Shown in pieces: positions 1-64,000 of a stretch of DNA of 64,000 bases (positions are counted from its first letter, which is position 1; each line of letters opens with the position of its first letter). Under the pieces are notes generated by a model, which saw nothing but the letters and a program-made list of their open reading frames with translations, was not told the DNA's origin and made no database searches. The stretch covers positions 46,589 to 110,588 of the IMG/VR virus record IMGVR_UViG_3300024261_002043; one strand, given 5' to 3'. This DNA is from a virus. The position numbers were made by a program, and so were the translations under genes.

Positions 1-113
1 ACTTTATCTGTTTTTACATTAATACCCTGGTAAAAGGGAGATACGGACCCTGTGAGGGTTGCTCTTGTACCTTTTGTTAGGCTTCCGCTTAATACTCTGT
101 CACTATCCGCCAT
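1..113 (-). CDS. Partial gene (N-terminus only, runs off the window); probable virion structural protein
   Basis: ATG at 113, just after the stop of the 1174-aa gene. Hand translation MADSDRVLSGSLTKGTRATLTGSVSPFYQGINVKTDK is open to the window edge. Confidence 0.6.
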   Translation of the reverse strand, partial: MADSDRVLSGSLTKGTRATLTGSVSPFYQGINVKTDK

Positions 114-117
114 CTTG

Positions 118-3100
118 CTACCGCCTCTTCATATTAGCTATCAGCTGTCTTAGGTAAAGCGCGCCTTTAAGATTGCGTCTATCGTTTACCCCCAAATATA
201 TGTCACCAGATCCGTAGGCTACCCTAGGGCGCTCTAAAATATGCGGTTCGACAATCATATTAAATCCTAGATAGTTAGTCTTTTTAGGTATTAGATTTTC
301 TATTATTATATCGAAAGACTCATCTAACCATCTGAAGAATTCAAAAAATGCGGTGTAGTTCACACTACCAGTTAGACGATTAAAATATATTTCTCTTAAC
401 CTTGTTAGTCCCTGGTATTCTGTCGCGAACATATTTTCTGGCCCACCTATAATATTCTCCAAAGACTCTAGCGTAGCGAATATTTTTATAATATCCTCAT
501 TCAGCGCTTGAGCAACAGAGAACTCTATAGAAAATCTTACATCATCCATCGGCTCAAGATCAGGAGGCAATTCGTATATTGGAGCGAATGAAGAGTCAAA
601 GTCTACTACGTTTTGAGCAAGATCCATACCAGCAAGTCTAACTTTATTATCGTCAGATATTTCGTCAAACACCGGAGATATTATAGAGAAGTCAAATCTT
701 TCAGGCTTTATTATTTGCACGCTTTGCTCAAATCCTCTTAGATATCCAACATTGCTACTGCTACCAGTGTTTAATAAAGATTGCTGTGAAAAATCGACTA
801 ACTCCAGGTATCCAGATGAATTAGACGCAGTCAAAGGTTGATCCGTTGATAAATCAAGACGTAATCTTTCAAACGAACCGGTTACCTCGCTGTTAAAACC
901 AAAATTTACCAGTGGCTCGTCGACGCCTAAAGACAGAAAGCTTCTAGCATGCTCTTTCACCTCTTTATCAGATAAAGCTTTAGACCAAAAACGAAAATGT
1001 CCTGACTTGCCGGCAAATGCTGTTGTCCGTGCAATATCAGGCACAGTAGAATGGTTTAAGAAATAATTCTTTGTAGTATCTATGCTTTGGTGGCCTACTA
1101 CTAAAAACGATCCAGAGTTGTTGATCGCTGCTGAAGTTGTTGGATTACTTTTTAATTGTAGCGCGTTTGGTATGGCACCTAAAGCTGTTTGTGGCGCTTC
1201 TAAAAACAACGAAGATGTGGTATACATCTCGACTATTTCACCAGACTCCTGGCGAGACAGATTTATGAAGTAGCTAGATGATACTTCACTTTCAATAGCG
1301 TCATTTCTTTTTCTGCCGATTGATGTGTACCATTTGTTCCCGTCGAAGATATTCGCGCCGGTCAACTTGAGGCTGAGTGTTTCATCTGTGGAGCTGAATC
1401 CGGGTCTGCAATATAGCGTTAGATCTGGATTGTCTGTATCTTCGTCTATATTGGGGTTAGCTACTAAATTTAAAATAACACCATGAGTTGGTGACGACCC
1501 TGTTACATGTATTCGAAACAAGCTTTGTGGTGACCGAAATGATTTTGCTACAGGAAACTTAAACCGGCCCTCGACTGTCCAACTTCCAGATGTTAACAGC
1601 CCGTCGTTTTCATTATCAGAAATGCCGTGTGGGGGAAATGATCCAATAGATTCAAATAACCCAGCAGGAGCTGGGGCGCCAAGCTCAAGACGAGATGATG
1701 ATAAGTACGGGCTAACCAAATTTGGCTTGCTAGAGTTGAAGCCCTGGCTATCGATAGTTGATGATGGGTCGTATGTTATACTTCCTGAGAAATCTGTTAA
1801 CGTTGAGACCTCTGTTATGTTTCTTCTTGACTTTCCTAAGCGCAGCTCTCTTGATCCTCCGTACTCGACAAACCGAAACATTCTGTTTGGATCAATACCA
1901 GCAGATCTAAATAACGACTTTATAGCATGAACAGTACCTTTTGACGTTATAACTTCATTCATGTTTGTCAGTATTCTACGCCACATTTCATTTTGTAGTA
2001 ACTTTAGCGAATCCGTCTCTCCCCCTGCGCCGGCAACACCCTCACCAGAAAAGAATTGATCGTAATTTGCGTTCTTAAACAGGTTTGGAAGATCGAAACC
2101 GTAATACTCAGCTAAAAATGGCAGCATTTGATCAGCTACGCTTACAGATGAATCATAATCGATATGTACCATTTCAGAAACATGGTCAATCATCATCTTT
2201 AGTTCGTCAAAACTTCTTGCCCACGTAAAAAGTAGCGCAGATATTATCTGTGGTTGACCTATTTTTGTGGAACCCGGTAATGCGTATTTGTCTGCCGTAC
2301 TTTTTATACCTTCGTAGGTTCCTCCTTCTCGTGAGTCACCAGTCGACGTCATAGACGCGCGAGCGATGTCTAAATAATGTTCAGGGATTAAGCTGGTTAT
2401 GATATTAGGATTATTCTCATCGTAAGTAGAGCCGCTAGTCAGTAAGTCTTCATTTAATGCGACAATATCTGCATGACCCGGAAATAACGTGGGATGATAA
2501 TCTTTTTCCTCGTACTTGTATAAGCTGTCTACAGGCTTTGCTACTCTTACTTTGGCAGAATAGTTTGATATCCTAGAATGCAAACTTTGACCTGAATGAT
2601 CCAGCACAACATCTGAATTTGCGTATGAACCAGTGGCTTCGTTAAATCTAAGACTCAGCTTGGGATCTTCCTCAGCATATAGCGTTCTAACAGAATATCG
2701 ATCTATTTCCTGAGCACTTCTTGTTTTGTGAAATACCCTAAAGTTGTTTATAGATCCTGATAACGTTTGAGTCGGTGTAAAAGTAGTCGTCGACGACCCG
2801 GTGCCAATCAGAAATGGGCTACCACCAGTGTTTATAGATCCAAAAGATGATCTAGACGATACACCCAAAGTTTTAGAACCACTCATTATGAAGCTTTTGT
2901 TTGAAGAAGGAGAGTTATCATATGAAAGACATATGTGCGAAAACTTTCCTTTCTCTAAAGACGCGCTGTTTTGTAATACTAGTGACCCGCTTAAAACGTC
3001 AAATTTGACGTCGACGTTGTCAGCTACAGCTGACGACGCCTCCAAGTATGCGGCGTAGCCCACTCCTTCGCTAGATATATGATGGAATATGTATTGAGGT

Positions 3101-3642
3101 TCTGACTTTTCATTTGGCACGGAAATGTCTAACTCTATAAAAAATGAATTGTTGTTCGGACTTAGTATCGTTGCTCCATCACTTCTTTTTGATATTGAAG
3201 GAAACGTAACTCCTGCCCTATCATTAACATGTATGTATTGATCGTCATCAAAGGTCAGATATCCGGTATACGAAGGATAACGGTTTAAGATATAGTTCTC
3301 AAAACCCGTTAGGTTATCTAACCAGTTATCGTACTCTTTCCTAGTGCCGTCAAAGGGGAACTGATTTATTATTTTTTCAAATGCAAGATTGACGTTAGTC
3401 ATAGCAGAGGAAAAGAATGTGTGATTTTCAAAATTTGAATAATCAACAGGCAGCTGCTGCGTGCTACGAAGAGGAGAACCAGGGGGATCTAGTCTAAATG
3501 ATCCTGTCAAACTATCTGGAGCTGATCCACTCATGGAATTTTGATTTTGCTCTTTTAAAACTCCTGTAGATGTTGTAAAGCGCCGGACAACCCTGGGTGT
3601 AAATAACCTTTGGTTCTGGAATATTCTTTTCTTCCTTGACAT
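118..3642 (-). CDS. Large baseplate/tail structural protein with LamG (concanavalin A-like) domains and a tail-protein-I/gp7-like segment
   Basis: LamG-like motifs (FSHICLSYD...FLIG...LSGSINNFRVF; FAGKSGHFRFWSKALS). LPFLAEYYGFDL...WRRILTN...SKGTVHAIKSLF resembles the wedge/tail-I motif. Downstream of gp6 and gp25. Confidence 0.7.
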   Translation of the reverse strand: MSRKKRIFQNQRLFTPRVVRRFTTSTGVLKEQNQNSMSGSAPDSLTGSFRLDPPGSPLRSTQQLPVDYSNFENHTFFSSAMTNVNLAFEKIINQFPFDGTRKEYDNWLDNLTGFENYILNRYPSYTGYLTFDDDQYIHVNDRAGVTFPSISKRSDGATILSPNNNSFFIELDISVPNEKSEPQYIFHHISSEGVGYAAYLEASSAVADNVDVKFDVLSGSLVLQNSASLEKGKFSHICLSYDNSPSSNKSFIMSGSKTLGVSSRSSFGSINTGGSPFLIGTGSSTTTFTPTQTLSGSINNFRVFHKTRSAQEIDRYSVRTLYAEEDPKLSLRFNEATGSYANSDVVLDHSGQSLHSRISNYSAKVRVAKPVDSLYKYEEKDYHPTLFPGHADIVALNEDLLTSGSTYDENNPNIITSLIPEHYLDIARASMTSTGDSREGGTYEGIKSTADKYALPGSTKIGQPQIISALLFTWARSFDELKMMIDHVSEMVHIDYDSSVSVADQMLPFLAEYYGFDLPNLFKNANYDQFFSGEGVAGAGGETDSLKLLQNEMWRRILTNMNEVITSKGTVHAIKSLFRSAGIDPNRMFRFVEYGGSRELRLGKSRRNITEVSTLTDFSGSITYDPSSTIDSQGFNSSKPNLVSPYLSSSRLELGAPAPAGLFESIGSFPPHGISDNENDGLLTSGSWTVEGRFKFPVAKSFRSPQSLFRIHVTGSSPTHGVILNLVANPNIDEDTDNPDLTLYCRPGFSSTDETLSLKLTGANIFDGNKWYTSIGRKRNDAIESEVSSSYFINLSRQESGEIVEMYTTSSLFLEAPQTALGAIPNALQLKSNPTTSAAINNSGSFLVVGHQSIDTTKNYFLNHSTVPDIARTTAFAGKSGHFRFWSKALSDKEVKEHARSFLSLGVDEPLVNFGFNSEVTGSFERLRLDLSTDQPLTASNSSGYLELVDFSQQSLLNTGSSSNVGYLRGFEQSVQIIKPERFDFSIISPVFDEISDDNKVRLAGMDLAQNVVDFDSSFAPIYELPPDLEPMDDVRFSIEFSVAQALNEDIIKIFATLESLENIIGGPENMFATEYQGLTRLREIYFNRLTGSVNYTAFFEFFRWLDESFDIIIENLIPKKTNYLGFNMIVEPHILERPRVAYGSGDIYLGVNDRRNLKGALYLRQLIANMKRR

Positions 3643-3643
3643 T

Positions 3644-5215
3644 CTAGACCACCCTAAACGCTATATTTTCTAATTTGACTAATCTTTCTACACTCATGTC
3701 ATTTACCAAAAGCTCTATAGAGTAGATTCTTCCCTTTGGTAAACCTGACGGCTTGAAGCTTATAAACATTCCAGATGCATCGGTTGAAACTTTTGTTGAG
3801 TTACGTTTTTTATCGAACGGAATAATAACTTTTCCTGTTTCTACATCAACGATCCTATAGTAACATGAATCTACAACTATGCTTTTTCTAGTTCTTGGAA
3901 GCTTATACGAGTTTTCGGTTGCCTCTGCGTCTAAGTCTTCTACGAACAATCTGACAGATACCGTCGAACTGTCTTTGTATTCTGATTGCGCACCAACAGG
4001 AGTTATATACAGTCTTCTGTTAGAAAATCCGGATATAGATCTATTCGACTTTTTAACAGTTATCGAACCAGAATAAAAACTCGTAGATAAATCGTTAGTT
4101 GACCAGATCTCTTTAAGCTCTACCTCACCTCTAGTTTTAGGTGTTTGACCAAAGAATGTTGTGTTAAATCTGCTTAGGTTAAATGTCCCAGAATACACTC
4201 CTGTCATTCCTTGACCGGTTGATGAACCGGTATGCTGCGATGCCAAAACAGTAAATGTTGTTTCGCTCTTTGTTCCTGAGCCTGAAACAAACCTAAGAGT
4301 TACACAATTTTGCCCCGTTAATTGAGTCAATGAAGCATCACTAATTAGGTTTGCAGGGTTTCCTGATTCAAAGTTTTTAAGGAATAAAGATGATGATAGA
4401 TTAAACTGCAAATCTAGATGTCTATCCCTTATTGAGTCATCCCAGGTAAGTACTAATCGCGGTCGTAATAGACTATTTTTAGATTGTCTTGACAAAAACC
4501 TTTTTACGAACCTTGTCTTTGTATCACTTTCATCAGATCCGCTAAACGCTATTCTAAAGCCTTTGTTAGGTATATGACCTACTAAGGAAGCAGATACAGC
4601 TGTCGTTACGTCAAGAAATAGATCACCGGGTCCTTCGTCAAAATACTTGGATGAACCAAAATCAACGACTGTACCATCTGCTAGCGTTCCCGTTGTTACA
4701 TAGTCACCAGCTACGGGGGTTTCATCTATTCCTGACAATGGACAAGCCTGTCCTGCTCCAGACATGATCCAAGAAACATTCGAACCATCTAAATAAGACG
4801 CGGTTAGAAAATTTGCTGTATCGACATCTGAGAACTGTGATGTACTTCTGCCGGCGCCTTCGTCGAACGCCACCGCTAAGGGGTTACATAGAATGCTAAA
4901 GTTTCTTGGGACCGGTGTACCGGAAGGAACCTCAAATAACTGTAGTTCTGCCTTAAAAGAACTGCTATGTATGTTTAGCGATGATGACAACAGAGGCGGT
5001 ATTTCAGAGTAGTCAAACTTTACTAAAATTCTGCTTAACTCTTCAACTGAAGATGTTACTCTAGTCGAGCCTGACATGAAACTGGACTCATCGTACAGCT
5101 TAAATAAGTCTAAAGTACCGGCGCGGCCGACGTTTGCATCTGCTGCCCTAAACTTGTTTGAGATAATTTTGTTTGTAATGTATGTATCTGCGCTTGCTGT
5201 TATTATATAAAACAT
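3644..5215 (-). CDS. Virion structural protein (DNRLRE-like beta-sandwich N-terminus)
   Basis: ASADTYI...SRILVKFD...RPRLVLTWDD pattern; Ser/Thr/Gly-rich; inside the baseplate cluster. Confidence 0.5.
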   Translation of the reverse strand: MFYIITASADTYITNKIISNKFRAADANVGRAGTLDLFKLYDESSFMSGSTRVTSSVEELSRILVKFDYSEIPPLLSSSLNIHSSSFKAELQLFEVPSGTPVPRNFSILCNPLAVAFDEGAGRSTSQFSDVDTANFLTASYLDGSNVSWIMSGAGQACPLSGIDETPVAGDYVTTGTLADGTVVDFGSSKYFDEGPGDLFLDVTTAVSASLVGHIPNKGFRIAFSGSDESDTKTRFVKRFLSRQSKNSLLRPRLVLTWDDSIRDRHLDLQFNLSSSLFLKNFESGNPANLISDASLTQLTGQNCVTLRFVSGSGTKSETTFTVLASQHTGSSTGQGMTGVYSGTFNLSRFNTTFFGQTPKTRGEVELKEIWSTNDLSTSFYSGSITVKKSNRSISGFSNRRLYITPVGAQSEYKDSSTVSVRLFVEDLDAEATENSYKLPRTRKSIVVDSCYYRIVDVETGKVIIPFDKKRNSTKVSTDASGMFISFKPSGLPKGRIYSIELLVNDMSVERLVKLENIAFRVV

Positions 5216-5222
5216 TTTCTTC

Positions 5223-7067
5223 TTATCTCACTGTCACGACGATGTCATCAGATGGATACCTTACTTCAAACATAGAGCCATTTGGACCTACAATCATTTC
5301 TTGTATCGTATTCCCATCTACACTAAACGTAACGTCGCTGTACGTTCTGGTGTCTATTTTTCCGCTTAGATTAGAAACTTTAAAGTCTACCAAAGATATT
5401 ACTCCGTCGCTGTTTAATATCGCGTTCATAATATCTGCCTTCGGAATAGGTTGGTCAATTTGCATGTTTCTTATATCTAATAGGTTCTTAAGATTTATTA
5501 TAATCCTTTGTGCAACTTGATTTTTATTAGAATCTGGATGTGCAACGACGTCTATGAAGACACCTAGATTAATAACAGCAGAGTCCATGATGTCATACGC
5601 ATCGCTAACAGCCCTATATTCATTTAGATATTTTCTTAAATTCTTCTTCAAGGTATCTGACGACATCTTTAACTTTCCAGATCTATCTCTTGATACTATG
5701 AAAATTTGAGATGCCAAAGAATTAATAGGGTTTGGTCGTATGCCAACCCTGAATACCCTACCGAATGCATTTGGCAAAGTGTATATTCTAGCTATCAGGT
5801 CTGACTTTGTTACAATTCTTGATTGACTATTTCTACTGGCAGGTATTTGTGACCTTAGCTCTTCTATAGTCGGTGCGCGGTCACCGTCTAAAGCAGGAAG
5901 AGGGTTTGTAACGTCTATACTAGACCTCACTGCCGCGGCTTCTGCAGCTAACGCAGCTTGTGGAAACTTTAAAAATAATCTTGTTATTGTGCGTACAGAC
6001 CCTGCGCCGACATTGTGCTTTAGACCTCCGCCGGCCCTATATGATATAGTAACAGTTGTGTTTCTAGGCGATATTCCCAACGTTTGAGTCTGCATCATCT
6101 TGTTAGGGTCTATGGTAAATCTAGAAAACGTTTTCTTACCGTATAGTGGCAAAGCTAAATCAGAGGGATCTGGAAGCAGATCATTATCCGTTGTCTGGGC
6201 GTCACCTGACCCGAATTGGACTGTTGTTAATTTTGTATCGTAGTCATAGTCTGTTATGAACCTATAGGGTGCCGGAGCAACTTCGAGATTATACTCTACG
6301 TCGTCACTATCATAAGCTTTATTCATGATCCTTTTAAATACAGTATCTTGAGACAAGGACTCTACTTCGTAATATTCATTCCCATCGCTATCCTTTACGC
6401 TGACTATATCTGTTACATTTTCATCAGGTAATATCAGCTTGCGGAACGCTTTTCTAACATTAGGTATCGGAAATGACTCATCTTTTCTTGTACCAGATAT
6501 TGTTAGACCCGACATGATTACAACAAATGATGTCGGGTTGTTACTCGCGTCAGTAGCAACAACAACCGACTCATATAGATAATTTCCGTCCTTATCTTTT
6601 TTAGAGAAATCTAAATCATCCATTAGAGTAAAGCTAACACCGTCATTAGAAACGAATGTTGTGGATGACTGTACGACGGGAAGCAGATTTCTCTTAGGTA
6701 TGTATTGACCCTCTAATACTTCTGCTGGCAGCTCAAAATATATTTTTATCATAGCGACAGAAGGATTTGCGCCTCGCGCTTTGACACCAGCATTTCTTAG
6801 ATGCCTCTTTATGTTTTTATTCTCTACAGCCGTTGACCAGTTTAGCTCATTAAATTGATGATCCAAATAATAAGACATAGTGTCACCAACATATGACGCC
6901 ATATCTAAAAGTAGACCTCCTAGCCCTGGCTCTGTAAAGTCCTGTATCTTATCTGAAAAGAATAATTTAGCATGAGAAAATAATTCATTCCGAAAAGACT
7001 GGAAGTCTTTTGCAAGATAATTTCTCTTGTTAGCATTCTTCAGCTGCTTCTTAACGTTAATCGCCAT
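5223..7067 (-). CDS. Baseplate wedge protein, T4 gp6/baseplate-J-like
   Basis: YLAKDFQSFRNEL...QDFTEPGLGGLLLDMASYVGDTMSYYLD, QFGSG, YRAGGG, SQSRIVTKSD are hallmark gp6-family motifs. Confidence 0.88.
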   Translation of the reverse strand: MAINVKKQLKNANKRNYLAKDFQSFRNELFSHAKLFFSDKIQDFTEPGLGGLLLDMASYVGDTMSYYLDHQFNELNWSTAVENKNIKRHLRNAGVKARGANPSVAMIKIYFELPAEVLEGQYIPKRNLLPVVQSSTTFVSNDGVSFTLMDDLDFSKKDKDGNYLYESVVVATDASNNPTSFVVIMSGLTISGTRKDESFPIPNVRKAFRKLILPDENVTDIVSVKDSDGNEYYEVESLSQDTVFKRIMNKAYDSDDVEYNLEVAPAPYRFITDYDYDTKLTTVQFGSGDAQTTDNDLLPDPSDLALPLYGKKTFSRFTIDPNKMMQTQTLGISPRNTTVTISYRAGGGLKHNVGAGSVRTITRLFLKFPQAALAAEAAAVRSSIDVTNPLPALDGDRAPTIEELRSQIPASRNSQSRIVTKSDLIARIYTLPNAFGRVFRVGIRPNPINSLASQIFIVSRDRSGKLKMSSDTLKKNLRKYLNEYRAVSDAYDIMDSAVINLGVFIDVVAHPDSNKNQVAQRIIINLKNLLDIRNMQIDQPIPKADIMNAILNSDGVISLVDFKVSNLSGKIDTRTYSDVTFSVDGNTIQEMIVGPNGSMFEVRYPSDDIVVTVR

Positions 7068-7073
7068 AAATCT

Positions 7074-7571
7074 TTATCCTGCGCTATATAGAAGTACTTC
7101 TATCGTTCTTAGTTCTGTTCTTAATTTAGGGATCTTATAGCTAATACTAATCCCTATCTTTGCAACATCCTTATTATCAAAGTGATCAACAAATGGAGAG
7201 AATGTTTCAAGAGAAATATAAGGCATGTATTTCATAACTGCCTTACTAACCCTTGACATAGCTTCAGATTGAGCACCTTCATCTTGCATTTCAAAAGTTA
7301 GCTCTGCTAAGTTAGCTCCGAAATCAGGTAAACCTAATCGTTCGCCTTTATTCGTAAGGATTAAATTCTGTAGATTATCATGAATTTGATCTGGGAAATT
7401 ACGATGCATCTCTAGAAAACTTTTCCCATCATCAGATAACGCTACAGGTGTTTTTATACCTACTGGAGGTACCTCTACCTGTGAATTTGCCAGCTTACCA
7501 CTTTGCTCTACAGATACGCCTGAAGACTTAAAACTGTAAACTTTTCTATCAGAAACTCTTGTTATTGCCAT
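7074..7571 (-). CDS. Baseplate protein, T4 gp25/GPW-like
   Basis: QIHDNLQNLILTNKGERLGLPDFGANL matches the gp25 family; adjacent to gp6. Confidence 0.9.
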   Translation of the reverse strand: MAITRVSDRKVYSFKSSGVSVEQSGKLANSQVEVPPVGIKTPVALSDDGKSFLEMHRNFPDQIHDNLQNLILTNKGERLGLPDFGANLAELTFEMQDEGAQSEAMSRVSKAVMKYMPYISLETFSPFVDHFDNKDVAKIGISISYKIPKLRTELRTIEVLLYSAG

Positions 7572-7587
7572 TTTGTACCACCGTACC

Positions 7588-7594
7588 TAAATAT
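7588..7594 (-). promoter_or_regulatory. Candidate late promoter ATATTTA upstream of the gp25-like gene
   Basis: The same ATA(T/C)TTA heptamer recurs in short intergenic gaps before several structural genes. Confidence 0.4.
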
Positions 7595-7623
7595 CAAGGC
7601 GAAAAAAATAGTGGCACTTATAA

Positions 7624-7920
7624 CTAGTTTAGTGTGCCATTACCCGCGCCGAAGCCTGTACCGACCACTGGACCGGTTGGACCGGCACCTACAACTGCGG
7701 TATTCACAGATGTAACTACTACAGCGGCAGTAGCATATGCATGAATTGCAGCAGCCAGATCTTTGGCAATTTGCCTGTTTATAGCTGCTGGACTAACTTC
7801 TACATCTACGTCGCCAGGGTTGATATAGTCTGTCCTTGCTTTTTCCAGCGCGTTAAAGATTGCTAATTCTAACGGTACCTTCGCTACTCCTAGTGGCATA
7901 ATATCCTCCTCATTCGCCAA
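7624..7920 (-). CDS. Small baseplate protein, possibly a spike-tip protein
   Basis: Lies between the hub/spike and gp25 genes; helix IAKDLAAAIHAY followed by a Gly/Val/Pro-rich tail. Confidence 0.45.
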   Translation of the reverse strand: MANEEDIMPLGVAKVPLELAIFNALEKARTDYINPGDVDVEVSPAAINRQIAKDLAAAIHAYATAAVVVTSVNTAVVGAGPTGPVVGTGFGAGNGTLN

Positions 7921-9736
7921 ATATCCTGTCAGATTTTAAGGTTTCTATTTCTGACTTTCTTGCATCCATAGCCGTGTTTAATGCATTCGCGGCAGTGTTT
8001 ATTTGCGGAGATGGTGCGCCATAACCGGGGGTGGTATGTGTTAGTAGCTTACTACAGAATGACTTGACATCATCCATTACTTTATTAAGTAGATCCTCTA
8101 GCTGCTGGTATCTAACATATGGTTGGGACTCTCCCTCACCGGGACCCGTACCTACTCCACCATCAGCAGTTGCACGGCCGAGAACTATTTTCGAGCCGTT
8201 TATTTGTATAGTGCCGTCAGGCAGTATCATTATAGCTCCTAGATCATCAGCTGGTGACCCCTCTTTTATTAACCTGATTGAACCATTAATCTCCGGGGCA
8301 CCAGGCGCTGGTTCGTCAGCAGCAGCCTTTCTAGCTATAATCCTGATTTCATCTGCCTTAGCTAATATAGCTGATGGATTTTCATCAGTCTTGTTTACTA
8401 GATCAAAACTACCAAAGCTTTCTCCAATAGCAGTAGGTATTGCAACGCCTTGCTCACTAATACTAAAGTTTTCATCTACATTTGTTGCATGTGAAATAAG
8501 CAGTCTTGCAGCATCGCCAAAATAATCAGGATCACCTTCTGTGGGGTTATCAGCTCTATTTAGCTCGGCATTATCTGACTCTTGTGGGTTCTTGTTTACC
8601 TCTACCCAAGCCTGTCGACCTTTTTCCGGATCAGGTGAGTTTTTTATTACTCTTGCAGCTGGTGGAAACGGTTCATCAGTCTCGCTATTACCTACAAATC
8701 TCCAGTTGTATCTTCCTCTGCCCGCTACAATGTCTATTGATCCCCAATGCTTTTCCTTTCTACCCTCTATTACATCTTCTGTTTCTGTCGCATTAGAATA
8801 CTCACTAGATGCAGGATCATCAGTTTTTTTCCAGCCTCTTTCTTCGCCTAAACAAATAAGCGTGTTGTTTGATCCTTGTATTACTAGATCACCGGGTCTC
8901 TTAGTATACCGAGGGACGTCTTGAGTTCTAAACTGTCTATATCCTGTCGCTATATTTACAATATCTTCGTAAGAGTATTCTTCCTTAAGGGTGAACGCAT
9001 CCTGATCGCCTGTACCATTGGGGAAGCCAAATATTCTATCATCTATACCGTTACCATCCTTGTCCAGTGGCTCTGTTCCAGCTTCTGCTTGTCCCGTGTC
9101 ATCTGGTGTTGCGGGTGTTACACCCTCTTTTTGCTTAACAGACGTCGCAGCATCAGCCTTATCTTTCGCTGTCTTAGGCACAAGAGAGCCAGCAAACTTT
9201 CTATCACCATGAGTAAAGTTAACATCGTCAATATGATCTGGCTCTGTTATTCTACACATCCAATACATTATCTTTTGCGGAATATCGGGCGAATCTGCCA
9301 CTAGCCAAACTTGCTCACCAGGTTTTAGGGGCATGCACAAATGAGGAGGAAAGAATGGGTAAGCTAAAATACCGACCTCTCCTAACTTTTCTTTTTTAGC
9401 TATAGTCTCTTTTTCTTTTTTGGCCTTGGCTTTTTCTTCTTCGCTAGGTTTTTCGGTCGCTTCGGTAGCGGATTTGTCTTTTCCACCAGATATAACTCTA
9501 GCGATTATAGAGTTTCTAGGCGCGGTCGCAAGTAGGTCAGGTGAGTCAACTAGTGCCTTCATTTCCTCTACGTCTTCCTCAGGAAATGCCGCTAGATCAT
9601 ATAGCACTTCAACAACTACAGCTCTAGTTAATACAGTGGTTGCAGGTGCGGTATCTTGATTTCTTACCGTTTCAGCAACAGAAGAGTTAGTTTGTAAGGA
9701 TTCTGATATCGCATCCTTACCGGAGCCTACAGCCAT
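7910..9736 (-). CDS. Baseplate hub / central spike protein (gp5/VgrG-like OB fold plus beta-helix)
   Basis: AYPFFPPHLCMPLKPGEQVWLV (OB-fold type), RPGDLVIQGSNNTLICLG, C-terminal HTTPGYGAPSPQIN; position upstream of gp25. Confidence 0.65.
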   Translation of the reverse strand: MAVGSGKDAISESLQTNSSVAETVRNQDTAPATTVLTRAVVVEVLYDLAAFPEEDVEEMKALVDSPDLLATAPRNSIIARVISGGKDKSATEATEKPSEEEKAKAKKEKETIAKKEKLGEVGILAYPFFPPHLCMPLKPGEQVWLVADSPDIPQKIMYWMCRITEPDHIDDVNFTHGDRKFAGSLVPKTAKDKADAATSVKQKEGVTPATPDDTGQAEAGTEPLDKDGNGIDDRIFGFPNGTGDQDAFTLKEEYSYEDIVNIATGYRQFRTQDVPRYTKRPGDLVIQGSNNTLICLGEERGWKKTDDPASSEYSNATETEDVIEGRKEKHWGSIDIVAGRGRYNWRFVGNSETDEPFPPAARVIKNSPDPEKGRQAWVEVNKNPQESDNAELNRADNPTEGDPDYFGDAARLLISHATNVDENFSISEQGVAIPTAIGESFGSFDLVNKTDENPSAILAKADEIRIIARKAAADEPAPGAPEINGSIRLIKEGSPADDLGAIMILPDGTIQINGSKIVLGRATADGGVGTGPGEGESQPYVRYQQLEDLLNKVMDDVKSFCSKLLTHTTPGYGAPSPQINTAANALNTAMDARKSEIETLKSDRIFGE

Positions 9737-9739
9737 TGT

Positions 9740-10108
9740 TTACTCCTGTATCCTTGAAAATAGATCATCTGAGTTTATAGCATTATGTTCGTTTTCAGAC
9801 TTAGATATTATTTCTGCTAATTTGATCATTTGATCATTCGCTTTATTCATTCTTTCTAGATATTTTGACAGTGTTGATCCTAAGGTCGCATGTTCAGTAG
9901 TACCTTGAGACATAGTCGTATATGCTTCTACAAAAAGTATATGAGCATTTTGCCGATCTAAAACAGCGTTTTCATAAATCTCTTTCCACAAAATTCTCTT
10001 CTTCGAATCGGCATGCTCTATTTTTTCAAGAACCTTAGCAAAATCATCGACCCTCTTTTTTAAATCATCAAACTCTTGTAACGTAGATGTCACTTTTTCA
10101 ACAGTCAT
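9740..10108 (-). CDS. Hypothetical helical protein
   Basis: 122-aa ORF with GGAG RBS, tightly packed in the operon. Confidence 0.6.
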   Translation of the reverse strand: MTVEKVTSTLQEFDDLKKRVDDFAKVLEKIEHADSKKRILWKEIYENAVLDRQNAHILFVEAYTTMSQGTTEHATLGSTLSKYLERMNKANDQMIKLAEIISKSENEHNAINSDDLFSRIQE

Positions 10109-10116
10109 TTTTTCTC

Positions 10117-10845
10117 CTACAAAAGGTCTACTATCTTTTCATCATGTACGATTGTCTTATAGTGCTTTCTTATTCTAGACATCGCAACAGACAGCTGCTT
10201 AGAGTTTAGGCCAGATATCTCTCTTATATATACATAGATTGCACGCTTATTTAAGAAGTCTAAATTTTCAACATTCTCAAATACTTTTCTAATCGCGTCG
10301 ATGCATAGGACTTCGTTAGGCTTCTTTATACGACTCTCTAGCTCGTCTATGACTTTGAACATTTCATTTTTTAGATTTCTTTTTTCTAAAATCTCATCAG
10401 GGCCAGGGACAACTTGATAATTCGCAATTTTATGTTTGTCAGCAGAGCTTAGATGAGCCATTTCTGACATAGAGACGTGGCGATGGAAATTCTTTTTTGC
10501 GTTTCGGCATCTTATTATAAGCCAGTTTTTTGCAACAACGTTAAAATATGAAAAAGCCTTTGTACCTCTAGCAGGATCCCATTTATGTATTGTCTCGTAT
10601 AGAAACGCAACGCAATCTGTCTTCATAGACAATACTGTTTCATACGGAGACTTAAATCCGTAAACATATATCAAGCTTTCGGCTAGCTGATCGAACGCTG
10701 GAGCTATTTTTTCTTTGTATATTACAGCGCGCTTAGACCTGTCTTCTTCCCCCTGGTATTCTTCTATCGAGGCCTGTGTATCCTTAGTAAAATACATATT
10801 CCTCTTTTGTCCAGGCTTTCTTCTTATTATCTTTTTCTTTTTCAT
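10117..10845 (-). CDS. Phage sigma factor, T4 gp55-like (late transcription)
   Basis: MYFTKDTQASIEEY...KWDPARGTKAFSYFNVVAKNWLI matches sigma region 2 of gp55-type phage sigmas. Confidence 0.72.
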   Translation of the reverse strand: MKKKKIIRRKPGQKRNMYFTKDTQASIEEYQGEEDRSKRAVIYKEKIAPAFDQLAESLIYVYGFKSPYETVLSMKTDCVAFLYETIHKWDPARGTKAFSYFNVVAKNWLIIRCRNAKKNFHRHVSMSEMAHLSSADKHKIANYQVVPGPDEILEKRNLKNEMFKVIDELESRIKKPNEVLCIDAIRKVFENVENLDFLNKRAIYVYIREISGLNSKQLSVAMSRIRKHYKTIVHDEKIVDLL

Positions 10846-11162
10846 GACATTTCCAGAGGATCCTCTACGGTTCCTTGTTTCATATCAGATGTTAATACAT
10901 TCGATATATCTACTATAGCATCTCTGCATGACTGCATATCTCTATGAATCTTCTTAATTTCAGCAGAGTCAGAGAATAAAGGTATCTCAAGAATCTTATC
11001 CATCGACTGTATTCTTTCGTCCATCAATTCTAGCGAATCCTCTAACGAGTCTTCGACATCAAGTACTGTAATCCCTAGTCTATATAATATCTTAGCGCAA
11101 TACGCGGTGGTGCATGCAAAAAATACACATAAAATTAACAGCAATATCTCAAGAACAGTCAA
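10842..11162 (-). CDS. Small membrane-anchored coiled-coil protein
   Basis: Hydrophobic N-terminus (LEILLLILCVFFACTTAY) followed by an acidic helical region. Confidence 0.6.
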   Translation of the reverse strand: MTVLEILLLILCVFFACTTAYCAKILYRLGITVLDVEDSLEDSLELMDERIQSMDKILEIPLFSDSAEIKKIHRDMQSCRDAIVDISNVLTSDMKQGTVEDPLEMS

Positions 11163-12327
11163 TTAAGTCACCTAGCGCTTCATCGTATTTTTTAGCTATA
11201 GACTTCATAGAGTAGTTATTGGCCATTTTTTCCATAGATTTTTTAGCCCACTCTCTCGGAACATCAGGGGACTTTCGTAGTTTTTTTACCCTAGACTTAA
11301 AGTGGTTTTCGGAAGGTTGCGCCCACTTAGCACCAGAGCACCAGATCCTATCGTCAACCATTTCATCAGGAATCGCCTCTATCTTATAGTCGACGTCTAG
11401 AAATCTTACATCTTTCATAAAGTCCATATGACCAGAGTGTTTTGTTGCTATAACAGGTAGTCCATTGACTGTAGCATCTAAAATTGGTAGCCCCCAGCCT
11501 TCCCCACGGGTTGCGGCACAGAGCGCATTTACTTTTTCATGAGACATCAAGGAAGAAATTTCTTCACGATCCATTAAACCGTGTAGAACATGAAATCTTG
11601 GATAGGGTCCATCTCTAACAACAGACAGTATATTCTCAACCGTCCTTGTTGTCACTCTTCTGTCTTGACACGTCAAGCGGCCCATATTCGTCTTTAATAT
11701 AATACCGACGTCTTTATCATTCTTAAATTCTTCGCATAACCACTTAATCATATTCATGGTATTTTTTCTGTCTGTCATTGCATGACGACCGGTAATTTGA
11801 CCAAAAATCAAAAAATTAAAAGAAGTAGAAATTTTATCTAACCTGTCAGAAAATTCCTTTGAACTAGGTGTAGATTTTAGGCTGCATGTATAACCTTCCG
11901 GTACATTAAAGATCTTTGATCTATCAAATCCACCGTTGATAAAGGACTCTTTAGAGTATGTACTAGGAACGATTAATCTGTCCATATTTCTAGCAGCGGT
12001 AATCCAATGGGGATGACATCTATCTGCTTCTATACCGGCGGTTATACCTACGTTTTTAACGGCAAGGTTTGGGTCCCACTCGTCAGGTAGCTGAATCTGT
12101 AATGATATGTCTGCTTTCTTGCCTTCGGGTAGTGGGCCTGAATTTTGCATGATGTCTCCAATTAGACCATCCTCTGCATCCGGATCTACATAATACGTGC
12201 ACATACCCCATGGGACTATCTGTGCCCTCACATCCCAGCCCTTAGACTTTGCCCAGCGCCAAACTTGTCTAGTATGTGAACCATATCCTGTTACACTTAA
12301 AAGTGGGCCTCTAACGATAGCGATCAT
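11149..12327 (-). CDS. Glycosyltransferase, GT-B/GT4-like
   Basis: SVTGYG N-terminus; ATRGEGWGLPILDATVNGLPVIAT donor-binding motif. Confidence 0.85.
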   Translation of the reverse strand: MIAIVRGPLLSVTGYGSHTRQVWRWAKSKGWDVRAQIVPWGMCTYYVDPDAEDGLIGDIMQNSGPLPEGKKADISLQIQLPDEWDPNLAVKNVGITAGIEADRCHPHWITAARNMDRLIVPSTYSKESFINGGFDRSKIFNVPEGYTCSLKSTPSSKEFSDRLDKISTSFNFLIFGQITGRHAMTDRKNTMNMIKWLCEEFKNDKDVGIILKTNMGRLTCQDRRVTTRTVENILSVVRDGPYPRFHVLHGLMDREEISSLMSHEKVNALCAATRGEGWGLPILDATVNGLPVIATKHSGHMDFMKDVRFLDVDYKIEAIPDEMVDDRIWCSGAKWAQPSENHFKSRVKKLRKSPDVPREWAKKSMEKMANNYSMKSIAKKYDEALGDLIDCS

Positions 12328-12330
12328 TTA

Positions 12331-13593
12331 TTATAACTCCGAAATATCATAGCGTTCAACAACTCTTTCGCCTTCTCGCCAGTTGTCGACTAGTGTCTTA
12401 AGCGAATCATGCCATTTATCAATGGTGGCTTCCATGCTAAACTCGGACTGTACGTACTCTCTTGCCTTCTCACCGATTGCGCTACGTTCATCTTCACTCA
12501 TGGAGTATATTTTATGTATCGCATCGGCTGTGTCTTCTATAGACGAATAGTCCTCGTAAATATACGGTACTGTTTGAGAACCAACACATGACCTAAGCTT
12601 TATATCTAGGGCGACGCCATTCTCTGAACCATCTCGATGGTCTATGACTTGTCTTGTTAGCCCACCGGTTTTTGATGCTATTATCGGGTTTCCGACTTTC
12701 ATGGACTCTAAAGTCGCTAGCCCAAAGCCTTCAGCGTACGCGATGTTGAGGCAAACGTCGGATATGTTATGAAGCACGTTCATTTGATCAAATCCGAGTC
12801 TTTCCTTAGAAAATTTTACGCTATCAAGTACACCAAAGTTGTTTGCTACAGCTATAAGATCTGGACCTTCTTGATCATGAGGATCAGTATGCATTAAAAG
12901 TGTAGCGCCTCTATCTTCAGGTGTTAACTTTTTCCTAAACTCGCTCCAGGCCTCTATTACGTCGGCCGGCCTTTTTCTTTTAGCATTTCTATTTACCCAA
13001 AATACAACAAAGTCGTCCTTTCTTTGAGACCCTAAAAGCTGCGTCTTAAATCGGTTTTTTTCTTCCTTGGGCAATGGAAAAAACAGTTCATCTGGAAGCG
13101 CATGAGGTATAAAGTTAGTTCTTTCTGGAAAATGCTCTTTAACCATTCTATAAGTTAGATGTGAATGACAATTTATTAAATCTGTTGAGGCATAGTAGTC
13201 AAAATTAAACTTAGGTGTTGGATGATTGTCCCAAACATGCCAATAGGCTATAGGGCATATCTGATGTATTTCATCCTCCATAGCCCATAACCACGTAAAG
13301 AATCTAGGATCTGTAAAGATCATAAGAACGTCAGGTTTTTCTGCAGCTAATGCAACGCGCAGCATATCTGGATTGCCAAAGCCGTCGATAGGCTTAATCA
13401 CAAAATCAGGATGAGGTTGTTGGACTGAATAGTCTACGTGCTTTAGAGCAGCCCCAAATTGCCTTACTGTCCAACAGCCTTTCTCTATCAGGCCGTTCAT
13501 TAAAAACCTAGACTGACACCCAACACCTGACGTACTCATCGCGTGATCAGATAATAAGAGTATCTTCATTTTCTTGCTTTGCATTTCCAGCAC
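12331..13593 (-). CDS. Glycosyltransferase family 4
   Basis: NRNAKRK and AEGFGLATLESMKVGNPIIASKTGG (E-x7-E) motifs. Confidence 0.9.
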   Translation of the reverse strand: MLEMQSKKMKILLLSDHAMSTSGVGCQSRFLMNGLIEKGCWTVRQFGAALKHVDYSVQQPHPDFVIKPIDGFGNPDMLRVALAAEKPDVLMIFTDPRFFTWLWAMEDEIHQICPIAYWHVWDNHPTPKFNFDYYASTDLINCHSHLTYRMVKEHFPERTNFIPHALPDELFFPLPKEEKNRFKTQLLGSQRKDDFVVFWVNRNAKRKRPADVIEAWSEFRKKLTPEDRGATLLMHTDPHDQEGPDLIAVANNFGVLDSVKFSKERLGFDQMNVLHNISDVCLNIAYAEGFGLATLESMKVGNPIIASKTGGLTRQVIDHRDGSENGVALDIKLRSCVGSQTVPYIYEDYSSIEDTADAIHKIYSMSEDERSAIGEKAREYVQSEFSMEATIDKWHDSLKTLVDNWREGERVVERYDISEL

Positions 13594-13667
13594 TACTCCA
13601 AACGATTAAAAAGCTTATGTGTGTAATCATATCTTATAACAACAGGAAGTATATTTATCTGCTGTAT

Positions 13668-14552
13668 TCACCCAGGACAGTTGGTTGTTCCCTTAAATTC
13701 GCAGAACAAGCATGACTGTCTATTTTTTAAATAAATACCTCTTCTAACAGACTTTACCATGCTTCTCATTATTGACAAAGCATTCTCTTCAGCTTTTGGA
13801 CCTACTGATACTTTAACTAGTTCGCATGTATTACCAGGCTTTCCGCCTCTTTTAAGTAATACAAAACCACACTTAACTTGCTTTGTATCAAATCCATTCT
13901 TCTTCATCCAAAAAGATTTGTATAAAGCAATTTGAGCCCATGTCAAGATATCTCTTCTTTTAGATGCGTACCAACCTTTATCACCTGCTGTCTTCCAGTC
14001 AATGACGTAATAGAATTCCTTACCTTTAATCTTAACTTTTAAGCACGCATCTATGAACCCTTTAAAAAATATATCATATCCATCAACGAACTCGTAAAGT
14101 TGTTCCTCTGCGCTTATAACACTCCACTCATCGAATTCGCTATCTAAAAAAGCTGGTAATTCTTCAAGAGAGTTTTTTGCCCACTCTAACCAAGAAGGAA
14201 GATAATCATGAGACTTTGGTTTCCAGCCTTGAGACTTTCGATAATCAGCTTGTGACTTTATCCACTCGTCAGAGTCGAAACCTTTTTCTTCCCACGCTTC
14301 AGTTATCTTGTTTAAGACAGCTTGGACGTCCATGGTCTTGGTTTTTAAAAAGTTTTCTATACCGTCATGTAGCGCTGTGCCATAAGAAAGATAAGGACTT
14401 GGATCGTCTTTTACAATCTTGTCGATATACGTTAGTTTATGCCGCCAAGGACACTCTTTCCAAAGACGAATCTCAGAATAAGAAACATGAGGCTTGTTGG
14501 TCGGAAACGAAATAAGATCTATTCGTTCTTTATCATTAATATTATTCTTCAT
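13668..14552 (-). CDS. PD-(D/E)XK exonuclease, Cas4/RecB(AddB)-like with Fe-S cysteines
   Basis: SYS...ECP, GTALH, KGFIDA, VIDWKT, Q-x-x-x-Y, C-terminal CLFCEF...C. Confidence 0.85.
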   Translation of the reverse strand: MKNNINDKERIDLISFPTNKPHVSYSEIRLWKECPWRHKLTYIDKIVKDDPSPYLSYGTALHDGIENFLKTKTMDVQAVLNKITEAWEEKGFDSDEWIKSQADYRKSQGWKPKSHDYLPSWLEWAKNSLEELPAFLDSEFDEWSVISAEEQLYEFVDGYDIFFKGFIDACLKVKIKGKEFYYVIDWKTAGDKGWYASKRRDILTWAQIALYKSFWMKKNGFDTKQVKCGFVLLKRGGKPGNTCELVKVSVGPKAEENALSIMRSMVKSVRRGIYLKNRQSCLFCEFKGTTNCPG

Positions 14553-14559
14553 ACTATCT

Positions 14560-14588
14560 AATCATAGTAGGAAAATGGTAGGTTTACA
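14560..14588 (-). promoter_or_regulatory. Sigma70-type promoter (TTGTAA-17 nt-TATGAT) for the Cas4-like nuclease gene
   Basis: Minus strand reads ttgtaa acctaccattttcctac tatgat just before the ATG at 14552. Confidence 0.45.
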
Positions 14589-14595
14589 AGATAAT

Positions 14596-15573
14596 CTACT
14601 TTAAGCCTTCGAGTCGTTTGAGATCTGACTCATACATCATCTTTGCCAGTGTGTCTATATCGACCTCTGGGGACCATCCAAGTTTATCTAATGCCTTCTT
14701 AGGATCACCTAATAAAAGTGGGACCTCGTGTGGACGGAACAACCTTTCGTCAACCTTAACATACTCTTCTACATCTAGACCAGCTATATCAAATACTTTG
14801 TTTAAGAAGTCTCTAACAGTAAAAGTTTCACCAGTAGCTATAACATAATCATCTGGCGACTCTTGCTGTAGCATTAACCACATAGCGTCTACGTAATCTC
14901 CGGCAAACCCCCAGTCTCTTTTTGCATCTAGGTTCCCTAGATATAACTTATCTTGGAGGCCTAACTTTATCTTAGCGGCGGCAAGAGTTATTTTTCTAGT
15001 CACAAATGTTTCACCTCTACGAGGGCTTTCATGATTAAACAGTATACCACTTGATATGTGCATATTGTAAGAGGCCCTATAGTTTCTGCATAGATTATGT
15101 GCGAAGGCTTTAGCACATGCATAAGGACTTGCTGGTTGGAGAGTTGTTAATTCAGACTGCGGTGCTTCCGGATTGTCACCAAACATTTCAGATGAACTTG
15201 CTTGATACATTCTTATGCTAGGGTCTACTAACCGAATAGCTTCCAAGATCTTTAACGTCCCCATTGCAATTGTGTCAACAGTCTCTATTGGAACATCAAA
15301 AGAAACTCTGACGTGTGATTGTGCGGCTAAGTTATAGAATTCTTGTGGTCTATACTTTGTTAATAACCTGTATAAAGATGATGAGTCATGTAGTGAGTAA
15401 TATTCTAAACAAAGCATTGGGTTATCGAATATATGATCTATTCTATCTGTAGATAATAGGCTAGTTCTTCTTTTTAGACCAACGACCCTATAGCCCTTCT
15501 TTAACAAAAGCTCTGCTAGATATGAGCCGTCTTGTCCTGTTATTCCAGTTATCATAGCTGTTTTCATAATCAC
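14596..15573 (-). CDS. gmd: GDP-mannose 4,6-dehydratase
   Basis: ITGITGQDGSYLAELLL, NLAAQSHV, QASSSEMFG, SPYACAK, FNHESPRRGETFVTRKI, LGNLDAKRDWG. Confidence 0.96.
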   Translation of the reverse strand: MIMKTAMITGITGQDGSYLAELLLKKGYRVVGLKRRTSLLSTDRIDHIFDNPMLCLEYYSLHDSSSLYRLLTKYRPQEFYNLAAQSHVRVSFDVPIETVDTIAMGTLKILEAIRLVDPSIRMYQASSSEMFGDNPEAPQSELTTLQPASPYACAKAFAHNLCRNYRASYNMHISSGILFNHESPRRGETFVTRKITLAAAKIKLGLQDKLYLGNLDAKRDWGFAGDYVDAMWLMLQQESPDDYVIATGETFTVRDFLNKVFDIAGLDVEEYVKVDERLFRPHEVPLLLGDPKKALDKLGWSPEVDIDTLAKMMYESDLKRLEGLK

Positions 15574-15627
15574 TCCTGATTCATATTACGAATAAGCAAT
15601 TCATTATATAAAAGCTTATCCAGATTT

Positions 15628-16488
15628 TCAAATCATCTCTTTAATTTCTGGAATGGTAAATTTTTCAACTTCACTAGAATACTTTCCGTTCTCAAGTATT
15701 TTTTCGTGTAGGTTTTCGCCGGGTTGAAGACCAATCACCTTTATTTTTAGTTCAGAGTTTTTAGGCAGATATTTCTCTGACATTGCTTTCAATAAGTCCC
15801 CTATACTCATAGACTTCATTTCAGGAACATAGGGTTTTGAGCTATTTGATACCTCCATACATTCGAATATCAAGTCTACAGCTTGATCAACCGTCCAAAA
15901 GTATCTGGTCGCGGTAGGGTCAGTTACGATAACTTCCTTTCCTTCCTGTAATAATTTTTTCCACTTACACAATACAGAGCCTGTTGAATATAGAACATTT
16001 CCATACCTGACTATTCTAAATTTAGTACTAGGGTAATTTTCTTCAAATTGGTCGAATAGTCTTTCCATCAAATATTTGCTGGCACCATAAACACCAACTA
16101 CTTGAGCTGCTTTGTCGGTACTAATACCCATAACGAACTCAAGTTTTTCTACTGCTGCGGCTTCTAGAATATTTAAGGTGCCTAGCACATTAGATTTCAC
16201 GCACTCCCTTGTTTGCGTTTCCGCTAGTCCAACATGCTTAAAAGCAGCTAGATGAAAAACTCCGGATACACCTTGAATTGCTTGATGTATGTCAAACTTA
16301 TCGCATATATCACCCGTGAATATTTCTATGCTAGGAAATCTTTGCTTTAGCTCTATTAGCTTTCCTTCGTTTCTAGAAAGCGTTACAACCTTACCACCTG
16401 CAGATATAATTTTTTCAATTAACTCCGAACCTAAAAAGCCGCTACCACCAGTTATCAAGTATCTTTTATTTTTTTCTATGTTTATCAT
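15628..16488 (-). CDS. NDP-sugar 4,6-dehydratase, PseB/FlaA1/CapD (Polysacc_synt_2) family
   Basis: ITGGSGFLG, HLAAFKHV, ISTDKA, YGASK, VRYGNV, TDPTATRYF, IGLQPGENLHE. Confidence 0.88.
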   Translation of the reverse strand: MINIEKNKRYLITGGSGFLGSELIEKIISAGGKVVTLSRNEGKLIELKQRFPSIEIFTGDICDKFDIHQAIQGVSGVFHLAAFKHVGLAETQTRECVKSNVLGTLNILEAAAVEKLEFVMGISTDKAAQVVGVYGASKYLMERLFDQFEENYPSTKFRIVRYGNVLYSTGSVLCKWKKLLQEGKEVIVTDPTATRYFWTVDQAVDLIFECMEVSNSSKPYVPEMKSMSIGDLLKAMSEKYLPKNSELKIKVIGLQPGENLHEKILENGKYSSEVEKFTIPEIKEMI

Positions 16489-16503
16489 TGTTTAAATCCT
16501 ATA

Positions 16504-17325
16504 CTACGCTCTTCCAGAGTCGCTACCATCTTGATGCGTAATCATTTTATCATCGTCTTTTGAGCCATAAACATACACTCCCCATTTTTCATGTGCATAT
16601 TCAAACCCCTCACTTTTTATGTCTTTAGTGTACTCGCTATATAAGTTTTGCTCTACTGCCCCGACTAATCTGGGTTGAGGATTGGATGCTATGTCAATCC
16701 AGTCCTCAATAAATTTGGACACCCTTATTATGTGGGGATGAGTCGCAATAGAATCTGTTTTCATAAGAGCAAAGCTGATGTCTTTTTTTTCTTCTAAATA
16801 AGTTTCCCAAACATATCGCTCTTGATCACCAGGAGCCAGATTCGATATATGAGGCTTCCAATTAGGTCGCTTATTAAATCTAACAAAGTTAATATTATTA
16901 TGATCTTTCATGAAATGTATTAAACCAGTTATGTCAACGTTTCTTAAGAATTTCCAATCGTGCTCACAACAAAATGCAAAAGGTGTTGTAGTTTCTTTAA
17001 GCGCTTTTATGTAGTTTTTTTGTAACCCGCTAATCTTAACACCTTCATGAGAGTTGTCTACAACAACTACATCTTTTAAATTTCTAAGATTTTCTACATA
17101 CTCTAAGTGGTGATGGTTCGTGGAATCGCTATCGCAATATATCATAAACTTGCAGCCTTCTATTCCTGAGAATCTACTCTTAATCGATTTTATTGTTGCC
17201 TCGATGAAGTATGTAGATGGCGCAGAAGGTAACACATGCGTTGTCAAAATGACAGTTAACTCTTCATTTAGATTAATCACGCTAGTATCCTCTGATTTCT
17301 GGATAATTTTCCAAGAACCAGTCAC
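16504..17325 (-). CDS. Putative GT-A-fold glycosyltransferase
   Basis: LTVILTT...FCCEHDW (ExD metal motif)...FVRFNKR; lies inside the glycan cluster. The true start may be a little downstream. Confidence 0.5.
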   Translation of the reverse strand: MTGSWKIIQKSEDTSVINLNEELTVILTTHVLPSAPSTYFIEATIKSIKSRFSGIEGCKFMIYCDSDSTNHHHLEYVENLRNLKDVVVVDNSHEGVKISGLQKNYIKALKETTTPFAFCCEHDWKFLRNVDITGLIHFMKDHNNINFVRFNKRPNWKPHISNLAPGDQERYVWETYLEEKKDISFALMKTDSIATHPHIIRVSKFIEDWIDIASNPQPRLVGAVEQNLYSEYTKDIKSEGFEYAHEKWGVYVYGSKDDDKMITHQDGSDSGRA

Positions 17326-18235
17326 AGGTCTTTTTTAGCCCTTCTCTTAATGGTGTGTATTGGTTTTGAGACCATCCAGAGTCTATTAAGTTTTTATTAG
17401 AGCTTGGCTTTCTATACTGACCTTCTGGCTTAGAGGTATCCCAAATAATCTTTTGATCAAATCCAATAAACTCAGATATCATTTCAGCAACATCCTTTAT
17501 AGAAACTTCCTGAACATTTCCAACGTTTATCGGATCAGCGCCGTCGTAATTATCTAACAGAAATAACAATAGCTCAGCCATATCGCCAGAGTATGTAAAC
17601 TCACGTAATGGAGTACCGGCGCCCCAAAGAGTTACATTTTCTTTATTAAGCTTGGCCTCGTACATCTTTCTTGTTATGGCAGGTATTACGTGCGAATTCT
17701 CTAAATCGTAAAAGTCATTTTCACCGTACAGGTTATTTGCAACAGCAGTTATAAAGTTACATCCATACTGCTCCCTATACGCTCTAGACTGCACATCTAG
17801 CATTCTCTTTGCGTATGCATATGCGTAGTTTGATTTATGTGGAGGACCGCTATGAATATCGGCTTCAGTTAAAGGATAGCTAACACTGTCTGGATAAATG
17901 CACGTGCTTAATACTGATACTACTTTTTTAACGTTGTGCTTTCTTGAATATTCAAGTACGTTAGTGTTTATTAACACGTTATCTCTAAAGAAATCGCCTA
18001 AATTTTCCATGTTAGCTTTTACGCCGCCAACTTTTGCAGCTAAGTGTATTATAGCATCAGGACTGTATTTCGACATCATGGCATCCACTTGCGATGGATC
18101 TCTTAGATCATAATCTTTTGATGCCACAAACTTTGCATTAGGTATGGAGTTACCGTAGACGTATCCCCACTTTAGAGAATATCCGATCATTCCAGATCCA
18201 CCAGTAACTAAAATCTTATCTTCGTTAATAGACAT
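17282..18235 (-). CDS. fcl: GDP-L-fucose synthase (epimerase/reductase)
   Basis: ILVTGGSGMIG, HLAAKVGG, STCIYP, YAYAKR, NLYGEND, SHVIPA, WGAGTPLREF, WDTSKPEG. Confidence 0.92.
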   Translation of the reverse strand: MSINEDKILVTGGSGMIGYSLKWGYVYGNSIPNAKFVASKDYDLRDPSQVDAMMSKYSPDAIIHLAAKVGGVKANMENLGDFFRDNVLINTNVLEYSRKHNVKKVVSVLSTCIYPDSVSYPLTEADIHSGPPHKSNYAYAYAKRMLDVQSRAYREQYGCNFITAVANNLYGENDFYDLENSHVIPAITRKMYEAKLNKENVTLWGAGTPLREFTYSGDMAELLLFLLDNYDGADPINVGNVQEVSIKDVAEMISEFIGFDQKIIWDTSKPEGQYRKPSSNKNLIDSGWSQNQYTPLREGLKKTCDWFLENYPEIRGY

Positions 18236-18238
18236 TTC

Positions 18239-19009
18239 CTACTCCGCTATGCAAATATACGTTATCTTATAGTCATCTTCGCATGCGGAAAGGTCTAAAT
18301 TAAACCCTTTACAAATCTTTAGCAATTTAAAGCCTGACAATTTAAGCACGTCTGATACTACTTTAGGCGTCCATAGATAGTGTTCTAAACTATACGAGTA
18401 CTCTTGATCTAGTTTCTTAACAGTTGTATTTAGCACAACAGAAGACTCCATTAAGTCTACGGTCGGGTTACATTCCACGTATATTTTAACGCCACTATCT
18501 TCGTACTCTTTTTTTTCTACCTTAGGTGAATCTTTGATTGCGGCAACACCATTCCAGCTATCAAAAATAAAGTGGCCGCCTGTTGCCATATTTCTGTTTA
18601 TTGAAGACATAAATGAAATGAGCTTCCCTATATCGCTTATATGATTTACGACGTTAAATAAGCTTACAGCTATATCGTATTGACCGGCTGTCATGCTTTC
18701 AATATCTATATTTTCAAAATTGATGTTTGATAGTTCGTTACTTTTATAGGTGGCAGCTTTAATCATTTGATCAGATATGTCAATACCCTTTACAAAAGAG
18801 GCTCCTCTTGTGGACATTAGTATACTATGGGTCCCTGTTCCACAACCAATATCAATGATACTTTTTCCAGTAAAGCCGTGAGTTATTTTTTCTATAAAGT
18901 CTACCTCTAGGCCATAATCTTTACTGCTATAAAATTTATCATAGTTCTTTACTGCTTCATTATTATACTGCATCAAAATATTCCCTAATACAGTCACATA
19001 CATACTCAA
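18239..19009 (-). CDS. Class I SAM-dependent methyltransferase
   Basis: IIDIGCGTG motif I, GIDIS, YDIAVSLF, GGHFIFD. Confidence 0.88.
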   Translation of the reverse strand: MSMYVTVLGNILMQYNNEAVKNYDKFYSSKDYGLEVDFIEKITHGFTGKSIIDIGCGTGTHSILMSTRGASFVKGIDISDQMIKAATYKSNELSNINFENIDIESMTAGQYDIAVSLFNVVNHISDIGKLISFMSSINRNMATGGHFIFDSWNGVAAIKDSPKVEKKEYEDSGVKIYVECNPTVDLMESSVVLNTTVKKLDQEYSYSLEHYLWTPKVVSDVLKLSGFKLLKICKGFNLDLSACEDDYKITYICIAE

Positions 19010-20087
19010 CCTGACCTTCTGTTAAGCTAGGGAATACGGGTAAGCATAAACCTCTTTCAAACGCATCAATAGATTTAGAGAAAAAACGATCGTCTAAATC
19101 TTGACAAGATGTAACAGATTCATTCTCTAAAAAGCAAGGCTGCTTACTAAGCGGATAAAAGAATGTTCTGCCTTGAATTCCTTTTTCGTCTAGATATTTA
19201 GCTAGTTCGTTGCTGTTACCTTTTGTTGTTATACAAACCCTGAATGGCACTAAGCTTGACTTTTGATCATGTCCTAATATCTCTATTTGCTTTACGTCTT
19301 TAAGCTTATCGAGGTAAATGTTTCTTAAATAATTTTTTCTATCGTATATGTCCTGTTTCTTTGACATTTGCACAAGCCCAATTGCGCACTGTAGATCATT
19401 CATCCTAAAATTAAACCCGACCTCAGGGTGAATAAAAGTGCCTCTATTTAATCGTCCTTGATTTCTAAGATACATTAACTTCTCGTATGTTTTTTCATCA
19501 TTTGTACATACGAAGCCGCCTTCTACAGTGGTAATTGTTTTATCCGCAAAAAATGAAAAGCAACCTACATCCCCAAAGCCGCCGCAGTGCTTGCCATCCC
19601 AATACACGCCCATAGCCTGTGCAGCATCCTCTATCACCTTTAGATTGTTGGTATTAGCAAAACTCATAACGCTAGTCATATCACACGCAGAGCCATAAAT
19701 GTGAACAGGCATAATTGCTTTAGTCTTACTAGTTAATACTCTGTCACAATCCTTAGTGTCTATTTGTAGAGTTTCTCTATTAATATCTACGAATATAGGG
19801 ACTGCATCTGCCATAAGCACCGCGGTGGCAGAAGCTATAAATGTAAAGTTTGGAACAATTACCTCATCACCTTTACCTACACCAATAGCCTTTAAAGCAA
19901 GGTATAACGCCAAAGTACCGTTAGGAGCTAAGACCCCATATTTCACACCTATTGTATCACAAAGCTGCTCAACAAATAATTTCGCTTTAGGGCCCTCTGT
20001 ATACCAGTCATTATCAAAGCAGTCTTTCATGGAAGCATATTCTTCCATACCGATATTAGGGAATAGTTGTGGAACCTTCATGTGCAT
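18963..20087 (-). CDS. DegT/DnrJ/EryC1 PLP-dependent sugar aminotransferase (perosamine-synthase-like)
   Basis: NGTLALYLAL, GDEVIVP, IEDAAQA, FSFFADKTITTVEGG (PLP lysine), GFNFRM. Confidence 0.92.
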   Translation of the reverse strand: MHMKVPQLFPNIGMEEYASMKDCFDNDWYTEGPKAKLFVEQLCDTIGVKYGVLAPNGTLALYLALKAIGVGKGDEVIVPNFTFIASATAVLMADAVPIFVDINRETLQIDTKDCDRVLTSKTKAIMPVHIYGSACDMTSVMSFANTNNLKVIEDAAQAMGVYWDGKHCGGFGDVGCFSFFADKTITTVEGGFVCTNDEKTYEKLMYLRNQGRLNRGTFIHPEVGFNFRMNDLQCAIGLVQMSKKQDIYDRKNYLRNIYLDKLKDVKQIEILGHDQKSSLVPFRVCITTKGNSNELAKYLDEKGIQGRTFFYPLSKQPCFLENESVTSCQDLDDRFFSKSIDAFERGLCLPVFPSLTEGQVEYVCDCIREYFDAV

Positions 20088-20094
20088 TTCCTCT

Positions 20095-20634
20095 TTATTT
20101 TTTGCATAAAACGTTAACCATCAGTAGTCTTCCATTTTTAAAATCCATATGGGGAAGATAGCTTCTACTATAGTCGTCATAATCCTTATTATTAAAAGCA
20201 GAAAAATCTTGCCAGTTGTATCTTTCTACGCTAGAAAAACCTATTGACAACAGTTCTTTTCTTAAAAGCTTAAGATCAAAAATCATGCCGTGGAAGTCAG
20301 TATAGTCTTTTTGGCCACCGACAACTAGACCTAACAACGATTCTATGTTTTTGTTTTCTAAATACTCGTGACAGACTGCTTCAAAGTCTGCAGTTGACAG
20401 CCGTAATATGCCACCTGGTTTAAGCAAATCGTACCAGTGCTCTATTACTTTTTTCCAATCATTTCTACCGAAGTGTTCTATGGCTGCGCAGCTATAAATT
20501 TCATCTACTTCTCCGCTATTAAAGGGTAGTGACTTAATGTCTGCTACTATATCTACATTGGAAAAATCTTGTATATCAACATTTAGATACCCGGGGATAG
20601 TTTTTTTTCCGCAACCTAAGTGTAGTTTTTTCAT
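20095..20634 (-). CDS. SAM-dependent methyltransferase (type 11-like)
   Basis: KLHLGCG, GYLNVD, IEH, LKPGGILR. Confidence 0.85.
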   Translation of the reverse strand: MKKLHLGCGKKTIPGYLNVDIQDFSNVDIVADIKSLPFNSGEVDEIYSCAAIEHFGRNDWKKVIEHWYDLLKPGGILRLSTADFEAVCHEYLENKNIESLLGLVVGGQKDYTDFHGMIFDLKLLRKELLSIGFSSVERYNWQDFSAFNNKDYDDYSRSYLPHMDFKNGRLLMVNVLCKK

Positions 20635-21560
20635 TATTGACTATCCATAACATCTATAACCATTTTTTCGGTTACAGCCCAAACGTTATACTCATCAAGA
20701 ACCTTATTACGAGCTTCATTTATTTCGTCTATTACACTGCTTGTAATCGGCTCATTCATAACATCGATAAATTGCTCACATGCCAGATTCAGGTTTTCAA
20801 TGCTAAGTAACCTATAGCCACCGTTAAAAAAGTCTTCTATATTAGGACATCCCCAATACATGGGTAACGTCCAGCACAGTACTGCTTCTGTAGTTCTGGT
20901 AACAAAATTTCTTAGCCCACCATTCTCTAAAGATATTGATTTTTCGTATGGGTATAAAGCCCCAAACTGACATGTGCCAGAGTTCAGACCTTGTATAGCT
21001 GGTCTAGAGACTGGTACACTACCTCTATAGCTAGCATCAAAATCCTTACTGTTAAGTGAGCTGCTATATACATCTATTTTTGAAGAGTATGCTTGAACAG
21101 CGTGAAACAAAAAGTTAAGCCTAAGCTTCTGACCATGCGTAAAGCTTTTACCAGACATTACACACGTGGCTCTATCCTTATTTTTACTGTCAGGATATTT
21201 TAGACTTTTTAATTCGTCGTAGTTATACGCTAAACCCCACCTACAATGAGGAGGGTACTGGTTATCATTGTAAGCGAAAACTTTGTCTACTTGAAAGTGT
21301 TGGACAAATGGGTACACATGATCGGGCTCCCGTTGAACGAGTATAACCTTTTGTGTCTTATTAATTTTGGGACATAAATTTGCAGAAGATCCATCAAATG
21401 CCACTATACAATCAGCTTCATCGACGGAAGAAACGCCTTGGATCATGCCCCATCTACCAGTGGAACCAGGGGTTTGGTTCTTTATATTATTAAAATACTC
21501 GCTTGGGCTTTGGCCCCAGTTATTGACAAAAGCAACTTTTATACTTGTTTTAGATATCAT
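20634..21560 (-). CDS. Glycosyltransferase family 10-like (alpha-1,3-fucosyltransferase-like)
   Basis: YEKSISLEN...FVT...EAVLCWTLPMYWGCPNI resembles the GT10 fucosyltransferase motif. Confidence 0.7.
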   Translation of the reverse strand: MISKTSIKVAFVNNWGQSPSEYFNNIKNQTPGSTGRWGMIQGVSSVDEADCIVAFDGSSANLCPKINKTQKVILVQREPDHVYPFVQHFQVDKVFAYNDNQYPPHCRWGLAYNYDELKSLKYPDSKNKDRATCVMSGKSFTHGQKLRLNFLFHAVQAYSSKIDVYSSSLNSKDFDASYRGSVPVSRPAIQGLNSGTCQFGALYPYEKSISLENGGLRNFVTRTTEAVLCWTLPMYWGCPNIEDFFNGGYRLLSIENLNLACEQFIDVMNEPITSSVIDEINEARNKVLDEYNVWAVTEKMVIDVMDSQ

Positions 21561-21620
21561 AAATTAACCTACGTTTATTCTTTATTGTATCAACAATTTT
21601 TTAGTTTTTCAAACCTTGCT

Positions 21621-22958
21621 TTATTGAATAGCGACTTTATTTATTAGCCTAACATCAGCGACGTCTTTTTCTTCATTCCTGAATTGCTTCATAGCCTTAA
21701 CAACATCTAGATTCGCGAACTTAATACCCTTATAGTAAAAGTGGTTTTGTGGATTAAAGATTATGTCTTTTTTAGAGTGCTGGTAGTATTTCATTTCTTC
21801 ATTATGACATGATACGTCGTGCATTCCGGTATCTATAACATCACCATGATACAAGAAGTCTAAATCTCTACAGTCTCTTAACCCATAAGCAGATAGCACG
21901 GCGCTACTATCGACACAAAAATCTTCCGTGTCTTTACCGGTTGATATTAACCAACTCTTGAATTTGTCGAAGAAATAGTCAAAGTTACAATCAGCTCTTG
22001 GATTAGCTTTGTTAAGAAAATGAAGACCATTAGGATTTAGTAGATAGCCTGACATCGCTAAAGTTTCAGTATACGTATCGTTAATATGCACAGAGTGTTT
22101 TCCAATCTTGAAAATATCCCTAATTTTTTCCTTTAGCTTAACCGATGTGTCGAAGGATTTCTCTTCAAACCAGTAAAGCTTTACAGGCTCACCTTCTGGA
22201 AAGCAATGCCGAAATTTAGATTGCGCACCTGACCAACTGTTATCAAAATTACCTAACCAAGGATTTCCTCTGGACTCATCCTCATCGTATATGTAGCGTA
22301 TAAAATTAAACGCGCCCATGGGTGTCAATGAAATTTGCTTACTATAGATTACATTAGACTCGCTATTTATTAACTCATCCAGCTCTTTATCAAATCCTTT
22401 AGCAGAAGGAAATACAGATATTATACGCACGTTGTCTTTTAGTTTAGTGTACTGATGGGCAGCTAAATCTGCATACTCTATTGATAGGCCACCTTGTACA
22501 TAGTCGTTTCTATTTAACAGATATCTGTAGTCACAATGGCAGCCAACCAGAGGGTTCTGGTTAAAATCTAATACATCACAAAAGACTTTACTACCTGTTA
22601 ATAAAGAGGCGGCGACCCTGTGAGCACCGTTTAAGGGTGAATTTGTTAGGTGATCTACTGGTACAGGACTCTGGTTTTTATCATAACCACTTTCTTTTAT
22701 AGATCTTATGATGTCCTTAAAAGATTCGACGTATTCCCTAATTCCTTCTTTGCGCGGGTTTTGCTCTATTAAGTTGTTCCATACCTTCAAGTGATGTTCG
22801 TACGGTGATATAGCCCAATCATCGTATATACCTTTCTCCATTAGCGAAGCTAACATGTATTTAAACATGATATCAAATCTGTTTGGTGAAATTAAATCAA
22901 TAGCGTTTATCCACTTTTGCCCTTTTTCGTATGACATTGTTAATCCTTTATTTTGCAT
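21621..22958 (-). CDS. ParB/Srx-like N-terminal domain fused to a nucleotidyltransferase-like C-terminal domain
   Basis: PVPV...NGAHRVAA (ParB/Srx GxHR) and VDSSAVLSAYGLRDCRDLDF (pol-beta-type DxD). Confidence 0.5.
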   Translation of the reverse strand: MQNKGLTMSYEKGQKWINAIDLISPNRFDIMFKYMLASLMEKGIYDDWAISPYEHHLKVWNNLIEQNPRKEGIREYVESFKDIIRSIKESGYDKNQSPVPVDHLTNSPLNGAHRVAASLLTGSKVFCDVLDFNQNPLVGCHCDYRYLLNRNDYVQGGLSIEYADLAAHQYTKLKDNVRIISVFPSAKGFDKELDELINSESNVIYSKQISLTPMGAFNFIRYIYDEDESRGNPWLGNFDNSWSGAQSKFRHCFPEGEPVKLYWFEEKSFDTSVKLKEKIRDIFKIGKHSVHINDTYTETLAMSGYLLNPNGLHFLNKANPRADCNFDYFFDKFKSWLISTGKDTEDFCVDSSAVLSAYGLRDCRDLDFLYHGDVIDTGMHDVSCHNEEMKYYQHSKKDIIFNPQNHFYYKGIKFANLDVVKAMKQFRNEEKDVADVRLINKVAIQ

Positions 22959-23821
22959 GAATGAATTATTGACATGACGTTTTTAGACTTAAACAATTCT
23001 GTCATTGGATTATTCACACCTACGACCCTCCATCGAGGATCCCATATTGTATTCCACGTTAAAGGACCAGACTTGCCGAACCAACGTCCGGGGGCGATAA
23101 CTGATTTTTTGTTATTATTGTTTGCTAGATACGCGCCCCACCAGCTAAATGAGCTATTCGCTATTATGTGAAGATCACACTTAGACATAAGGCATAGATC
23201 ATGATATTGGTCTTTAGAATCATGAAACAAAAATTCTGTTGGTAAGTTATTCTTACACCAGTCATAGTCATCGGAAAAAACCAAGAATTTCACGCCGGGG
23301 TTTTCATGCGCTATCTGAGAAATAGCTGGATGATAATATTCTTCCCAAGTTAAATTGTGATGAAAGTCAGGCTTAAGTAGATAGTCTGATCGTCTAAAAT
23401 GTATTGCACATATTGGTGAATTATTATTCGACTTTATTTTTGTATACTGGCTTTCGCAGCGCGACTCCACCTGGTCACTAAACTTAAACTCTTCCAGAAT
23501 CAGATCTTTAACACCCTCAAAATATAGAGGTGATTGATAGAACCCGTTTAGTATAGCATTGTCTCTAACACAAAAGAAGTTTTTGTCAAAAGTAAATTCT
23601 AGGGCTTCATTTGGCTCATATAACCACTTCGCGTCACTTAGTATTTTTTCCTTAGGAACCCTATTGAGACTTAAGTCTTGAAACGCTTTATAAAGTTGAA
23701 CGTCTATATCTGGTATAACACCCGCTACATCATTAAATTTACTAATGGAATACAGCGCTGCGTATTGAAACATCTGGTTTCCTAATTGACCATTTTCGCC
23801 TAAAGAAAGATAAGAATACAC
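22940..23821 (-). CDS. Alpha-1,2-fucosyltransferase, GT11
   Basis: GQLGNQMFQYA, GFYQS, IHFRRSDY, FSDD, IIANSSFSWWGAYL. Confidence 0.93.
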   Translation of the reverse strand: MYSYLSLGENGQLGNQMFQYAALYSISKFNDVAGVIPDIDVQLYKAFQDLSLNRVPKEKILSDAKWLYEPNEALEFTFDKNFFCVRDNAILNGFYQSPLYFEGVKDLILEEFKFSDQVESRCESQYTKIKSNNNSPICAIHFRRSDYLLKPDFHHNLTWEEYYHPAISQIAHENPGVKFLVFSDDYDWCKNNLPTEFLFHDSKDQYHDLCLMSKCDLHIIANSSFSWWGAYLANNNNKKSVIAPGRWFGKSGPLTWNTIWDPRWRVVGVNNPMTELFKSKNVMSIIHSCKIKD

Positions 23822-23827
23822 TTGATA

Positions 23828-25009
23828 CTAAACCCTATATAGCTTAAAAAATTGTGGGTTTTCCTTGAAGTATTCGATCACAGATTTATAAGACTTTAAC
23901 ATAGCTGGATTTATATTTACTAACTCAGGGCTGACATTGACTACGGCATCAAGTCTAGAAGCAAAGTCTTCATGATTTGTAGACTCATCAAACGCTGCTT
24001 GCGCTTCTGCAAATATATGTTTTGGAAATCTATTTGGATCGCTATCAGTCCACTTGTCGAATAACTCCCATCTTAATTTATCGTGTAAGTAAAAACCTCT
24101 CATCCCTAATCCGTCCATTACACTGTCTGCGAAAACCATATGCTCGTAAGACATATTATTATTATGGGCTTCATTATGATATAAGTGATAAACATTACAA
24201 TTGGCTAACGATGAGCTCCAGGATAATAATGCACCGGTGTCTGATAGACTACACGCATTCTTTAAAAAAGAAAGATCCTCAGGGCTATAATCCCAAAAAA
24301 GTGCATAATCATAACCTTGCACCGCATAAAGCAAATTAGCGGATATTAAGATCACACCTCCTGGTGGATAGTTTCCTTGATACCACGAAGGCTGGATCTT
24401 ATGTTCTTCTAGAGCTATATCTTTTATACCTTTTTTTTGCTCAAATATGTCTTTTGTATTTTCTTCGTTTACATACAGTATTTTGCGACCTGGAATCGGT
24501 TGAGATATCCAACAATTAGATCCTGCCTGAAACTGCTCCGCTATAGACTGAATACACGTTTCTAGCCAAAAGTCATCAGTGACTAAATCTACGTCGTAGA
24601 ATATAAAAGATTCTGACGGTAGTATTCTTGCAGCTTGATTCATCGCTATAGACTTACTAAATAGCTGGCATGCTGTGTGAATATAGCTTACACCCATTTC
24701 CTCACAAATCTTTTTATGCTCAGGTTTAGTGTTCATTTCCGAAACTACAATTTGCACGTTCTTTGTTTTTGACTTAAGGTTATTAACTTGCTTCACTAAG
24801 CAGCTTAAGCTTTGTATTAGATGGCTTTTACGACCATTGACTGGTATGACAATAGTTACTAGAGGTATTCTATTACTACTATAATCATAGGAGACTAAGT
24901 AGCTCGATATTGAGTTGTATATACCCCGCATTTTTCCTGTCTGCTGCTGAGACATATTAATAAAATGCTGATCTAATTTTTCAAATCTGCCATCCATCTT
25001 AAGAATCAA
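23828..25009 (-). CDS. GT-A fold glycosyltransferase (GT2/GT7-like)
   Basis: VTIVIPVNGR, FSKSIAMN, FYDVD (DxD), GYDYALFWDYSPED, VYHLYH. Confidence 0.75.
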   Translation of the reverse strand: MILKMDGRFEKLDQHFINMSQQQTGKMRGIYNSISSYLVSYDYSSNRIPLVTIVIPVNGRKSHLIQSLSCLVKQVNNLKSKTKNVQIVVSEMNTKPEHKKICEEMGVSYIHTACQLFSKSIAMNQAARILPSESFIFYDVDLVTDDFWLETCIQSIAEQFQAGSNCWISQPIPGRKILYVNEENTKDIFEQKKGIKDIALEEHKIQPSWYQGNYPPGGVILISANLLYAVQGYDYALFWDYSPEDLSFLKNACSLSDTGALLSWSSSLANCNVYHLYHNEAHNNNMSYEHMVFADSVMDGLGMRGFYLHDKLRWELFDKWTDSDPNRFPKHIFAEAQAAFDESTNHEDFASRLDAVVNVSPELVNINPAMLKSYKSVIEYFKENPQFFKLYRV

Positions 25010-25754
25010 ACCTCTTGTATACTTCTCTAGACTTTACTACTTCAACTGCTGATAATTGTTTATCTTCCCTGATCTTACAATCAGATATAGGATTATAGCG
25101 GTTATAGCAATACAGCCTATTTGGTATGAAAGCATGACGCTCTTGACTCATTTCTAACATCGGCATCATAAATGCAACGTCCCATCCTGCCTCAAAATAA
25201 TTGCCGGCGTTATCTCGCAGATCTTCGTCATTGATGTTATACCATATCTTGCTCTTAAATGTTCTTAGATGAGAGGCGATAAATGGAGCATACCTAAATT
25301 TACTATTCATCACAGTTTCAGAATCGTACTGTCGACAATTACTATCGGTACCGTCTGGGTGACCAATCCAGTTACCGTATGTAAGAAGTATATGAGGATG
25401 CCTAGTATATACGTTATCAACAATTTGTAGCGCATATTCTGAATAAAGAAAATCATCTCCATCTATAACCATCATTATGGAGTCTGGCTCATCATTACAA
25501 GATAGATGGTTGAATCCATCTACAATATTTTTTAGCGCTTTTACATTATTTGTATTATGGACAACGCTAAATCTTTTGTCATTCTTTACAAAATCTAATG
25601 AATCAATAATTTCACCAGTCTTGTCTGTAGAGGCGTCGTTAACAATAACACACTCCCAATCCTTAAACACTTGACAGCTAATACTTCTTAAGCATCTCTC
25701 AATCCAAAATTCAGTGTTGAATGTTGGAACAACAATTTTCATTTTATTAGCCAC
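24999..25754 (-). CDS. Glycosyltransferase family 2
   Basis: IVVPTFN, VNDASTD, IDGDD. Confidence 0.9.
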   Translation of the reverse strand: MANKMKIVVPTFNTEFWIERCLRSISCQVFKDWECVIVNDASTDKTGEIIDSLDFVKNDKRFSVVHNTNNVKALKNIVDGFNHLSCNDEPDSIMMVIDGDDFLYSEYALQIVDNVYTRHPHILLTYGNWIGHPDGTDSNCRQYDSETVMNSKFRYAPFIASHLRTFKSKIWYNINDEDLRDNAGNYFEAGWDVAFMMPMLEMSQERHAFIPNRLYCYNRYNPISDCKIREDKQLSAVEVVKSREVYKRFDS

Positions 25755-26538
25755 TGTGTTTATAACCTTTTTCCTTAGTCTGCCATTCCCATATTAATTT
25801 TTCCCTGTCACCTGTAACGATACCTGATGCTTTAAACATATTATAGTACCAGTCTGCAAGTAATACAGGCACCCTAGCGTCATAATCATCACTCTTCTTT
25901 TGAGTGTAATCAACCAAGACTTCTGACAGATTCGCGAATGTAAAATGTGGAAAAGCCCTAAACCATAAATGTAGATCTTCTGCTAAAGGAAATAAGCGCT
26001 CATACCCACCTAAGACGTTGATCAGTGATCTTGAAAAAACGACAGAAGGATGGCAGATTTGATTTTGACCATACAAAAAGCCTTTCTTAATACCAGCATC
26101 TTCTAGCTGGTATTTTACTGCTTTTCCGAATGTCCCTAATTCTTGAATATTCGAATCTTCGTCTAATAATCTTATTTGAGTACCCACTATATCGACATTC
26201 GGATTCTCTTTAAGAAAAGACATTTGTTTTTGTAGCTTCTCAGAATACCAAAAATCATCTCCATCTTGTCTAGCAATCCAATCACCAGTACAGCGGCGTA
26301 AACCAGTATTTAAGGCAGGTACGATGCCAGGATCTTTACACTCGACTATTTTTAGCTCAAAGCAATTAGAGAATTTTTTTGCTATGTCTATTGTTCTATC
26401 TGTGCAATTATTATCTACAAGTATCACTTCAAAGTCTTTATACGTCTGGTCTGCTACTGATTGTAACGCTCTCTCAATCGTGGATTCGCAATTATAGGCG
26501 GGTATAATAACTGATACTTCTTTCATACTAGCTTTCAT
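25747..26538 (-). CDS. Glycosyltransferase family 2
   Basis: VSVIIPAYN, VDNNCTD, ALNTGL, ARQDGDD, AEDLHLW. Confidence 0.92.
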   Translation of the reverse strand: MKASMKEVSVIIPAYNCESTIERALQSVADQTYKDFEVILVDNNCTDRTIDIAKKFSNCFELKIVECKDPGIVPALNTGLRRCTGDWIARQDGDDFWYSEKLQKQMSFLKENPNVDIVGTQIRLLDEDSNIQELGTFGKAVKYQLEDAGIKKGFLYGQNQICHPSVVFSRSLINVLGGYERLFPLAEDLHLWFRAFPHFTFANLSEVLVDYTQKKSDDYDARVPVLLADWYYNMFKASGIVTGDREKLIWEWQTKEKGYKHSG

Positions 26539-28462
26539 CCTGCAATTTAATAAACTCTTCTGGGTGTGATCTTTCTATCGACATATGAGGTGTAGGCTTT
26601 GTAAAGTCTATTTTTTCATGAAAAATCCAGCCGCCCATTTCGCTGGCCAGCTTTTCTGACAATTCATCTATATCATTGTCAGTTACATCGCTCCATGCTT
26701 TGTCAAACATCACATTGTTCTCCGCAGTATCCTCAGAGTCGTGCCTGTACTGACTCTTCCAAAATGATGCCCAATGCATCTTATATTGCTTTATTTTTTT
26801 AGAGATATCGTACCAAGAATAATGATGTACACCTGGTATTGATGATATTACATGCTCAAACCAGTTTTCATACATAGTTAAAGCTTCACGATTACCAGCT
26901 AATGCAGCTACTCTTACATTATGGACTTCTTCATTATAGAACCCAACGTGCGGTAACCTTTCCCCAGTTTCAGCATGAATATAATCACACGTGTCTGTAC
27001 CAGGGGCAGCATAAATATTACCTGCGTCATCGAATCTCCTAAGCTCTATAGGGATACCTTGTGTGATGTGAGGCTTATTTCTACTTAGTCTCCACTTCCA
27101 TGGATTAACGTCAACCCTAACTTTCTCTTTCGATCCCCAATATTCTATTACTGGAAGCGATAAGATGTCTGTTACAACAGGAAATGACCTCATCATATGG
27201 ATAACTTTTTCGTAGTCTTCTTCGTGAACAATTTCATCAGCATCCATTTGCCAGCAAAATTCATTAGTGCATAAACTTCTAGCAGTAGCTTTAAGCTTAC
27301 CGTCTGTTTCATACGCAAATGAAGGATGATCATCAGATACTTCAACCTGTTTAATTACAAGGCGAGACTCGCTTCTTGACCATTCCGATAGTTGACTCCA
27401 GGTATCATCAGTTGACCCACCGTCTACAACAACAACTTCATCGCAAAATTGAAGCATCGATCTGACTGTTGCTTTCCAAGGATACTTCATCTTATTAGCA
27501 TTTCTCAAAGTAGTATATCCACTTAAGGTAGGCTTATGTCCATGGATAGACTTAATCGCTCTCCAAAATCTTTCACGAGCAGCGTATAGATAAGAAACCA
27601 TATCTATATGACTTCCTGTAAACCATTCTTCATTTGCATGCTGTACATGCTCATTCAATATTAGCTCACAACCTAACGCCTTTGCTTCGATTACCATTCT
27701 TGGGCATGTGTCTCCTCCACGTGGCAAGTAAACTAAACCTTTTGACTTTGAAAGTTTTTCTAACAACTCGTTATATGGTACATTCCACACGACCTCATAT
27801 TCTAAATTGTTGGTCTTACAATGTAGCTCTGCATCTTCAAAACCTTTAATCCAAGATTTTGACCCTAATACTATCCATTTAGTTCGTTCGTCTTTAGACA
27901 CTGGGTTTTGCTGGTTTTCATTTACCATAGCAAAAAATGAATTATCAAATACGCTGCTTAATACGACTGAATCATTTTTTAGTAAGAATGGAAATCTGTC
28001 GGTATATCTTTTTTCTTGGTCTTCACTCATAAACCATAAGCTTTTAGATCCATGAAAAAAAGCTGACATCATCTTTCCGTGAATTTGATCATGGCAGTCA
28101 CAAGGTACACCAGCTTCTGCTTTATGCTTTTCAATACTTCTGTACTGACAAAATTTATAGTCGTATTCCACAACTGAATAGCTTAAATTTCCGATGATTG
28201 TTGGAAACAGATTAGGGTTCATAGCAGTTGCGTTTGTAAAGACCCAGTGTTTATCAGCAGCTGACTTAAGCATAGCTAACGACACGTCTTTGGAGTGTAC
28301 TTTTTGTACAGTTATATCAACTGCGGACTGAAATAATGCCTCGGTAGTTAACTCAGCACCGCCAACGTAATCTTCTACAAAATAGTCTGCTACAAAAATT
28401 ACGTCAGCTTCTATATCAACTGTTTTTGCAGTTACTGTATTCTCAAATGGACTCTTAAGCAT
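26528..28462 (-). CDS. Two-domain glycosyltransferase (GT-B-like N-terminus plus GT2 C-terminus)
   Basis: GGAELT and DTCPRMVIEAKALGC (GT4-like) followed by VVVDGGSTD and QMDADE (GT2). Confidence 0.8.
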   Translation of the reverse strand: MLKSPFENTVTAKTVDIEADVIFVADYFVEDYVGGAELTTEALFQSAVDITVQKVHSKDVSLAMLKSAADKHWVFTNATAMNPNLFPTIIGNLSYSVVEYDYKFCQYRSIEKHKAEAGVPCDCHDQIHGKMMSAFFHGSKSLWFMSEDQEKRYTDRFPFLLKNDSVVLSSVFDNSFFAMVNENQQNPVSKDERTKWIVLGSKSWIKGFEDAELHCKTNNLEYEVVWNVPYNELLEKLSKSKGLVYLPRGGDTCPRMVIEAKALGCELILNEHVQHANEEWFTGSHIDMVSYLYAARERFWRAIKSIHGHKPTLSGYTTLRNANKMKYPWKATVRSMLQFCDEVVVVDGGSTDDTWSQLSEWSRSESRLVIKQVEVSDDHPSFAYETDGKLKATARSLCTNEFCWQMDADEIVHEEDYEKVIHMMRSFPVVTDILSLPVIEYWGSKEKVRVDVNPWKWRLSRNKPHITQGIPIELRRFDDAGNIYAAPGTDTCDYIHAETGERLPHVGFYNEEVHNVRVAALAGNREALTMYENWFEHVISSIPGVHHYSWYDISKKIKQYKMHWASFWKSQYRHDSEDTAENNVMFDKAWSDVTDNDIDELSEKLASEMGGWIFHEKIDFTKPTPHMSIERSHPEEFIKLQDES

Positions 28463-28570
28463 CTTTTACCTCACCTGGAGTATAGTAAGATGTACGCTGA
28501 GAATGTATACGGCTAGTTTTTTTACTTATTTTCGTGTACAAGCAGAATCATGACAGCTATTATATACTGT

Positions 28571-28650
28571 AACTGAATAACTGAATAACTGAATAACTGA
28601 ATAACTGAATAACTGAATAACTGATAAACTGTTTAACTAATAACTACTAA
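28571..28650. repeat. Tandem 8-bp repeat (AACTGAAT)x6 plus degenerate copies in an AT-rich intergenic region
   Basis: Six perfect copies at 28571-28618, then aactgata, aactgttt, aactaat, aactact. A duplicated tagaatatatagaa follows near 28688-28715. Confidence 0.95.
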
Positions 28651-28758
28651 TCTAGATCTTAATACTAATTTAAATACTACTGTATATTAGAATATATAGA
28701 ATAGAATATATAGAACACTAAAACTAATCAGCAAAGACATAGCTTGAGATCTATAATG

Positions 28759-31700
28759 CTATTCAGCTTCTAGAATCTCTATTCTTTGCTTTATTTCTTT
28801 AAGAGCGTTAATTATGTATACACTAAGGGCATGATATGAAACACCTCGAAGCTTATCTGCTGGTAGGTCCCTACCAGTTACTAATTCAGGTATGACTGAC
28901 TCAACTTCATCTGCTATTAGCCCAGGACTAAAGTGTGTACGATCATCAGGCTGATTAATATCTCTATACAGTCTAGGTATTAATTGGCAGATCTCGTCTA
29001 GTGAATTATTAAGGTCTTGAATGTCTTTCTTTCCTCGTCGATCAGACGTCCATCTTCTAATTTCACCATTGACATTTCCAACGGCAAGGTAATCATAAGC
29101 CCCGGCATCTGAAGTAGTTCTATCTCGCATCCAGTCAGATCTTACCGTTGAAGTTGAGCCAGAAAGAACCATCGCAACATCCGGGCTTACACCAGTTGAG
29201 GTTGAGGATTTAACAGCAAAGTTAAGTTGCCCCTGAGCGTAGTTACCGCGGTCTACATAGATTAAACCAGCCCCAGTATTTCCGGCTGATGTACCAAATC
29301 CGATTCCTGCAGCTGAATGACTATCAAACGAGGTGTTTTGAAAGAACATATCAAAATATTCCGGCTTACCCCATGCACTTGCTCCCACCGTCTCACTAGG
29401 TAATGTTGCTATCTGATCGTTTAGATAAAATGAAGTATTACCACCGGCGGCGCCGGCATCAACAAACTTAAAAGCCACAGATCCAGTCATGCCTAAAGAG
29501 CCAATTTCTAAACGATCTACTGACACCGAGGTACCGGGTGTAGTTGTTCTTAATAATAAATTAGCACCGCTCTTTTTGACGCCCCCAGTTGTATCCCACG
29601 TTTCTGCGGTGATGGCTTTGATTTGGGCGCCTGTATATACATCCCCTCCGGCAGCGTTAGTGGTTCCTCTAAAGTCCAGATTTGAAAGCTCGTCGCCACT
29701 GGACAAGTTACCGTCAGTAGGATTTCGTAAGAGCACTAATCTTGCTGGCGACGCCGCGACTGTACTAGTATGCGCAATTTGTGCATTTGGGCTTAAACTG
29801 TTCTTTACACTAAGTTTGTTATCTATATTTCCAGCACCGTCAAAGCTAAGAACAGTATTACCACCAGAGTCCTTTATATCGTCCCCGTTAATTCGTATAT
29901 CGTTAGTGACCGTTAGCTCGTTTCCAACAGTTAGATTACCAACAGCTTCTATAGTTGAATCAGTCGGTGTTGCATTAGGGACAATAATAAGGTGGTCAAC
30001 AGGTGTACCTTTAGAATTGATATCATTCCCGATAGTAAAATTTTGGTCTGGATGCCGCGACGTTAATATCCAACTATCACCAGCATCATCACTTTTATCT
30101 GCAGATAATGTTAATGTTGCATTTGCATCGTTGGTAGGTTGAACAACAATTAATGATCCTGAAACTGCCAGTTGCCCGGCTATATCAACATTCTTTGTTT
30201 GGTTTGGTATAGACAGCACTTCTTCATTTAGCGTATTCCTAAGAGTGACATCGTTAGTTGTTCCGTCACCAGTTATAATGCAGCCGTCCACAGCGCTGTA
30301 GCCTATAGCAGCTACGTCAGAAGCGCTAGTATCTCCTCCTACTTGTACTTTACCTGTGAAAGAAGAATATAAAGCAGAGATCACTACAGCTATAGACTTG
30401 CTCGCAGCGCCGGTAGGGGTTACACCAAGTCGAATATTTGTCCCCTCTGCACTGCCGTGTGTCCAGGTTTCTGCCGCGTACGCTTCGACATGTGCTGTAT
30501 TTGAATATACTACGCCGCTATCTTTACCACCAAAGGAATATCGACCTATACCATCTCCGGATGCTACATTGACCTTGGAATGAAACACTCCAATTTCCAT
30601 AGGGTCGGTCTCTGATGCTTCATTTCTTAAGTAGAACTGGTTTATATCTGTCCCGGTGATGCTGTGATGAGTTGTATTATAAGATAGATCAGTACCATCA
30701 GAAAAGCTTATCTTATTACCGCTGATTGATAGCTCGTTTCCAACAGTTACGTCACCAGCAAAAACTGCGCCAGGCTCAACCGATGATCCGTCATCACTAA
30801 GAGTTAATGCCGAACGAAATGCATTTACACTAGCTCCAGATGCAGCACCTCTTCTGGCAACTTGAAAAGTTAGTGAGCCACCAACTCCATCGCCTGTACT
30901 TTGTCCTGCGCCTACCGTTAAGCTTTTTCCTGCTTGATCAGTCCCTGCAATTGCGTCAATAGTTATTGAAGAGTTGGTTGTGTTGGTTAACTCTACGTTT
31001 CCTTTTAAGCGCGTCGACCCAGTAACATGAAGTCCTGATCTTGCTGCTACAACCTGCTCGAATCTTGTTTGGACAAAAGCGCTTTCCCCACCCCCTCCGC
31101 CTGGAAACAGAGTAACATGTTTATTACCAGAACTTACATCATTATCGTATAAGCCTCCAGCAACGAAAAAATGTCCAGCAGTACCAACCTGTCCGCCGCC
31201 TGTGCTATTCATTAACAAAGAATACGGAGAGACAGCAGCTGCTGTGAACTGAATATTTTCACCTGCAGAAACCTCTAAAGCCTCTTCTGCTGTTATAAGC
31301 AAATCTCCGTCAGTACCACCGACACCCGATTCTCTTTGTATAAATGATGAAGCGTTGCCAAAGTATAGGGTCGAGGTTCCGGTTGGAGACGCAACATTCT
31401 CACCAATCATAACGGCTTTACTAGCACCTTGTACATGCAGATCAACCGCAGGAGATGAAAGCTCTGCATCTCCGCCGATACCGACTGCACCATTCTTCAT
31501 ATGCATAGTGTTAAAGTAATCCACACCAGCAGCTTTAGTTCCAAACCGTACTCTCCTATCTGAAGCACCACCTTCCCAAATAATCGATGCCATATTAGAG
31601 TCATCTGTACCAAGGTTAACGTAAGCGTTTGTATTGACAACGCTAAACCTTGTGTTCGTAGCATCGTCTGTCAAAGATAAGTCACCACCAATAGCAAACG

Positions 31701-31827
31701 TAGTGTTAGGTGCGCTTGACATACCGATACCAATCTTAGGTCCTACTGCGTCACGCGATGCGGTGACGAATAAATGGTCACCTGTGCTAGACCTTAATTC
31801 CAAAGATCCTGTTGTGTAAATCGACAT
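28759..31827 (-). CDS. Tail fibre with C-terminal intramolecular chaperone (peptidase S74) domain
   Basis: Gly/Ser/Thr-rich fibre body; TSDRRGKKDIQDL...GLIADEVESVIPELV...INALKEIKQRIEILE is the S74 autocleavage and coiled-coil signature. Confidence 0.88.
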   Translation of the reverse strand: MSIYTTGSLELRSSTGDHLFVTASRDAVGPKIGIGMSSAPNTTFAIGGDLSLTDDATNTRFSVVNTNAYVNLGTDDSNMASIIWEGGASDRRVRFGTKAAGVDYFNTMHMKNGAVGIGGDAELSSPAVDLHVQGASKAVMIGENVASPTGTSTLYFGNASSFIQRESGVGGTDGDLLITAEEALEVSAGENIQFTAAAVSPYSLLMNSTGGGQVGTAGHFFVAGGLYDNDVSSGNKHVTLFPGGGGGESAFVQTRFEQVVAARSGLHVTGSTRLKGNVELTNTTNSSITIDAIAGTDQAGKSLTVGAGQSTGDGVGGSLTFQVARRGAASGASVNAFRSALTLSDDGSSVEPGAVFAGDVTVGNELSISGNKISFSDGTDLSYNTTHHSITGTDINQFYLRNEASETDPMEIGVFHSKVNVASGDGIGRYSFGGKDSGVVYSNTAHVEAYAAETWTHGSAEGTNIRLGVTPTGAASKSIAVVISALYSSFTGKVQVGGDTSASDVAAIGYSAVDGCIITGDGTTNDVTLRNTLNEEVLSIPNQTKNVDIAGQLAVSGSLIVVQPTNDANATLTLSADKSDDAGDSWILTSRHPDQNFTIGNDINSKGTPVDHLIIVPNATPTDSTIEAVGNLTVGNELTVTNDIRINGDDIKDSGGNTVLSFDGAGNIDNKLSVKNSLSPNAQIAHTSTVAASPARLVLLRNPTDGNLSSGDELSNLDFRGTTNAAGGDVYTGAQIKAITAETWDTTGGVKKSGANLLLRTTTPGTSVSVDRLEIGSLGMTGSVAFKFVDAGAAGGNTSFYLNDQIATLPSETVGASAWGKPEYFDMFFQNTSFDSHSAAGIGFGTSAGNTGAGLIYVDRGNYAQGQLNFAVKSSTSTGVSPDVAMVLSGSTSTVRSDWMRDRTTSDAGAYDYLAVGNVNGEIRRWTSDRRGKKDIQDLNNSLDEICQLIPRLYRDINQPDDRTHFSPGLIADEVESVIPELVTGRDLPADKLRGVSYHALSVYIINALKEIKQRIEILEAE

Positions 31828-34800
31828 TATTCTATATCCTCCAGCGGAGTAAGTCCCATTTTGTATTTTTTGCCTGTTAAATTATTAACCACCACCAACA
31901 TATCGGGTTCCTCATATATCGTCCAGTTGCCGCGCTCATTCTTGAGGTGTAAGTCTCCAGTGTATACGTTCGCCCATCTGTGATCTGGTGACCCAAGACT
32001 GTAAGTACTATTAGCTCCAGGAAGCATGCTTCCCGTCATTGCTAAATGACCAGTACCGCCTCCAGCTTCTAATATGATTACACCATTAGATTCAGCATTC
32101 TTTAATTTCAGTTTCTCAACTGAATCTTCTAAAAATCCATGGATCGTTCTGTTGGTGCTCTTTAACGCGATGGTATTGTTACTGTCCATTTGCAGAGTAC
32201 CATACGCAGTCATATATTTTGTACTAGAGATATCTAAAGCTGTTTGACCACCGGACCCAACCTTAAATGACATACCGACATTTTTTGCGCTGATGTCTAC
32301 TCTTGTGGATCCTGGATCTACTAACTCTATACTACCTGTAACTGCTAGCGCTGTCGCTCCTGTTCCGGATGAAGCTCCAACCTGCAGTGGTATTGAATTA
32401 GCGGTACCAGGAGGAGTTAGGGTATAGGGGTTTTGAATTCTCAGTGCGCCAGATACCACCATATCTCCACCGAATACTGCGACCCCTCTTTCTACTGTTC
32501 CTATTCCTAAGTCTTCTCTACTATCTATTGCTCCGCTTACGAAGAAGAAGACATCCTTACCAATTTGGTTTGTTCGTCTAGCTACATAGCCGTCTGTCTT
32601 ACGATCATGGTCAAACGAAAAAGATCCTGTCGAAGCGATATATGATAGATAGGGAACACTACCATCTTGATGTGTAACAGCGAATACATCTGAATTGTCT
32701 GTTACGCTTAGCGCCGCTAGCTGTGTTAATGTATATGGTGAGCTTGGTGATGCAGTATCAGAAAACTCTAAGTGGTTACCAGATGTCCTTCTAATTTGTA
32801 CATCAGAATCTCTAAATCTTAAATAGGGTTCATTGGCAGTAGCACTACTTAGTGTAAGATTTGCTATGTCTAGAGCTGTGACAGAAAATGTACCTTCCAA
32901 CGCCGTATTACCAGAAACAACAAGATCACCGGAGACAAGTGTAACACCTCTAGTATTTGAATCTTTAGTCCCAACCGTACCGCTTAATATTGTACGTACG
33001 TCTCTGTGCCTATTAGCAGTAAACAGACCGGGTAGCTCAGAAAGCGCTGAGCCTACGCTAATGTAACCTTCTCGAATTCCGGTGCCATTAAATTGGTCAC
33101 TTGCTGATAAGACAAGCACTGGACCGCCTACCAGCTCTTCAGAAGAAGCGCTTAATATAAGTCCTGATTCTTCACCAACGTGAGTCGCACCAATGTTAAC
33201 ACCTCTTGACCCCGTAACACATAATCCTTCTGAATCATTCGCTGAGAATATGTAATGCGCGCTCGTCTGGAATCTAACCTTGGCGTTAGTCCCAGTATCA
33301 CCGATGACTAATACACCACCAGCATCAGCATGTTGAAGTCTTAACTGATCGGAGAAAGACTTGATCTGCTGTGTCTTTGATCCCCCTTGTCCGTCGAAGT
33401 ATAGTGCTGTGTCATCTGCTATTTCAACTCCCCGCACTCCGGACGCGTTGGGAGTTAGGAATATAGATCCATCGTCATTCTGGATTTTTAGTTCAGTTGC
33501 ACCGGAATTTATAGAGGCAGTTACGAATGTATTTGTAAATCCGCTACCGGTTCTGTTTTTGAATATGAGTCCGGCTGCTTGAATATTTACAGGTTGAGCA
33601 GCGTCTATACTTGTAATCGCGCCGTCTTGGACATCCATGTACCCTGCTCTAAATGCTCCAGGAGCCGCAGTACCTTCCGCAGTACCAAAAACAAGCGCGT
33701 TATTATTGATAGTAGAACCTGATGCGATTGCGATACCACCCTTGGTGCTATTAGTCGTCGACCCGGAAGCTAAAATAATTAAGGCATCTTTGACTCTAAG
33801 ATTTTCGGTACCAATAGTTGTTACTGAGCCTGATACATTCAAGTCACCAACGACAGTTAGGTTCTTATCAAAAGTTGCATTACCTGAACCGCTAAGGTGT
33901 AAAGCTAGGACGCCATCAGCGCCCTTTATATCTTGACCGTTTATCTGTATGTCACCAGCAATAATAGTTGGAAGAACAGAGCCTCCAAGCGTGATCGCTG
34001 TATTACCGTCTGAACCCTTTATATCACTTCCCATGACTGTAAGATCACCTGCGATCAGTACATTATCATCGGTGTCCATAGTAATTGTGCTGCCGCCATC
34101 TGAAGCTTTTATTATGTTACCGGCTACTGTAAGGTTTCCAGTCGTTGTAACATCACCACCAGCGCCTAATGTTATATTCGTACCAGCTGAACCTTTAATG
34201 TCATTACCAGTAACTGTAAGATCACCAGAAACTGAGACATCACCTGAAGCACCTAAAGTTAAGTTAGTGCCAGCTGAGCCTTTTATATCATTTCCGACAA
34301 CAGTTAGATCAGCTGCCAAGGAAACATTCTGGTCGACATCCATCGAAATAGTGATCTCACCTTCACTATTCTTTATATCATTACCATTTATTTGAAGGTC
34401 ACCACCGATAGTAAAGTCACCCGGCACGGTGAATATAGATAACGGAGATAAGCTAAAGTTACCAGACACATGAACATCACCATCAAATAATGCTAACCCT
34501 CTATCATTTGAGTCCTTAACTCCCCTTGAGCCTGATACATGAAAGAAGACATCCTTATGTGTAGTTGGAAATTGCGTAGCGTATGCGTATACACCGGCGA
34601 CGCCTTGTACCATATTAAAAGATATAGTACCGTCTCTATTAGCTGAGGGATTACTGGTTGTCGGGTCGACGAGTATTCTGGCATATCCAGTCGTATAATC
34701 CTCTGGCGTGGTTTTTATTCCACCGATTACTTTATTAAACGCCTTAAAGTCACCCGGGACGGCGTCATCTACTTCTATTACAGACCGTTCAGACCATAGT

Positions 34801-35072
34801 GTACCACTGACTACGACGTCACCCCCGAACAGTACAGTACTACCGTCGGCTCTGTTCCAGGCCTCAACAGCAGAATTCGCAGCGCCATCGAAGTACAGCC
34901 ATACATCGTTACCAACCTTTGTCGTATCAAGGCCTGTAGTTAAGCCATCATAGTTCGCGGCTTTTGAACCACTGTAAAACATGAGGTTCAAATTCTTCTT
35001 ACCAGGGACCACTGATCCGGTACCAATAATAGCTCTTGTTCTTACTCTATCTGATCTAAAATCTTTTGCCAT
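31827..35072 (-). CDS. Long tail fibre/appendage protein with internal repeats
   Basis: Repeated GDLTVxGNDIKGS units; C-terminal LGSPDHRWANVYTGDLHL...GNWTIYEE...NNLTGKKYK end typical of phage fibres. Confidence 0.85.
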   Translation of the reverse strand: MAKDFRSDRVRTRAIIGTGSVVPGKKNLNLMFYSGSKAANYDGLTTGLDTTKVGNDVWLYFDGAANSAVEAWNRADGSTVLFGGDVVVSGTLWSERSVIEVDDAVPGDFKAFNKVIGGIKTTPEDYTTGYARILVDPTTSNPSANRDGTISFNMVQGVAGVYAYATQFPTTHKDVFFHVSGSRGVKDSNDRGLALFDGDVHVSGNFSLSPLSIFTVPGDFTIGGDLQINGNDIKNSEGEITISMDVDQNVSLAADLTVVGNDIKGSAGTNLTLGASGDVSVSGDLTVTGNDIKGSAGTNITLGAGGDVTTTGNLTVAGNIIKASDGGSTITMDTDDNVLIAGDLTVMGSDIKGSDGNTAITLGGSVLPTIIAGDIQINGQDIKGADGVLALHLSGSGNATFDKNLTVVGDLNVSGSVTTIGTENLRVKDALIILASGSTTNSTKGGIAIASGSTINNNALVFGTAEGTAAPGAFRAGYMDVQDGAITSIDAAQPVNIQAAGLIFKNRTGSGFTNTFVTASINSGATELKIQNDDGSIFLTPNASGVRGVEIADDTALYFDGQGGSKTQQIKSFSDQLRLQHADAGGVLVIGDTGTNAKVRFQTSAHYIFSANDSEGLCVTGSRGVNIGATHVGEESGLILSASSEELVGGPVLVLSASDQFNGTGIREGYISVGSALSELPGLFTANRHRDVRTILSGTVGTKDSNTRGVTLVSGDLVVSGNTALEGTFSVTALDIANLTLSSATANEPYLRFRDSDVQIRRTSGNHLEFSDTASPSSPYTLTQLAALSVTDNSDVFAVTHQDGSVPYLSYIASTGSFSFDHDRKTDGYVARRTNQIGKDVFFFVSGAIDSREDLGIGTVERGVAVFGGDMVVSGALRIQNPYTLTPPGTANSIPLQVGASSGTGATALAVTGSIELVDPGSTRVDISAKNVGMSFKVGSGGQTALDISSTKYMTAYGTLQMDSNNTIALKSTNRTIHGFLEDSVEKLKLKNAESNGVIILEAGGGTGHLAMTGSMLPGANSTYSLGSPDHRWANVYTGDLHLKNERGNWTIYEEPDMLVVVNNLTGKKYKMGLTPLEDIE

Positions 35073-35104
35073 TTTTTAATCAAGCTCCAATTGGTTACAG
35101 CTAC

Positions 35105-35377
35105 TTACGCTTCTTTGTAAGGCTTAAGCGCAATAACTTTCCAAAAAATATTCAAAGCCGGTTGGTCCACGCCAACGCTTCTTTCTACTCTAAATTTCCA
35201 CACACCGCCACTATAACTAATATGCTCTACGTAGACTTTTTCACTTCCATCCGCTGCTATTGTGATAACAGGTGTAAAACTGCTGTCAGTTATTCCTGTT
35301 GATCCGGATGCTTTTGCGTCGCCGGCGTCTATAACAAGAGTCCCATTTGCTAATATAGCTTGGCGTCCAGTAATCAT
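35105..35377 (-). CDS. Small beta-rich protein, probably fibre-associated
   Basis: Co-oriented upstream of the fibre genes; overlaps the stop of the preceding ORF. Confidence 0.55.
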   Translation of the reverse strand: MITGRQAILANGTLVIDAGDAKASGSTGITDSSFTPVITIAADGSEKVYVEHISYSGGVWKFRVERSVGVDQPALNIFWKVIALKPYKEA

Positions 35378-35736
35378 GTCTGCATAGCCTGAATATGTAC
35401 TTTACCAGTAAAGTTCGCGCTAGCTTCTATAACAGCAATAGCTTTTCTACCTGCGCCGCTAGGAACAGACTGTAGTTCTATAGACCTGATAAATAAATTA
35501 ATATCAGCCCCCGGAGCATCGTCTCCTACTGCTGTGACAGTCACAGTGGGTGCCGTTGTATAAGGACCATCTAGCGTTACGCTTTTTATTGCTTCGTCAT
35601 TAAAGTCTAAAATTACAGATTCTAAAACAACATCCCCTGATCCTTCTATTTGAAGCCCTGGGCGTGGTTCAGCTCTAAACCTTGGGTAAACTTTTCTAAA
35701 ACGATTACGATCATATTGTTTTGTTCTTGCAGACAT
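35374..35736 (-). CDS. Small beta-rich virion-associated protein (H-type-lectin-like motif)
   Basis: GPYTTAPTVTVT motif; GAGG RBS; candidate late promoter upstream. Confidence 0.5.
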   Translation of the reverse strand: MSARTKQYDRNRFRKVYPRFRAEPRPGLQIEGSGDVVLESVILDFNDEAIKSVTLDGPYTTAPTVTVTAVGDDAPGADINLFIRSIELQSVPSGAGRKAIAVIEASANFTGKVHIQAMQT

Positions 35737-35774
35737 TTATAGACACCTCAAGCTTAAATATGTACTTAGAGCGC

Positions 35775-37091
35775 TTAAAGAATCTCTGATGCAATTGAGG
35801 CGATATTAGATCTTTGACCCTTGACTAATTGAATGTGCGCGGCTTCCACATGGTTTCTAAATTTATGAACAACTATAGACAGTCCGTTACTTAACCTGTC
35901 TATGTACGGAGTATCGATCTGGTCCGTATCTCCCAACAATACGATTTTAGAATTCTTTCCAACTCTAGTTATAATTGTTTTTAACTCATGAACTGTTGCG
36001 TTTTGAGCTTCATCAACTATCACATACGAGTCATTGAAAGTTCTCCCTCTGATATATGCTAGAGGAGCTACCTCTAACTCTCCTCTTCCCATCATCATTT
36101 CAAAATATGTTAAATCTCTATCACCCATCATTGTTCGAAAATTATCCATTACCGGAGCAAGCCAAGGTGCCATTTTTTCGTCTATGTTCCCTGGTAGATA
36201 TCCCAAGTCTTTACCTACAGGTTGCAGCGACCTGCTGATTATGATCCTGTTGTATCTACCCTCTTGTATACCATCCAAACCAGCCATCAAGGCAACATAT
36301 GTTTTACCAGATCCAGCGATTCCAGTTAGTGTGACTAATTCAATATCACTTCGTAATAGTGCTTCGACCGCAAATTTTTGCTCTTTATTTTTTGACTTAA
36401 AATTACTCATCGCCGAACCCGGCTCATGCTTAAGTGGCGAAAGTATACCACCTCTATACATTGCTATAAGCGAGTTGCCCTCAGCGCTGGTCGCAATAAC
36501 GAATTCATTTTCGTATAGAGAGGTTTTATCGTTATTAATCTCTAAAGTGCCATCCTCAAAAAAGCTGTCTATTTCGGACTGTGTAAGACTAACTTCTTTA
36601 TACCCACTAAACGTAGTATTAGCGTCATCCAGATGGTCTTTGTAATAATCCTCAGAAGCTATCCCTAAGGCATCGCACTTAACTCTTAGGTTGATGTCCT
36701 TGGTAACTACAACTAAAGGCCTCTCGTCGTCTCTGTCAGCCTCTAGCAAGCATGTTGCGAGTATCCTATTGTCTGCTCTATCTCTTGCCAACCCGGTTGG
36801 TAGAGAAGATACATCTTCCGCTATTTCTATTCTTACTGTCTGGTCTATAGATAGTTCTTCTTGAACCTGTATACCTTCATCAAGTCTGCCGAACTCCCTC
36901 AACTGGTCTAAAAACCGATTAACATACCTCGCTGCATCTCCGAGTACGCCTTGCTTTTCCTTAAATTTATCTATCTCATCTATAACCTGAAGTGGTAGAA
37001 TTATATCATTACCAGGAAATGAGTGGATAGACTTTTTGTCATAAAGCAGTACGCTAGTGTCGATGATAAAACGCTTTCTTTTAGATATCAA
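35775..37091 (-). CDS. PIN-domain plus PhoH ATPase (PhoH2/YlaK type)
   Basis: FIIDTSVLLYD...DNRIL...TKDINLRVK (PIN); GIAGSGKT, GYLPG, YIRGRTF, VDEAQN, GDTDQID (PhoH). Confidence 0.93.
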   Translation of the reverse strand: MISKRKRFIIDTSVLLYDKKSIHSFPGNDIILPLQVIDEIDKFKEKQGVLGDAARYVNRFLDQLREFGRLDEGIQVQEELSIDQTVRIEIAEDVSSLPTGLARDRADNRILATCLLEADRDDERPLVVVTKDINLRVKCDALGIASEDYYKDHLDDANTTFSGYKEVSLTQSEIDSFFEDGTLEINNDKTSLYENEFVIATSAEGNSLIAMYRGGILSPLKHEPGSAMSNFKSKNKEQKFAVEALLRSDIELVTLTGIAGSGKTYVALMAGLDGIQEGRYNRIIISRSLQPVGKDLGYLPGNIDEKMAPWLAPVMDNFRTMMGDRDLTYFEMMMGRGELEVAPLAYIRGRTFNDSYVIVDEAQNATVHELKTIITRVGKNSKIVLLGDTDQIDTPYIDRLSNGLSIVVHKFRNHVEAAHIQLVKGQRSNIASIASEIL

Positions 37092-37171
37092 AATAAACTC
37101 CTTGAAAAACTGATACTTCCAATTATAAAATTAAGCATTATTATGATTAATAAAACTCCTTGGAGGAAGTT

Positions 37172-37477
37172 ATGGCTAGAAAAAGCTCTAAAAAAGACCC
37201 TACACTAATAAACATAGGTGAGCCTATAGAGGGTGAAACATGTTTTAACGTGCATAAGGAATGCTTCGCTGTTTGTCTTGAGAAGGAATGTAGATATTGG
37301 CAAGACATGAATGGATCAAACCAAAACTGCATTATTAATGCTTCCAACTCTAGCCCGCTTACGCTGCAAGAAGTTGGAAATATTTTTAGTGTCACAAGAA
37401 TGAGAATATGTCAAATTGAAAAATCGGCAAAAGAAATACTCAAAGGTATTTTTGAAAAAAGCGATAGAATAACTTAA
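37172..37477 (+). CDS. Stand-alone sigma70 region-4 HTH protein with a Cys-rich N-terminus
   Basis: LTLQEVGNIFSVTRMRICQIEKSA is the sigma 4.2 consensus. GGAGG RBS precedes the ATG at 37172. Confidence 0.8.
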   Translation: MARKSSKKDPTLINIGEPIEGETCFNVHKECFAVCLEKECRYWQDMNGSNQNCIINASNSSPLTLQEVGNIFSVTRMRICQIEKSAKEILKGIFEKSDRIT

Positions 37478-37518
37478 CATACAATTTTAAGTATAACAGA
37501 TGAAGACAGCGTTTCAAT

Positions 37519-37546
37519 AAAAAAAGAGGGGCTTAAGCCCCTCTCA
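37519..37546 (-). terminator. Rho-independent terminator between convergent genes
   Basis: Hairpin AGAGGGGCT-TA-AGCCCCTCT followed by a T-run on the minus strand. Confidence 0.8.
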
Positions 37547-37571
37547 TAAGTCGCCATCACATATGTGTTGA

Positions 37572-37760
37572 CTACTTTTGTACCTCTAGTGTCATCTTAA
37601 CAAGACTAGCAGCCTTTGACTTAAGCTCTCTTAAGCCTCTTCTAGCTCGTACGCCAGCCGACTTATTTCCATGTGCATTTTTGTGCACATCAAGCTCTAC
37701 TTCTTCTACTAGAGCCTTTAGCTCTTCCCAATTTTCTAGAATGTTTGTTGAATCACTCAT
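37572..37760 (-). CDS. Histone H1-like Hc1 family nucleoid protein
   Basis: GNKSAGVRARRGLRELK matches the Hc1 signature GNKAAGTRARK. Confidence 0.75.
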   Translation of the reverse strand: MSDSTNILENWEELKALVEEVELDVHKNAHGNKSAGVRARRGLRELKSKAASLVKMTLEVQK

Positions 37761-38034
37761 TTTCAGTTCCTCCAGGATATAATATTTTAACGTGATTTTT
37801 GTCTGTGTTATCAGACTCTACAGGATCTATAGTGCTCCTGATATTTACCATTAACTCTCTATCTTCTAACTCTAATGCTAATGCGCTTATGATAGACTTA
37901 ATCTGAGTCTGATTAACTCCGAAGCGTAAAATTTCAGAAACTATTTCCCTAGATTTCTTTATATCATTAAGCCAATTAGCATCATCTTTCTCTACTGTGA
38001 CATTAACATCTTGATCTTGTATTAAACTAGTCAT
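37753..38034 (-). CDS. Hypothetical protein
   Basis: 93-aa ORF with overlapping start/stop junctions on both sides. Confidence 0.6.
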   Translation of the reverse strand: MTSLIQDQDVNVTVEKDDANWLNDIKKSREIVSEILRFGVNQTQIKSIISALALELEDRELMVNIRSTIDPVESDNTDKNHVKILYPGGTENE

Positions 38035-38495
38035 TCAATAACCTCACTTCTGGAAAATGGTTCAATCTCAAATGTCCCATCCCCTTTATGCTTTAAAATC
38101 TTACCTGTTTTTCTTCCATCGTTAAATTCATGTGATAACACTATAAAGTCTTTCGTAGAGTTATCTAGCATAAACTTAACAAACTCAAAATCAGCCAATT
38201 CACAATTGTAAGAGTCTAATAACTTGATAATAGATTCAGGAATAAAAAGTCTTATATCTTCTATCGTGATAGAAGAAGCAGTACCTTCAAAATTATGAAG
38301 TATTTCTGATTGACAATGTCCAGTCACCCGGTGCAAGATCCCACAATTATTACAATTTGTATGCTTCTCAACCAACGTAGCGTCTTCATTCTCAATAGAA
38401 AAAACCACAAAGCTATGTAGCGGCGGATCTTTCTTAGACTTAAGGGTAGGTAATATACATCTACACTGTATTAAATGCTTTACCCCTTTGCTCAT
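38031..38495 (-). CDS. Hypothetical protein with a probable zinc-binding site
   Basis: CRC, CNNCGILH and HC motifs. Confidence 0.6.
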   Translation of the reverse strand: MSKGVKHLIQCRCILPTLKSKKDPPLHSFVVFSIENEDATLVEKHTNCNNCGILHRVTGHCQSEILHNFEGTASSITIEDIRLFIPESIIKLLDSYNCELADFEFVKFMLDNSTKDFIVLSHEFNDGRKTGKILKHKGDGTFEIEPFSRSEVIE

Positions 38496-38758
38496 TATAG
38501 CTTCGTGGCCATGATCTTAGAAAAGCTATCAGAAATAACACTTTCCATTGTAGCTGTTATTTTAGAAACAGTATCACGCTCAACTCCATCGGTGACTGCC
38601 ATCGTCGCTAAAGCAGCAGCGACTTGATCTTGCGTAAACGTTCTACAGTTTAAGAACAATTCTATACATTCTTTTCTAGTAAGAGTAGTTTCTGTTTCAG
38701 TACCGGGTAGTACGAACGTGTCCATCTCTTCAACGATTTTCTTTTTTCCTCTTGGCAT
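38495..38758 (-). CDS. Hypothetical protein
   Basis: GGAGG RBS; abuts the next gene. Confidence 0.6.
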   Translation of the reverse strand: MPRGKKKIVEEMDTFVLPGTETETTLTRKECIELFLNCRTFTQDQVAAALATMAVTDGVERDTVSKITATMESVISDSFSKIMATKL

Positions 38759-38788
38759 GAGTAACCTCCAAATTTTCTATAACCAAAA

Positions 38789-39262
38789 TTACTTTGCATA
38801 TGCGTCTGCTAACCATGACGATGCCCAAGCATCTGGTTTAACAACACACCTATACCCTTGAGATTTTACCCAGGATGTTGCAGAAGTAAACACTAAAGAA
38901 GACTTGTACATTTTATTTGGGTTAATATCTAGATGCACGCTGACATCATCTCTGCTGGTATGTGATGAAACAAGATCAGCTAAAAGTAGGGCTCTTTCAA
39001 CCTCACCTAGTAGTCTTAATTTCATATTTAAGAAGTTTTTACGCTTTAGTATTTTTCTAGCAAAGAAGTATGTTCCTCCTTTTCCCGGAGTTATAATCGC
39101 AACTACTATGGCATATACACAATTGTTTTTTACGAAGTGAGAATCACATCCGACATGTATCATGCTTGATTTACCAACACTAGATAGAAACTCTAGCATG
39201 CTACTTAATTTAACAGGCTTATGTTGCGCGTTATGCCAGCTTAAGGAATCTAAGGGTGACAT
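38789..39262 (-). CDS. RNase H-like YkuK (DUF458) family protein
   Basis: IHVGCDSH, RLLGEV, VHLDINP, KPDAWASSWLAD. Confidence 0.85.
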   Translation of the reverse strand: MSPLDSLSWHNAQHKPVKLSSMLEFLSSVGKSSMIHVGCDSHFVKNNCVYAIVVAIITPGKGGTYFFARKILKRKNFLNMKLRLLGEVERALLLADLVSSHTSRDDVSVHLDINPNKMYKSSLVFTSATSWVKSQGYRCVVKPDAWASSWLADAYAK

Positions 39263-40542
39263 TAATCATCTTCCAATCTAATGATCGCTTTGATATTATT
39301 GATGATAGTACGGTCACTAACTGCTCTTCGTACGGCGGCCGCGGCGTCATTAGCTGGTAAATACTTTATATGATAATTATCAAAGAAATTGCTTCTTGCA
39401 TTTATAACTCCTTGATTCGCGCATCTTGATATGTGGGAGAAAAAAGAGCCAAGTTTATCATCTATGATAGGCTTTTCCTGAGGATCAGCTTTTAGATCAA
39501 GTATGACATTACGAAGAGAGAGCTTGGAAAGTCTAGACTCCAGAATGTCTCTTACATCGTCGACGTTCGATTCATTGAGCTTCTTCTTTATACTAGATCT
39601 TAAGTTGTTAATGCGAGTCAACTGTTGGTCACCTGGTATTATTGACAGCCTTTTGTTTGCTGTGTTGTAAGATACCCTGACGCTTTCGTAGTCCTCAGCA
39701 TCCACTGAACTTAACCTGTTACCTATATCCTTAGTTATTGGTGTCACACCGCATACTGTAGCAATATCCTTAATCTCATTAACACTAGCTACGGAGTCTT
39801 CAACAATGAAAGGTATAACGCTAGTATTTCCCTTTTGCCAGTTAACGAATAGTGTGTTATTAACGTCATCAGAGTATCCTGTAGATACTATAACCGCCTT
39901 CTGCTTCGTATTGTAGCAATACTCTAAGATGTGATGTATCTCACTAACTTCTATTATTTTACCGTTTATGACAAAAACCTTACAGCTACTGAAATCGAAA
40001 TTGTCTAGATAACCTTCAAAAAATTCGCTTAAAAAACAACCAGCTATAAAGCCGCTATCAACCACCAATGTTTCTTCAACACTATTAGAGATCTTTGTTG
40101 ATATACTTCCTGAAGCTCCCGCTACATTAACTGCCATTATTAAGTCGTCCATATTATTAAGCATGAACAGATCATCGCAATCTTCTTTAAGACAATTTAT
40201 TACCTCTGTTGAACCAACACGTCGACCTCTTAATTTTGTGTCGCTTATTATAGAGCTGTCGTTTAGACATTTAATATAAAGCTCTATTGCATGAGGACAA
40301 GCTCTATTTATCTTGACAAGACTAGATATAACAAGGTTCTTGATGGAGGACTCGCTATTGTTTAGCCAATATAGAAATGTTCGGAAAGTATCGATCCACC
40401 CGACATCATAGATAGATGCACCTGCGAGTAGAGAATAGTCTTTGTTTTCTAGCGATTTAGAAAACTTCTTTATGTCTTTAAGAAAGTCACCCTTGATTTT
40501 GTCTAAAGGATCGCCTGTAATGACATCGCTTTTGCTCTTCAT
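39262..40542 (-). CDS. Highly diverged GroEL/Cpn60-like chaperonin lacking the ATP-binding motif
   Basis: Collinear with GroEL intermediate and apical domains (AGASGSISTK..., KIIEVSEIHHILE, KDIATVCG, ILESRLSKLS); no GDGTTT. Confidence 0.65.
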   Translation of the reverse strand: MKSKSDVITGDPLDKIKGDFLKDIKKFSKSLENKDYSLLAGASIYDVGWIDTFRTFLYWLNNSESSIKNLVISSLVKINRACPHAIELYIKCLNDSSIISDTKLRGRRVGSTEVINCLKEDCDDLFMLNNMDDLIMAVNVAGASGSISTKISNSVEETLVVDSGFIAGCFLSEFFEGYLDNFDFSSCKVFVINGKIIEVSEIHHILEYCYNTKQKAVIVSTGYSDDVNNTLFVNWQKGNTSVIPFIVEDSVASVNEIKDIATVCGVTPITKDIGNRLSSVDAEDYESVRVSYNTANKRLSIIPGDQQLTRINNLRSSIKKKLNESNVDDVRDILESRLSKLSLRNVILDLKADPQEKPIIDDKLGSFFSHISRCANQGVINARSNFFDNYHIKYLPANDAAAAVRRAVSDRTIINNIKAIIRLEDD

Positions 40543-40552
40543 AACACCTCAC

Positions 40553-40843
40553 TTAATGAAGGTTGGTATCATATTTTTTCTTTTCTGACTCTTTAGATAC
40601 ATCTGTCTTAAATGTTGAAAACAATTGACCTAGCGCTTGACCTAATTCTTCTGCTTGCTCATTTAAAAGCTTAGCAGTGCTTTCAACTTCTTCTCTATTT
40701 TCTTTCTTTTCTTGCATTTCAAAAGCGTATCTACAAAACGCAAATAATGCTGCACAGCCCCCAACAATCAATGAAGTTGTTAGGTCATGCCAAGAAAGAA
40801 TTATGGCAAAAACTAAAAAATACTCTGGAAACCCGAACCTCAT
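40553..40843 (-). CDS. Small two-TM membrane protein with a C-terminal coiled coil
   Basis: Two hydrophobic segments in residues 3-40; GGAG RBS. Confidence 0.6.
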   Translation of the reverse strand: MRFGFPEYFLVFAIILSWHDLTTSLIVGGCAALFAFCRYAFEMQEKKENREEVESTAKLLNEQAEELGQALGQLFSTFKTDVSKESEKKKYDTNLH

Positions 40844-40852
40844 TTTATCTCC

Positions 40853-42778
40853 CTAGCTGTCACGCCATAGGTTATTACTGGCATACACTAAAATTTCTTC
40901 TGCGGAATCAGCTGTATAACCATAATCGTCTATTAGCGTTTGTACCATAGAAGAATATTTTTGCTGTTGCTCATCGTCTCTTGTCTTAGACTTAGTAACT
41001 ATTCTAGCAAGGTCTTTTACAGAGGTTATGAGGTACGTCTCAATAGCTTCCTTAAGCGGTTCGTAAGAAGTGTAGTCTACTACTTCGCTTCTTCTCATCT
41101 TTGAAAACATATAAGCAGTAACGTCAGCCCTGAACCCATCTTTACCAGCTCCACTAACCCCTATCGTAGACTCTATAGCGCGCATGAAGTTTTCATCAGG
41201 GTTCATATCTTCATTGGTAACGCGGTCTTTCATTCTATTCTTTGTCGTATACGCTTCTGCGTTATCAAGATAGTTCTCAAATATTGACTGAGCTTGCTCT
41301 TCATATGCCGATATAAATGCCTTAGCTATTTCATTCTCTAATATTCTGAGATATTCATTTCTGACAACGTTACGAATTAACTCAAGGCATTTGTCTTGAA
41401 ATTCTCTGTCTATAATCTGGTCTTTGACCTGTTTGATCAGCGCATCCATTATTGATATAGGAGTTATAAAGGATTTATCTGAATCGCTTAATGCATTATC
41501 GACGGCTTTCATGATAAATCTAGTAGATATACCCTTCATACCTTCATCATGAGCTTCGTCTCTTAAGTCTCTGATATCGATCTTTTTGACTCTGCCTTTC
41601 TCGACAACTTCCTCGCCGTTATATAATTTAAGCTTAGTAAGAAGGTCACACTTCTGACTCTCCTTTAGTCTACTGAGAACGGAGAACATCGAAGCGACTC
41701 TAATGGTATGTGGCGCGACATGAGCGTCAAAGTTTGATCTAGATAAAATCTTCTCGTATATCTTTATCTCTTGTTCAAGCTCCAATACATACGGCACATT
41801 TATCTTTACCACTCTGTCTAATATTGCTTCATTAGTATGTTCACTCTGGAAGCGGTTCCACTCTGCTTCATTACAGTGAGCCAATATAACACCATCGAAG
41901 TAAAGCATGTCGTGCTTACCCGGGGCCGGTACTCTCTTCTCCTGTGTCGCAGTGATGATGGTATGGAGAAATTCAATCTCGTTCTTAAAGACCTCCACAA
42001 GTTCGACTATGCCTCGATTACCAACATTAAACGCACCATTTAAGGAGAGCGCTCGAGGGTCATCTTCGGAATACCTGTCAAGCTTAGAGATATCTTCAGA
42101 TCCAATTAGTACAGAGACATCTTGACTATTGGCGTCCATAGGTGGGACAGAAGCTACGCCTCTTCTAGCTCTTTGGGAGAATGTGGTTTCCTTAACCATA
42201 AAGTCTTCATATCGGCCGTCGTACTCTTCAAAAAGTAGATGTCTGGCAACAGGAGAAAGATCACCCTCAATATTCACATCTAGCATATCATTGAATTTAT
42301 TCCTTAGTGATCTAGGAACTAGCTGTAGGGGCTCACCACGCTGCGGATCATTCTTGAGATGATAATACGGCTTGCCGTCTAGAGCGCTTTTAATATGCTC
42401 TGTCAGTGCAGACTTACCAGCGCCAACGGGACCCATTAGCAAAAGTACTTGTCTACTTTCTTCTCCCTTAAGCGCTGCTGATCTTAAGAACCTCATTAAT
42501 TTAGATATGACACTCTCCATACCAAAGAATTCACTTTGAAAGTAGTCATACGTTTTTATGTTGTCACCATCGAATAGCTTATGCTTTCGCGGATCAGAAT
42601 CGTCCATTCTAGAAATACCTTCCTCAGCGATGGAGTCATAAAGTCTTTTATGCGCATGATCAGTTAGGGTAGGGTCTTTCTCTACAAGAGAAAGGTATTC
42701 AAGAAACGTTCCTTCAAACTTCTCTTTTTTCTTTTCTTCTCGTTGCGTCTTTATAATATCTAAATAGTTTTTGGCCAT
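40853..42778 (-). CDS. prkA: PrkA/YeaG family AAA+ serine protein kinase
   Basis: FFGME, LLLMGPVGAGKS, DISKL..YSEDDPRA, GNRGIVELVEVFK, HCNEAEW, NEAILDR, EGMKGISTRF, LIDDYGY. Confidence 0.95.
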   Translation of the reverse strand: MAKNYLDIIKTQREEKKKEKFEGTFLEYLSLVEKDPTLTDHAHKRLYDSIAEEGISRMDDSDPRKHKLFDGDNIKTYDYFQSEFFGMESVISKLMRFLRSAALKGEESRQVLLLMGPVGAGKSALTEHIKSALDGKPYYHLKNDPQRGEPLQLVPRSLRNKFNDMLDVNIEGDLSPVARHLLFEEYDGRYEDFMVKETTFSQRARRGVASVPPMDANSQDVSVLIGSEDISKLDRYSEDDPRALSLNGAFNVGNRGIVELVEVFKNEIEFLHTIITATQEKRVPAPGKHDMLYFDGVILAHCNEAEWNRFQSEHTNEAILDRVVKINVPYVLELEQEIKIYEKILSRSNFDAHVAPHTIRVASMFSVLSRLKESQKCDLLTKLKLYNGEEVVEKGRVKKIDIRDLRDEAHDEGMKGISTRFIMKAVDNALSDSDKSFITPISIMDALIKQVKDQIIDREFQDKCLELIRNVVRNEYLRILENEIAKAFISAYEEQAQSIFENYLDNAEAYTTKNRMKDRVTNEDMNPDENFMRAIESTIGVSGAGKDGFRADVTAYMFSKMRRSEVVDYTSYEPLKEAIETYLITSVKDLARIVTKSKTRDDEQQQKYSSMVQTLIDDYGYTADSAEEILVYASNNLWRDS

Positions 42779-42789
42779 TTTATCCTCTG

Positions 42790-44094
42790 CTAGATTTCGA
42801 AAGGTTCGTCTTCTATTATTGTGTCAAGTTTGACAACATCACCCCATAATGCGCTGATGTGCCGGCATACTACGTCTGCATATTCTAGTTCCAGGTCTCT
42901 TCCATCATGATCATGAACCAAGCATAGAACATTAGATTCGTCTATATCATCAACCATTATTATTGGAATACTATTACCTCCGACCTGTTTGATTAGGTCT
43001 TCCCTAATATTTTTCCACCCTTGTCCATCACCGACGTCATCTATTTTATATTCATCCTTATGTAACGAATAGCTGAATAGTTCAAGATCTTCACAGTCTT
43101 GTTGCGTCAAGTATTGTCTTATAAAGCTTTCATCGTTTAAAGATTCTCTAGCTATGAAGCACTCTTCAAGCCCGAATCTTTCTTCTATTCTCTTGAACAT
43201 ATGAAAACCTAAGTGGTATGGGTTTATCGATCCAGGATGAGGTCTTATGACTTCGTTGTGTGTCTTTAAGAAGGGTATGTGCATACTAGATGGAAGGTCC
43301 AGATCATGCATTAGTCTATAATGCCAAAAAGAAGCCCATCCTTCATTCATTACTTTAGTTCTAATTTGAGGCATAAAATAATACGCTTCATCAGCCACTA
43401 TACTGATCAGCTCTCTTTGCCAATCTTCTAGATTAGGGCTAACGTCTGCTATAAACGAAAGTATATCTTCTTCAGGTTGTATCGGTATCTTATTATGATC
43501 TGGTACATGTAATCTATTTGAATAAAGCCCGAGCTTTATGTCTTCAACTAATTTATTCTGCTGCTGCTTTTGAGGAACATATTTCTTATACCTTCTAGGG
43601 ACGTTCATGTTTAGAGCGTGCGCTGAATCTAGAATGCGCTCTACAGCCTCTATCCCTATACTAGGATCCTCTATTAAACCATCGACATATCTCTTCGCGT
43701 TACGCATACGTAATATAATATTTTCTGGATGTGTATGACTAAACGTTGCGTTATTCTTAAAGAAATCAGAATGACCGATACAGTGAGCCATGATAAGCAC
43801 TTGAAGGTACATGGGGTTCTCTTCCATTAGGTAAGCCAATGAAGGATTGCTATTTATGATTAATTCATATGGTAGCCCTTGCATACCTGAATTATACATT
43901 ATATGATTTCTTTCAAATGACTTACCGAAACTCCAGTGCGCGTAATGAGATGGCATACCATGGTATGCCATGCTGCCGATCATTTCATAGTAGTCACAAG
44001 TTTCGTATGCTAACTCAAACCAGTCAAGTCCATAGTCTGCTGCCATTTTACACAGCTTTTCATCCCATACTTTTAAATTATTTAGAAAGTTCAT
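42790..44094 (-). CDS. spoVR: SpoVR/YcgB family protein
   Basis: GMPSHYAHWSFGK, PYELIINSNP, AHCIGHSDFFKNN, PQIRTKVMNEGWASFWH, NPYHLG. Confidence 0.95.
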   Translation of the reverse strand: MNFLNNLKVWDEKLCKMAADYGLDWFELAYETCDYYEMIGSMAYHGMPSHYAHWSFGKSFERNHIMYNSGMQGLPYELIINSNPSLAYLMEENPMYLQVLIMAHCIGHSDFFKNNATFSHTHPENIILRMRNAKRYVDGLIEDPSIGIEAVERILDSAHALNMNVPRRYKKYVPQKQQQNKLVEDIKLGLYSNRLHVPDHNKIPIQPEEDILSFIADVSPNLEDWQRELISIVADEAYYFMPQIRTKVMNEGWASFWHYRLMHDLDLPSSMHIPFLKTHNEVIRPHPGSINPYHLGFHMFKRIEERFGLEECFIARESLNDESFIRQYLTQQDCEDLELFSYSLHKDEYKIDDVGDGQGWKNIREDLIKQVGGNSIPIIMVDDIDESNVLCLVHDHDGRDLELEYADVVCRHISALWGDVVKLDTIIEDEPFEI

Positions 44095-45263
44095 GAAACC
44101 TCACCTTTAAAAAACTTATTGAATGCAGGCCAGATGTCTTCTTTATTGGCAATTGCAGCTGTTCTTAATTTTTCAGAAGACAATTTGCTAAATACTGATC
44201 CTAAGCTAGTTTCCTGTAGCCACTTCATACGCTCGGCAGAAGGTTCAATTTCACAATAACCGTAGAATTGTAACTTAGGTAATATCTGACCCACTAATTC
44301 TACAACAGCGTCATTATCGCTAGGCCAGTTGTCACCATCAGACGAATGAAATACATAAGAATTCCATGATGATGGGTGGTACCTACTGTCTAATATTTCG
44401 TTAACGACCTTAAGCCCGCTAGAAGCTATTGTGCCACCAGAAGATCCTCTTTCAAAAAAGCTTTTTTCATCAACCTCACTAGCTTGAGACTCGTATGATA
44501 CGAATGCTATTTCAACCTTATCATATCTAGACCTTACAAAGTGATATAATAGAAAAAAGAAGCTTCTTGATAAGAATTTTTTTGTGGTGCCCATTGAGCC
44601 GGATACATCCATTAAGAAGAAAATAACGGCATTAGAAGTCTTCTTTTCTGTGACCTTGTAATGCTTGTATCGTAAGTCTTGCTCTATAAAAGAAAAAGAT
44701 TCTTCTGACTCACTCTCACGTTTTCCAGAGTGTTCTTCTTTCTTCATTCTCTTTATTCGCTGTATAGCAGACTTCTTTTTGTCTAGTCTAGGTCTTATAC
44801 CTTTAGTTCTGTATCCTCTTCTTTTTATCTTCTTTGCAACAACCTGAGCATTTTTTTTCTTTTCAAAATTTGGAAGTTCTAAGTCTTTAAACAGGTATTC
44901 TGCAACTTGCTCTAAAGTTAGTTCAACTTCATAAAATTCTTCCCCGGCTTTATTTCCTGCCTTTTCTGGCTTTCCTTTACCGGCTTTCTTTTTCTTCTTA
45001 CCTATAACTTGACCTCTCTCAAGGTCACTGCCAGCACCGGAACCTACAGAATGATTACCATTCTCTCCATACACAAATCTGTATTCTTTGATACCCCTTA
45101 CAGGTATCTTAAACTTCTTCTTTCCGCTTTCCCCAATAATAGATTCTTCAGCTACTATATTGTGGATGCCTTCTTTAATTGCCTTCTCTATTTTCTTTCT
45201 ATGCCGACCGCGATCTCCTGCGGATCTGTCAGCTATCGTTTTGTGCTTTTTAAAAATAGACAT
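44091..45263 (-). CDS. yeaH: YeaH/YhbH (DUF444) vWA-domain protein
   Basis: DRSAGDRGRH, IPVRGIKEYRF, DLELPN, DLRY, MDVSGSM (MIDAS), SGGT..SSG, HSSDGDNW. Start taken at the second ATG (45263); the ORF extends to 45284. Confidence 0.93.
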   Translation of the reverse strand: MSIFKKHKTIADRSAGDRGRHRKKIEKAIKEGIHNIVAEESIIGESGKKKFKIPVRGIKEYRFVYGENGNHSVGSGAGSDLERGQVIGKKKKKAGKGKPEKAGNKAGEEFYEVELTLEQVAEYLFKDLELPNFEKKKNAQVVAKKIKRRGYRTKGIRPRLDKKKSAIQRIKRMKKEEHSGKRESESEESFSFIEQDLRYKHYKVTEKKTSNAVIFFLMDVSGSMGTTKKFLSRSFFFLLYHFVRSRYDKVEIAFVSYESQASEVDEKSFFERGSSGGTIASSGLKVVNEILDSRYHPSSWNSYVFHSSDGDNWPSDNDAVVELVGQILPKLQFYGYCEIEPSAERMKWLQETSLGSVFSKLSSEKLRTAAIANKEDIWPAFNKFFKGEVS

Positions 45264-45304
45264 TCGTGTTGTAGGGTCTTTCATAATACTAAGTATTATT
45301 ATAG

Positions 45305-45739
45305 TCAGCTGAGTGCAGAATAAAAGTAGTTAATTGGTGCTATAAGATAATTTAGGCAATTTTCGCAAAATTGCTCTTTGTCTACCCAACTAAAGTCTTC
45401 ATGTTCTTGGATACCTGTTGTCGGGTTCTTGGTTATTAGAGGTGTGTTGTCAGTCGAAGCGCAAAAAACTGTTAAGGCACCATTTATATGGGGTGTACCG
45501 GAAAATAATAATTCGTTATCTGATATTATAATTGAGCATTCTTCGAAGCATTCTCTTTTAGCTGTCTGTAACGGCGCCTCGTTATTATCCATAGTACCTT
45601 TGGGTATATCAAATAAACCATCATCACGAATTAACGCTAACATCTTAGGGTTCTTTAGATGTAATGTATCTTTCTTTAGTATTAAGAAACCTGCTCCAGC
45701 CACGCTATTCTTTTTTCTCTTGCTTTCTTCCATAATCAT
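45305..45739 (-). CDS. Nudix hydrolase
   Basis: Nudix box PKGTMDNNEAPLQTAKRECFEECSI. Confidence 0.9.
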   Translation of the reverse strand: MIMEESKRKKNSVAGAGFLILKKDTLHLKNPKMLALIRDDGLFDIPKGTMDNNEAPLQTAKRECFEECSIIISDNELLFSGTPHINGALTVFCASTDNTPLITKNPTTGIQEHEDFSWVDKEQFCENCLNYLIAPINYFYSALS

Positions 45740-46067
45740 CTTCTAATCTTATCACGTCACTTAGGTGATTCGTACTTACTTCCATAATCTTTACATATTC
45801 ACTATCAGGCGCACAAAACCTGTGTATTTGTCCAGGACTAACATGAAGTACCTGACCTGGTGAGTGCCACGACATGTTGTTTTCTTTATCGTAATTCACA
45901 AGCGTACCTTCTAATACGTAGATTGTTTCTTCCTTAAAATTGTGGTACTGCTTAGACAAACGATGCCCGGGCGCTATAAAAATGATCTTAGCAACGTAGT
46001 CTTTGGTTTTAGCCCATATAATTTCATATCCCCAAGGCTTGTCTATTTTATTCATTCTGATCCCCAC
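45705..46067 (-). CDS. Cupin protein (mannose-6-phosphate isomerase type II C-terminal-like)
   Basis: KPWGYE, LSKQYH..KEET, PGQIHRF, EVST...DVIRLEDDYGR. Confidence 0.82.
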   Translation of the reverse strand: MGIRMNKIDKPWGYEIIWAKTKDYVAKIIFIAPGHRLSKQYHNFKEETIYVLEGTLVNYDKENNMSWHSPGQVLHVSPGQIHRFCAPDSEYVKIMEVSTNHLSDVIRLEDDYGRKQEKKE

Positions 46068-46539
46068 TTTTGTCTGTTAGCCATGATGATGATTGTATTT
46101 TTCCTCCTCCTACATTAAATAAGACTTGGCAGCCAATTTTTTGACATATATCCCATTCTGCGATATCACTAGGTTTAGCTCTATCACCACCCTTTGTAAA
46201 GAATGCTGGCTTAAGCTTGTCAATAGCCCCAATACAATTTTGACTGCCATCATCCCAAATTACGACGGCATCAACACCTCGAATACCAGCAATAATTTCT
46301 GCCCTTTCATCTTCGCACATAAATGGCTTGCCTTTTTTGCGTGTTAAAAAACCATCACCGTTAACGATTATGACTGTATAGCCACTATTTTTTTTGGCCA
46401 ACTCCGTTGTTTCTATAATACATCTTAAGTGTCCTATATGTAAAGGATCGAACCCACCACATGTAGTATATATTGGAGCTGTATACCCACTGTCTTTATA
46501 CACAGAAACATAATCATCAATGCTTTTATAAACTTTCAC
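46048..46539 (-). CDS. HIGH-family cytidylyl/adenylyltransferase (TagD/RfaE-like)
   Basis: GGFDPLHIGH, RKKGKPFM..ERAEI, KGGDR, KIQSSS. Confidence 0.88.
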   Translation of the reverse strand: MKVYKSIDDYVSVYKDSGYTAPIYTTCGGFDPLHIGHLRCIIETTELAKKNSGYTVIIVNGDGFLTRKKGKPFMCEDERAEIIAGIRGVDAVVIWDDGSQNCIGAIDKLKPAFFTKGGDRAKPSDIAEWDICQKIGCQVLFNVGGGKIQSSSWLTDKSGDQNE

Positions 46540-48170
46540 TTTTTCATACTCCTTCTAAACTCTTGCGGAAATAGAGAACTATTAGAACTAAAGAATCTCT
46601 CAAAATCTGAATCTAAAATATAGGTAACAGCCGAGTCTTCGTTTGATCTTACCGATCGACCTACAGACTGTACTATCGCTTTAGCTGTTTGTAAAGCGTA
46701 CCACCATCTCCATTTGTTCATTTTTTTCTTCACAAGCTTATCGCCCAGATAAGGATACGGCACCTTACATACAATCTGAAATCTGCTAAGATCATCCTTT
46801 AAGTCAACACCCTCTGACATCGATGGAGATATTAGGACGGTTGGCTTTTTAGATCTTTTGTGCTTTTCCAATATCATGTCACGGTTATGTGATCCATGGA
46901 TCAGCAGTCTTGAGCTTCTAATGTTATTCTTTAGAAAATGTGCAATCTTATAAGAGTGGCAATGTATAATCCCTTTTTCGTTATTGTGTTGCTTTAATAT
47001 TTCTTTTACTGCCATCGCCATTCTTGGCAACGTGTCATTTATAGATGATGCGTTCATTTTACCAATACCGCTATAAACTATAGGGCGATTTTCTATAGGG
47101 AATGGAGAAGGAAGGCTTATAAACGCAGCTTCTTGTTTTGGTATTCCCGCGCACTCACAAAATGCGTCTCTATCCAAGATAGTTGCAGACATCATAATGA
47201 CCACGTCACCATAACTATAAAGCATATCAGGAGCGTATGGGGCGATATCTATCGGCTTAAATTGTATTTTTCTTGAAGACCTTTGATCTTCATCTATCTT
47301 ATTTAGAACCCAATTATCCTTATCATATAGCTCTAAAAATCTGCGAACTTTACACACATGCTTATCTAACATCTCAAACTTTTTAGCCACATTAGAAAAT
47401 TCACCAGACTTTATTTTCTCTCTCAGCCCAATGTATTTTTCCATCATTTTCTCTAAATGCTTTAGTTTAGAACTGATAGTAGGTACGTAAGTATCAGTGA
47501 TCCAGTTGATATATTGTAGCTGAGTCATATTTTCTGGTATCGAGAACCCTAGAAAACTAGTGCAAAACTTTTCAGAAAGTGTTACTTCTACAAACTTACT
47601 TAACTCATTATCTACATTGTGGGCCTCATCGATTATTAATACTTGTCTTGGAGTTATCTTACCCGCATATTGCGTCTCTGCTAAGAAGTATGGAAAGTTA
47701 GTTACGCTTTCTTTAGAGTTAAGAAAAGATTCTTTAGCATTTCTATATACACAATTGAATGTGCAAGATTTCCAGAACCGACTCTCCTTCTCGGCGGTCT
47801 TTAATGCCCTTAGACTTTCCCCGCAAGATGTTTTCTTATTAAAGTTGCATGTATAGTTTGACGAAGACTTAATAGACTTCATAGGCCCAGAGAAGCCTCC
47901 GAAATCGCTTACATATTGCTCTTGGAGGATCTTTTGTGTTGTCAAGAAATACGCACCCGGATCTTTGTTACTAGCCAAAGAGTTATAGACGTATCTAGAT
48001 ATTGTAAGACCTATGGCACTCTTACCTACTCCCGTACCGGCTTCAATGATTACGAACTTCTTTCCACCAGTTATTGAGTCTAGAGCAAAGTCTATAGCTT
48101 CTTGCTGCTGGTCTCTAATCTCTTTATACGGAAAATGCTTCTTTATTTCTCTACTCATATAGTCCTCCAA
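46536..48170 (-). CDS. DinG/XPD-family SF2 helicase
   Basis: Q motif RDQQ, EAGTGVGKS, Cys cluster, IIDEAH, MSAT, EGVDL, QSVGRSVR. Confidence 0.9.
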   Translation of the reverse strand: MEDYMSREIKKHFPYKEIRDQQQEAIDFALDSITGGKKFVIIEAGTGVGKSAIGLTISRYVYNSLASNKDPGAYFLTTQKILQEQYVSDFGGFSGPMKSIKSSSNYTCNFNKKTSCGESLRALKTAEKESRFWKSCTFNCVYRNAKESFLNSKESVTNFPYFLAETQYAGKITPRQVLIIDEAHNVDNELSKFVEVTLSEKFCTSFLGFSIPENMTQLQYINWITDTYVPTISSKLKHLEKMMEKYIGLREKIKSGEFSNVAKKFEMLDKHVCKVRRFLELYDKDNWVLNKIDEDQRSSRKIQFKPIDIAPYAPDMLYSYGDVVIMMSATILDRDAFCECAGIPKQEAAFISLPSPFPIENRPIVYSGIGKMNASSINDTLPRMAMAVKEILKQHNNEKGIIHCHSYKIAHFLKNNIRSSRLLIHGSHNRDMILEKHKRSKKPTVLISPSMSEGVDLKDDLSRFQIVCKVPYPYLGDKLVKKKMNKWRWWYALQTAKAIVQSVGRSVRSNEDSAVTYILDSDFERFFSSNSSLFPQEFRRSMKK

Positions 48171-48195
48171 TTCTTATTAATTGTATTAGAGGGAC

Positions 48196-48990
48196 CTATG
48201 CTTTACTTAGTTTTGCTATGATTCTGTCTATGATCTGCAGTGTATATTCAGGACCAACTGTTTCGTACGCTCTATCAATCTTCTTTAGCTTTTCGTAGAT
48301 GTGCCAATCGTTGCCACCTGGCTGACATCGATCACCAATGAAGTATACATCTTGATCTCTATAATACATAAGACCGTATGTCTTATCCCAGCCGCCTGGA
48401 TATATATCAAAACTTGTTGATCCCCCAAGCGCAACAGTCACGTTTCCTGACTTGTCATCAATATTTTTCTGTAACAGTTTTTGATAGTGGTCTCTTATTC
48501 TTTCTTTAGAATCCAGATCCTCCCACTCTTTCCGTTCATACATTCCTGACTCTCTACCTATCGGGCACCAGTTTAAAAGTGATCCTCTATATTGCATAAA
48601 TGTACCTGTATAAGGAAGATCTGGATAGTCATTCATAATTTTCAGTTGCAAAGCGCAACATGTTTTTAGTATTTTATTGTAGAGGCTCTTACCTATCTCA
48701 TTGGTCATACTAACGCTCGACGTCTGCTCAAACCCTCTATTTTTTATAAACGCGTATCTTTTCGTACCATTACAAGGAAGCAAATCAACTTTATTTTGTG
48801 CCAGATTTGCTAGGTTTGAAAGTTGAGGAAGTTGCTGTAGTATATAGTTGAAGTCAGAGCCAGTCAATATACCAATATTAGTATACGCAGACAGCTTCAA
48901 CAATGACTGTATGATCGCGCCATCAGCTTTCTCCCTCGGGGGTGTTAATGTTCCATCCATATCGAATAGTACTGTTGTTTTATTTGTCAT
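48196..48990 (-). CDS. HAD-fold phosphomannomutase (eukaryote-type PMM family)
   Basis: LFDMDGTLTPPR, YRGSLLNWCPIGR, GGSTSFDIYPGGWDKTY, FIGDR..PGGNDWHIY. Confidence 0.88.
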   Translation of the reverse strand: MTNKTTVLFDMDGTLTPPREKADGAIIQSLLKLSAYTNIGILTGSDFNYILQQLPQLSNLANLAQNKVDLLPCNGTKRYAFIKNRGFEQTSSVSMTNEIGKSLYNKILKTCCALQLKIMNDYPDLPYTGTFMQYRGSLLNWCPIGRESGMYERKEWEDLDSKERIRDHYQKLLQKNIDDKSGNVTVALGGSTSFDIYPGGWDKTYGLMYYRDQDVYFIGDRCQPGGNDWHIYEKLKKIDRAYETVGPEYTLQIIDRIIAKLSKA

Positions 48991-49044
48991 GAAGTTAACC
49001 CTTTATCTTATAGCCATACTTAAATTTAAAATAGGGAGGGAACC

Positions 49045-49869
49045 TTGATAAAAAAAATCACATCCGTAATATTTGGGTTGATTGTCTTTATTGCGACTCT
49101 TAGTGGTTGTCTTACCATATCGAATCCCTCTGGTAGAATTATAAGGACAACCACTGGAGAAGTAATTAAAAAAGATAACTCTTTTTTTCCGATACAGTCA
49201 TTTGTAATGACAGCACAATCGTTTATACTTACGTCGGAAGTCTGTAGTAAAGCTGGTGAGTGTGAGCAAAGTATACTAAGCAAATCAAGCTCGGTAGCTT
49301 CTGGTGTTATTGTAAAAACAGATACTGATACAAGCTACGTTCTTACAGCAGGACATGTATGTTTACCTCCCCCTCCTAATACAAGCCTCCCCGGAATTCT
49401 AAAAGTCACATATAAAATATTACTCGAAACAGGGTTTGGAAAAAGAGCATCTGGAAGTATAATAGCTGTAGATGAAGAGAACGATTTATGCTTGCTAGAA
49501 ACATCAGAATGGCTCGGTCCCGGGTTAACGATGATGAGCGGAGAGACCAATCTACATGCTAAAGTATATAATATGGCTAGTCCCAATGGATTAGGGGCTT
49601 CTATAGCCGTACCTGTATTCGACGGATACTATATAGGGAAGGTTGCAAACAGAATGTTATTTACGATACCTGCTGCTCCTGGATCTAGTGGCAGTCCAAT
49701 AATGAATAGCAGAAATGAAATAATAACTATAATATCTGCAGCAGCAATAAGATTTGATGAGTTTGCTATTTGTCCGACAACAGCTGCAGTTCAAGCTTTT
49801 CTTCTAGATAATATACCCGCAAAAAAGAATAGCTCAATCTTGGATAAGGTTAAGCGCGCTTTTAAGTAG
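49045..49869 (+). CDS. Trypsin-like serine protease with a lipoprotein signal peptide
   Basis: Lipobox LSGC after a hydrophobic helix; catalytic triad LTAGHVC / NDLCLL / PGSSGSP; GGGAGG RBS before the TTG start. Confidence 0.85.
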   Translation: MIKKITSVIFGLIVFIATLSGCLTISNPSGRIIRTTTGEVIKKDNSFFPIQSFVMTAQSFILTSEVCSKAGECEQSILSKSSSVASGVIVKTDTDTSYVLTAGHVCLPPPPNTSLPGILKVTYKILLETGFGKRASGSIIAVDEENDLCLLETSEWLGPGLTMMSGETNLHAKVYNMASPNGLGASIAVPVFDGYYIGKVANRMLFTIPAAPGSSGSPIMNSRNEIITIISAAAIRFDEFAICPTTAAVQAFLLDNIPAKKNSSILDKVKRAFK

Positions 49870-50233
49870 ACAGAATTCTAGAGATTATGCGCTCGACTAA
49901 AGAGCTGTCTAGACGCCCAATAAGCTTATCGTAGATATTCATGGCGAATAAATTAGCTTCTTGCTCTGTGTTAAAATTACGTAGTCCAGAATTATAATCT
50001 AGATCATTGCAAGTAACTGAGGCTGATGTCTTATTCCAGGCATTAGGGAATATTTCTACTTGGATTCTAGGATCATGAAAATGACTTATCGGATTATTAT
50101 TCGTTGTTTTATAGCTGCGACCTATGGCTTCATCTATACTCATGGACTTAATTATCTTCTCTACGCATAAGCTGACTGTAATAATGCTCTCTCTGCAGTA
50201 TGCTATTTTCGCTTTGCTCTTTGTTGTGTACAT
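49862..50233 (-). CDS. Hypothetical protein (start uncertain)
   Basis: Open frame in a gene-dense region; the real start may be the internal MSIDEAIG. Confidence 0.5.
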   Translation of the reverse strand: MYTTKSKAKIAYCRESIITVSLCVEKIIKSMSIDEAIGRSYKTTNNNPISHFHDPRIQVEIFPNAWNKTSASVTCNDLDYNSGLRNFNTEQEANLFAMNIYDKLIGRLDSSLVERIISRILST

Positions 50234-50414
50234 GACCGCATGATGTAGAAATTTTACACATATGCATTACGTCGATAACTATCTCTTCTCTTTCTTTGTC
50301 GTAATTAAATTTCTTGATTGCCAGTAAAGCCTCAGCAGCGTTGTTATACACTCCAATGACTCTACTACCATCCCAACCTTTATGCGATACGACTGCTACT
50401 TTCTTTAAATCCAA
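50148..50414 (-). CDS. Hypothetical protein
   Basis: AGGAG RBS before TTG; VIGVY motif common in small phage proteins. Confidence 0.5.
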   Translation of the reverse strand: MDLKKVAVVSHKGWDGSRVIGVYNNAAEALLAIKKFNYDKEREEIVIDVMHMCKISTSCGHVHNKEQSENSILQREHYYSQLMRREDN

Positions 50415-50464
50415 AATACTTCTCCTACGATATACAATAATATAGAAGTTAAGAATGAAATGTT

Positions 50465-51049
50465 CTAGTTCTTATTTCGTTGATTTAGAAGGTATACATA
50501 ACCTTCGTGAAGATCAGCTAGACCAGCCATCATATTATCAGTACCGTATGTTAATTGATCCATCTCTTTAAGCACCGCAGATGTGCCTTCGCCAATTTTA
50601 ACCAGCTGCTTTGTGTAGATCAGCGCTAATTCTGCAATACGGCCTGATGGCTGATCTGACGGTGACTCCCACTTTTCCATTGCGAGAAGAGCAGAATCTA
50701 AAATCCTCATAGGGCACGCTATAGATTCGTCGTCATAAACACACATACTCTTCTCTATTACTTGGTCAATTTGATCAGCAACCTCAGTGTATATTCTACC
50801 ATATAGTATTTCATGATCTCCGGCAAAGGAAGGACCTTTAGTCACGTTATGCGCGCCGTGCATCCATAAGTGATAAGCTCTAATAAATCCTATGTATGCA
50901 GACATGATTTCCCCTGGTGTGGGTGCCATGGCATCCTCAAGGGAGTTAACATCAATGTCTATTACGACGGTGGTTTCTTCCTCACGAGCAAAAGGGTTGT
51001 TTAAAATATCAGGGCTTATTATTTGCATTTTAGTCTTCCATTCTATCAA
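50465..51049 (-). CDS. Dps/ferritin-like protein
   Basis: HGAHNVTKGPSFAGDHEILYGRIY...IDQVIEK resembles the Dps ferroxidase signature. Confidence 0.75.
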   Translation of the reverse strand: MIEWKTKMQIISPDILNNPFAREEETTVVIDIDVNSLEDAMAPTPGEIMSAYIGFIRAYHLWMHGAHNVTKGPSFAGDHEILYGRIYTEVADQIDQVIEKSMCVYDDESIACPMRILDSALLAMEKWESPSDQPSGRIAELALIYTKQLVKIGEGTSAVLKEMDQLTYGTDNMMAGLADLHEGYVYLLNQRNKN

Positions 51050-51635
51050 TCTTGTATTCTAGGTAATGATATACCTTACTGATACCATCGCTAGCAGATG
51101 TTATTTTTGCCTGGACCCATTCGGGAAGATCATCCTCGTCTCTAAGCTTATCGTGCAAAGACTGTGAATATTTTGCCAGCTTATCTAGTTGAGACTTTGT
51201 CATACGACCTTCGCCTTCACCGTAACCAAGTTCACGACCTTCTTCCTCATTGGAAGTAATCTTATCTAATACCTTACTTACGAGTTCACCAATGTCTTCT
51301 TTAAAAAGGTCTGGATGTTCTTTCTCTATTTCTTCTGCCGACATACCTGATGCTTTCATTCTAGCAATCTTTACATCGTCAAAGTCGTTCTCACCGTCAT
51401 CGTTTTGATCTTTTTCTTCAGATATTCTTCTGCGTACTTCTTTTACGATCATGTCCAGCATTTCAGGTTCGTCTATTGAACTTTCACCTGTCATAATTTT
51501 TGCATAGTCTAGATCTTGCTCTAGCTCTTCACCTGAACCCCATGTATCTTCAACAGCCTCGACATCTTCTAGTTTTTCTACGTCGTTAAGCGCTTCTTGA
51601 ATAATAATTTTGAGTTGCTTTCTTGTTACTCTCAT
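51030..51635 (-). CDS. Acidic phage protein, probable internal head protein
   Basis: N-terminal MRVTRKQLKIIIQE motif; C-terminal EGRMTKSQL...DLPEWVQAKIT...YL domain recalled from large myophages. Confidence 0.6.
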   Translation of the reverse strand: MRVTRKQLKIIIQEALNDVEKLEDVEAVEDTWGSGEELEQDLDYAKIMTGESSIDEPEMLDMIVKEVRRRISEEKDQNDDGENDFDDVKIARMKASGMSAEEIEKEHPDLFKEDIGELVSKVLDKITSNEEEGRELGYGEGEGRMTKSQLDKLAKYSQSLHDKLRDEDDLPEWVQAKITSASDGISKVYHYLEYKIDRMED

Positions 51636-51676
51636 TTTTGACTCCTGAATTATCTGCTAAATATATCAAGCGAATG

Positions 51677-51913
51677 TTAATTCATACTTGTTAATAGCGG
51701 TAGTATTTGCGCCTTTCGAGGCTTCGTGGACGTGTATAAAATATTTTCATCCATTAAAAAAACACCGGTTGCCAAATCAATAGACTTATCAATATTCTTC
51801 TTAACTGTGTATAGATCTTTAGCCATTTTATGTGCAGACTTTTCGCTTGAAGACAATCCTACTATAAGCTCTTTAGAGCTAGCCTCTTTATACCATACAG
51901 CGAACAATATCAA
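51677..51913 (-). CDS. Hypothetical protein
   Basis: 78-aa ORF abutting the upstream gene; TTG start. Confidence 0.45.
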   Translation of the reverse strand: MILFAVWYKEASSKELIVGLSSSEKSAHKMAKDLYTVKKNIDKSIDLATGVFLMDENILYTSTKPRKAQILPLLTSMN

Positions 51914-52144
51914 TTATCCCTTTATAATACCGGCTAGCTTCTTCCAACGCTCTAATAGAACGTCATTGCTTACCTTTGTTGATTCATTTGAAGACCGCAT
52001 ATCTGTAGTTGCGGCATTCATATCCTGCTGCTCTTCATGCTCTGCTTCTTGGTCTTCAGCATCTGCAATGCCGGTATCTTCATTTATCGCTTCCATGATT
52101 AAAGCTCGAAGATCTTCGACTGTTATCTTTTTTGTTGTTGACAT
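51914..52144 (-). CDS. Small acidic protein, probable internal head/scaffold peptide
   Basis: KITVEDLRALIME N-terminus and ERWKKLAGI C-terminus; AGGAGG RBS. Confidence 0.6.
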   Translation of the reverse strand: MSTTKKITVEDLRALIMEAINEDTGIADAEDQEAEHEEQQDMNAATTDMRSSNESTKVSNDVLLERWKKLAGIIKG

Positions 52145-52328
52145 GGGTGCCCTCCTTGCTTTTTTAAATATACTGCTTTTCTTGTATTTAAATTATGTTG
52201 AGCCTGTAAGTCATATCTAAGGTATATGTTTAATGCTATCGATATGCTTATTGCTATAGCTGCATAAATCAAATTATATCTTTCAGGAATTAAACGCATA
52301 TAAAATTATAAGATAAATCTTGAAATTT

Positions 52329-54494
52329 TCAACCTTCCTGGATTGCTACTTCTAGTATGGTACTAAGCTGTTGTCTTGTTATTTTAAGGATGCTATTATT
52401 TCTAACAGATTCTTTGATCTTTACGTTATTATCTGTTGGATCATCAAGACCAGCCTCAGCTTCTCTAGTTTCTTCTTCTAGATCCTTTATCTTATTCACG
52501 AATTTTTCAAGTGGTGCACCGAGAAACTTAAAGACCACTTTAGATCCACCGAATACTTTTCTTAATGCGTTAAACGCGGTACCAACACCACCGGTTAAGG
52601 CTCCCGCCAGAGCATTAACAGCTAAGCCTGTAACAACTTTAGGTCCTATTGTTTTAATCTTTTCAATAAGCGGCGCAATAACTTCATCGATCTTCGCTTT
52701 AAGCTGACTTGATATATCTTCGCTAATCACAACGAGCTGCGGTTCATGATCGTAAAGATCTAACAGCGATACACTAGATATGTTATAAGCTTCTTCTATG
52801 TTAGAGCCGATCAGCCCACGTACCTTACCGAGGCCTCGAACTATAACCTTAGATGATCCCTTGAACTTAGACCACAAGTATCCAATACCGACAACAGCAC
52901 CAGATGCTATCATTACACCTTTCCAACCAGAGGCACTAGCGGCAGCAGACATTAGTTTCTCTATTTTGCTTAGCAGATCACTAGACCACTGTAAGACCTT
53001 TTCTATCTTAGGTGAAATATATTTCTTGACTATGACCTTAAGCTCTTCAATAACTTCTTTTAAGAACTGCTTTATACCTTCATAGCTTTCTTTGATCTCA
53101 GTCATTAGTATGTCCAGGTAAGAAGCTATGCGCTCTGGTTCTTCCATAATATATCTGAGCGCTAGAGCGGAATTCTTTGTATCGCCGCCTAGCTTCTTAA
53201 AGTCGCTAAAGAATCCTTCAAGTTGTAATTGCTCCTCGAGTATACGCTCTTGGATCGCTGGTGAGTACGGATAAGATTCATTTAGGGGTAAGTCAATATC
53301 CAATACCTTTCTTACATACTCTCTTTCGTATATACGCTGTGGTATTCTTGACCGTGAATGAATCAGCATTCGGTTTTCTTCTATAGTTTCGTTGATTACT
53401 TTGTAGAGGTAGTCTTTACCGACTGATACAGCTTCCCCAGTAAGAGGATTTTTATCCTCTTTTTCTACTTCGATTGCACCGGTGTTATCTTCGCTCTTTT
53501 CTTTTTCTTTCATATCCTCTGTTTTATACTCATCTTTCATAAGGATCTGGTAAATACCTAAACAGGCAAAAAGAGCTGGAACCACTTTCTTAAGGACCAT
53601 CTCTATTACATTAACAATATCCGGGATAGACTTTTCAAGCATCCCAGCGAGCTCGTCAAACCCCTTAGGGCCTAGCTTTTTTAATATCGTACCACCAACC
53701 GGGCCACCGGCAAGAAGAGCTTTGGGCCAGCTCATATCATTAAAATATTCTCCAACCTCAACAAGCTTATCCGCTATAGCTTGTAAGATCTCTTCAAAGT
53801 ACGCGATTACTTCATCTGGATTCGTGATTGCTTGGTTTAATAAATCAACACTTTCAATCGCTCCGGTTAAGGTATCATATGCGTTTTCAGAAAGAGACTT
53901 AATTGCAGCACCTATTGCTTTTGCTGCTGCAAGTCCCGCTGTGGCGTCTGGGATAACAAGCTTTATACCGCTCTCTATTGCACCGACAATCTCTGATACA
54001 ATATTGTCTATGACCTCTTTGAGCTTTTCAACGATCTCTTCGACCTTAGCTTTACCATCTTTTGACATTTTCTCTATAGTGATCTGAACGGCTTCTCTTT
54101 GCTTTTCGTAATAACCACCAAAGTCCCCACCAAACCCGTCAATGGCGTCCTTTAATAGACTAGCAAACTCACCTGCATTTTTAGCTGCTTCTGAAACTGC
54201 TTCTATTGTGGCTGCAACTTCTTTGGCTGCGAACGCGGCATCGACGGCGGTCTCAACAGCAGGGCCAACACCAGCTCCGGCTCCTAATGTACCAACAGCT
54301 ATAGCACCACCAATGCCGTACTCGGCCGCGGCCCCAACAGCGAATTGTATGGCATCTTGCGCAAGATCAACAGCGATACCTTCTGTTAATAGATCTAGAT
54401 TAGACTTATTGTCATTAAGCAATTGCTCTCTAATAATTGATCTAATGATATATTCTTGTGGTACAGATTGGAATGTGGTATTGTGCATTCGCAT
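52329..54494 (-). CDS. Large helical protein with hydrophobic Gly/Ala-rich segments; candidate ejected internal virion protein
   Basis: Start re-assigned to the ATG at 54494 (after GAAGG and a candidate late promoter); C-terminal KITRQQLSTILE motif. Confidence 0.6.
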   Translation of the reverse strand: MRMHNTTFQSVPQEYIIRSIIREQLLNDNKSNLDLLTEGIAVDLAQDAIQFAVGAAAEYGIGGAIAVGTLGAGAGVGPAVETAVDAAFAAKEVAATIEAVSEAAKNAGEFASLLKDAIDGFGGDFGGYYEKQREAVQITIEKMSKDGKAKVEEIVEKLKEVIDNIVSEIVGAIESGIKLVIPDATAGLAAAKAIGAAIKSLSENAYDTLTGAIESVDLLNQAITNPDEVIAYFEEILQAIADKLVEVGEYFNDMSWPKALLAGGPVGGTILKKLGPKGFDELAGMLEKSIPDIVNVIEMVLKKVVPALFACLGIYQILMKDEYKTEDMKEKEKSEDNTGAIEVEKEDKNPLTGEAVSVGKDYLYKVINETIEENRMLIHSRSRIPQRIYEREYVRKVLDIDLPLNESYPYSPAIQERILEEQLQLEGFFSDFKKLGGDTKNSALALRYIMEEPERIASYLDILMTEIKESYEGIKQFLKEVIEELKVIVKKYISPKIEKVLQWSSDLLSKIEKLMSAAASASGWKGVMIASGAVVGIGYLWSKFKGSSKVIVRGLGKVRGLIGSNIEEAYNISSVSLLDLYDHEPQLVVISEDISSQLKAKIDEVIAPLIEKIKTIGPKVVTGLAVNALAGALTGGVGTAFNALRKVFGGSKVVFKFLGAPLEKFVNKIKDLEEETREAEAGLDDPTDNNVKIKESVRNNSILKITRQQLSTILEVAIQEG

Positions 54495-54809
54495 ATCGCC
54501 TTCATTGTATAGACATCTGGAATTAAATATAACGTTCGCACCACATGTACTCAATGGCACCGCCGGAGAGCGAAGTTGGTTTTTCTTTAACGGCGCATCG
54601 CGCCGGACACACCCATTTTCTCAGCGTAACGCGGTACGCGTGAGTCACACAGGATTTTTTGCGCTTTCTGTCTGGATGCATCCTCGCGCCGAAGGCCTAC
54701 CTTCTCACTCGGATAGCACTCCAGCATAAGACATACAAAAACCTTGCGGAGATAATATTTATAGATAGCAGATATAAGCAAATACAGCGATGAAGACGAA
54801 AGGAAAGTC

Positions 54810-55088
54810 ATGGGATTTGAAGTCACCGTATACGTCATCGCCATTATGATCGTAGGATCAATTGGATTCGTCGTTAACTCGATGATAAGAATGAACAAGA
54901 ATACTAATAAAAAAATCATAAGCCTAAATAAGCGGCTACATGATGTTGAGGATCCGGAACGAGAAGGAAGTCATCGTACAGTAAGCGAGCTACCCAGCAA
55001 CATATTCGGGGAAATCGACATTAGGCACCCAAAAACAGGTGAGAAATTACGAGCCGTGGCTCATTTTCGTCCTAAAAAGCGTAAGTGA
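54810..55088 (+). CDS. Small single-TM membrane protein
   Basis: VTVYVIAIMIVGSIGFVV helix; AAGGA RBS. Confidence 0.6.
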   Translation: MGFEVTVYVIAIMIVGSIGFVVNSMIRMNKNTNKKIISLNKRLHDVEDPEREGSHRTVSELPSNIFGEIDIRHPKTGEKLRAVAHFRPKKRK

Positions 55089-55142
55089 AGATCAGCTTCT
55101 AAGACACTTAGTGTATTCAGACATGGAAATAACCGAATCACA

Positions 55143-55619
55143 CTAGCGCGACACTACAGAGGGCCGTCTAGACCCCTTACAACTAGCTTCTTGTATAAGC
55201 CAGACGCAATTGCGTGGTACTCTTGCCACTCGTCTGTCTTCATTAAGGATATCGATCCATGCATTTTGATAGTGATACCCTCCGTCTCCACCTCGATCAA
55301 CGACAATGCCGTGCCGAGGGTCTCCGTCAGCCATATATCCAACAGCATCGCCTTTTTTGACAGTGTACACGAGCAGACTTGGGAATCGATCCTCGAGATC
55401 ATCCCGAGAATGAGAGCACATTTCACGTGGGATTAGGAAATCACGGTCATTTGAGAAGCTAGATGTCATATCTCTCTCAGCATGGATAACGATAAAATCA
55501 CGACCAACCGCAATTACCGGCGCCGGCGGCATAATCTCGGCCCGCACGCGGTCGATCATATTGTTGATATGGACAAAGTATACAACGTCACCCACGCATA
55601 TCGGACTATTTACATGCAT
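55143..55619 (-). CDS. Hypothetical protein with two SH3/KOW-like modules
   Basis: VGDVVYF and KKGDAVGY...GIVV motifs. Confidence 0.55.
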   Translation of the reverse strand: MHVNSPICVGDVVYFVHINNMIDRVRAEIMPPAPVIAVGRDFIVIHAERDMTSSFSNDRDFLIPREMCSHSRDDLEDRFPSLLVYTVKKGDAVGYMADGDPRHGIVVDRGGDGGYHYQNAWIDILNEDRRVARVPRNCVWLIQEASCKGSRRPSVVSR

Positions 55620-55641
55620 ATATACTCAATATTATATCAGA

Positions 55642-55878
55642 TTATTTAGGGAAGTGCATATTGATGTCTATTATGCGAGATTCGTCTATAACACTTGTCT
55701 CCATTTCAATAGTGCCTAGCTCAGGCTCCCACATAACAGTATAAGTCTGTCGTGTAGGCTGACCCGCTGTACTAGGGTATATCCTATAGTCGGTAACTAA
55801 TCCAACACCAAGCTTAGGGTGATTGATTAATTGCCCTACTAGCGCGCTCTTTGTGTTATATACGGTCTCTTTAGGCAT
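55642..55878 (-). CDS. Small SH3/KOW-like hypothetical protein
   Basis: VGQLINHPKLGVGLV...YTVMW. Confidence 0.55.
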   Translation of the reverse strand: MPKETVYNTKSALVGQLINHPKLGVGLVTDYRIYPSTAGQPTRQTYTVMWEPELGTIEMETSVIDESRIIDINMHFPK

Positions 55879-55933
55879 AACGTTAAGTATGCACTAACGT
55901 GCATTGCTGACATGTTGTGTATCCCGCGGCGGA

Positions 55934-56173
55934 TTAGTCGATATCGATATCCGGAATCAGCTCGAGTTCTCTTTCCAGACTATAGTCGACCATCCCTATA
56001 TCCCAATACACTCCGTACAAAGTTGATCGATCAACATGGGGTGGTACTTCTACAATTATCCCGTTGTTGAGTTGTCGCCAATACTCATTCATGATCTTAC
56101 CGGTTTCGTTATTTAGGGTAGATGCGCTTGGGACGACGATATCACCGACTTTAAACTTTGCGGATCCGCTCAC
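55934..56173 (-). CDS. Small SH3/KOW-like hypothetical protein
   Basis: FKVGDIV...GIIVEV...YGVYW...ELELI. Confidence 0.65.
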   Translation of the reverse strand: MSGSAKFKVGDIVVPSASTLNNETGKIMNEYWRQLNNGIIVEVPPHVDRSTLYGVYWDIGMVDYSLERELELIPDIDID

Positions 56174-56186
56174 TCTGTGTCACTCC

Positions 56187-56411
56187 TTACTCTGCCTTGA
56201 TTAGACGGTTAGGTGGTTCCGTGGTGATAGCACCATCGGGCCACATCACCATCCTAATGTCACCTGCTTCTGTTACCCCTGCCTCAACAATTATACCGAC
56301 TTCCCTGAGCTTTACATCGTATGTTGAGTATACCATCACCCCTACCGCAAATTGATCGGCTTCCCAAACATATTCAGATTTTCCCGAGAGATTTTTTTTC
56401 GGACCGGTCAT
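56187..56411 (-). CDS. Small SH3/KOW-like hypothetical protein
   Basis: FAVGVMV...VGIIVE...VMWPDG. Confidence 0.6.
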   Translation of the reverse strand: MTGPKKNLSGKSEYVWEADQFAVGVMVYSTYDVKLREVGIIVEAGVTEAGDIRMVMWPDGAITTEPPNRLIKAE

Positions 56412-56415
56412 CTCT

Positions 56416-56718
56416 CTACTGCTCTGTCTGACCTATTTTGATCAGGTTACTGAGTAGTGCTGCTATAGGAGGTTGCATCAAGCCTTCTTCATCTGCCCAT
56501 TGGATCTTACATGCATTATAACATATGCCTATGGCGTCTGGTAGCTCTGTCAATATCGCTATTCTGCCTGAATCTTTGTAATACTCTTTTATGGTAACCA
56601 GATCGCCTACTACCCAACCATGATATCGGGGCACTGCCTTAAGGGACCGCTTGTTACCTTTTCGAACCTGCCCTGTGCGCCTCCTGCGATGCTGGGTATT
56701 ATTACGCGGCCGGCGCAT
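56416..56718 (-). CDS. SH3/KOW-like hypothetical protein with a basic N-terminus
   Basis: Arg-rich leader, then VGDLVTI...IAIL...KIQW...NLIKI. Confidence 0.6.
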   Translation of the reverse strand: MRRPRNNTQHRRRRTGQVRKGNKRSLKAVPRYHGWVVGDLVTIKEYYKDSGRIAILTELPDAIGICYNACKIQWADEEGLMQPPIAALLSNLIKIGQTEQ

Positions 56719-56968
56719 TGATGTCTCCAGTTACGTAACACATACCCTTAAGCGTTAGCATCCATCCGCCACATGAGGTCTTGCTCCATAGGCGGTGAGC
56801 GTAACGTACGTCTCCCTTGTATATTGGATCTGTGAAGTATCGGCAATACTGCCCCGGACCCCACTCACGGCTCTTTTGCTTGCAAAGGTGCTGAGTGATC
56901 TGTTTATACCGCGCTCCTGGGTTACTGAAGAGGTAGTTGGCGATGATATTGAGATTGTTCATTTTCAT
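56702..56968 (-). CDS. Hypothetical protein, possibly winged helix
   Basis: IANYLFSNPGARYKQI...WMLTLKG pattern; GGAG RBS. Confidence 0.5.
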   Translation of the reverse strand: MKMNNLNIIANYLFSNPGARYKQITQHLCKQKSREWGPGQYCRYFTDPIYKGDVRYAHRLWSKTSCGGWMLTLKGMCYVTGDINAPAA

Positions 56969-57104
56969 TTTGAAACTTCTCCGAGAATTTTTTTTGATTT
57001 AATTGACGTTTGGTTTTCAAATCGCTCAGAAAAAAAAATTTTGCCGAACTAAGGCACTTAGCCCTCCAGAGGTCCCACTGAGTACCCCCAGAGGCCCTCA
57101 GAGA

Positions 57105-57181
57105 GGGGCCTAAAAGCCACTTTTTTGGGGCCTGTTTTGGGGCCTTCCAGGGGCCTATTTTATACCCCCCATATGGGGCCT
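57105..57181. repeat. Five GGGGCCT direct repeats in a GC-rich non-coding segment
   Basis: Copies start at 57105, 57127, 57139, 57150 and 57175. Confidence 0.85.
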
Positions 57182-57201
57182 AAATGGTTGAAATCAAAGG
57201 G

Positions 57202-57369
57202 CTATTTCTTGGCTAGCTCTCTGATTACAGAAATATGATGGCTGGTGCAGGGTCCGGCATCCCACTTTATAAGGACCTGACCCGCGCGTTTTCGGACATG
57301 CTTGATCGTACCTGTCTCTGCCTGCGCTGCTACTTGCATATGGTAGACTCTCATTCCGATTTTAAGCAT
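57202..57369 (-). CDS. 55-aa SH3/KOW-like protein (absent from the ORF track)
   Basis: Hand translation MLKIGMRVYHMQVAAQAETGTIKHVRKRAGQVLIKWDAGPCTSHHISVIRELAKK; AAGGA RBS and its own promoter. Confidence 0.7.
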   Translation of the reverse strand: MLKIGMRVYHMQVAAQAETGTIKHVRKRAGQVLIKWDAGPCTSHHISVIRELAKK

Positions 57370-57398
57370 TTATTGTATTTCCTTTTCCTTATAGTACC

Positions 57399-57429
57399 AT
57401 TATACCACAGTTTGATGTGCACTTACACG
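57399..57429 (-). promoter_or_regulatory. Early-type promoter CGTGTAA-18 nt-TATAAT with TGn extended -10
   Basis: One of four near-identical intergenic elements. Confidence 0.65.
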
Positions 57430-57449
57430 ATTATTATAAATTATTTTTA

Positions 57450-57797
57450 TCACCACGCGGTTTGGGAGTACTCGCCCTGCACAGGGGCGAATGCTCTTCG
57501 GACTCGAGTCACCATACCCGCATCCGCTACGTAGCCAGCTGCCACTGCTGGACCTAGCAACTCCTGATAGAGACTTAGCAACTCATTCTCTGTCCAGTCT
57601 TCATCCAGCTCCAGATCTGGTGGGCTCCTCCATTGAGACTTGAGCTCCTCGGATCGCATGATAATGTAGTTCATGCAGTTGTCTATGTGCCAAGTCACGT
57701 TATCTACATCGTTGTTATAACATGACATCCTATGCCAGTCTTGCTTATAGATGTAGGCTACGATCTCTACTTTCTCTATATCCATTGTCTTATTCAT
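57450..57797 (-). CDS. Hypothetical protein
   Basis: 115-aa ORF in the early region. Confidence 0.55.
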   Translation of the reverse strand: MNKTMDIEKVEIVAYIYKQDWHRMSCYNNDVDNVTWHIDNCMNYIIMRSEELKSQWRSPPDLELDEDWTENELLSLYQELLGPAVAAGYVADAGMVTRVRRAFAPVQGEYSQTAW

Positions 57798-57802
57798 TTT
57801 TG

Positions 57803-58108
57803 CTAACCATCTTCAATCTCTGTTTTTACCAGCGGCGGAAGCTCTCCGGCCACCATGCCACCATGCGCATCGATACACATCTGAATATTATCTGCCGGCA
57901 CATACCCGTATACCGTTTCCGTTGGTCGCAGGGGGTCCTCGGCGAATGTCTGTAGATAGTAGTCCCATGCTTTGACCGTACCTACCTCTACGTGAGTGTA
58001 AGGTCCAGTGTCACTCCTGGGATCGCAATAATGCTGCCCACTGGCTTGTACTGACATACTAAATCCATCTGCGCAATGCACCATACTATTCATTGGTTTC
58101 AGACTCAT
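57803..58108 (-). CDS. Conserved-looking phage hypothetical protein
   Basis: CADGFSMSVQAS..HYCDPR...YTHVEVG...TVYGYVP...IDAHGG; AAGGA RBS. Confidence 0.65.
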   Translation of the reverse strand: MSLKPMNSMVHCADGFSMSVQASGQHYCDPRSDTGPYTHVEVGTVKAWDYYLQTFAEDPLRPTETVYGYVPADNIQMCIDAHGGMVAGELPPLVKTEIEDG

Positions 58109-58174
58109 CTTATATCCTTTATCCTTCGTTGTTCCGCGAACGGTACTTCTAAGTGGTTGATTTTATTAGCTTTT

Positions 58175-59587
58175 TTAGCTAGCTTCTTTCATGGTCACTG
58201 GCCACTTCATTTTGACTACGATGTCTTTCTTGTAATTGCTCATCCAGTCCTGGACGTCTCCATCAGGGGTAATGATCCATGCTCGAGGAATCAAGCTAGG
58301 ACCAGGATCGTCAGCGTAACCATCTGTAAGGATGATGTAGCCATCGAAGTTCTTTTTATTCTTTACTGCATGCCTTGAGGGAGCCTTGAAACAGGTACCA
58401 CCGGCGCGAGTACGGCTAGCTTCCGGAGTCTGGCTTCGCTTCCATACCTTCTTACTCTTTAGGTCCACCTCGGTATCGAAGTGAAAGCATGTGAACTCTG
58501 TGTTCTTAGCCAAGCTGCGCAACTCGCCGAAGCAAAGAGCCAGCTCTTTATCGCTTACCGAACCAGACTGGTCAATGTAGGTAGCCACTGAGGATGTATA
58601 CCCACGCTTGGCACCAGGAACCAATCGACCCATTGTACTGTGGATACGACTATAGCTGGTAGTACGATTAGCACGCCGGCTATAACCACAAAATCGGTCG
58701 ATAATCTTCTGCCAAGGTATCTCTGCAACTAGAGCAGCTTTGATCTGTCGTCGTAGTTCTGCAGGAACGTTACCCCAAGATCCCTTACTGTCACATTCCT
58801 TAGCAGCATCACAAGCAGCTTGCTTTACCTTAGCCTTGACATACTCGCGGTCTTCTTCGGACATTTCGCCCCAACCATCATGGTCATCCAGAGTACCTGG
58901 GATTGTGGGGATTGGGTTACCATCCGCATCACAGACTTGACCATTCTCACCAATGGTAACGTCACCGTCTCTTAGGGCATCAGCTAGACTTTTACCCCCT
59001 TGACCAGCAGGGTTTTCAATAGCTTCTTTTACTTCATCATCTTCCATCAGCCGGGCGAAGTACCATTCGGCAGCCTGGCCTCGAGGGAAGCTTTCCAGCT
59101 TATCGGATACAGCCTCATATTGTTTAACCGCAGCTTCTCCCATACGCTCTTTCTGTTCTTCTGTTAGAGCTTTCGAAGGCCTTCCTGGGAACAGACCAAA
59201 CTCAGGAAGCTCATCCATAAGGTGGCTATTGATAGCCAGGTCAGTGGCGTAGTTCCAAATCTTGTGTGGTTCGTACTTACGAGTTGTGGTATGCTCGAAG
59301 ATAAGGTGGAGACATTCATGCTTAATGACACCCCGGACATGCTTACCGCTAAGAGCAGCCATGAACCGATCGTTCCAATACATTTTGAGATCGCCATCTT
59401 TAGCGATAACACCAGCGGTTGGGATCTGGCGAGTTTTAATCTTACTAAGAATCCGAATGATCTTAGCGTAGAATGGCTCTTCGAGCATCATTCCCACCAG
59501 ATGGTGATCGAGCCTAAACTGAGCTGCTACCTCTTCGGTGGCGTGTTCAAACGGTACGTCGGTTGCTGTGGTCTTTTCTTTAGACAT
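58175..59587 (-). CDS. Metallopeptidase plus vWA domain protein (DUF2201-like), MoxR partner
   Basis: IPTAGV, HECLH (HExxH), WNYATDLAIN, LDDH..W; vWA MIDAS IDQSGS, GGT, ILTDGY. Confidence 0.88.
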   Translation of the reverse strand: MSKEKTTATDVPFEHATEEVAAQFRLDHHLVGMMLEEPFYAKIIRILSKIKTRQIPTAGVIAKDGDLKMYWNDRFMAALSGKHVRGVIKHECLHLIFEHTTTRKYEPHKIWNYATDLAINSHLMDELPEFGLFPGRPSKALTEEQKERMGEAAVKQYEAVSDKLESFPRGQAAEWYFARLMEDDEVKEAIENPAGQGGKSLADALRDGDVTIGENGQVCDADGNPIPTIPGTLDDHDGWGEMSEEDREYVKAKVKQAACDAAKECDSKGSWGNVPAELRRQIKAALVAEIPWQKIIDRFCGYSRRANRTTSYSRIHSTMGRLVPGAKRGYTSSVATYIDQSGSVSDKELALCFGELRSLAKNTEFTCFHFDTEVDLKSKKVWKRSQTPEASRTRAGGTCFKAPSRHAVKNKKNFDGYIILTDGYADDPGPSLIPRAWIITPDGDVQDWMSNYKKDIVVKMKWPVTMKEAS

Positions 59588-59624
59588 TCAAAACTCCTTG
59601 GGCCTTACCCCTACCTTCAATTAT

Positions 59625-59655
59625 ATAATACCATAGTAGAGGCCTAAATTGCACG
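59625..59655 (-). promoter_or_regulatory. Early-type promoter CGTGCAA-18 nt-TATTAT
   Basis: Near-identical to the element at 62536-62566. Confidence 0.7.
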
Positions 59656-59666
59656 AATGTCAAAAA

Positions 59667-59873
59667 TTAATCTTCTTTTTGTTCACTTTCCGGGGTTGGC
59701 TTGCGATAATTGACGTTAACGTTGTTAATAATACCTGATAGATGCCCGTATAGTTCCGTCAGTCGAGACTTATACTCATCTTTTGTCCAGCTGTCATTTC
59801 TAAAGTCGTCTGTTTCTAGTTGCCACTGCCGAATCTGAGTGATCATATCATTAAGTGAGATGTTTTTAGACAC
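59667..59873 (-). CDS. Hypothetical protein
   Basis: AGGAG RBS before GTG; 68 aa. Confidence 0.55.
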   Translation of the reverse strand: MSKNISLNDMITQIRQWQLETDDFRNDSWTKDEYKSRLTELYGHLSGIINNVNVNYRKPTPESEQKED

Positions 59874-59904
59874 TATAAGTCTCCTAAGCCATTGATTTTA
59901 TTAT

Positions 59905-59948
59905 AAAATTAAGAGGGCCCGGGTTAACTCAAGAAACCCGGACCCCCT
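59905..59948 (-). terminator. Probable terminator after the MoxR gene
   Basis: Minus-strand hairpin GGGTCCGGGTT...AACCCGGGCCC followed by tcttaatttt. Confidence 0.6.
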
Positions 59949-59967
59949 TGTAGCATCCCCTCGAGGA

Positions 59968-61053
59968 TTATTTTTGAGTGGCGCGGGCTGCGTTAACCAG
60001 CTCCACGACCTTCATCCCAATTTGCTTGTTGAGGGGTAGCAAATTCTTCATGTTACCAGCCTTTTGTACTCCGGTGAACACCTGGATAAGAAACTCTCCT
60101 CCGAGCTCCTCAGCGAAGGCGGCTACAGCCTTTACTTCCTTTGCCTTCCAGTTGTTTTCCTTAGCATGAGCGCTAATCTTTTCTACCAAACCAGCCAATT
60201 GACTAGCAGGAGCATCCTTTAGATCGCCTGATTTGACCTTCCCCGAAAGGATATCTTCAGCAGAGATCTGCAGTTCATAGTTTTTAACGAAATCCCGGAA
60301 GGCAATCCCTGCCTCCACTCCGATGAATCCAGTCAGGATGCTGTAAAAGCTTCCAGGGACGTCGCCACCGGCGAGCTTCTCAGGTGCCAGGCTCATATGA
60401 ACCAACGAATCCGACAGGCGGTGCCATGATGCCGGAGTTGGGACAACAGTACCAGGCTCAACAGAAGCCGGGTCTACGCGCCAGTGAGCAGGCTCTTGCT
60501 TGATGAACTCTACAAGGACTTTGTCAAGGCCGGCTTCCTCAGCCCAGTCAGTCCAGTCAGCGACTGTAGGTTCAACATCACATACCCAGAACCTTCGCAG
60601 AAGTGCGGGGTCCATCTCGTTAACATCGTATTCGCTGCCAGCGTTGATAGCAGCGACGACTCGAGTGTCTGGGTGGAGACGGTAGGGGACACCATCTTCA
60701 TCATTTCCAAGCTCACGGTCCAGAACAATCTGGAAGAACGCTTGCATTACAGTTGGCATTGAGCGGTTTAGCTCATCCAGCATAACAACGCAAGGTCTAT
60801 CGCACGCAGTCTTAAACCAAGAAGGAACCACGAAGGTCGCAACCTTCTTTTCATCAACAGCCTTCATATCAGGAAGACCACCAACCTTAGCCTCATCCAT
60901 TGTAGAACCACGAACGTCGATGAACGGAAGCTTAAGTTCGTCGGCAATTGCCCGAGCAACATGAGACTTACCAACACCAGTTGGTCCTCGCATGAGAACC
61001 GCAATGTTCGATGGAAGGTTAGGGACGATAGCTTTAATTGTCTTGATATCCAT
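59968..61053 (-). CDS. MoxR-family AAA+ ATPase
   Basis: GPTGVGKS, VMLDELNR, VVAAIN, MDPALLRRF, PTPASW. Confidence 0.9.
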   Translation of the reverse strand: MDIKTIKAIVPNLPSNIAVLMRGPTGVGKSHVARAIADELKLPFIDVRGSTMDEAKVGGLPDMKAVDEKKVATFVVPSWFKTACDRPCVVMLDELNRSMPTVMQAFFQIVLDRELGNDEDGVPYRLHPDTRVVAAINAGSEYDVNEMDPALLRRFWVCDVEPTVADWTDWAEEAGLDKVLVEFIKQEPAHWRVDPASVEPGTVVPTPASWHRLSDSLVHMSLAPEKLAGGDVPGSFYSILTGFIGVEAGIAFRDFVKNYELQISAEDILSGKVKSGDLKDAPASQLAGLVEKISAHAKENNWKAKEVKAVAAFAEELGGEFLIQVFTGVQKAGNMKNLLPLNKQIGMKVVELVNAARATQK

Positions 61054-61106
61054 TATGGACTCCTTCTTGAGTTATGTTGGCAGTTATTATCCCCACCAAC
61101 ATAATA

Positions 61107-61137
61107 ATAATACCATAAGTAGCCGCTATTTTGCACG
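61107..61137 (-). promoter_or_regulatory. Early-type promoter CGTGCAA-18 nt-TATTAT followed by a leader hairpin
   Basis: Same motif; stem TTATGTTGG/CCAACATAA at 61072-61104. Confidence 0.7.
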
Positions 61138-61151
61138 TTTATCAAAATTAA

Positions 61152-61310
61152 TTATACATTTTTTGCATTATTTTTTTCAATCTGGTTACTAACAATACGA
61201 TTAATCTTTCCCACTGGTTCTCCTTTGATCCAAAGCTTCTTTGTAAGACCTGACAATCTTCGGTCATAATGAGGGTTACCTAAGTGGTTGATTCTATTAC
61301 GCTTTTCCAT
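61152..61310 (-). CDS. 52-aa basic protein (absent from the ORF track)
   Basis: AGGAG RBS; hand translation MEKRNRINHLGNPHYDRRLSGLTKKLWIKGEPVGKINRIVSNQIEKNNAKNV. Confidence 0.5.
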   Translation of the reverse strand: MEKRNRINHLGNPHYDRRLSGLTKKLWIKGEPVGKINRIVSNQIEKNNAKNV

Positions 61311-61320
61311 GCTGTATCTC

Positions 61321-61623
61321 CTAAGCTTGTTTCAACATGTGGAATGGGACGTCCCAATTTCCGGTACTCGTATGGATAATTGCTTTTTTGTACTTGACTT
61401 TTTTTACGTGTCCGGTGATCCTTCCTTTCTTAGAATGCTCAAAATAAACCTTGTCTCCCTTAGTGAGAGTGTCTTTGATGGTAGACTGTCGACGTGATTT
61501 CCGAACTGCATGCTCTTCGTAAGCTAGATTGTGGCAGGCCATTACCTCATCATCACTCATCGTAAGCAGCGAATTCTTAAATACATCTATGAATCCATTA
61601 TTCATTATAACTCCGTTTGCCAA
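61321..61623 (-). CDS. Hypothetical protein with a C-terminal SH3/KOW-like domain
   Basis: LTKGDKVYF...ITGHVKKV...WDVP. The likely start is the internal ATG after GGAG. Confidence 0.6.
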   Translation of the reverse strand: MANGVIMNNGFIDVFKNSLLTMSDDEVMACHNLAYEEHAVRKSRRQSTIKDTLTKGDKVYFEHSKKGRITGHVKKVKYKKAIIHTSTGNWDVPFHMLKQA

Positions 61624-61653
61624 AATTTACAGGCTTACAAGTGGTTGAAATCG

Positions 61654-62484
61654 TTACGCTTTTTCTTCGAAGGTCTGTGCGCAAGTATTGATGGTAAACA
61701 TGTCGATCATCTGCGCGAGCTCCTCGCTAGCTTCGATTGCAATCTTCAGCTCTTCAATCTTGAGAAGGCGCTCCGCGTTGTGTTCTCGGAGTTTAGCAGA
61801 GCATTCCTGGTTCTTCTCCATAATCTCGTGAGGACCGTGGCTTGGACCATGGAATCGAGCGTACACTTTAGGTCCGGACTCTTCATCGTAAGAGTATCCA
61901 GTATGGTACGCCTTGCGCTTAGCTGCGTTGTCAAAGGCTGCCTTAAGCATTAATTCGTACTGAACCTTTGCACCTTGCTCACTATCAGCGAAGAGGTATA
62001 CCTCGGAGCTCATATTCCCGATCGACATTCCATAGAGGTTAGCTTCGCTCTTATCCTCGACGATCTTACGAACCGCGCGCAGGCGGCTCTCAAGTAGGTT
62101 AAGTCGACGAGTAATCTGTGGACCGTACTTGAAAAGCTGGCGTGTACCAGTCTCGACGTGGTTACCATCGGAATCGGTGCCGAAGTGCTTGCGACCCATG
62201 CCGGCATCCGGCACGCTAGTCGTCAGTTCGTGCAAGTCGTTTTGCCACCAGCTTTTCTTAGCTAGCTTGTAGAGCTGAAACAAGTCGTACCCGTTTTCAC
62301 CGCCGACGATCGCATCATCCTTGACTTCGCGACGAACACCACGCCAGTCCTCATGCTTGATAACTTCGTAGTGCTTGGGCCGGAGCTTCGCTAGCGGTCC
62401 GCGGGGGAATCGTTCCGTGAGATCGAAGATCATTGCGGTGCGAGGGTTTTCTTTGATGAGGGCTTTGTATGCGCTTAGCTTCAT
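61654..62484 (-). CDS. Hypothetical protein with a C-terminal coiled coil
   Basis: 276 aa; AAGGA RBS; dedicated promoter. Confidence 0.7.
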   Translation of the reverse strand: MKLSAYKALIKENPRTAMIFDLTERFPRGPLAKLRPKHYEVIKHEDWRGVRREVKDDAIVGGENGYDLFQLYKLAKKSWWQNDLHELTTSVPDAGMGRKHFGTDSDGNHVETGTRQLFKYGPQITRRLNLLESRLRAVRKIVEDKSEANLYGMSIGNMSSEVYLFADSEQGAKVQYELMLKAAFDNAAKRKAYHTGYSYDEESGPKVYARFHGPSHGPHEIMEKNQECSAKLREHNAERLLKIEELKIAIEASEELAQMIDMFTINTCAQTFEEKA

Positions 62485-62535
62485 GCTTTATTCCTTAAGC
62501 TTTGGTAGTTGGGGTCCATCCCCACCTTCATTTAT

Positions 62536-62566
62536 ATAATACCACAGCTGGGGCCTAAATTGCACG
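62536..62566 (-). promoter_or_regulatory. Early-type promoter CGTGCAA-18 nt-TATTAT
   Basis: Shares tcgtgcaatttaggcc...tggtattatata with the element at 59625-59655. Confidence 0.7.
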
Positions 62567-62573
62567 ATTGTCC

Positions 62574-62613
62574 AAAAAAAAGAAAAAAAAAGCCGGCCCT
62601 TGCGGACCGGCTT
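62574..62613 (-). terminator. Rho-independent terminator
   Basis: AAGCCGGTCC-GCAA-GGGCCGGCTT followed by a long T tract on the minus strand. Confidence 0.9.
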
Positions 62614-62636
62614 CCCTCCTCCCTTACGGGATTCTA

Positions 62637-62870
62637 CTACTCTTCGCCGACAGTAACGTTACCGGCCGGCAACGCAGTGTTGAGGAATGACTGAAGCGAT
62701 CGGGCTTCCTTGATAGTCATGCTCAGCTGGGTAGTCGGGGTAGAGTAGAAGTCGTTGTCATATGCTCGGGTAGCAATGGTCAACATGTTGCTGCCAGCCT
62801 TCTTGGCAGTGCTATTCTGGCTAACACCAAAATCAAAACGCTTCGTACTAGAACTCTTCGAATAAATCAT
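62637..62870 (-). CDS. Hypothetical protein in its own transcription unit
   Basis: AAGGAG RBS, promoter variant with TATAAT at 62934-62939, and a terminator downstream. Confidence 0.7.
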   Translation of the reverse strand: MIYSKSSSTKRFDFGVSQNSTAKKAGSNMLTIATRAYDNDFYSTPTTQLSMTIKEARSLQSFLNTALPAGNVTVGEE

Positions 62871-63035
62871 GCAAATTTCTCCTTGTTTGTTTTTTGCATT
62901 GTGGTGGAAGACACCTTCCCCACCAACATTTAGATTATATCGTAGAGGGGCCGGGTGTTCATGGGTTTGTTAAATAAAAAAACTTTTTTTTCACTTCCGC
63001 CCCCGCGGCGCCGAGACTCAGGGTGCGCTCTCGTG

Positions 63036-63126
63036 GAATTGTAAAAGATTTGTAAAAGCTCCTAAGCCGCTGTAATCATTAGACTTTTTGAGTTCCCGCA
63101 TTGAATTGTAAAAGTTTTGTAAAAGC
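63036..63126. repeat. Duplicated 24-bp element GAATTGTAAAAG(A/T)TTTGTAAAAGC
   Basis: Copies at 63036-63059 and 63103-63126, each with two TTGTAAAAG units. Confidence 0.85.
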
Positions 63127-63623
63127 GCACGTTTTCTGCACTTTCTTGTGTACATTTGAGATAACCCTATAAGCCATTAAAATCATTACTAAAAACTACT
63201 TGTGTACTTCGGCTCCTATATAACCTTAGTCGAGAGCAGAATTATCACTGTTTCTAATATTCCACGTGGAGTGTAACCAGAGGGAGTAGCCGTAAAACTG
63301 CCCCTAAGAGACCAGGACATATGGTCAAATAGCCACCTGTCATGACCCAAGAGGGATAGCTAGGTGTAAGCTGGTGTAAATGGGTGTAAACGAGTGTTTT
63401 TTAGGGGTTTCCGAGTGTTACGAAGCGCGCTCTGCTATGAGACAGAGAGCTGGAAAAGACTGAGAAGAGAGAGCTGAAATACTAATACCTTCTTATATAA
63501 TAGAAGCGTGATCGTGAGCATGTGTCGTAGTACTTACCCTTATAGTAGATGCGCTCTCTCTTCCCTTTGGTGTTCTTACTCTTCCTTTAAGCTTGACGGC
63601 TCGTCGTCTTGTAGATATTTCTG

Positions 63624-63824
63624 TTATCTGCCGTGCCGATTTGTGTCTTCGGGTTCGATCACTTCTAGTGTATGAGACATTGCGACGACGACCACGCCTC
63701 TTTCATTGAGGATATGAACGTAGTGTTGACCGCCATCTCCCTTTTCGTTGAAGCCGACTATAACACCAGTCCCAGGTCGTATCGCTGAATCAGGACCCCA
63801 GCTTACGACATCACCAATCTTCAT
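63624..63824 (-). CDS. Small SH3/KOW-like hypothetical protein
   Basis: MKIGDVV...GVIV...YVHIL...LEVI. Confidence 0.65.
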   Translation of the reverse strand: MKIGDVVSWGPDSAIRPGTGVIVGFNEKGDGGQHYVHILNERGVVVVAMSHTLEVIEPEDTNRHGR

Positions 63825-63842
63825 TGTCTTTATTCTTCTCTT

Positions 63843-64000
63843 TTAGAGTGAACATGCGTCTGCCTCCAGATCTCCAATAGCTTCGATGCCCTGATAACAA
63901 TCTCCCATTGAGCACTCTGTGCATGTGTGATCTGGTCCATCGCAATCCGCAGCAGATCCAGCGTACTCTTCACCATACTCTTTCTTCCATAAGTTCGCAG
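63843..64000 (-). CDS. Partial gene (C-terminus), Cys-rich and acidic
   Basis: Open frame from the window edge: ANLWKKEYGEEYAGSAADCDGPDHTCTECSMGDCYQGIEAIGDLEADACSL-stop. Confidence 0.45.
   Translation of the reverse strand, partial: ANLWKKEYGEEYAGSAADCDGPDHTCTECSMGDCYQGIEAIGDLEADACSL

What the first reader, a model, noticed from the sequence alone, without database searches (positions are those of the whole stretch)
1..35072. Outer virion proteins are studded with [S/T]-G-S tripeptides: a candidate glycosylation sequon for the neighbouring glycan locus
Seen: by hand count, [S/T]GS occurs about 15 times in the 1174-aa baseplate protein, 5 times in the 523-aa protein, 12 and 5 times in the two fibres, and twice in the 37-aa fragment at the window edge. 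Many [S/T]AS and SSS variants also occur. The motif is scattered through unrelated folds rather than sitting in a repeat unit. I saw none in the gp6-like or hub/spike proteins or in PrkA. These genes directly flank a 17-kb soluble glycosylation locus. Inference: the tripeptide is a selected acceptor signal for phage-encoded O-glycosylation (or another modification) of exposed virion surfaces. That would be a sequon-directed viral glycan shield.
Basis: partly seen in the sequence, partly recalled or inferred. Interest (0 to 1): 0.85.

Follow-up and report, generated by a model that had tools for sequence, protein, structure and literature searches.

The report
Ser/Thr-Gly-Ser tag on phage tail proteins
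The outer tail, baseplate and fibre proteins of this uncultured marine jumbo phage carry the ordered tripeptide Ser/Thr-Gly-Ser five to ten times too often, and across relatives this excess tracks one phage sugar-transferase gene, so it is probably where the phage attaches sugars to its own tail, although no chemistry shows this yet.

Summary
The hand counts are exact: 15, 5, 5, 12 and 2. Shuffles expect 1.9, 1.2, 2.6 and 2.6, and only the 1022-aa fibre is not significant. TGS and SGS are by far the most over-represented tripeptides (z 11 and 9). SGT, TGT, AGS, NGS, SAS and SSS are not enriched. Codons vary, so selection acts on the protein. The fuller motif is hydrophobic-[S/T]-G-S-hydrophobic, which is 10-25x enriched in tail modules.

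The excess is a clade trait. It occurs in 120 marine homologues and in Flavobacterium phage immuto, Microcystis phage Mel-JY01 and Rhodothermus phage RM378. It is absent from T4, PA5oct and Atu_ph07.

New here: megaphage LR756508 is nested in this clade. It keeps a sugar island and GT4b but lacks GT4a, and it lacks the excess. Its orthologous tail proteins use other turn residues at the same positions. Of 365 genes of a complete relative, GT4a is the only annotated enzyme whose distribution matches the motif.

Best reading (about 0.45): an acceptor tag for phage-encoded O-glycosylation started by the GT4 pair. The tie is to that pair, not to the variable 17-kb island as such. Nothing here shows an attached sugar.

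This scan has flagged the same motif more than 100 times on other phage DNA, with similar verdicts.

The parts
1..113 (-). N-terminal 37 aa of a 322-aa tail protein that runs off the window (G000 45733-46701). It has 2 [ST]GS sites here and 3 in all, against 0.47 expected.
118..3642 (-). 1174-aa peripheral baseplate protein with LamG/pentraxin-like beta-sandwich domains. It has 15 [ST]GS sites against 1.9 expected.
   Evidence: Laminin_G_3; sites conserved in 120 homologues; model and fold matches
3644..5215 (-). 523-aa protein built as a chain of beta-sandwich domains. It has 5 sites against 1.2 expected.
   Evidence: (pLDDT 80.5, pTM 0.80)
5223..7067 (-). gp6-like baseplate wedge protein with no sites. 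It serves as an internal negative control.
   Evidence: (phrog_219)
7074..7571 (-). gp25-like baseplate protein with no sites.
   Evidence: GPW_gp25
7910..9736 (-). 608-aa protein at the hub or spike position, with no sites and no family match.
10117..10845 (-). Late-sigma-like protein that lies between the GT4 pair and the baseplate genes in all relatives.
   Evidence: (phrog_234)
11149..12327 (-). GT4a, a 392-aa family-4 glycosyltransferase. It is the only annotated enzyme whose presence or absence matches the motif excess, and it is the candidate protein-directed transferase.
12331..13593 (-). GT4b, a 420-aa family-4 glycosyltransferase with a conserved E-x7-E motif and BshA/MshA-like similarity. 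It is more conserved than the baseplate proteins.
13668..14552 (-). PD-(D/E)XK nuclease that travels with the GT4 pair in the marine relative G003, immuto and Mel-JY01.
14596..26538 (-). Variable middle of the sugar island: GMD, PseB-like dehydratase, GDP-fucose synthase, LegC/PseC-like aminotransferase, methyltransferases, a GT11 and three GT2. All are predicted soluble. Few are shared with relatives.
26528..28462 (-). 644-aa GT2 with an unknown 330-aa N-terminal region. It is conserved only in the marine jumbo clade, next to the fibres.
28759..31827 (-). 1022-aa fibre with a C-terminal Peptidase_S74 chaperone domain. It has 5 sites against 2.6 expected, which is not significant.
31827..35072 (-). 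1081-aa fibre or tail-spike-like protein with 12 sites against 2.6 expected.

Best explanation
The pentapeptide hydrophobic-[Ser/Thr]-Gly-Ser-hydrophobic is a tag read by a phage enzyme. Most likely the hydroxyl of the first residue is the acceptor for O-glycosylation in the host cytoplasm. The conserved GT4a/GT4b pair (11149-13593) would start the glycan. In this phage the soluble, strain-variable sugar enzymes of the island (14596-28462) may extend it. The tag sits where a beta-strand ends in a tight turn, on the peripheral baseplate and fibre proteins.

Shown:
- the enrichment and its order-specificity;
- its restriction to tail-periphery proteins;
- positional conservation within families, and turnover between deep lineages;
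- co-variation with GT4a;
- absence of membrane or export genes in the island.

Inferred:
- that the tag is modified at all;
- that the modification is a sugar;
- which residue carries it;
- which enzyme does which step.
For: 1. Specificity. TGS (z 11) and SGS (z 9) are the top tripeptides. SGT, TGT, AGS, NGS and DGS are not enriched. 36 different codon combinations encode the 39 sites.
2. The excess occurs in proteins with no mutual BLAST similarity and with different folds. It is absent from the gp6-like, gp25-like, hub, portal and terminase proteins, and the major head protein is not enriched.
3. It is not a general property of myovirus tails: T4 structural proteins 7 vs 10.3; PA5oct ratio 1.26; Atu_ph07 ratio 1.28.
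4. At the 11 major sites of 120 homologues, position 1 is S or T in 97%, with free S/T exchange and under 1% D, N or A. Position 2 is G in 91%. Position 3 is S in 84% and tolerates A or T. Motif serines are more conserved than other serines (0.75 vs 0.43, p 2e-5).
5. The GT4b-GT4a pair lies directly upstream of the baseplate module in every one of the IMG/VR relatives whose upstream flank reaches that far. It also occurs in the motif-rich cultured phages immuto and Mel-JY01.
6. Natural knock-out. LR756508 is nested in the clade. It has GT4b, GMD and Fcl but no GT4a in 484 kb. It shows no excess (128 vs 89; 5-mer 10 vs 8.7). Its orthologous tail proteins carry other turn residues at the aligned positions, for example TGS replaced by NGY, TNS or NAG. 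The folds therefore do not need the motif.
7. An unbiased phyletic profile of all 365 ORFs of complete relative G003 asked for genes present in immuto and Mel-JY01 and absent from LR756508, PA5oct and Atu_ph07. It returned only GT4a, a weakly detectable motif-bearing substrate, and one 222-aa unknown.
8. All island proteins lack transmembrane segments.
9. Precedent: the TibC/Aah heptosyltransferases modify Ser followed by small residues (S-G-G, S-A-A) in beta-helix autotransporters (PMC4358343).
Against: - No chemical evidence of any modification.
- The flanking residues are hydrophobic. Two of the 20 modelled sites lie inside a helix or strand, and solvent exposure could not be computed because no coordinates were available.
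- The correlated loss is a single evolutionary event in one metagenome-assembled genome.
- RM378 has a moderate excess but only a doubtful GT4a (N-terminal 43 aa, E 0.001).
- GT4b of Mel-JY01 is split into two ORFs in different frames, yet that phage keeps the motif.
- The GT4 pair travels with a PD-(D/E)XK nuclease and weakly matches Pfam 'GT4-conflict', so it could act on DNA or another acceptor.
- GT4a shows no specific similarity to known protein O-glycosyltransferases. The SdgB match is far below cut-off, and PDB profile hits are generic GT4.
Confidence: 0.45

Rival explanations
1. The motif is purely structural. Hydrophobic-[ST]-G-S-hydrophobic would be a lineage-preferred tight turn (a type II'-like hairpin or beta-bulge) that helps beta-rich tail proteins fold or pack. 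Nothing is attached, and the match with GT4a is a coincidence of shared ancestry.
For: - Sites lie at strand ends, and several are two-residue G-S hairpins (218 and 254 in the 1174-aa model; 48 in the 523-aa model).
- Hydrophobic residues flank the motif at -1 (63%) and +3 (54%).
- Positions are conserved within families.
Against: - Turn preferences are universal, yet T4, PA5oct, Atu_ph07 and the nested LR756508 show no excess.
- LR756508 orthologues build the same proteins with NG, NA or TN at those positions.
- D and N, the usual equivalents of S and T in such turns (my own knowledge of Asx/ST-turns), are under 1% at position 1.
- The same tripeptide recurs in non-homologous folds of one phage but not in its inner baseplate or head proteins.
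Confidence: 0.25
2. The tag is read by another trans-acting factor. This could be a tail-fibre assembly chaperone or a different modification such as Ser/Thr phosphorylation or acylation, and not a glycosyltransferase.
For: The arguments for an external reader are the same: order-specificity, non-homologous carriers, and absence in LR756508. A 222-aa protein of unknown function (G003 181875-182543) has the same phyletic pattern as GT4a.
Against: - The obvious candidates in the window do not co-vary. The PrkA/YeaH/SpoVR trio and the GroEL-like protein have no homologues in the motif-rich immuto and Mel-JY01.
- GT4a is the only annotated enzyme with the right distribution.
Confidence: 0.15
3. 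The GT4 pair and the sugar island serve something other than the virion, such as glycosylation of phage DNA or remodelling of host surface glycans during infection. The motif would then have an unrelated cause.
For: - A nuclease-GT4b-GT4a triad is conserved.
- There are weak 'GT4-conflict' Pfam matches.
- Published annotations of cyanophage sugar genes usually assume host-surface or DNA roles (PMC12801897).
- LR756508 keeps a sugar island without the motif.
Against: - A thymidylate-synthase-like hydroxymethylase, needed for T4-type sugar-bearing bases, is found in only 2 of 5 relatives.
- The island has no lipid-carrier, flippase or polymerase genes and no membrane proteins.
- The GT4 pair is embedded in the baseplate operon, after a late-sigma-like gene, in all marine relatives.
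- This reading leaves the GT4a-motif co-variation unexplained.
Confidence: 0.12
4. The excess is a chance or composition artefact of Ser/Gly/Thr-rich fibre proteins.
For: The 1022-aa fibre, and the 1252-aa and 2167-aa fibres further along the contig, are rich in G, S and T and are not or only weakly enriched.
Against: - Shuffles give p < 0.0005 for three proteins.
- The Markov-1 null gives 51 vs 26.
- The tripeptide z-scores of 9-11 are far above all others.
- The excess is replicated in 120 homologues and four distant lineages.
Confidence: 0.01

Closest known systems
Bacterial autotransporter heptosyltransferases (TibC/TibA, Aah/AIDA-I; eLife 2014, PMC4358343)
   Same: A soluble cytoplasmic transferase hyper-glycosylates many serines of a beta-rich surface protein. 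The mapped acceptor serines are followed by small residues (S-G-G, S-A-A), much like [ST]-G-S at turns.
   Different: The enzyme there is a dodecameric ADP-heptose transferase with an iron-finger, not a GT4. Its substrates are one family of repeat autotransporters, not a set of unrelated phage tail proteins. Threonine is not used there, whereas S and T are interchangeable here.
Mycobacteriophage virion glycosylation by phage-encoded glycosyltransferases (Freeman et al. 2023, Cell Host Microbe 31:1216; reference seen, paper not held, details from my own knowledge)
   Same: Phage-encoded glycosyltransferases placed among structural genes O-glycosylate the phage's own virion proteins in the cytoplasm.
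   Different: As I recall it, the targets there are C-terminal extensions of capsid and tail-tube subunits, with no short sequon reported. Here the capsid is not enriched, the targets would be baseplate and fibre proteins, and a defined pentapeptide is implied.
Chlorovirus and giant-virus self-encoded glycosylation (e.g. PBCV-1; chlorovirus NY-2A glycosyltransferase B736L, PDB 3oy2)
   Same: A virus-encoded, soluble, ER- and lipid-carrier-independent glycosylation machinery with its own nucleotide-sugar enzymes. B736L is the best solved-structure match of GT4b (E 3e-8).
   Different: As I recall it, chlorovirus glycans are N-linked to the capsid protein at atypical sites. The similarity to B736L is only family-level.
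Staphylococcal SdgA/SdgB and streptococcal GtfA/GtfB (GT4 serine O-GlcNAc transferases acting as pairs)
   Same: Two adjacent GT4 enzymes act on serines of surface proteins in the cytoplasm. SdgB is the top NCBIfam name for GT4a.
   Different: That match is 23 bits against a cut-off of 800 and covers 70 residues. The substrates there are disordered Ser-Asp or Ser-rich repeats, not turns of folded beta domains. Membership is not supported.

Membership tests
Protein O-glycosylation sequon (any system) | A glycan is covalently attached to the Ser/Thr of the motif. | not testable with these tools
   Needs virion glycoproteomics. No such data were found in the held literature.
Protein O-glycosylation sequon (any system) | The motif is enriched beyond composition and is order-specific. 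| tested here: met
Protein O-glycosylation sequon (any system) | The motif co-varies with a dedicated transferase across genomes, including loss with loss. | tested here: met
   This rests on one loss event (LR756508) plus outgroups, so support is limited.
Protein O-glycosylation sequon (any system) | Acceptor sites are accessible on the folded or folding substrate. | tested here: inconclusive
   18 of 20 modelled sites lie at strand ends, hairpins or loops, four of them in low-confidence stretches. No coordinates were available, so no solvent accessibility.
BAHT (TibC/Aah) heptosyltransferase system | A GT9-like ADP-heptose transferase with an iron-finger and a dodecameric ring. | tested here: not met
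   The conserved enzymes are Pfam Glycos_transf_1 (GT4). No heptose pathway was found in the island.
SdgB/GtfA-type GT4 serine O-GlcNAc transferases | Full-length match to the family model or to solved structures. | tested here: not met
   NF047881 scores 23 bits against a cut-off of 800. The profile search against PDB gives only generic GT4 C-domain hits, E >= 6.6e-5.
Glycosyltransferase family 4 (Pfam Glycos_transf_1), for GT4a and GT4b | Score above the Pfam gathering cut-off, plus the C-terminal E-x7-E signature. | tested here: met
   GT4b scores 54.9 bits and GT4a 30.1 bits, against a cut-off of 26.4. E-x7-E is conserved in GT4b. GT4a has E-x7-D with the first Glu invariant.
Generic structural beta-turn or ST-turn motif | Seen wherever the fold occurs, and interchangeable with Asx or other turn formers. 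| tested here: not met
   Absent in T4, PA5oct, Atu_ph07 and LR756508 orthologues. D and N are under 1% at position 1.
Lipid-carrier (Wzx/Wzy or ABC) surface-polysaccharide locus | A priming polyprenyl-phosphate transferase, a flippase or ABC exporter, and a polymerase or ligase. | tested here: not met
   No such Pfam or NCBIfam families. No transmembrane segments in any island ORF.

The most novel reading that the evidence does not exclude
A large clade of aquatic T4-like phages infecting Bacteroidota, Rhodothermota and cyanobacteria, including marine jumbo phages, uses a true short sequon, hydrophobic-[S/T]-G-S-hydrophobic. It is read in the cytoplasm by a dedicated GT4a/GT4b pair. The pair seeds a strain-variable glycan coat on the tail periphery only. 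The system can be lost as a unit, as in LR756508.
Probability: 0.4. Interest if true: 0.85.

Novelty: new variant of a known kind. Interest (0 to 1): 0.65.

Why it matters
If the tag is a sequon, it would be the first defined acceptor motif for phage self-glycosylation. It would let glycosylated tail proteins be predicted from sequence in hundreds of abundant ocean and lake phages.

It would also explain why large, export-less sugar islands sit inside virion gene modules. A variable glycan on receptor-binding organs would bear on host range, on adsorption to debris, and on grazing or immune recognition.

Three cultured members (immuto, Mel-JY01, RM378) make it directly testable.

Tried and rejected
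- A DNA-level motif (restriction or methylation site) is rejected. The 39 sites use 36 different codon combinations.
- A shared repeat domain is rejected. The enriched proteins have no mutual BLAST similarity beyond two short C-terminal tails and one short match between the two fibres.
- PrkA-type phosphorylation and the GroEL-like protein as readers are rejected. Neither has a homologue in the motif-rich immuto or Mel-JY01.
- Avoidance of the motif in non-tail proteins was looked for and not seen. The rest of each proteome is at 1.3-1.6x.
- Solved homologues that might show the motif in a real structure: none were found for the 1174-aa family beyond LamG/pentraxin domains, and none for the 1081-aa fibre.
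- Foldseek of both models gave only generic beta-sandwich matches and no baseplate protein.
- tblastn of the 1174-aa protein against cultured phages found nothing.
- Literature searches found no report of this motif or of glycosylated virions in this clade.
- The Freeman 2023 paper could not be read.
- Phages with only weak GT4 matches (S-CBS4, S-EIVl, TJE1) were tested as possible independent co-occurrences. They show no excess, so they are uninformative.
Full report
**What the window is.** The window is the last 64 kb of a 110,588-bp IMG/VR viral contig, which CheckV rates 17% complete. Nearly all genes are on the minus strand.

In transcription order, the region of the finding reads as follows:
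- two fibres (35072-28759);
- a 644-aa GT2 (28462-26528);
- about 12 kb of sugar genes;
- a PD-(D/E)XK nuclease;
- GT4b and then GT4a (13593-11149);
- a late-sigma-like gene;
- hub-like, gp25-like and gp6-like baseplate genes;
- the 523-aa and 1174-aa proteins.

Relatives reach 293-318 kb. One of them, G003, has terminal repeats and is rated complete. This is therefore a marine jumbo phage with T4-like head and baseplate core genes.

**Checking the observation.** Every hand count is exact. Composition-preserving shuffles expect 1.9, 1.2, 2.6 and 2.6 sites where 15, 5, 5 and 12 are seen. The 1022-aa fibre alone is not significant.

On the whole contig four further proteins are enriched or borderline:
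- 795 aa: 11 vs 1.1;
- 442 aa: 5 vs 0.6;
- 322 aa: 3 vs 0.5;
- 2167 aa: 8 vs 4.0, which is borderline.

The major head protein, portal and terminase are not clearly enriched.

Among all tripeptides in the enriched set, TGS (28 vs 4.5, z 11) and SGS (28 vs 5.9, z 9) stand far above the next one (z 5.7). SGT, TGT, AGS, NGS, DGS, SAS and SSS are at chance. A dipeptide-preserving null still gives a two-fold excess. The 39 sites use 36 different codon combinations, so the signal is in the protein and not the DNA.

**Anatomy of the motif.** I pooled 289 sites from four phages. The residue before the motif is V, F, I, L or another hydrophobic in 63% of sites (background 31%). The residue after it is hydrophobic in 54%. 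Charged residues are depleted at both positions. The five-residue form hydrophobic-[ST]-G-S-hydrophobic is 10-25x enriched in tail modules, against 0.6-3x elsewhere.

Two AlphaFold models were built: the 1174-aa protein (pLDDT 72) and the 523-aa protein (pLDDT 80.5, pTM 0.80). Together they cover 20 sites:
- 18 lie at the last residue of a strand, in a two-residue G-S hairpin, just before a strand, or in loops (four of them in low-confidence stretches);
- one lies in a helix;
- one lies inside a strand.

Solvent exposure could not be computed. Fold searches show LamG/pentraxin-like and macroglobulin/Ig/CBM-like beta-sandwiches, meaning adhesin-like decorations and not core baseplate folds. The enriched proteins share no sequence similarity with each other.

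**Evolution within families.** All 120 homologues of the 1174-aa protein (40-73% identity, marine metagenomes) are enriched, with a mean of 11.9 sites against 1.75 expected. Most sites are positionally conserved; the site at residue 685, for example, is present in 118 of 120.

At the 11 major sites:
- position 1 is S or T in 97%, split S 63% and T 34%, with A, D and N each below 1%;
- position 2 is G in 91%;
- position 3 is S in 84%, and tolerates A (7%) and T (7%).

Motif serines are markedly more conserved than other serines. The hydroxyl at position 1 is thus the most constrained feature, which is why I place the putative acceptor there.

Between deep lineages (22-35% identity) few site positions are shared, yet each lineage keeps the excess. 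Position turns over while density is maintained.

**Distribution across phages.** The excess is a clade trait.
- In complete relative G003, the same gene set is enriched.
- In Flavobacterium phage immuto and Microcystis phage Mel-JY01, SGS and TGS are again among the most over-represented tripeptides of the tail module (the top two in Mel-JY01; z 8-12), and the gp6-like and gp25-like proteins again have none.
- Rhodothermus phage RM378 shows a moderate excess (5-mer 18 vs 2.9).

Controls without excess are T4 structural proteins (7 vs 10.3), the nearest cultured outgroups PA5oct and Atu_ph07 (ratios 1.26-1.28), and S-CBS4, S-EIVl and TJE1.

**Link to glycosyltransferases.**
- GT4b followed by GT4a lies immediately upstream of the baseplate module in every one of the IMG/VR relatives whose upstream flank reaches that far. 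GT4b (51-76% identity) is more conserved than the baseplate protein (38-66%).
- Immuto and Mel-JY01 carry the same nuclease-GT4b-GT4a unit elsewhere in the genome.
- Between G000 and G003 the ends of the island are conserved (the GT4 pair and the 644-aa GT2). The sugar-pathway genes in between largely differ.
- All island ORFs lack transmembrane segments, and no lipid-carrier or export gene is present.

**A natural knock-out.** The 484-kb metagenomic phage LR756508 has the clade's gp6-like, head and portal genes. In TerL, portal and MCP trees it falls inside the clade. In the portal tree it sits next to immuto and Mel-JY01, and in the MCP tree it falls in the group holding them and RM378. T4, PA5oct and Atu_ph07 fall outside.

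It has GT4b (31% identity), GMD and Fcl, but no GT4a anywhere, even at E <= 1. It shows no excess: 128 vs 89 overall, 5-mer 10 vs 8.7, and no large protein with P < 0.005.

Its tail proteins align with those of Mel-JY01 over long stretches, for example 27% identity over 1136 residues. At Mel-JY01's [ST]GS positions they carry other residues such as NGY, TNS and NAG. The folds therefore do not require the motif. The most economical history is a joint loss of GT4a and of the selection that maintains the motif.

**Unbiased phyletic profile.** I compared all 365 ORFs of G003 with the seven genomes. Genes present in immuto and Mel-JY01 but absent from LR756508, PA5oct and Atu_ph07 number only three:
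- GT4a;
- the orthologue of the 523-aa protein, itself a motif carrier, whose 'absence' from LR756508 reflects low sensitivity;
- a 222-aa protein with no Pfam family match and only a weak match to a PHROG of unknown function.

The PrkA trio and the GroEL-like protein of the window are absent from immuto and Mel-JY01.

**Interpretation.** An order-specific short peptide that recurs in unrelated folds of one lineage, is dispensable for those folds, and co-varies with one enzyme is best explained as a tag read by that enzyme. O-glycosylation by the GT4 pair is the most economical version.

Both enzymes keep GT4 catalytic signatures. GT4b resembles UDP-GlcNAc-using BshA/MshA enzymes and a chlorovirus transferase, though only at family level.

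The closest mechanistic precedent is the TibC/Aah system, whose mapped acceptor serines are also followed by two small residues.

I put this reading at about 0.45 for these reasons:
- nothing shows a modification;
- the co-variation rests on one loss event in a metagenome-assembled genome;
- RM378 and the split GT4b of Mel-JY01 are loose ends;
- the nuclease-GT4 unit could serve DNA modification.

The tie should be moved, however, from the 17-kb island to the GT4 pair, and the 'shield' wording is too broad.

The scan's index holds 106 notes on this motif in at least 96 genomes, and the follow-up verdicts shown are like mine. Those are AI notes and not independent evidence.
- the LR756508 loss;
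- the genome-wide phyletic profile;
- the position-by-position substitution pattern;
- the demonstration that orthologous folds exist without the motif.

Noticed in passing
window 54000-64000: G+C rises from 0.37-0.40 to 0.45-0.47 at about 54 kb and stays high to the end of the contig. Few ORFs there have homologues in G003.
   Followed up: no
window 35775-37091 (-): PhoH-like ATPase fused to an N-terminal PIN domain (438 aa). It is conserved at 56% in G003, and the PhoH part is also found in immuto and Mel-JY01.
   Followed up: partly
window 40853-45284 (-) and 39262-40542 (-): The PrkA/SpoVR/YeaH trio and a GroEL-like protein are conserved in G003 (58-73% and 24%). They are absent from immuto, Mel-JY01 and RM378, so they are specific to the marine jumbo clade.
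   Followed up: partly
L137:3441-4932 (Mel-JY01 83441-84932): GT4b of Microcystis phage Mel-JY01 is split into a 190-aa N-domain ORF and a 302-aa C-domain ORF in different frames. This could be a frameshift, a sequencing error or a true two-chain enzyme.
   Followed up: partly
L042:8771-9859 and L078:8703-9920: Two IMG/VR relatives have shortened orthologues of the 523-aa protein (363 and 406 aa) with 0 and 1 [ST]GS sites. The full-length orthologues have 3-9 sites.
   Followed up: no
LR756508 145763-149923: The portal gene of this megaphage is a 1386-aa ORF. The portal similarity comes in two separated pieces, which suggests an insertion (perhaps an intein or an extra domain).
   Followed up: no
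G000 35455-39213 (L003:15455-19213, -): The 1252-aa fibre-like protein has a match to the ubiquitin-activating enzyme E1 FCCH domain (PF16190, E 7e-10). It is rich in G, S and T but has no [ST]GS excess (5 vs 5.1).
   Followed up: no
window 28759-31827 (-): The 1022-aa fibre ends in a Peptidase_S74 intramolecular chaperone domain (residues 928-984). That domain type is normally auto-cleaved after trimerisation.
   Followed up: no
PA5oct 196408-203118: In the outgroup PA5oct, one 2236-aa protein has 13 [ST]GS sites against 3.8 expected, although the genome as a whole shows no excess and has no GT4a or GT4b.
   Followed up: no
G003 181875-182543 (L096:1875-2543, +): A 222-aa protein with no Pfam family match (only a weak match to a PHROG of unknown function) shares GT4a's phyletic pattern: present in immuto and Mel-JY01, absent from LR756508, PA5oct and Atu_ph07.
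   Followed up: partly
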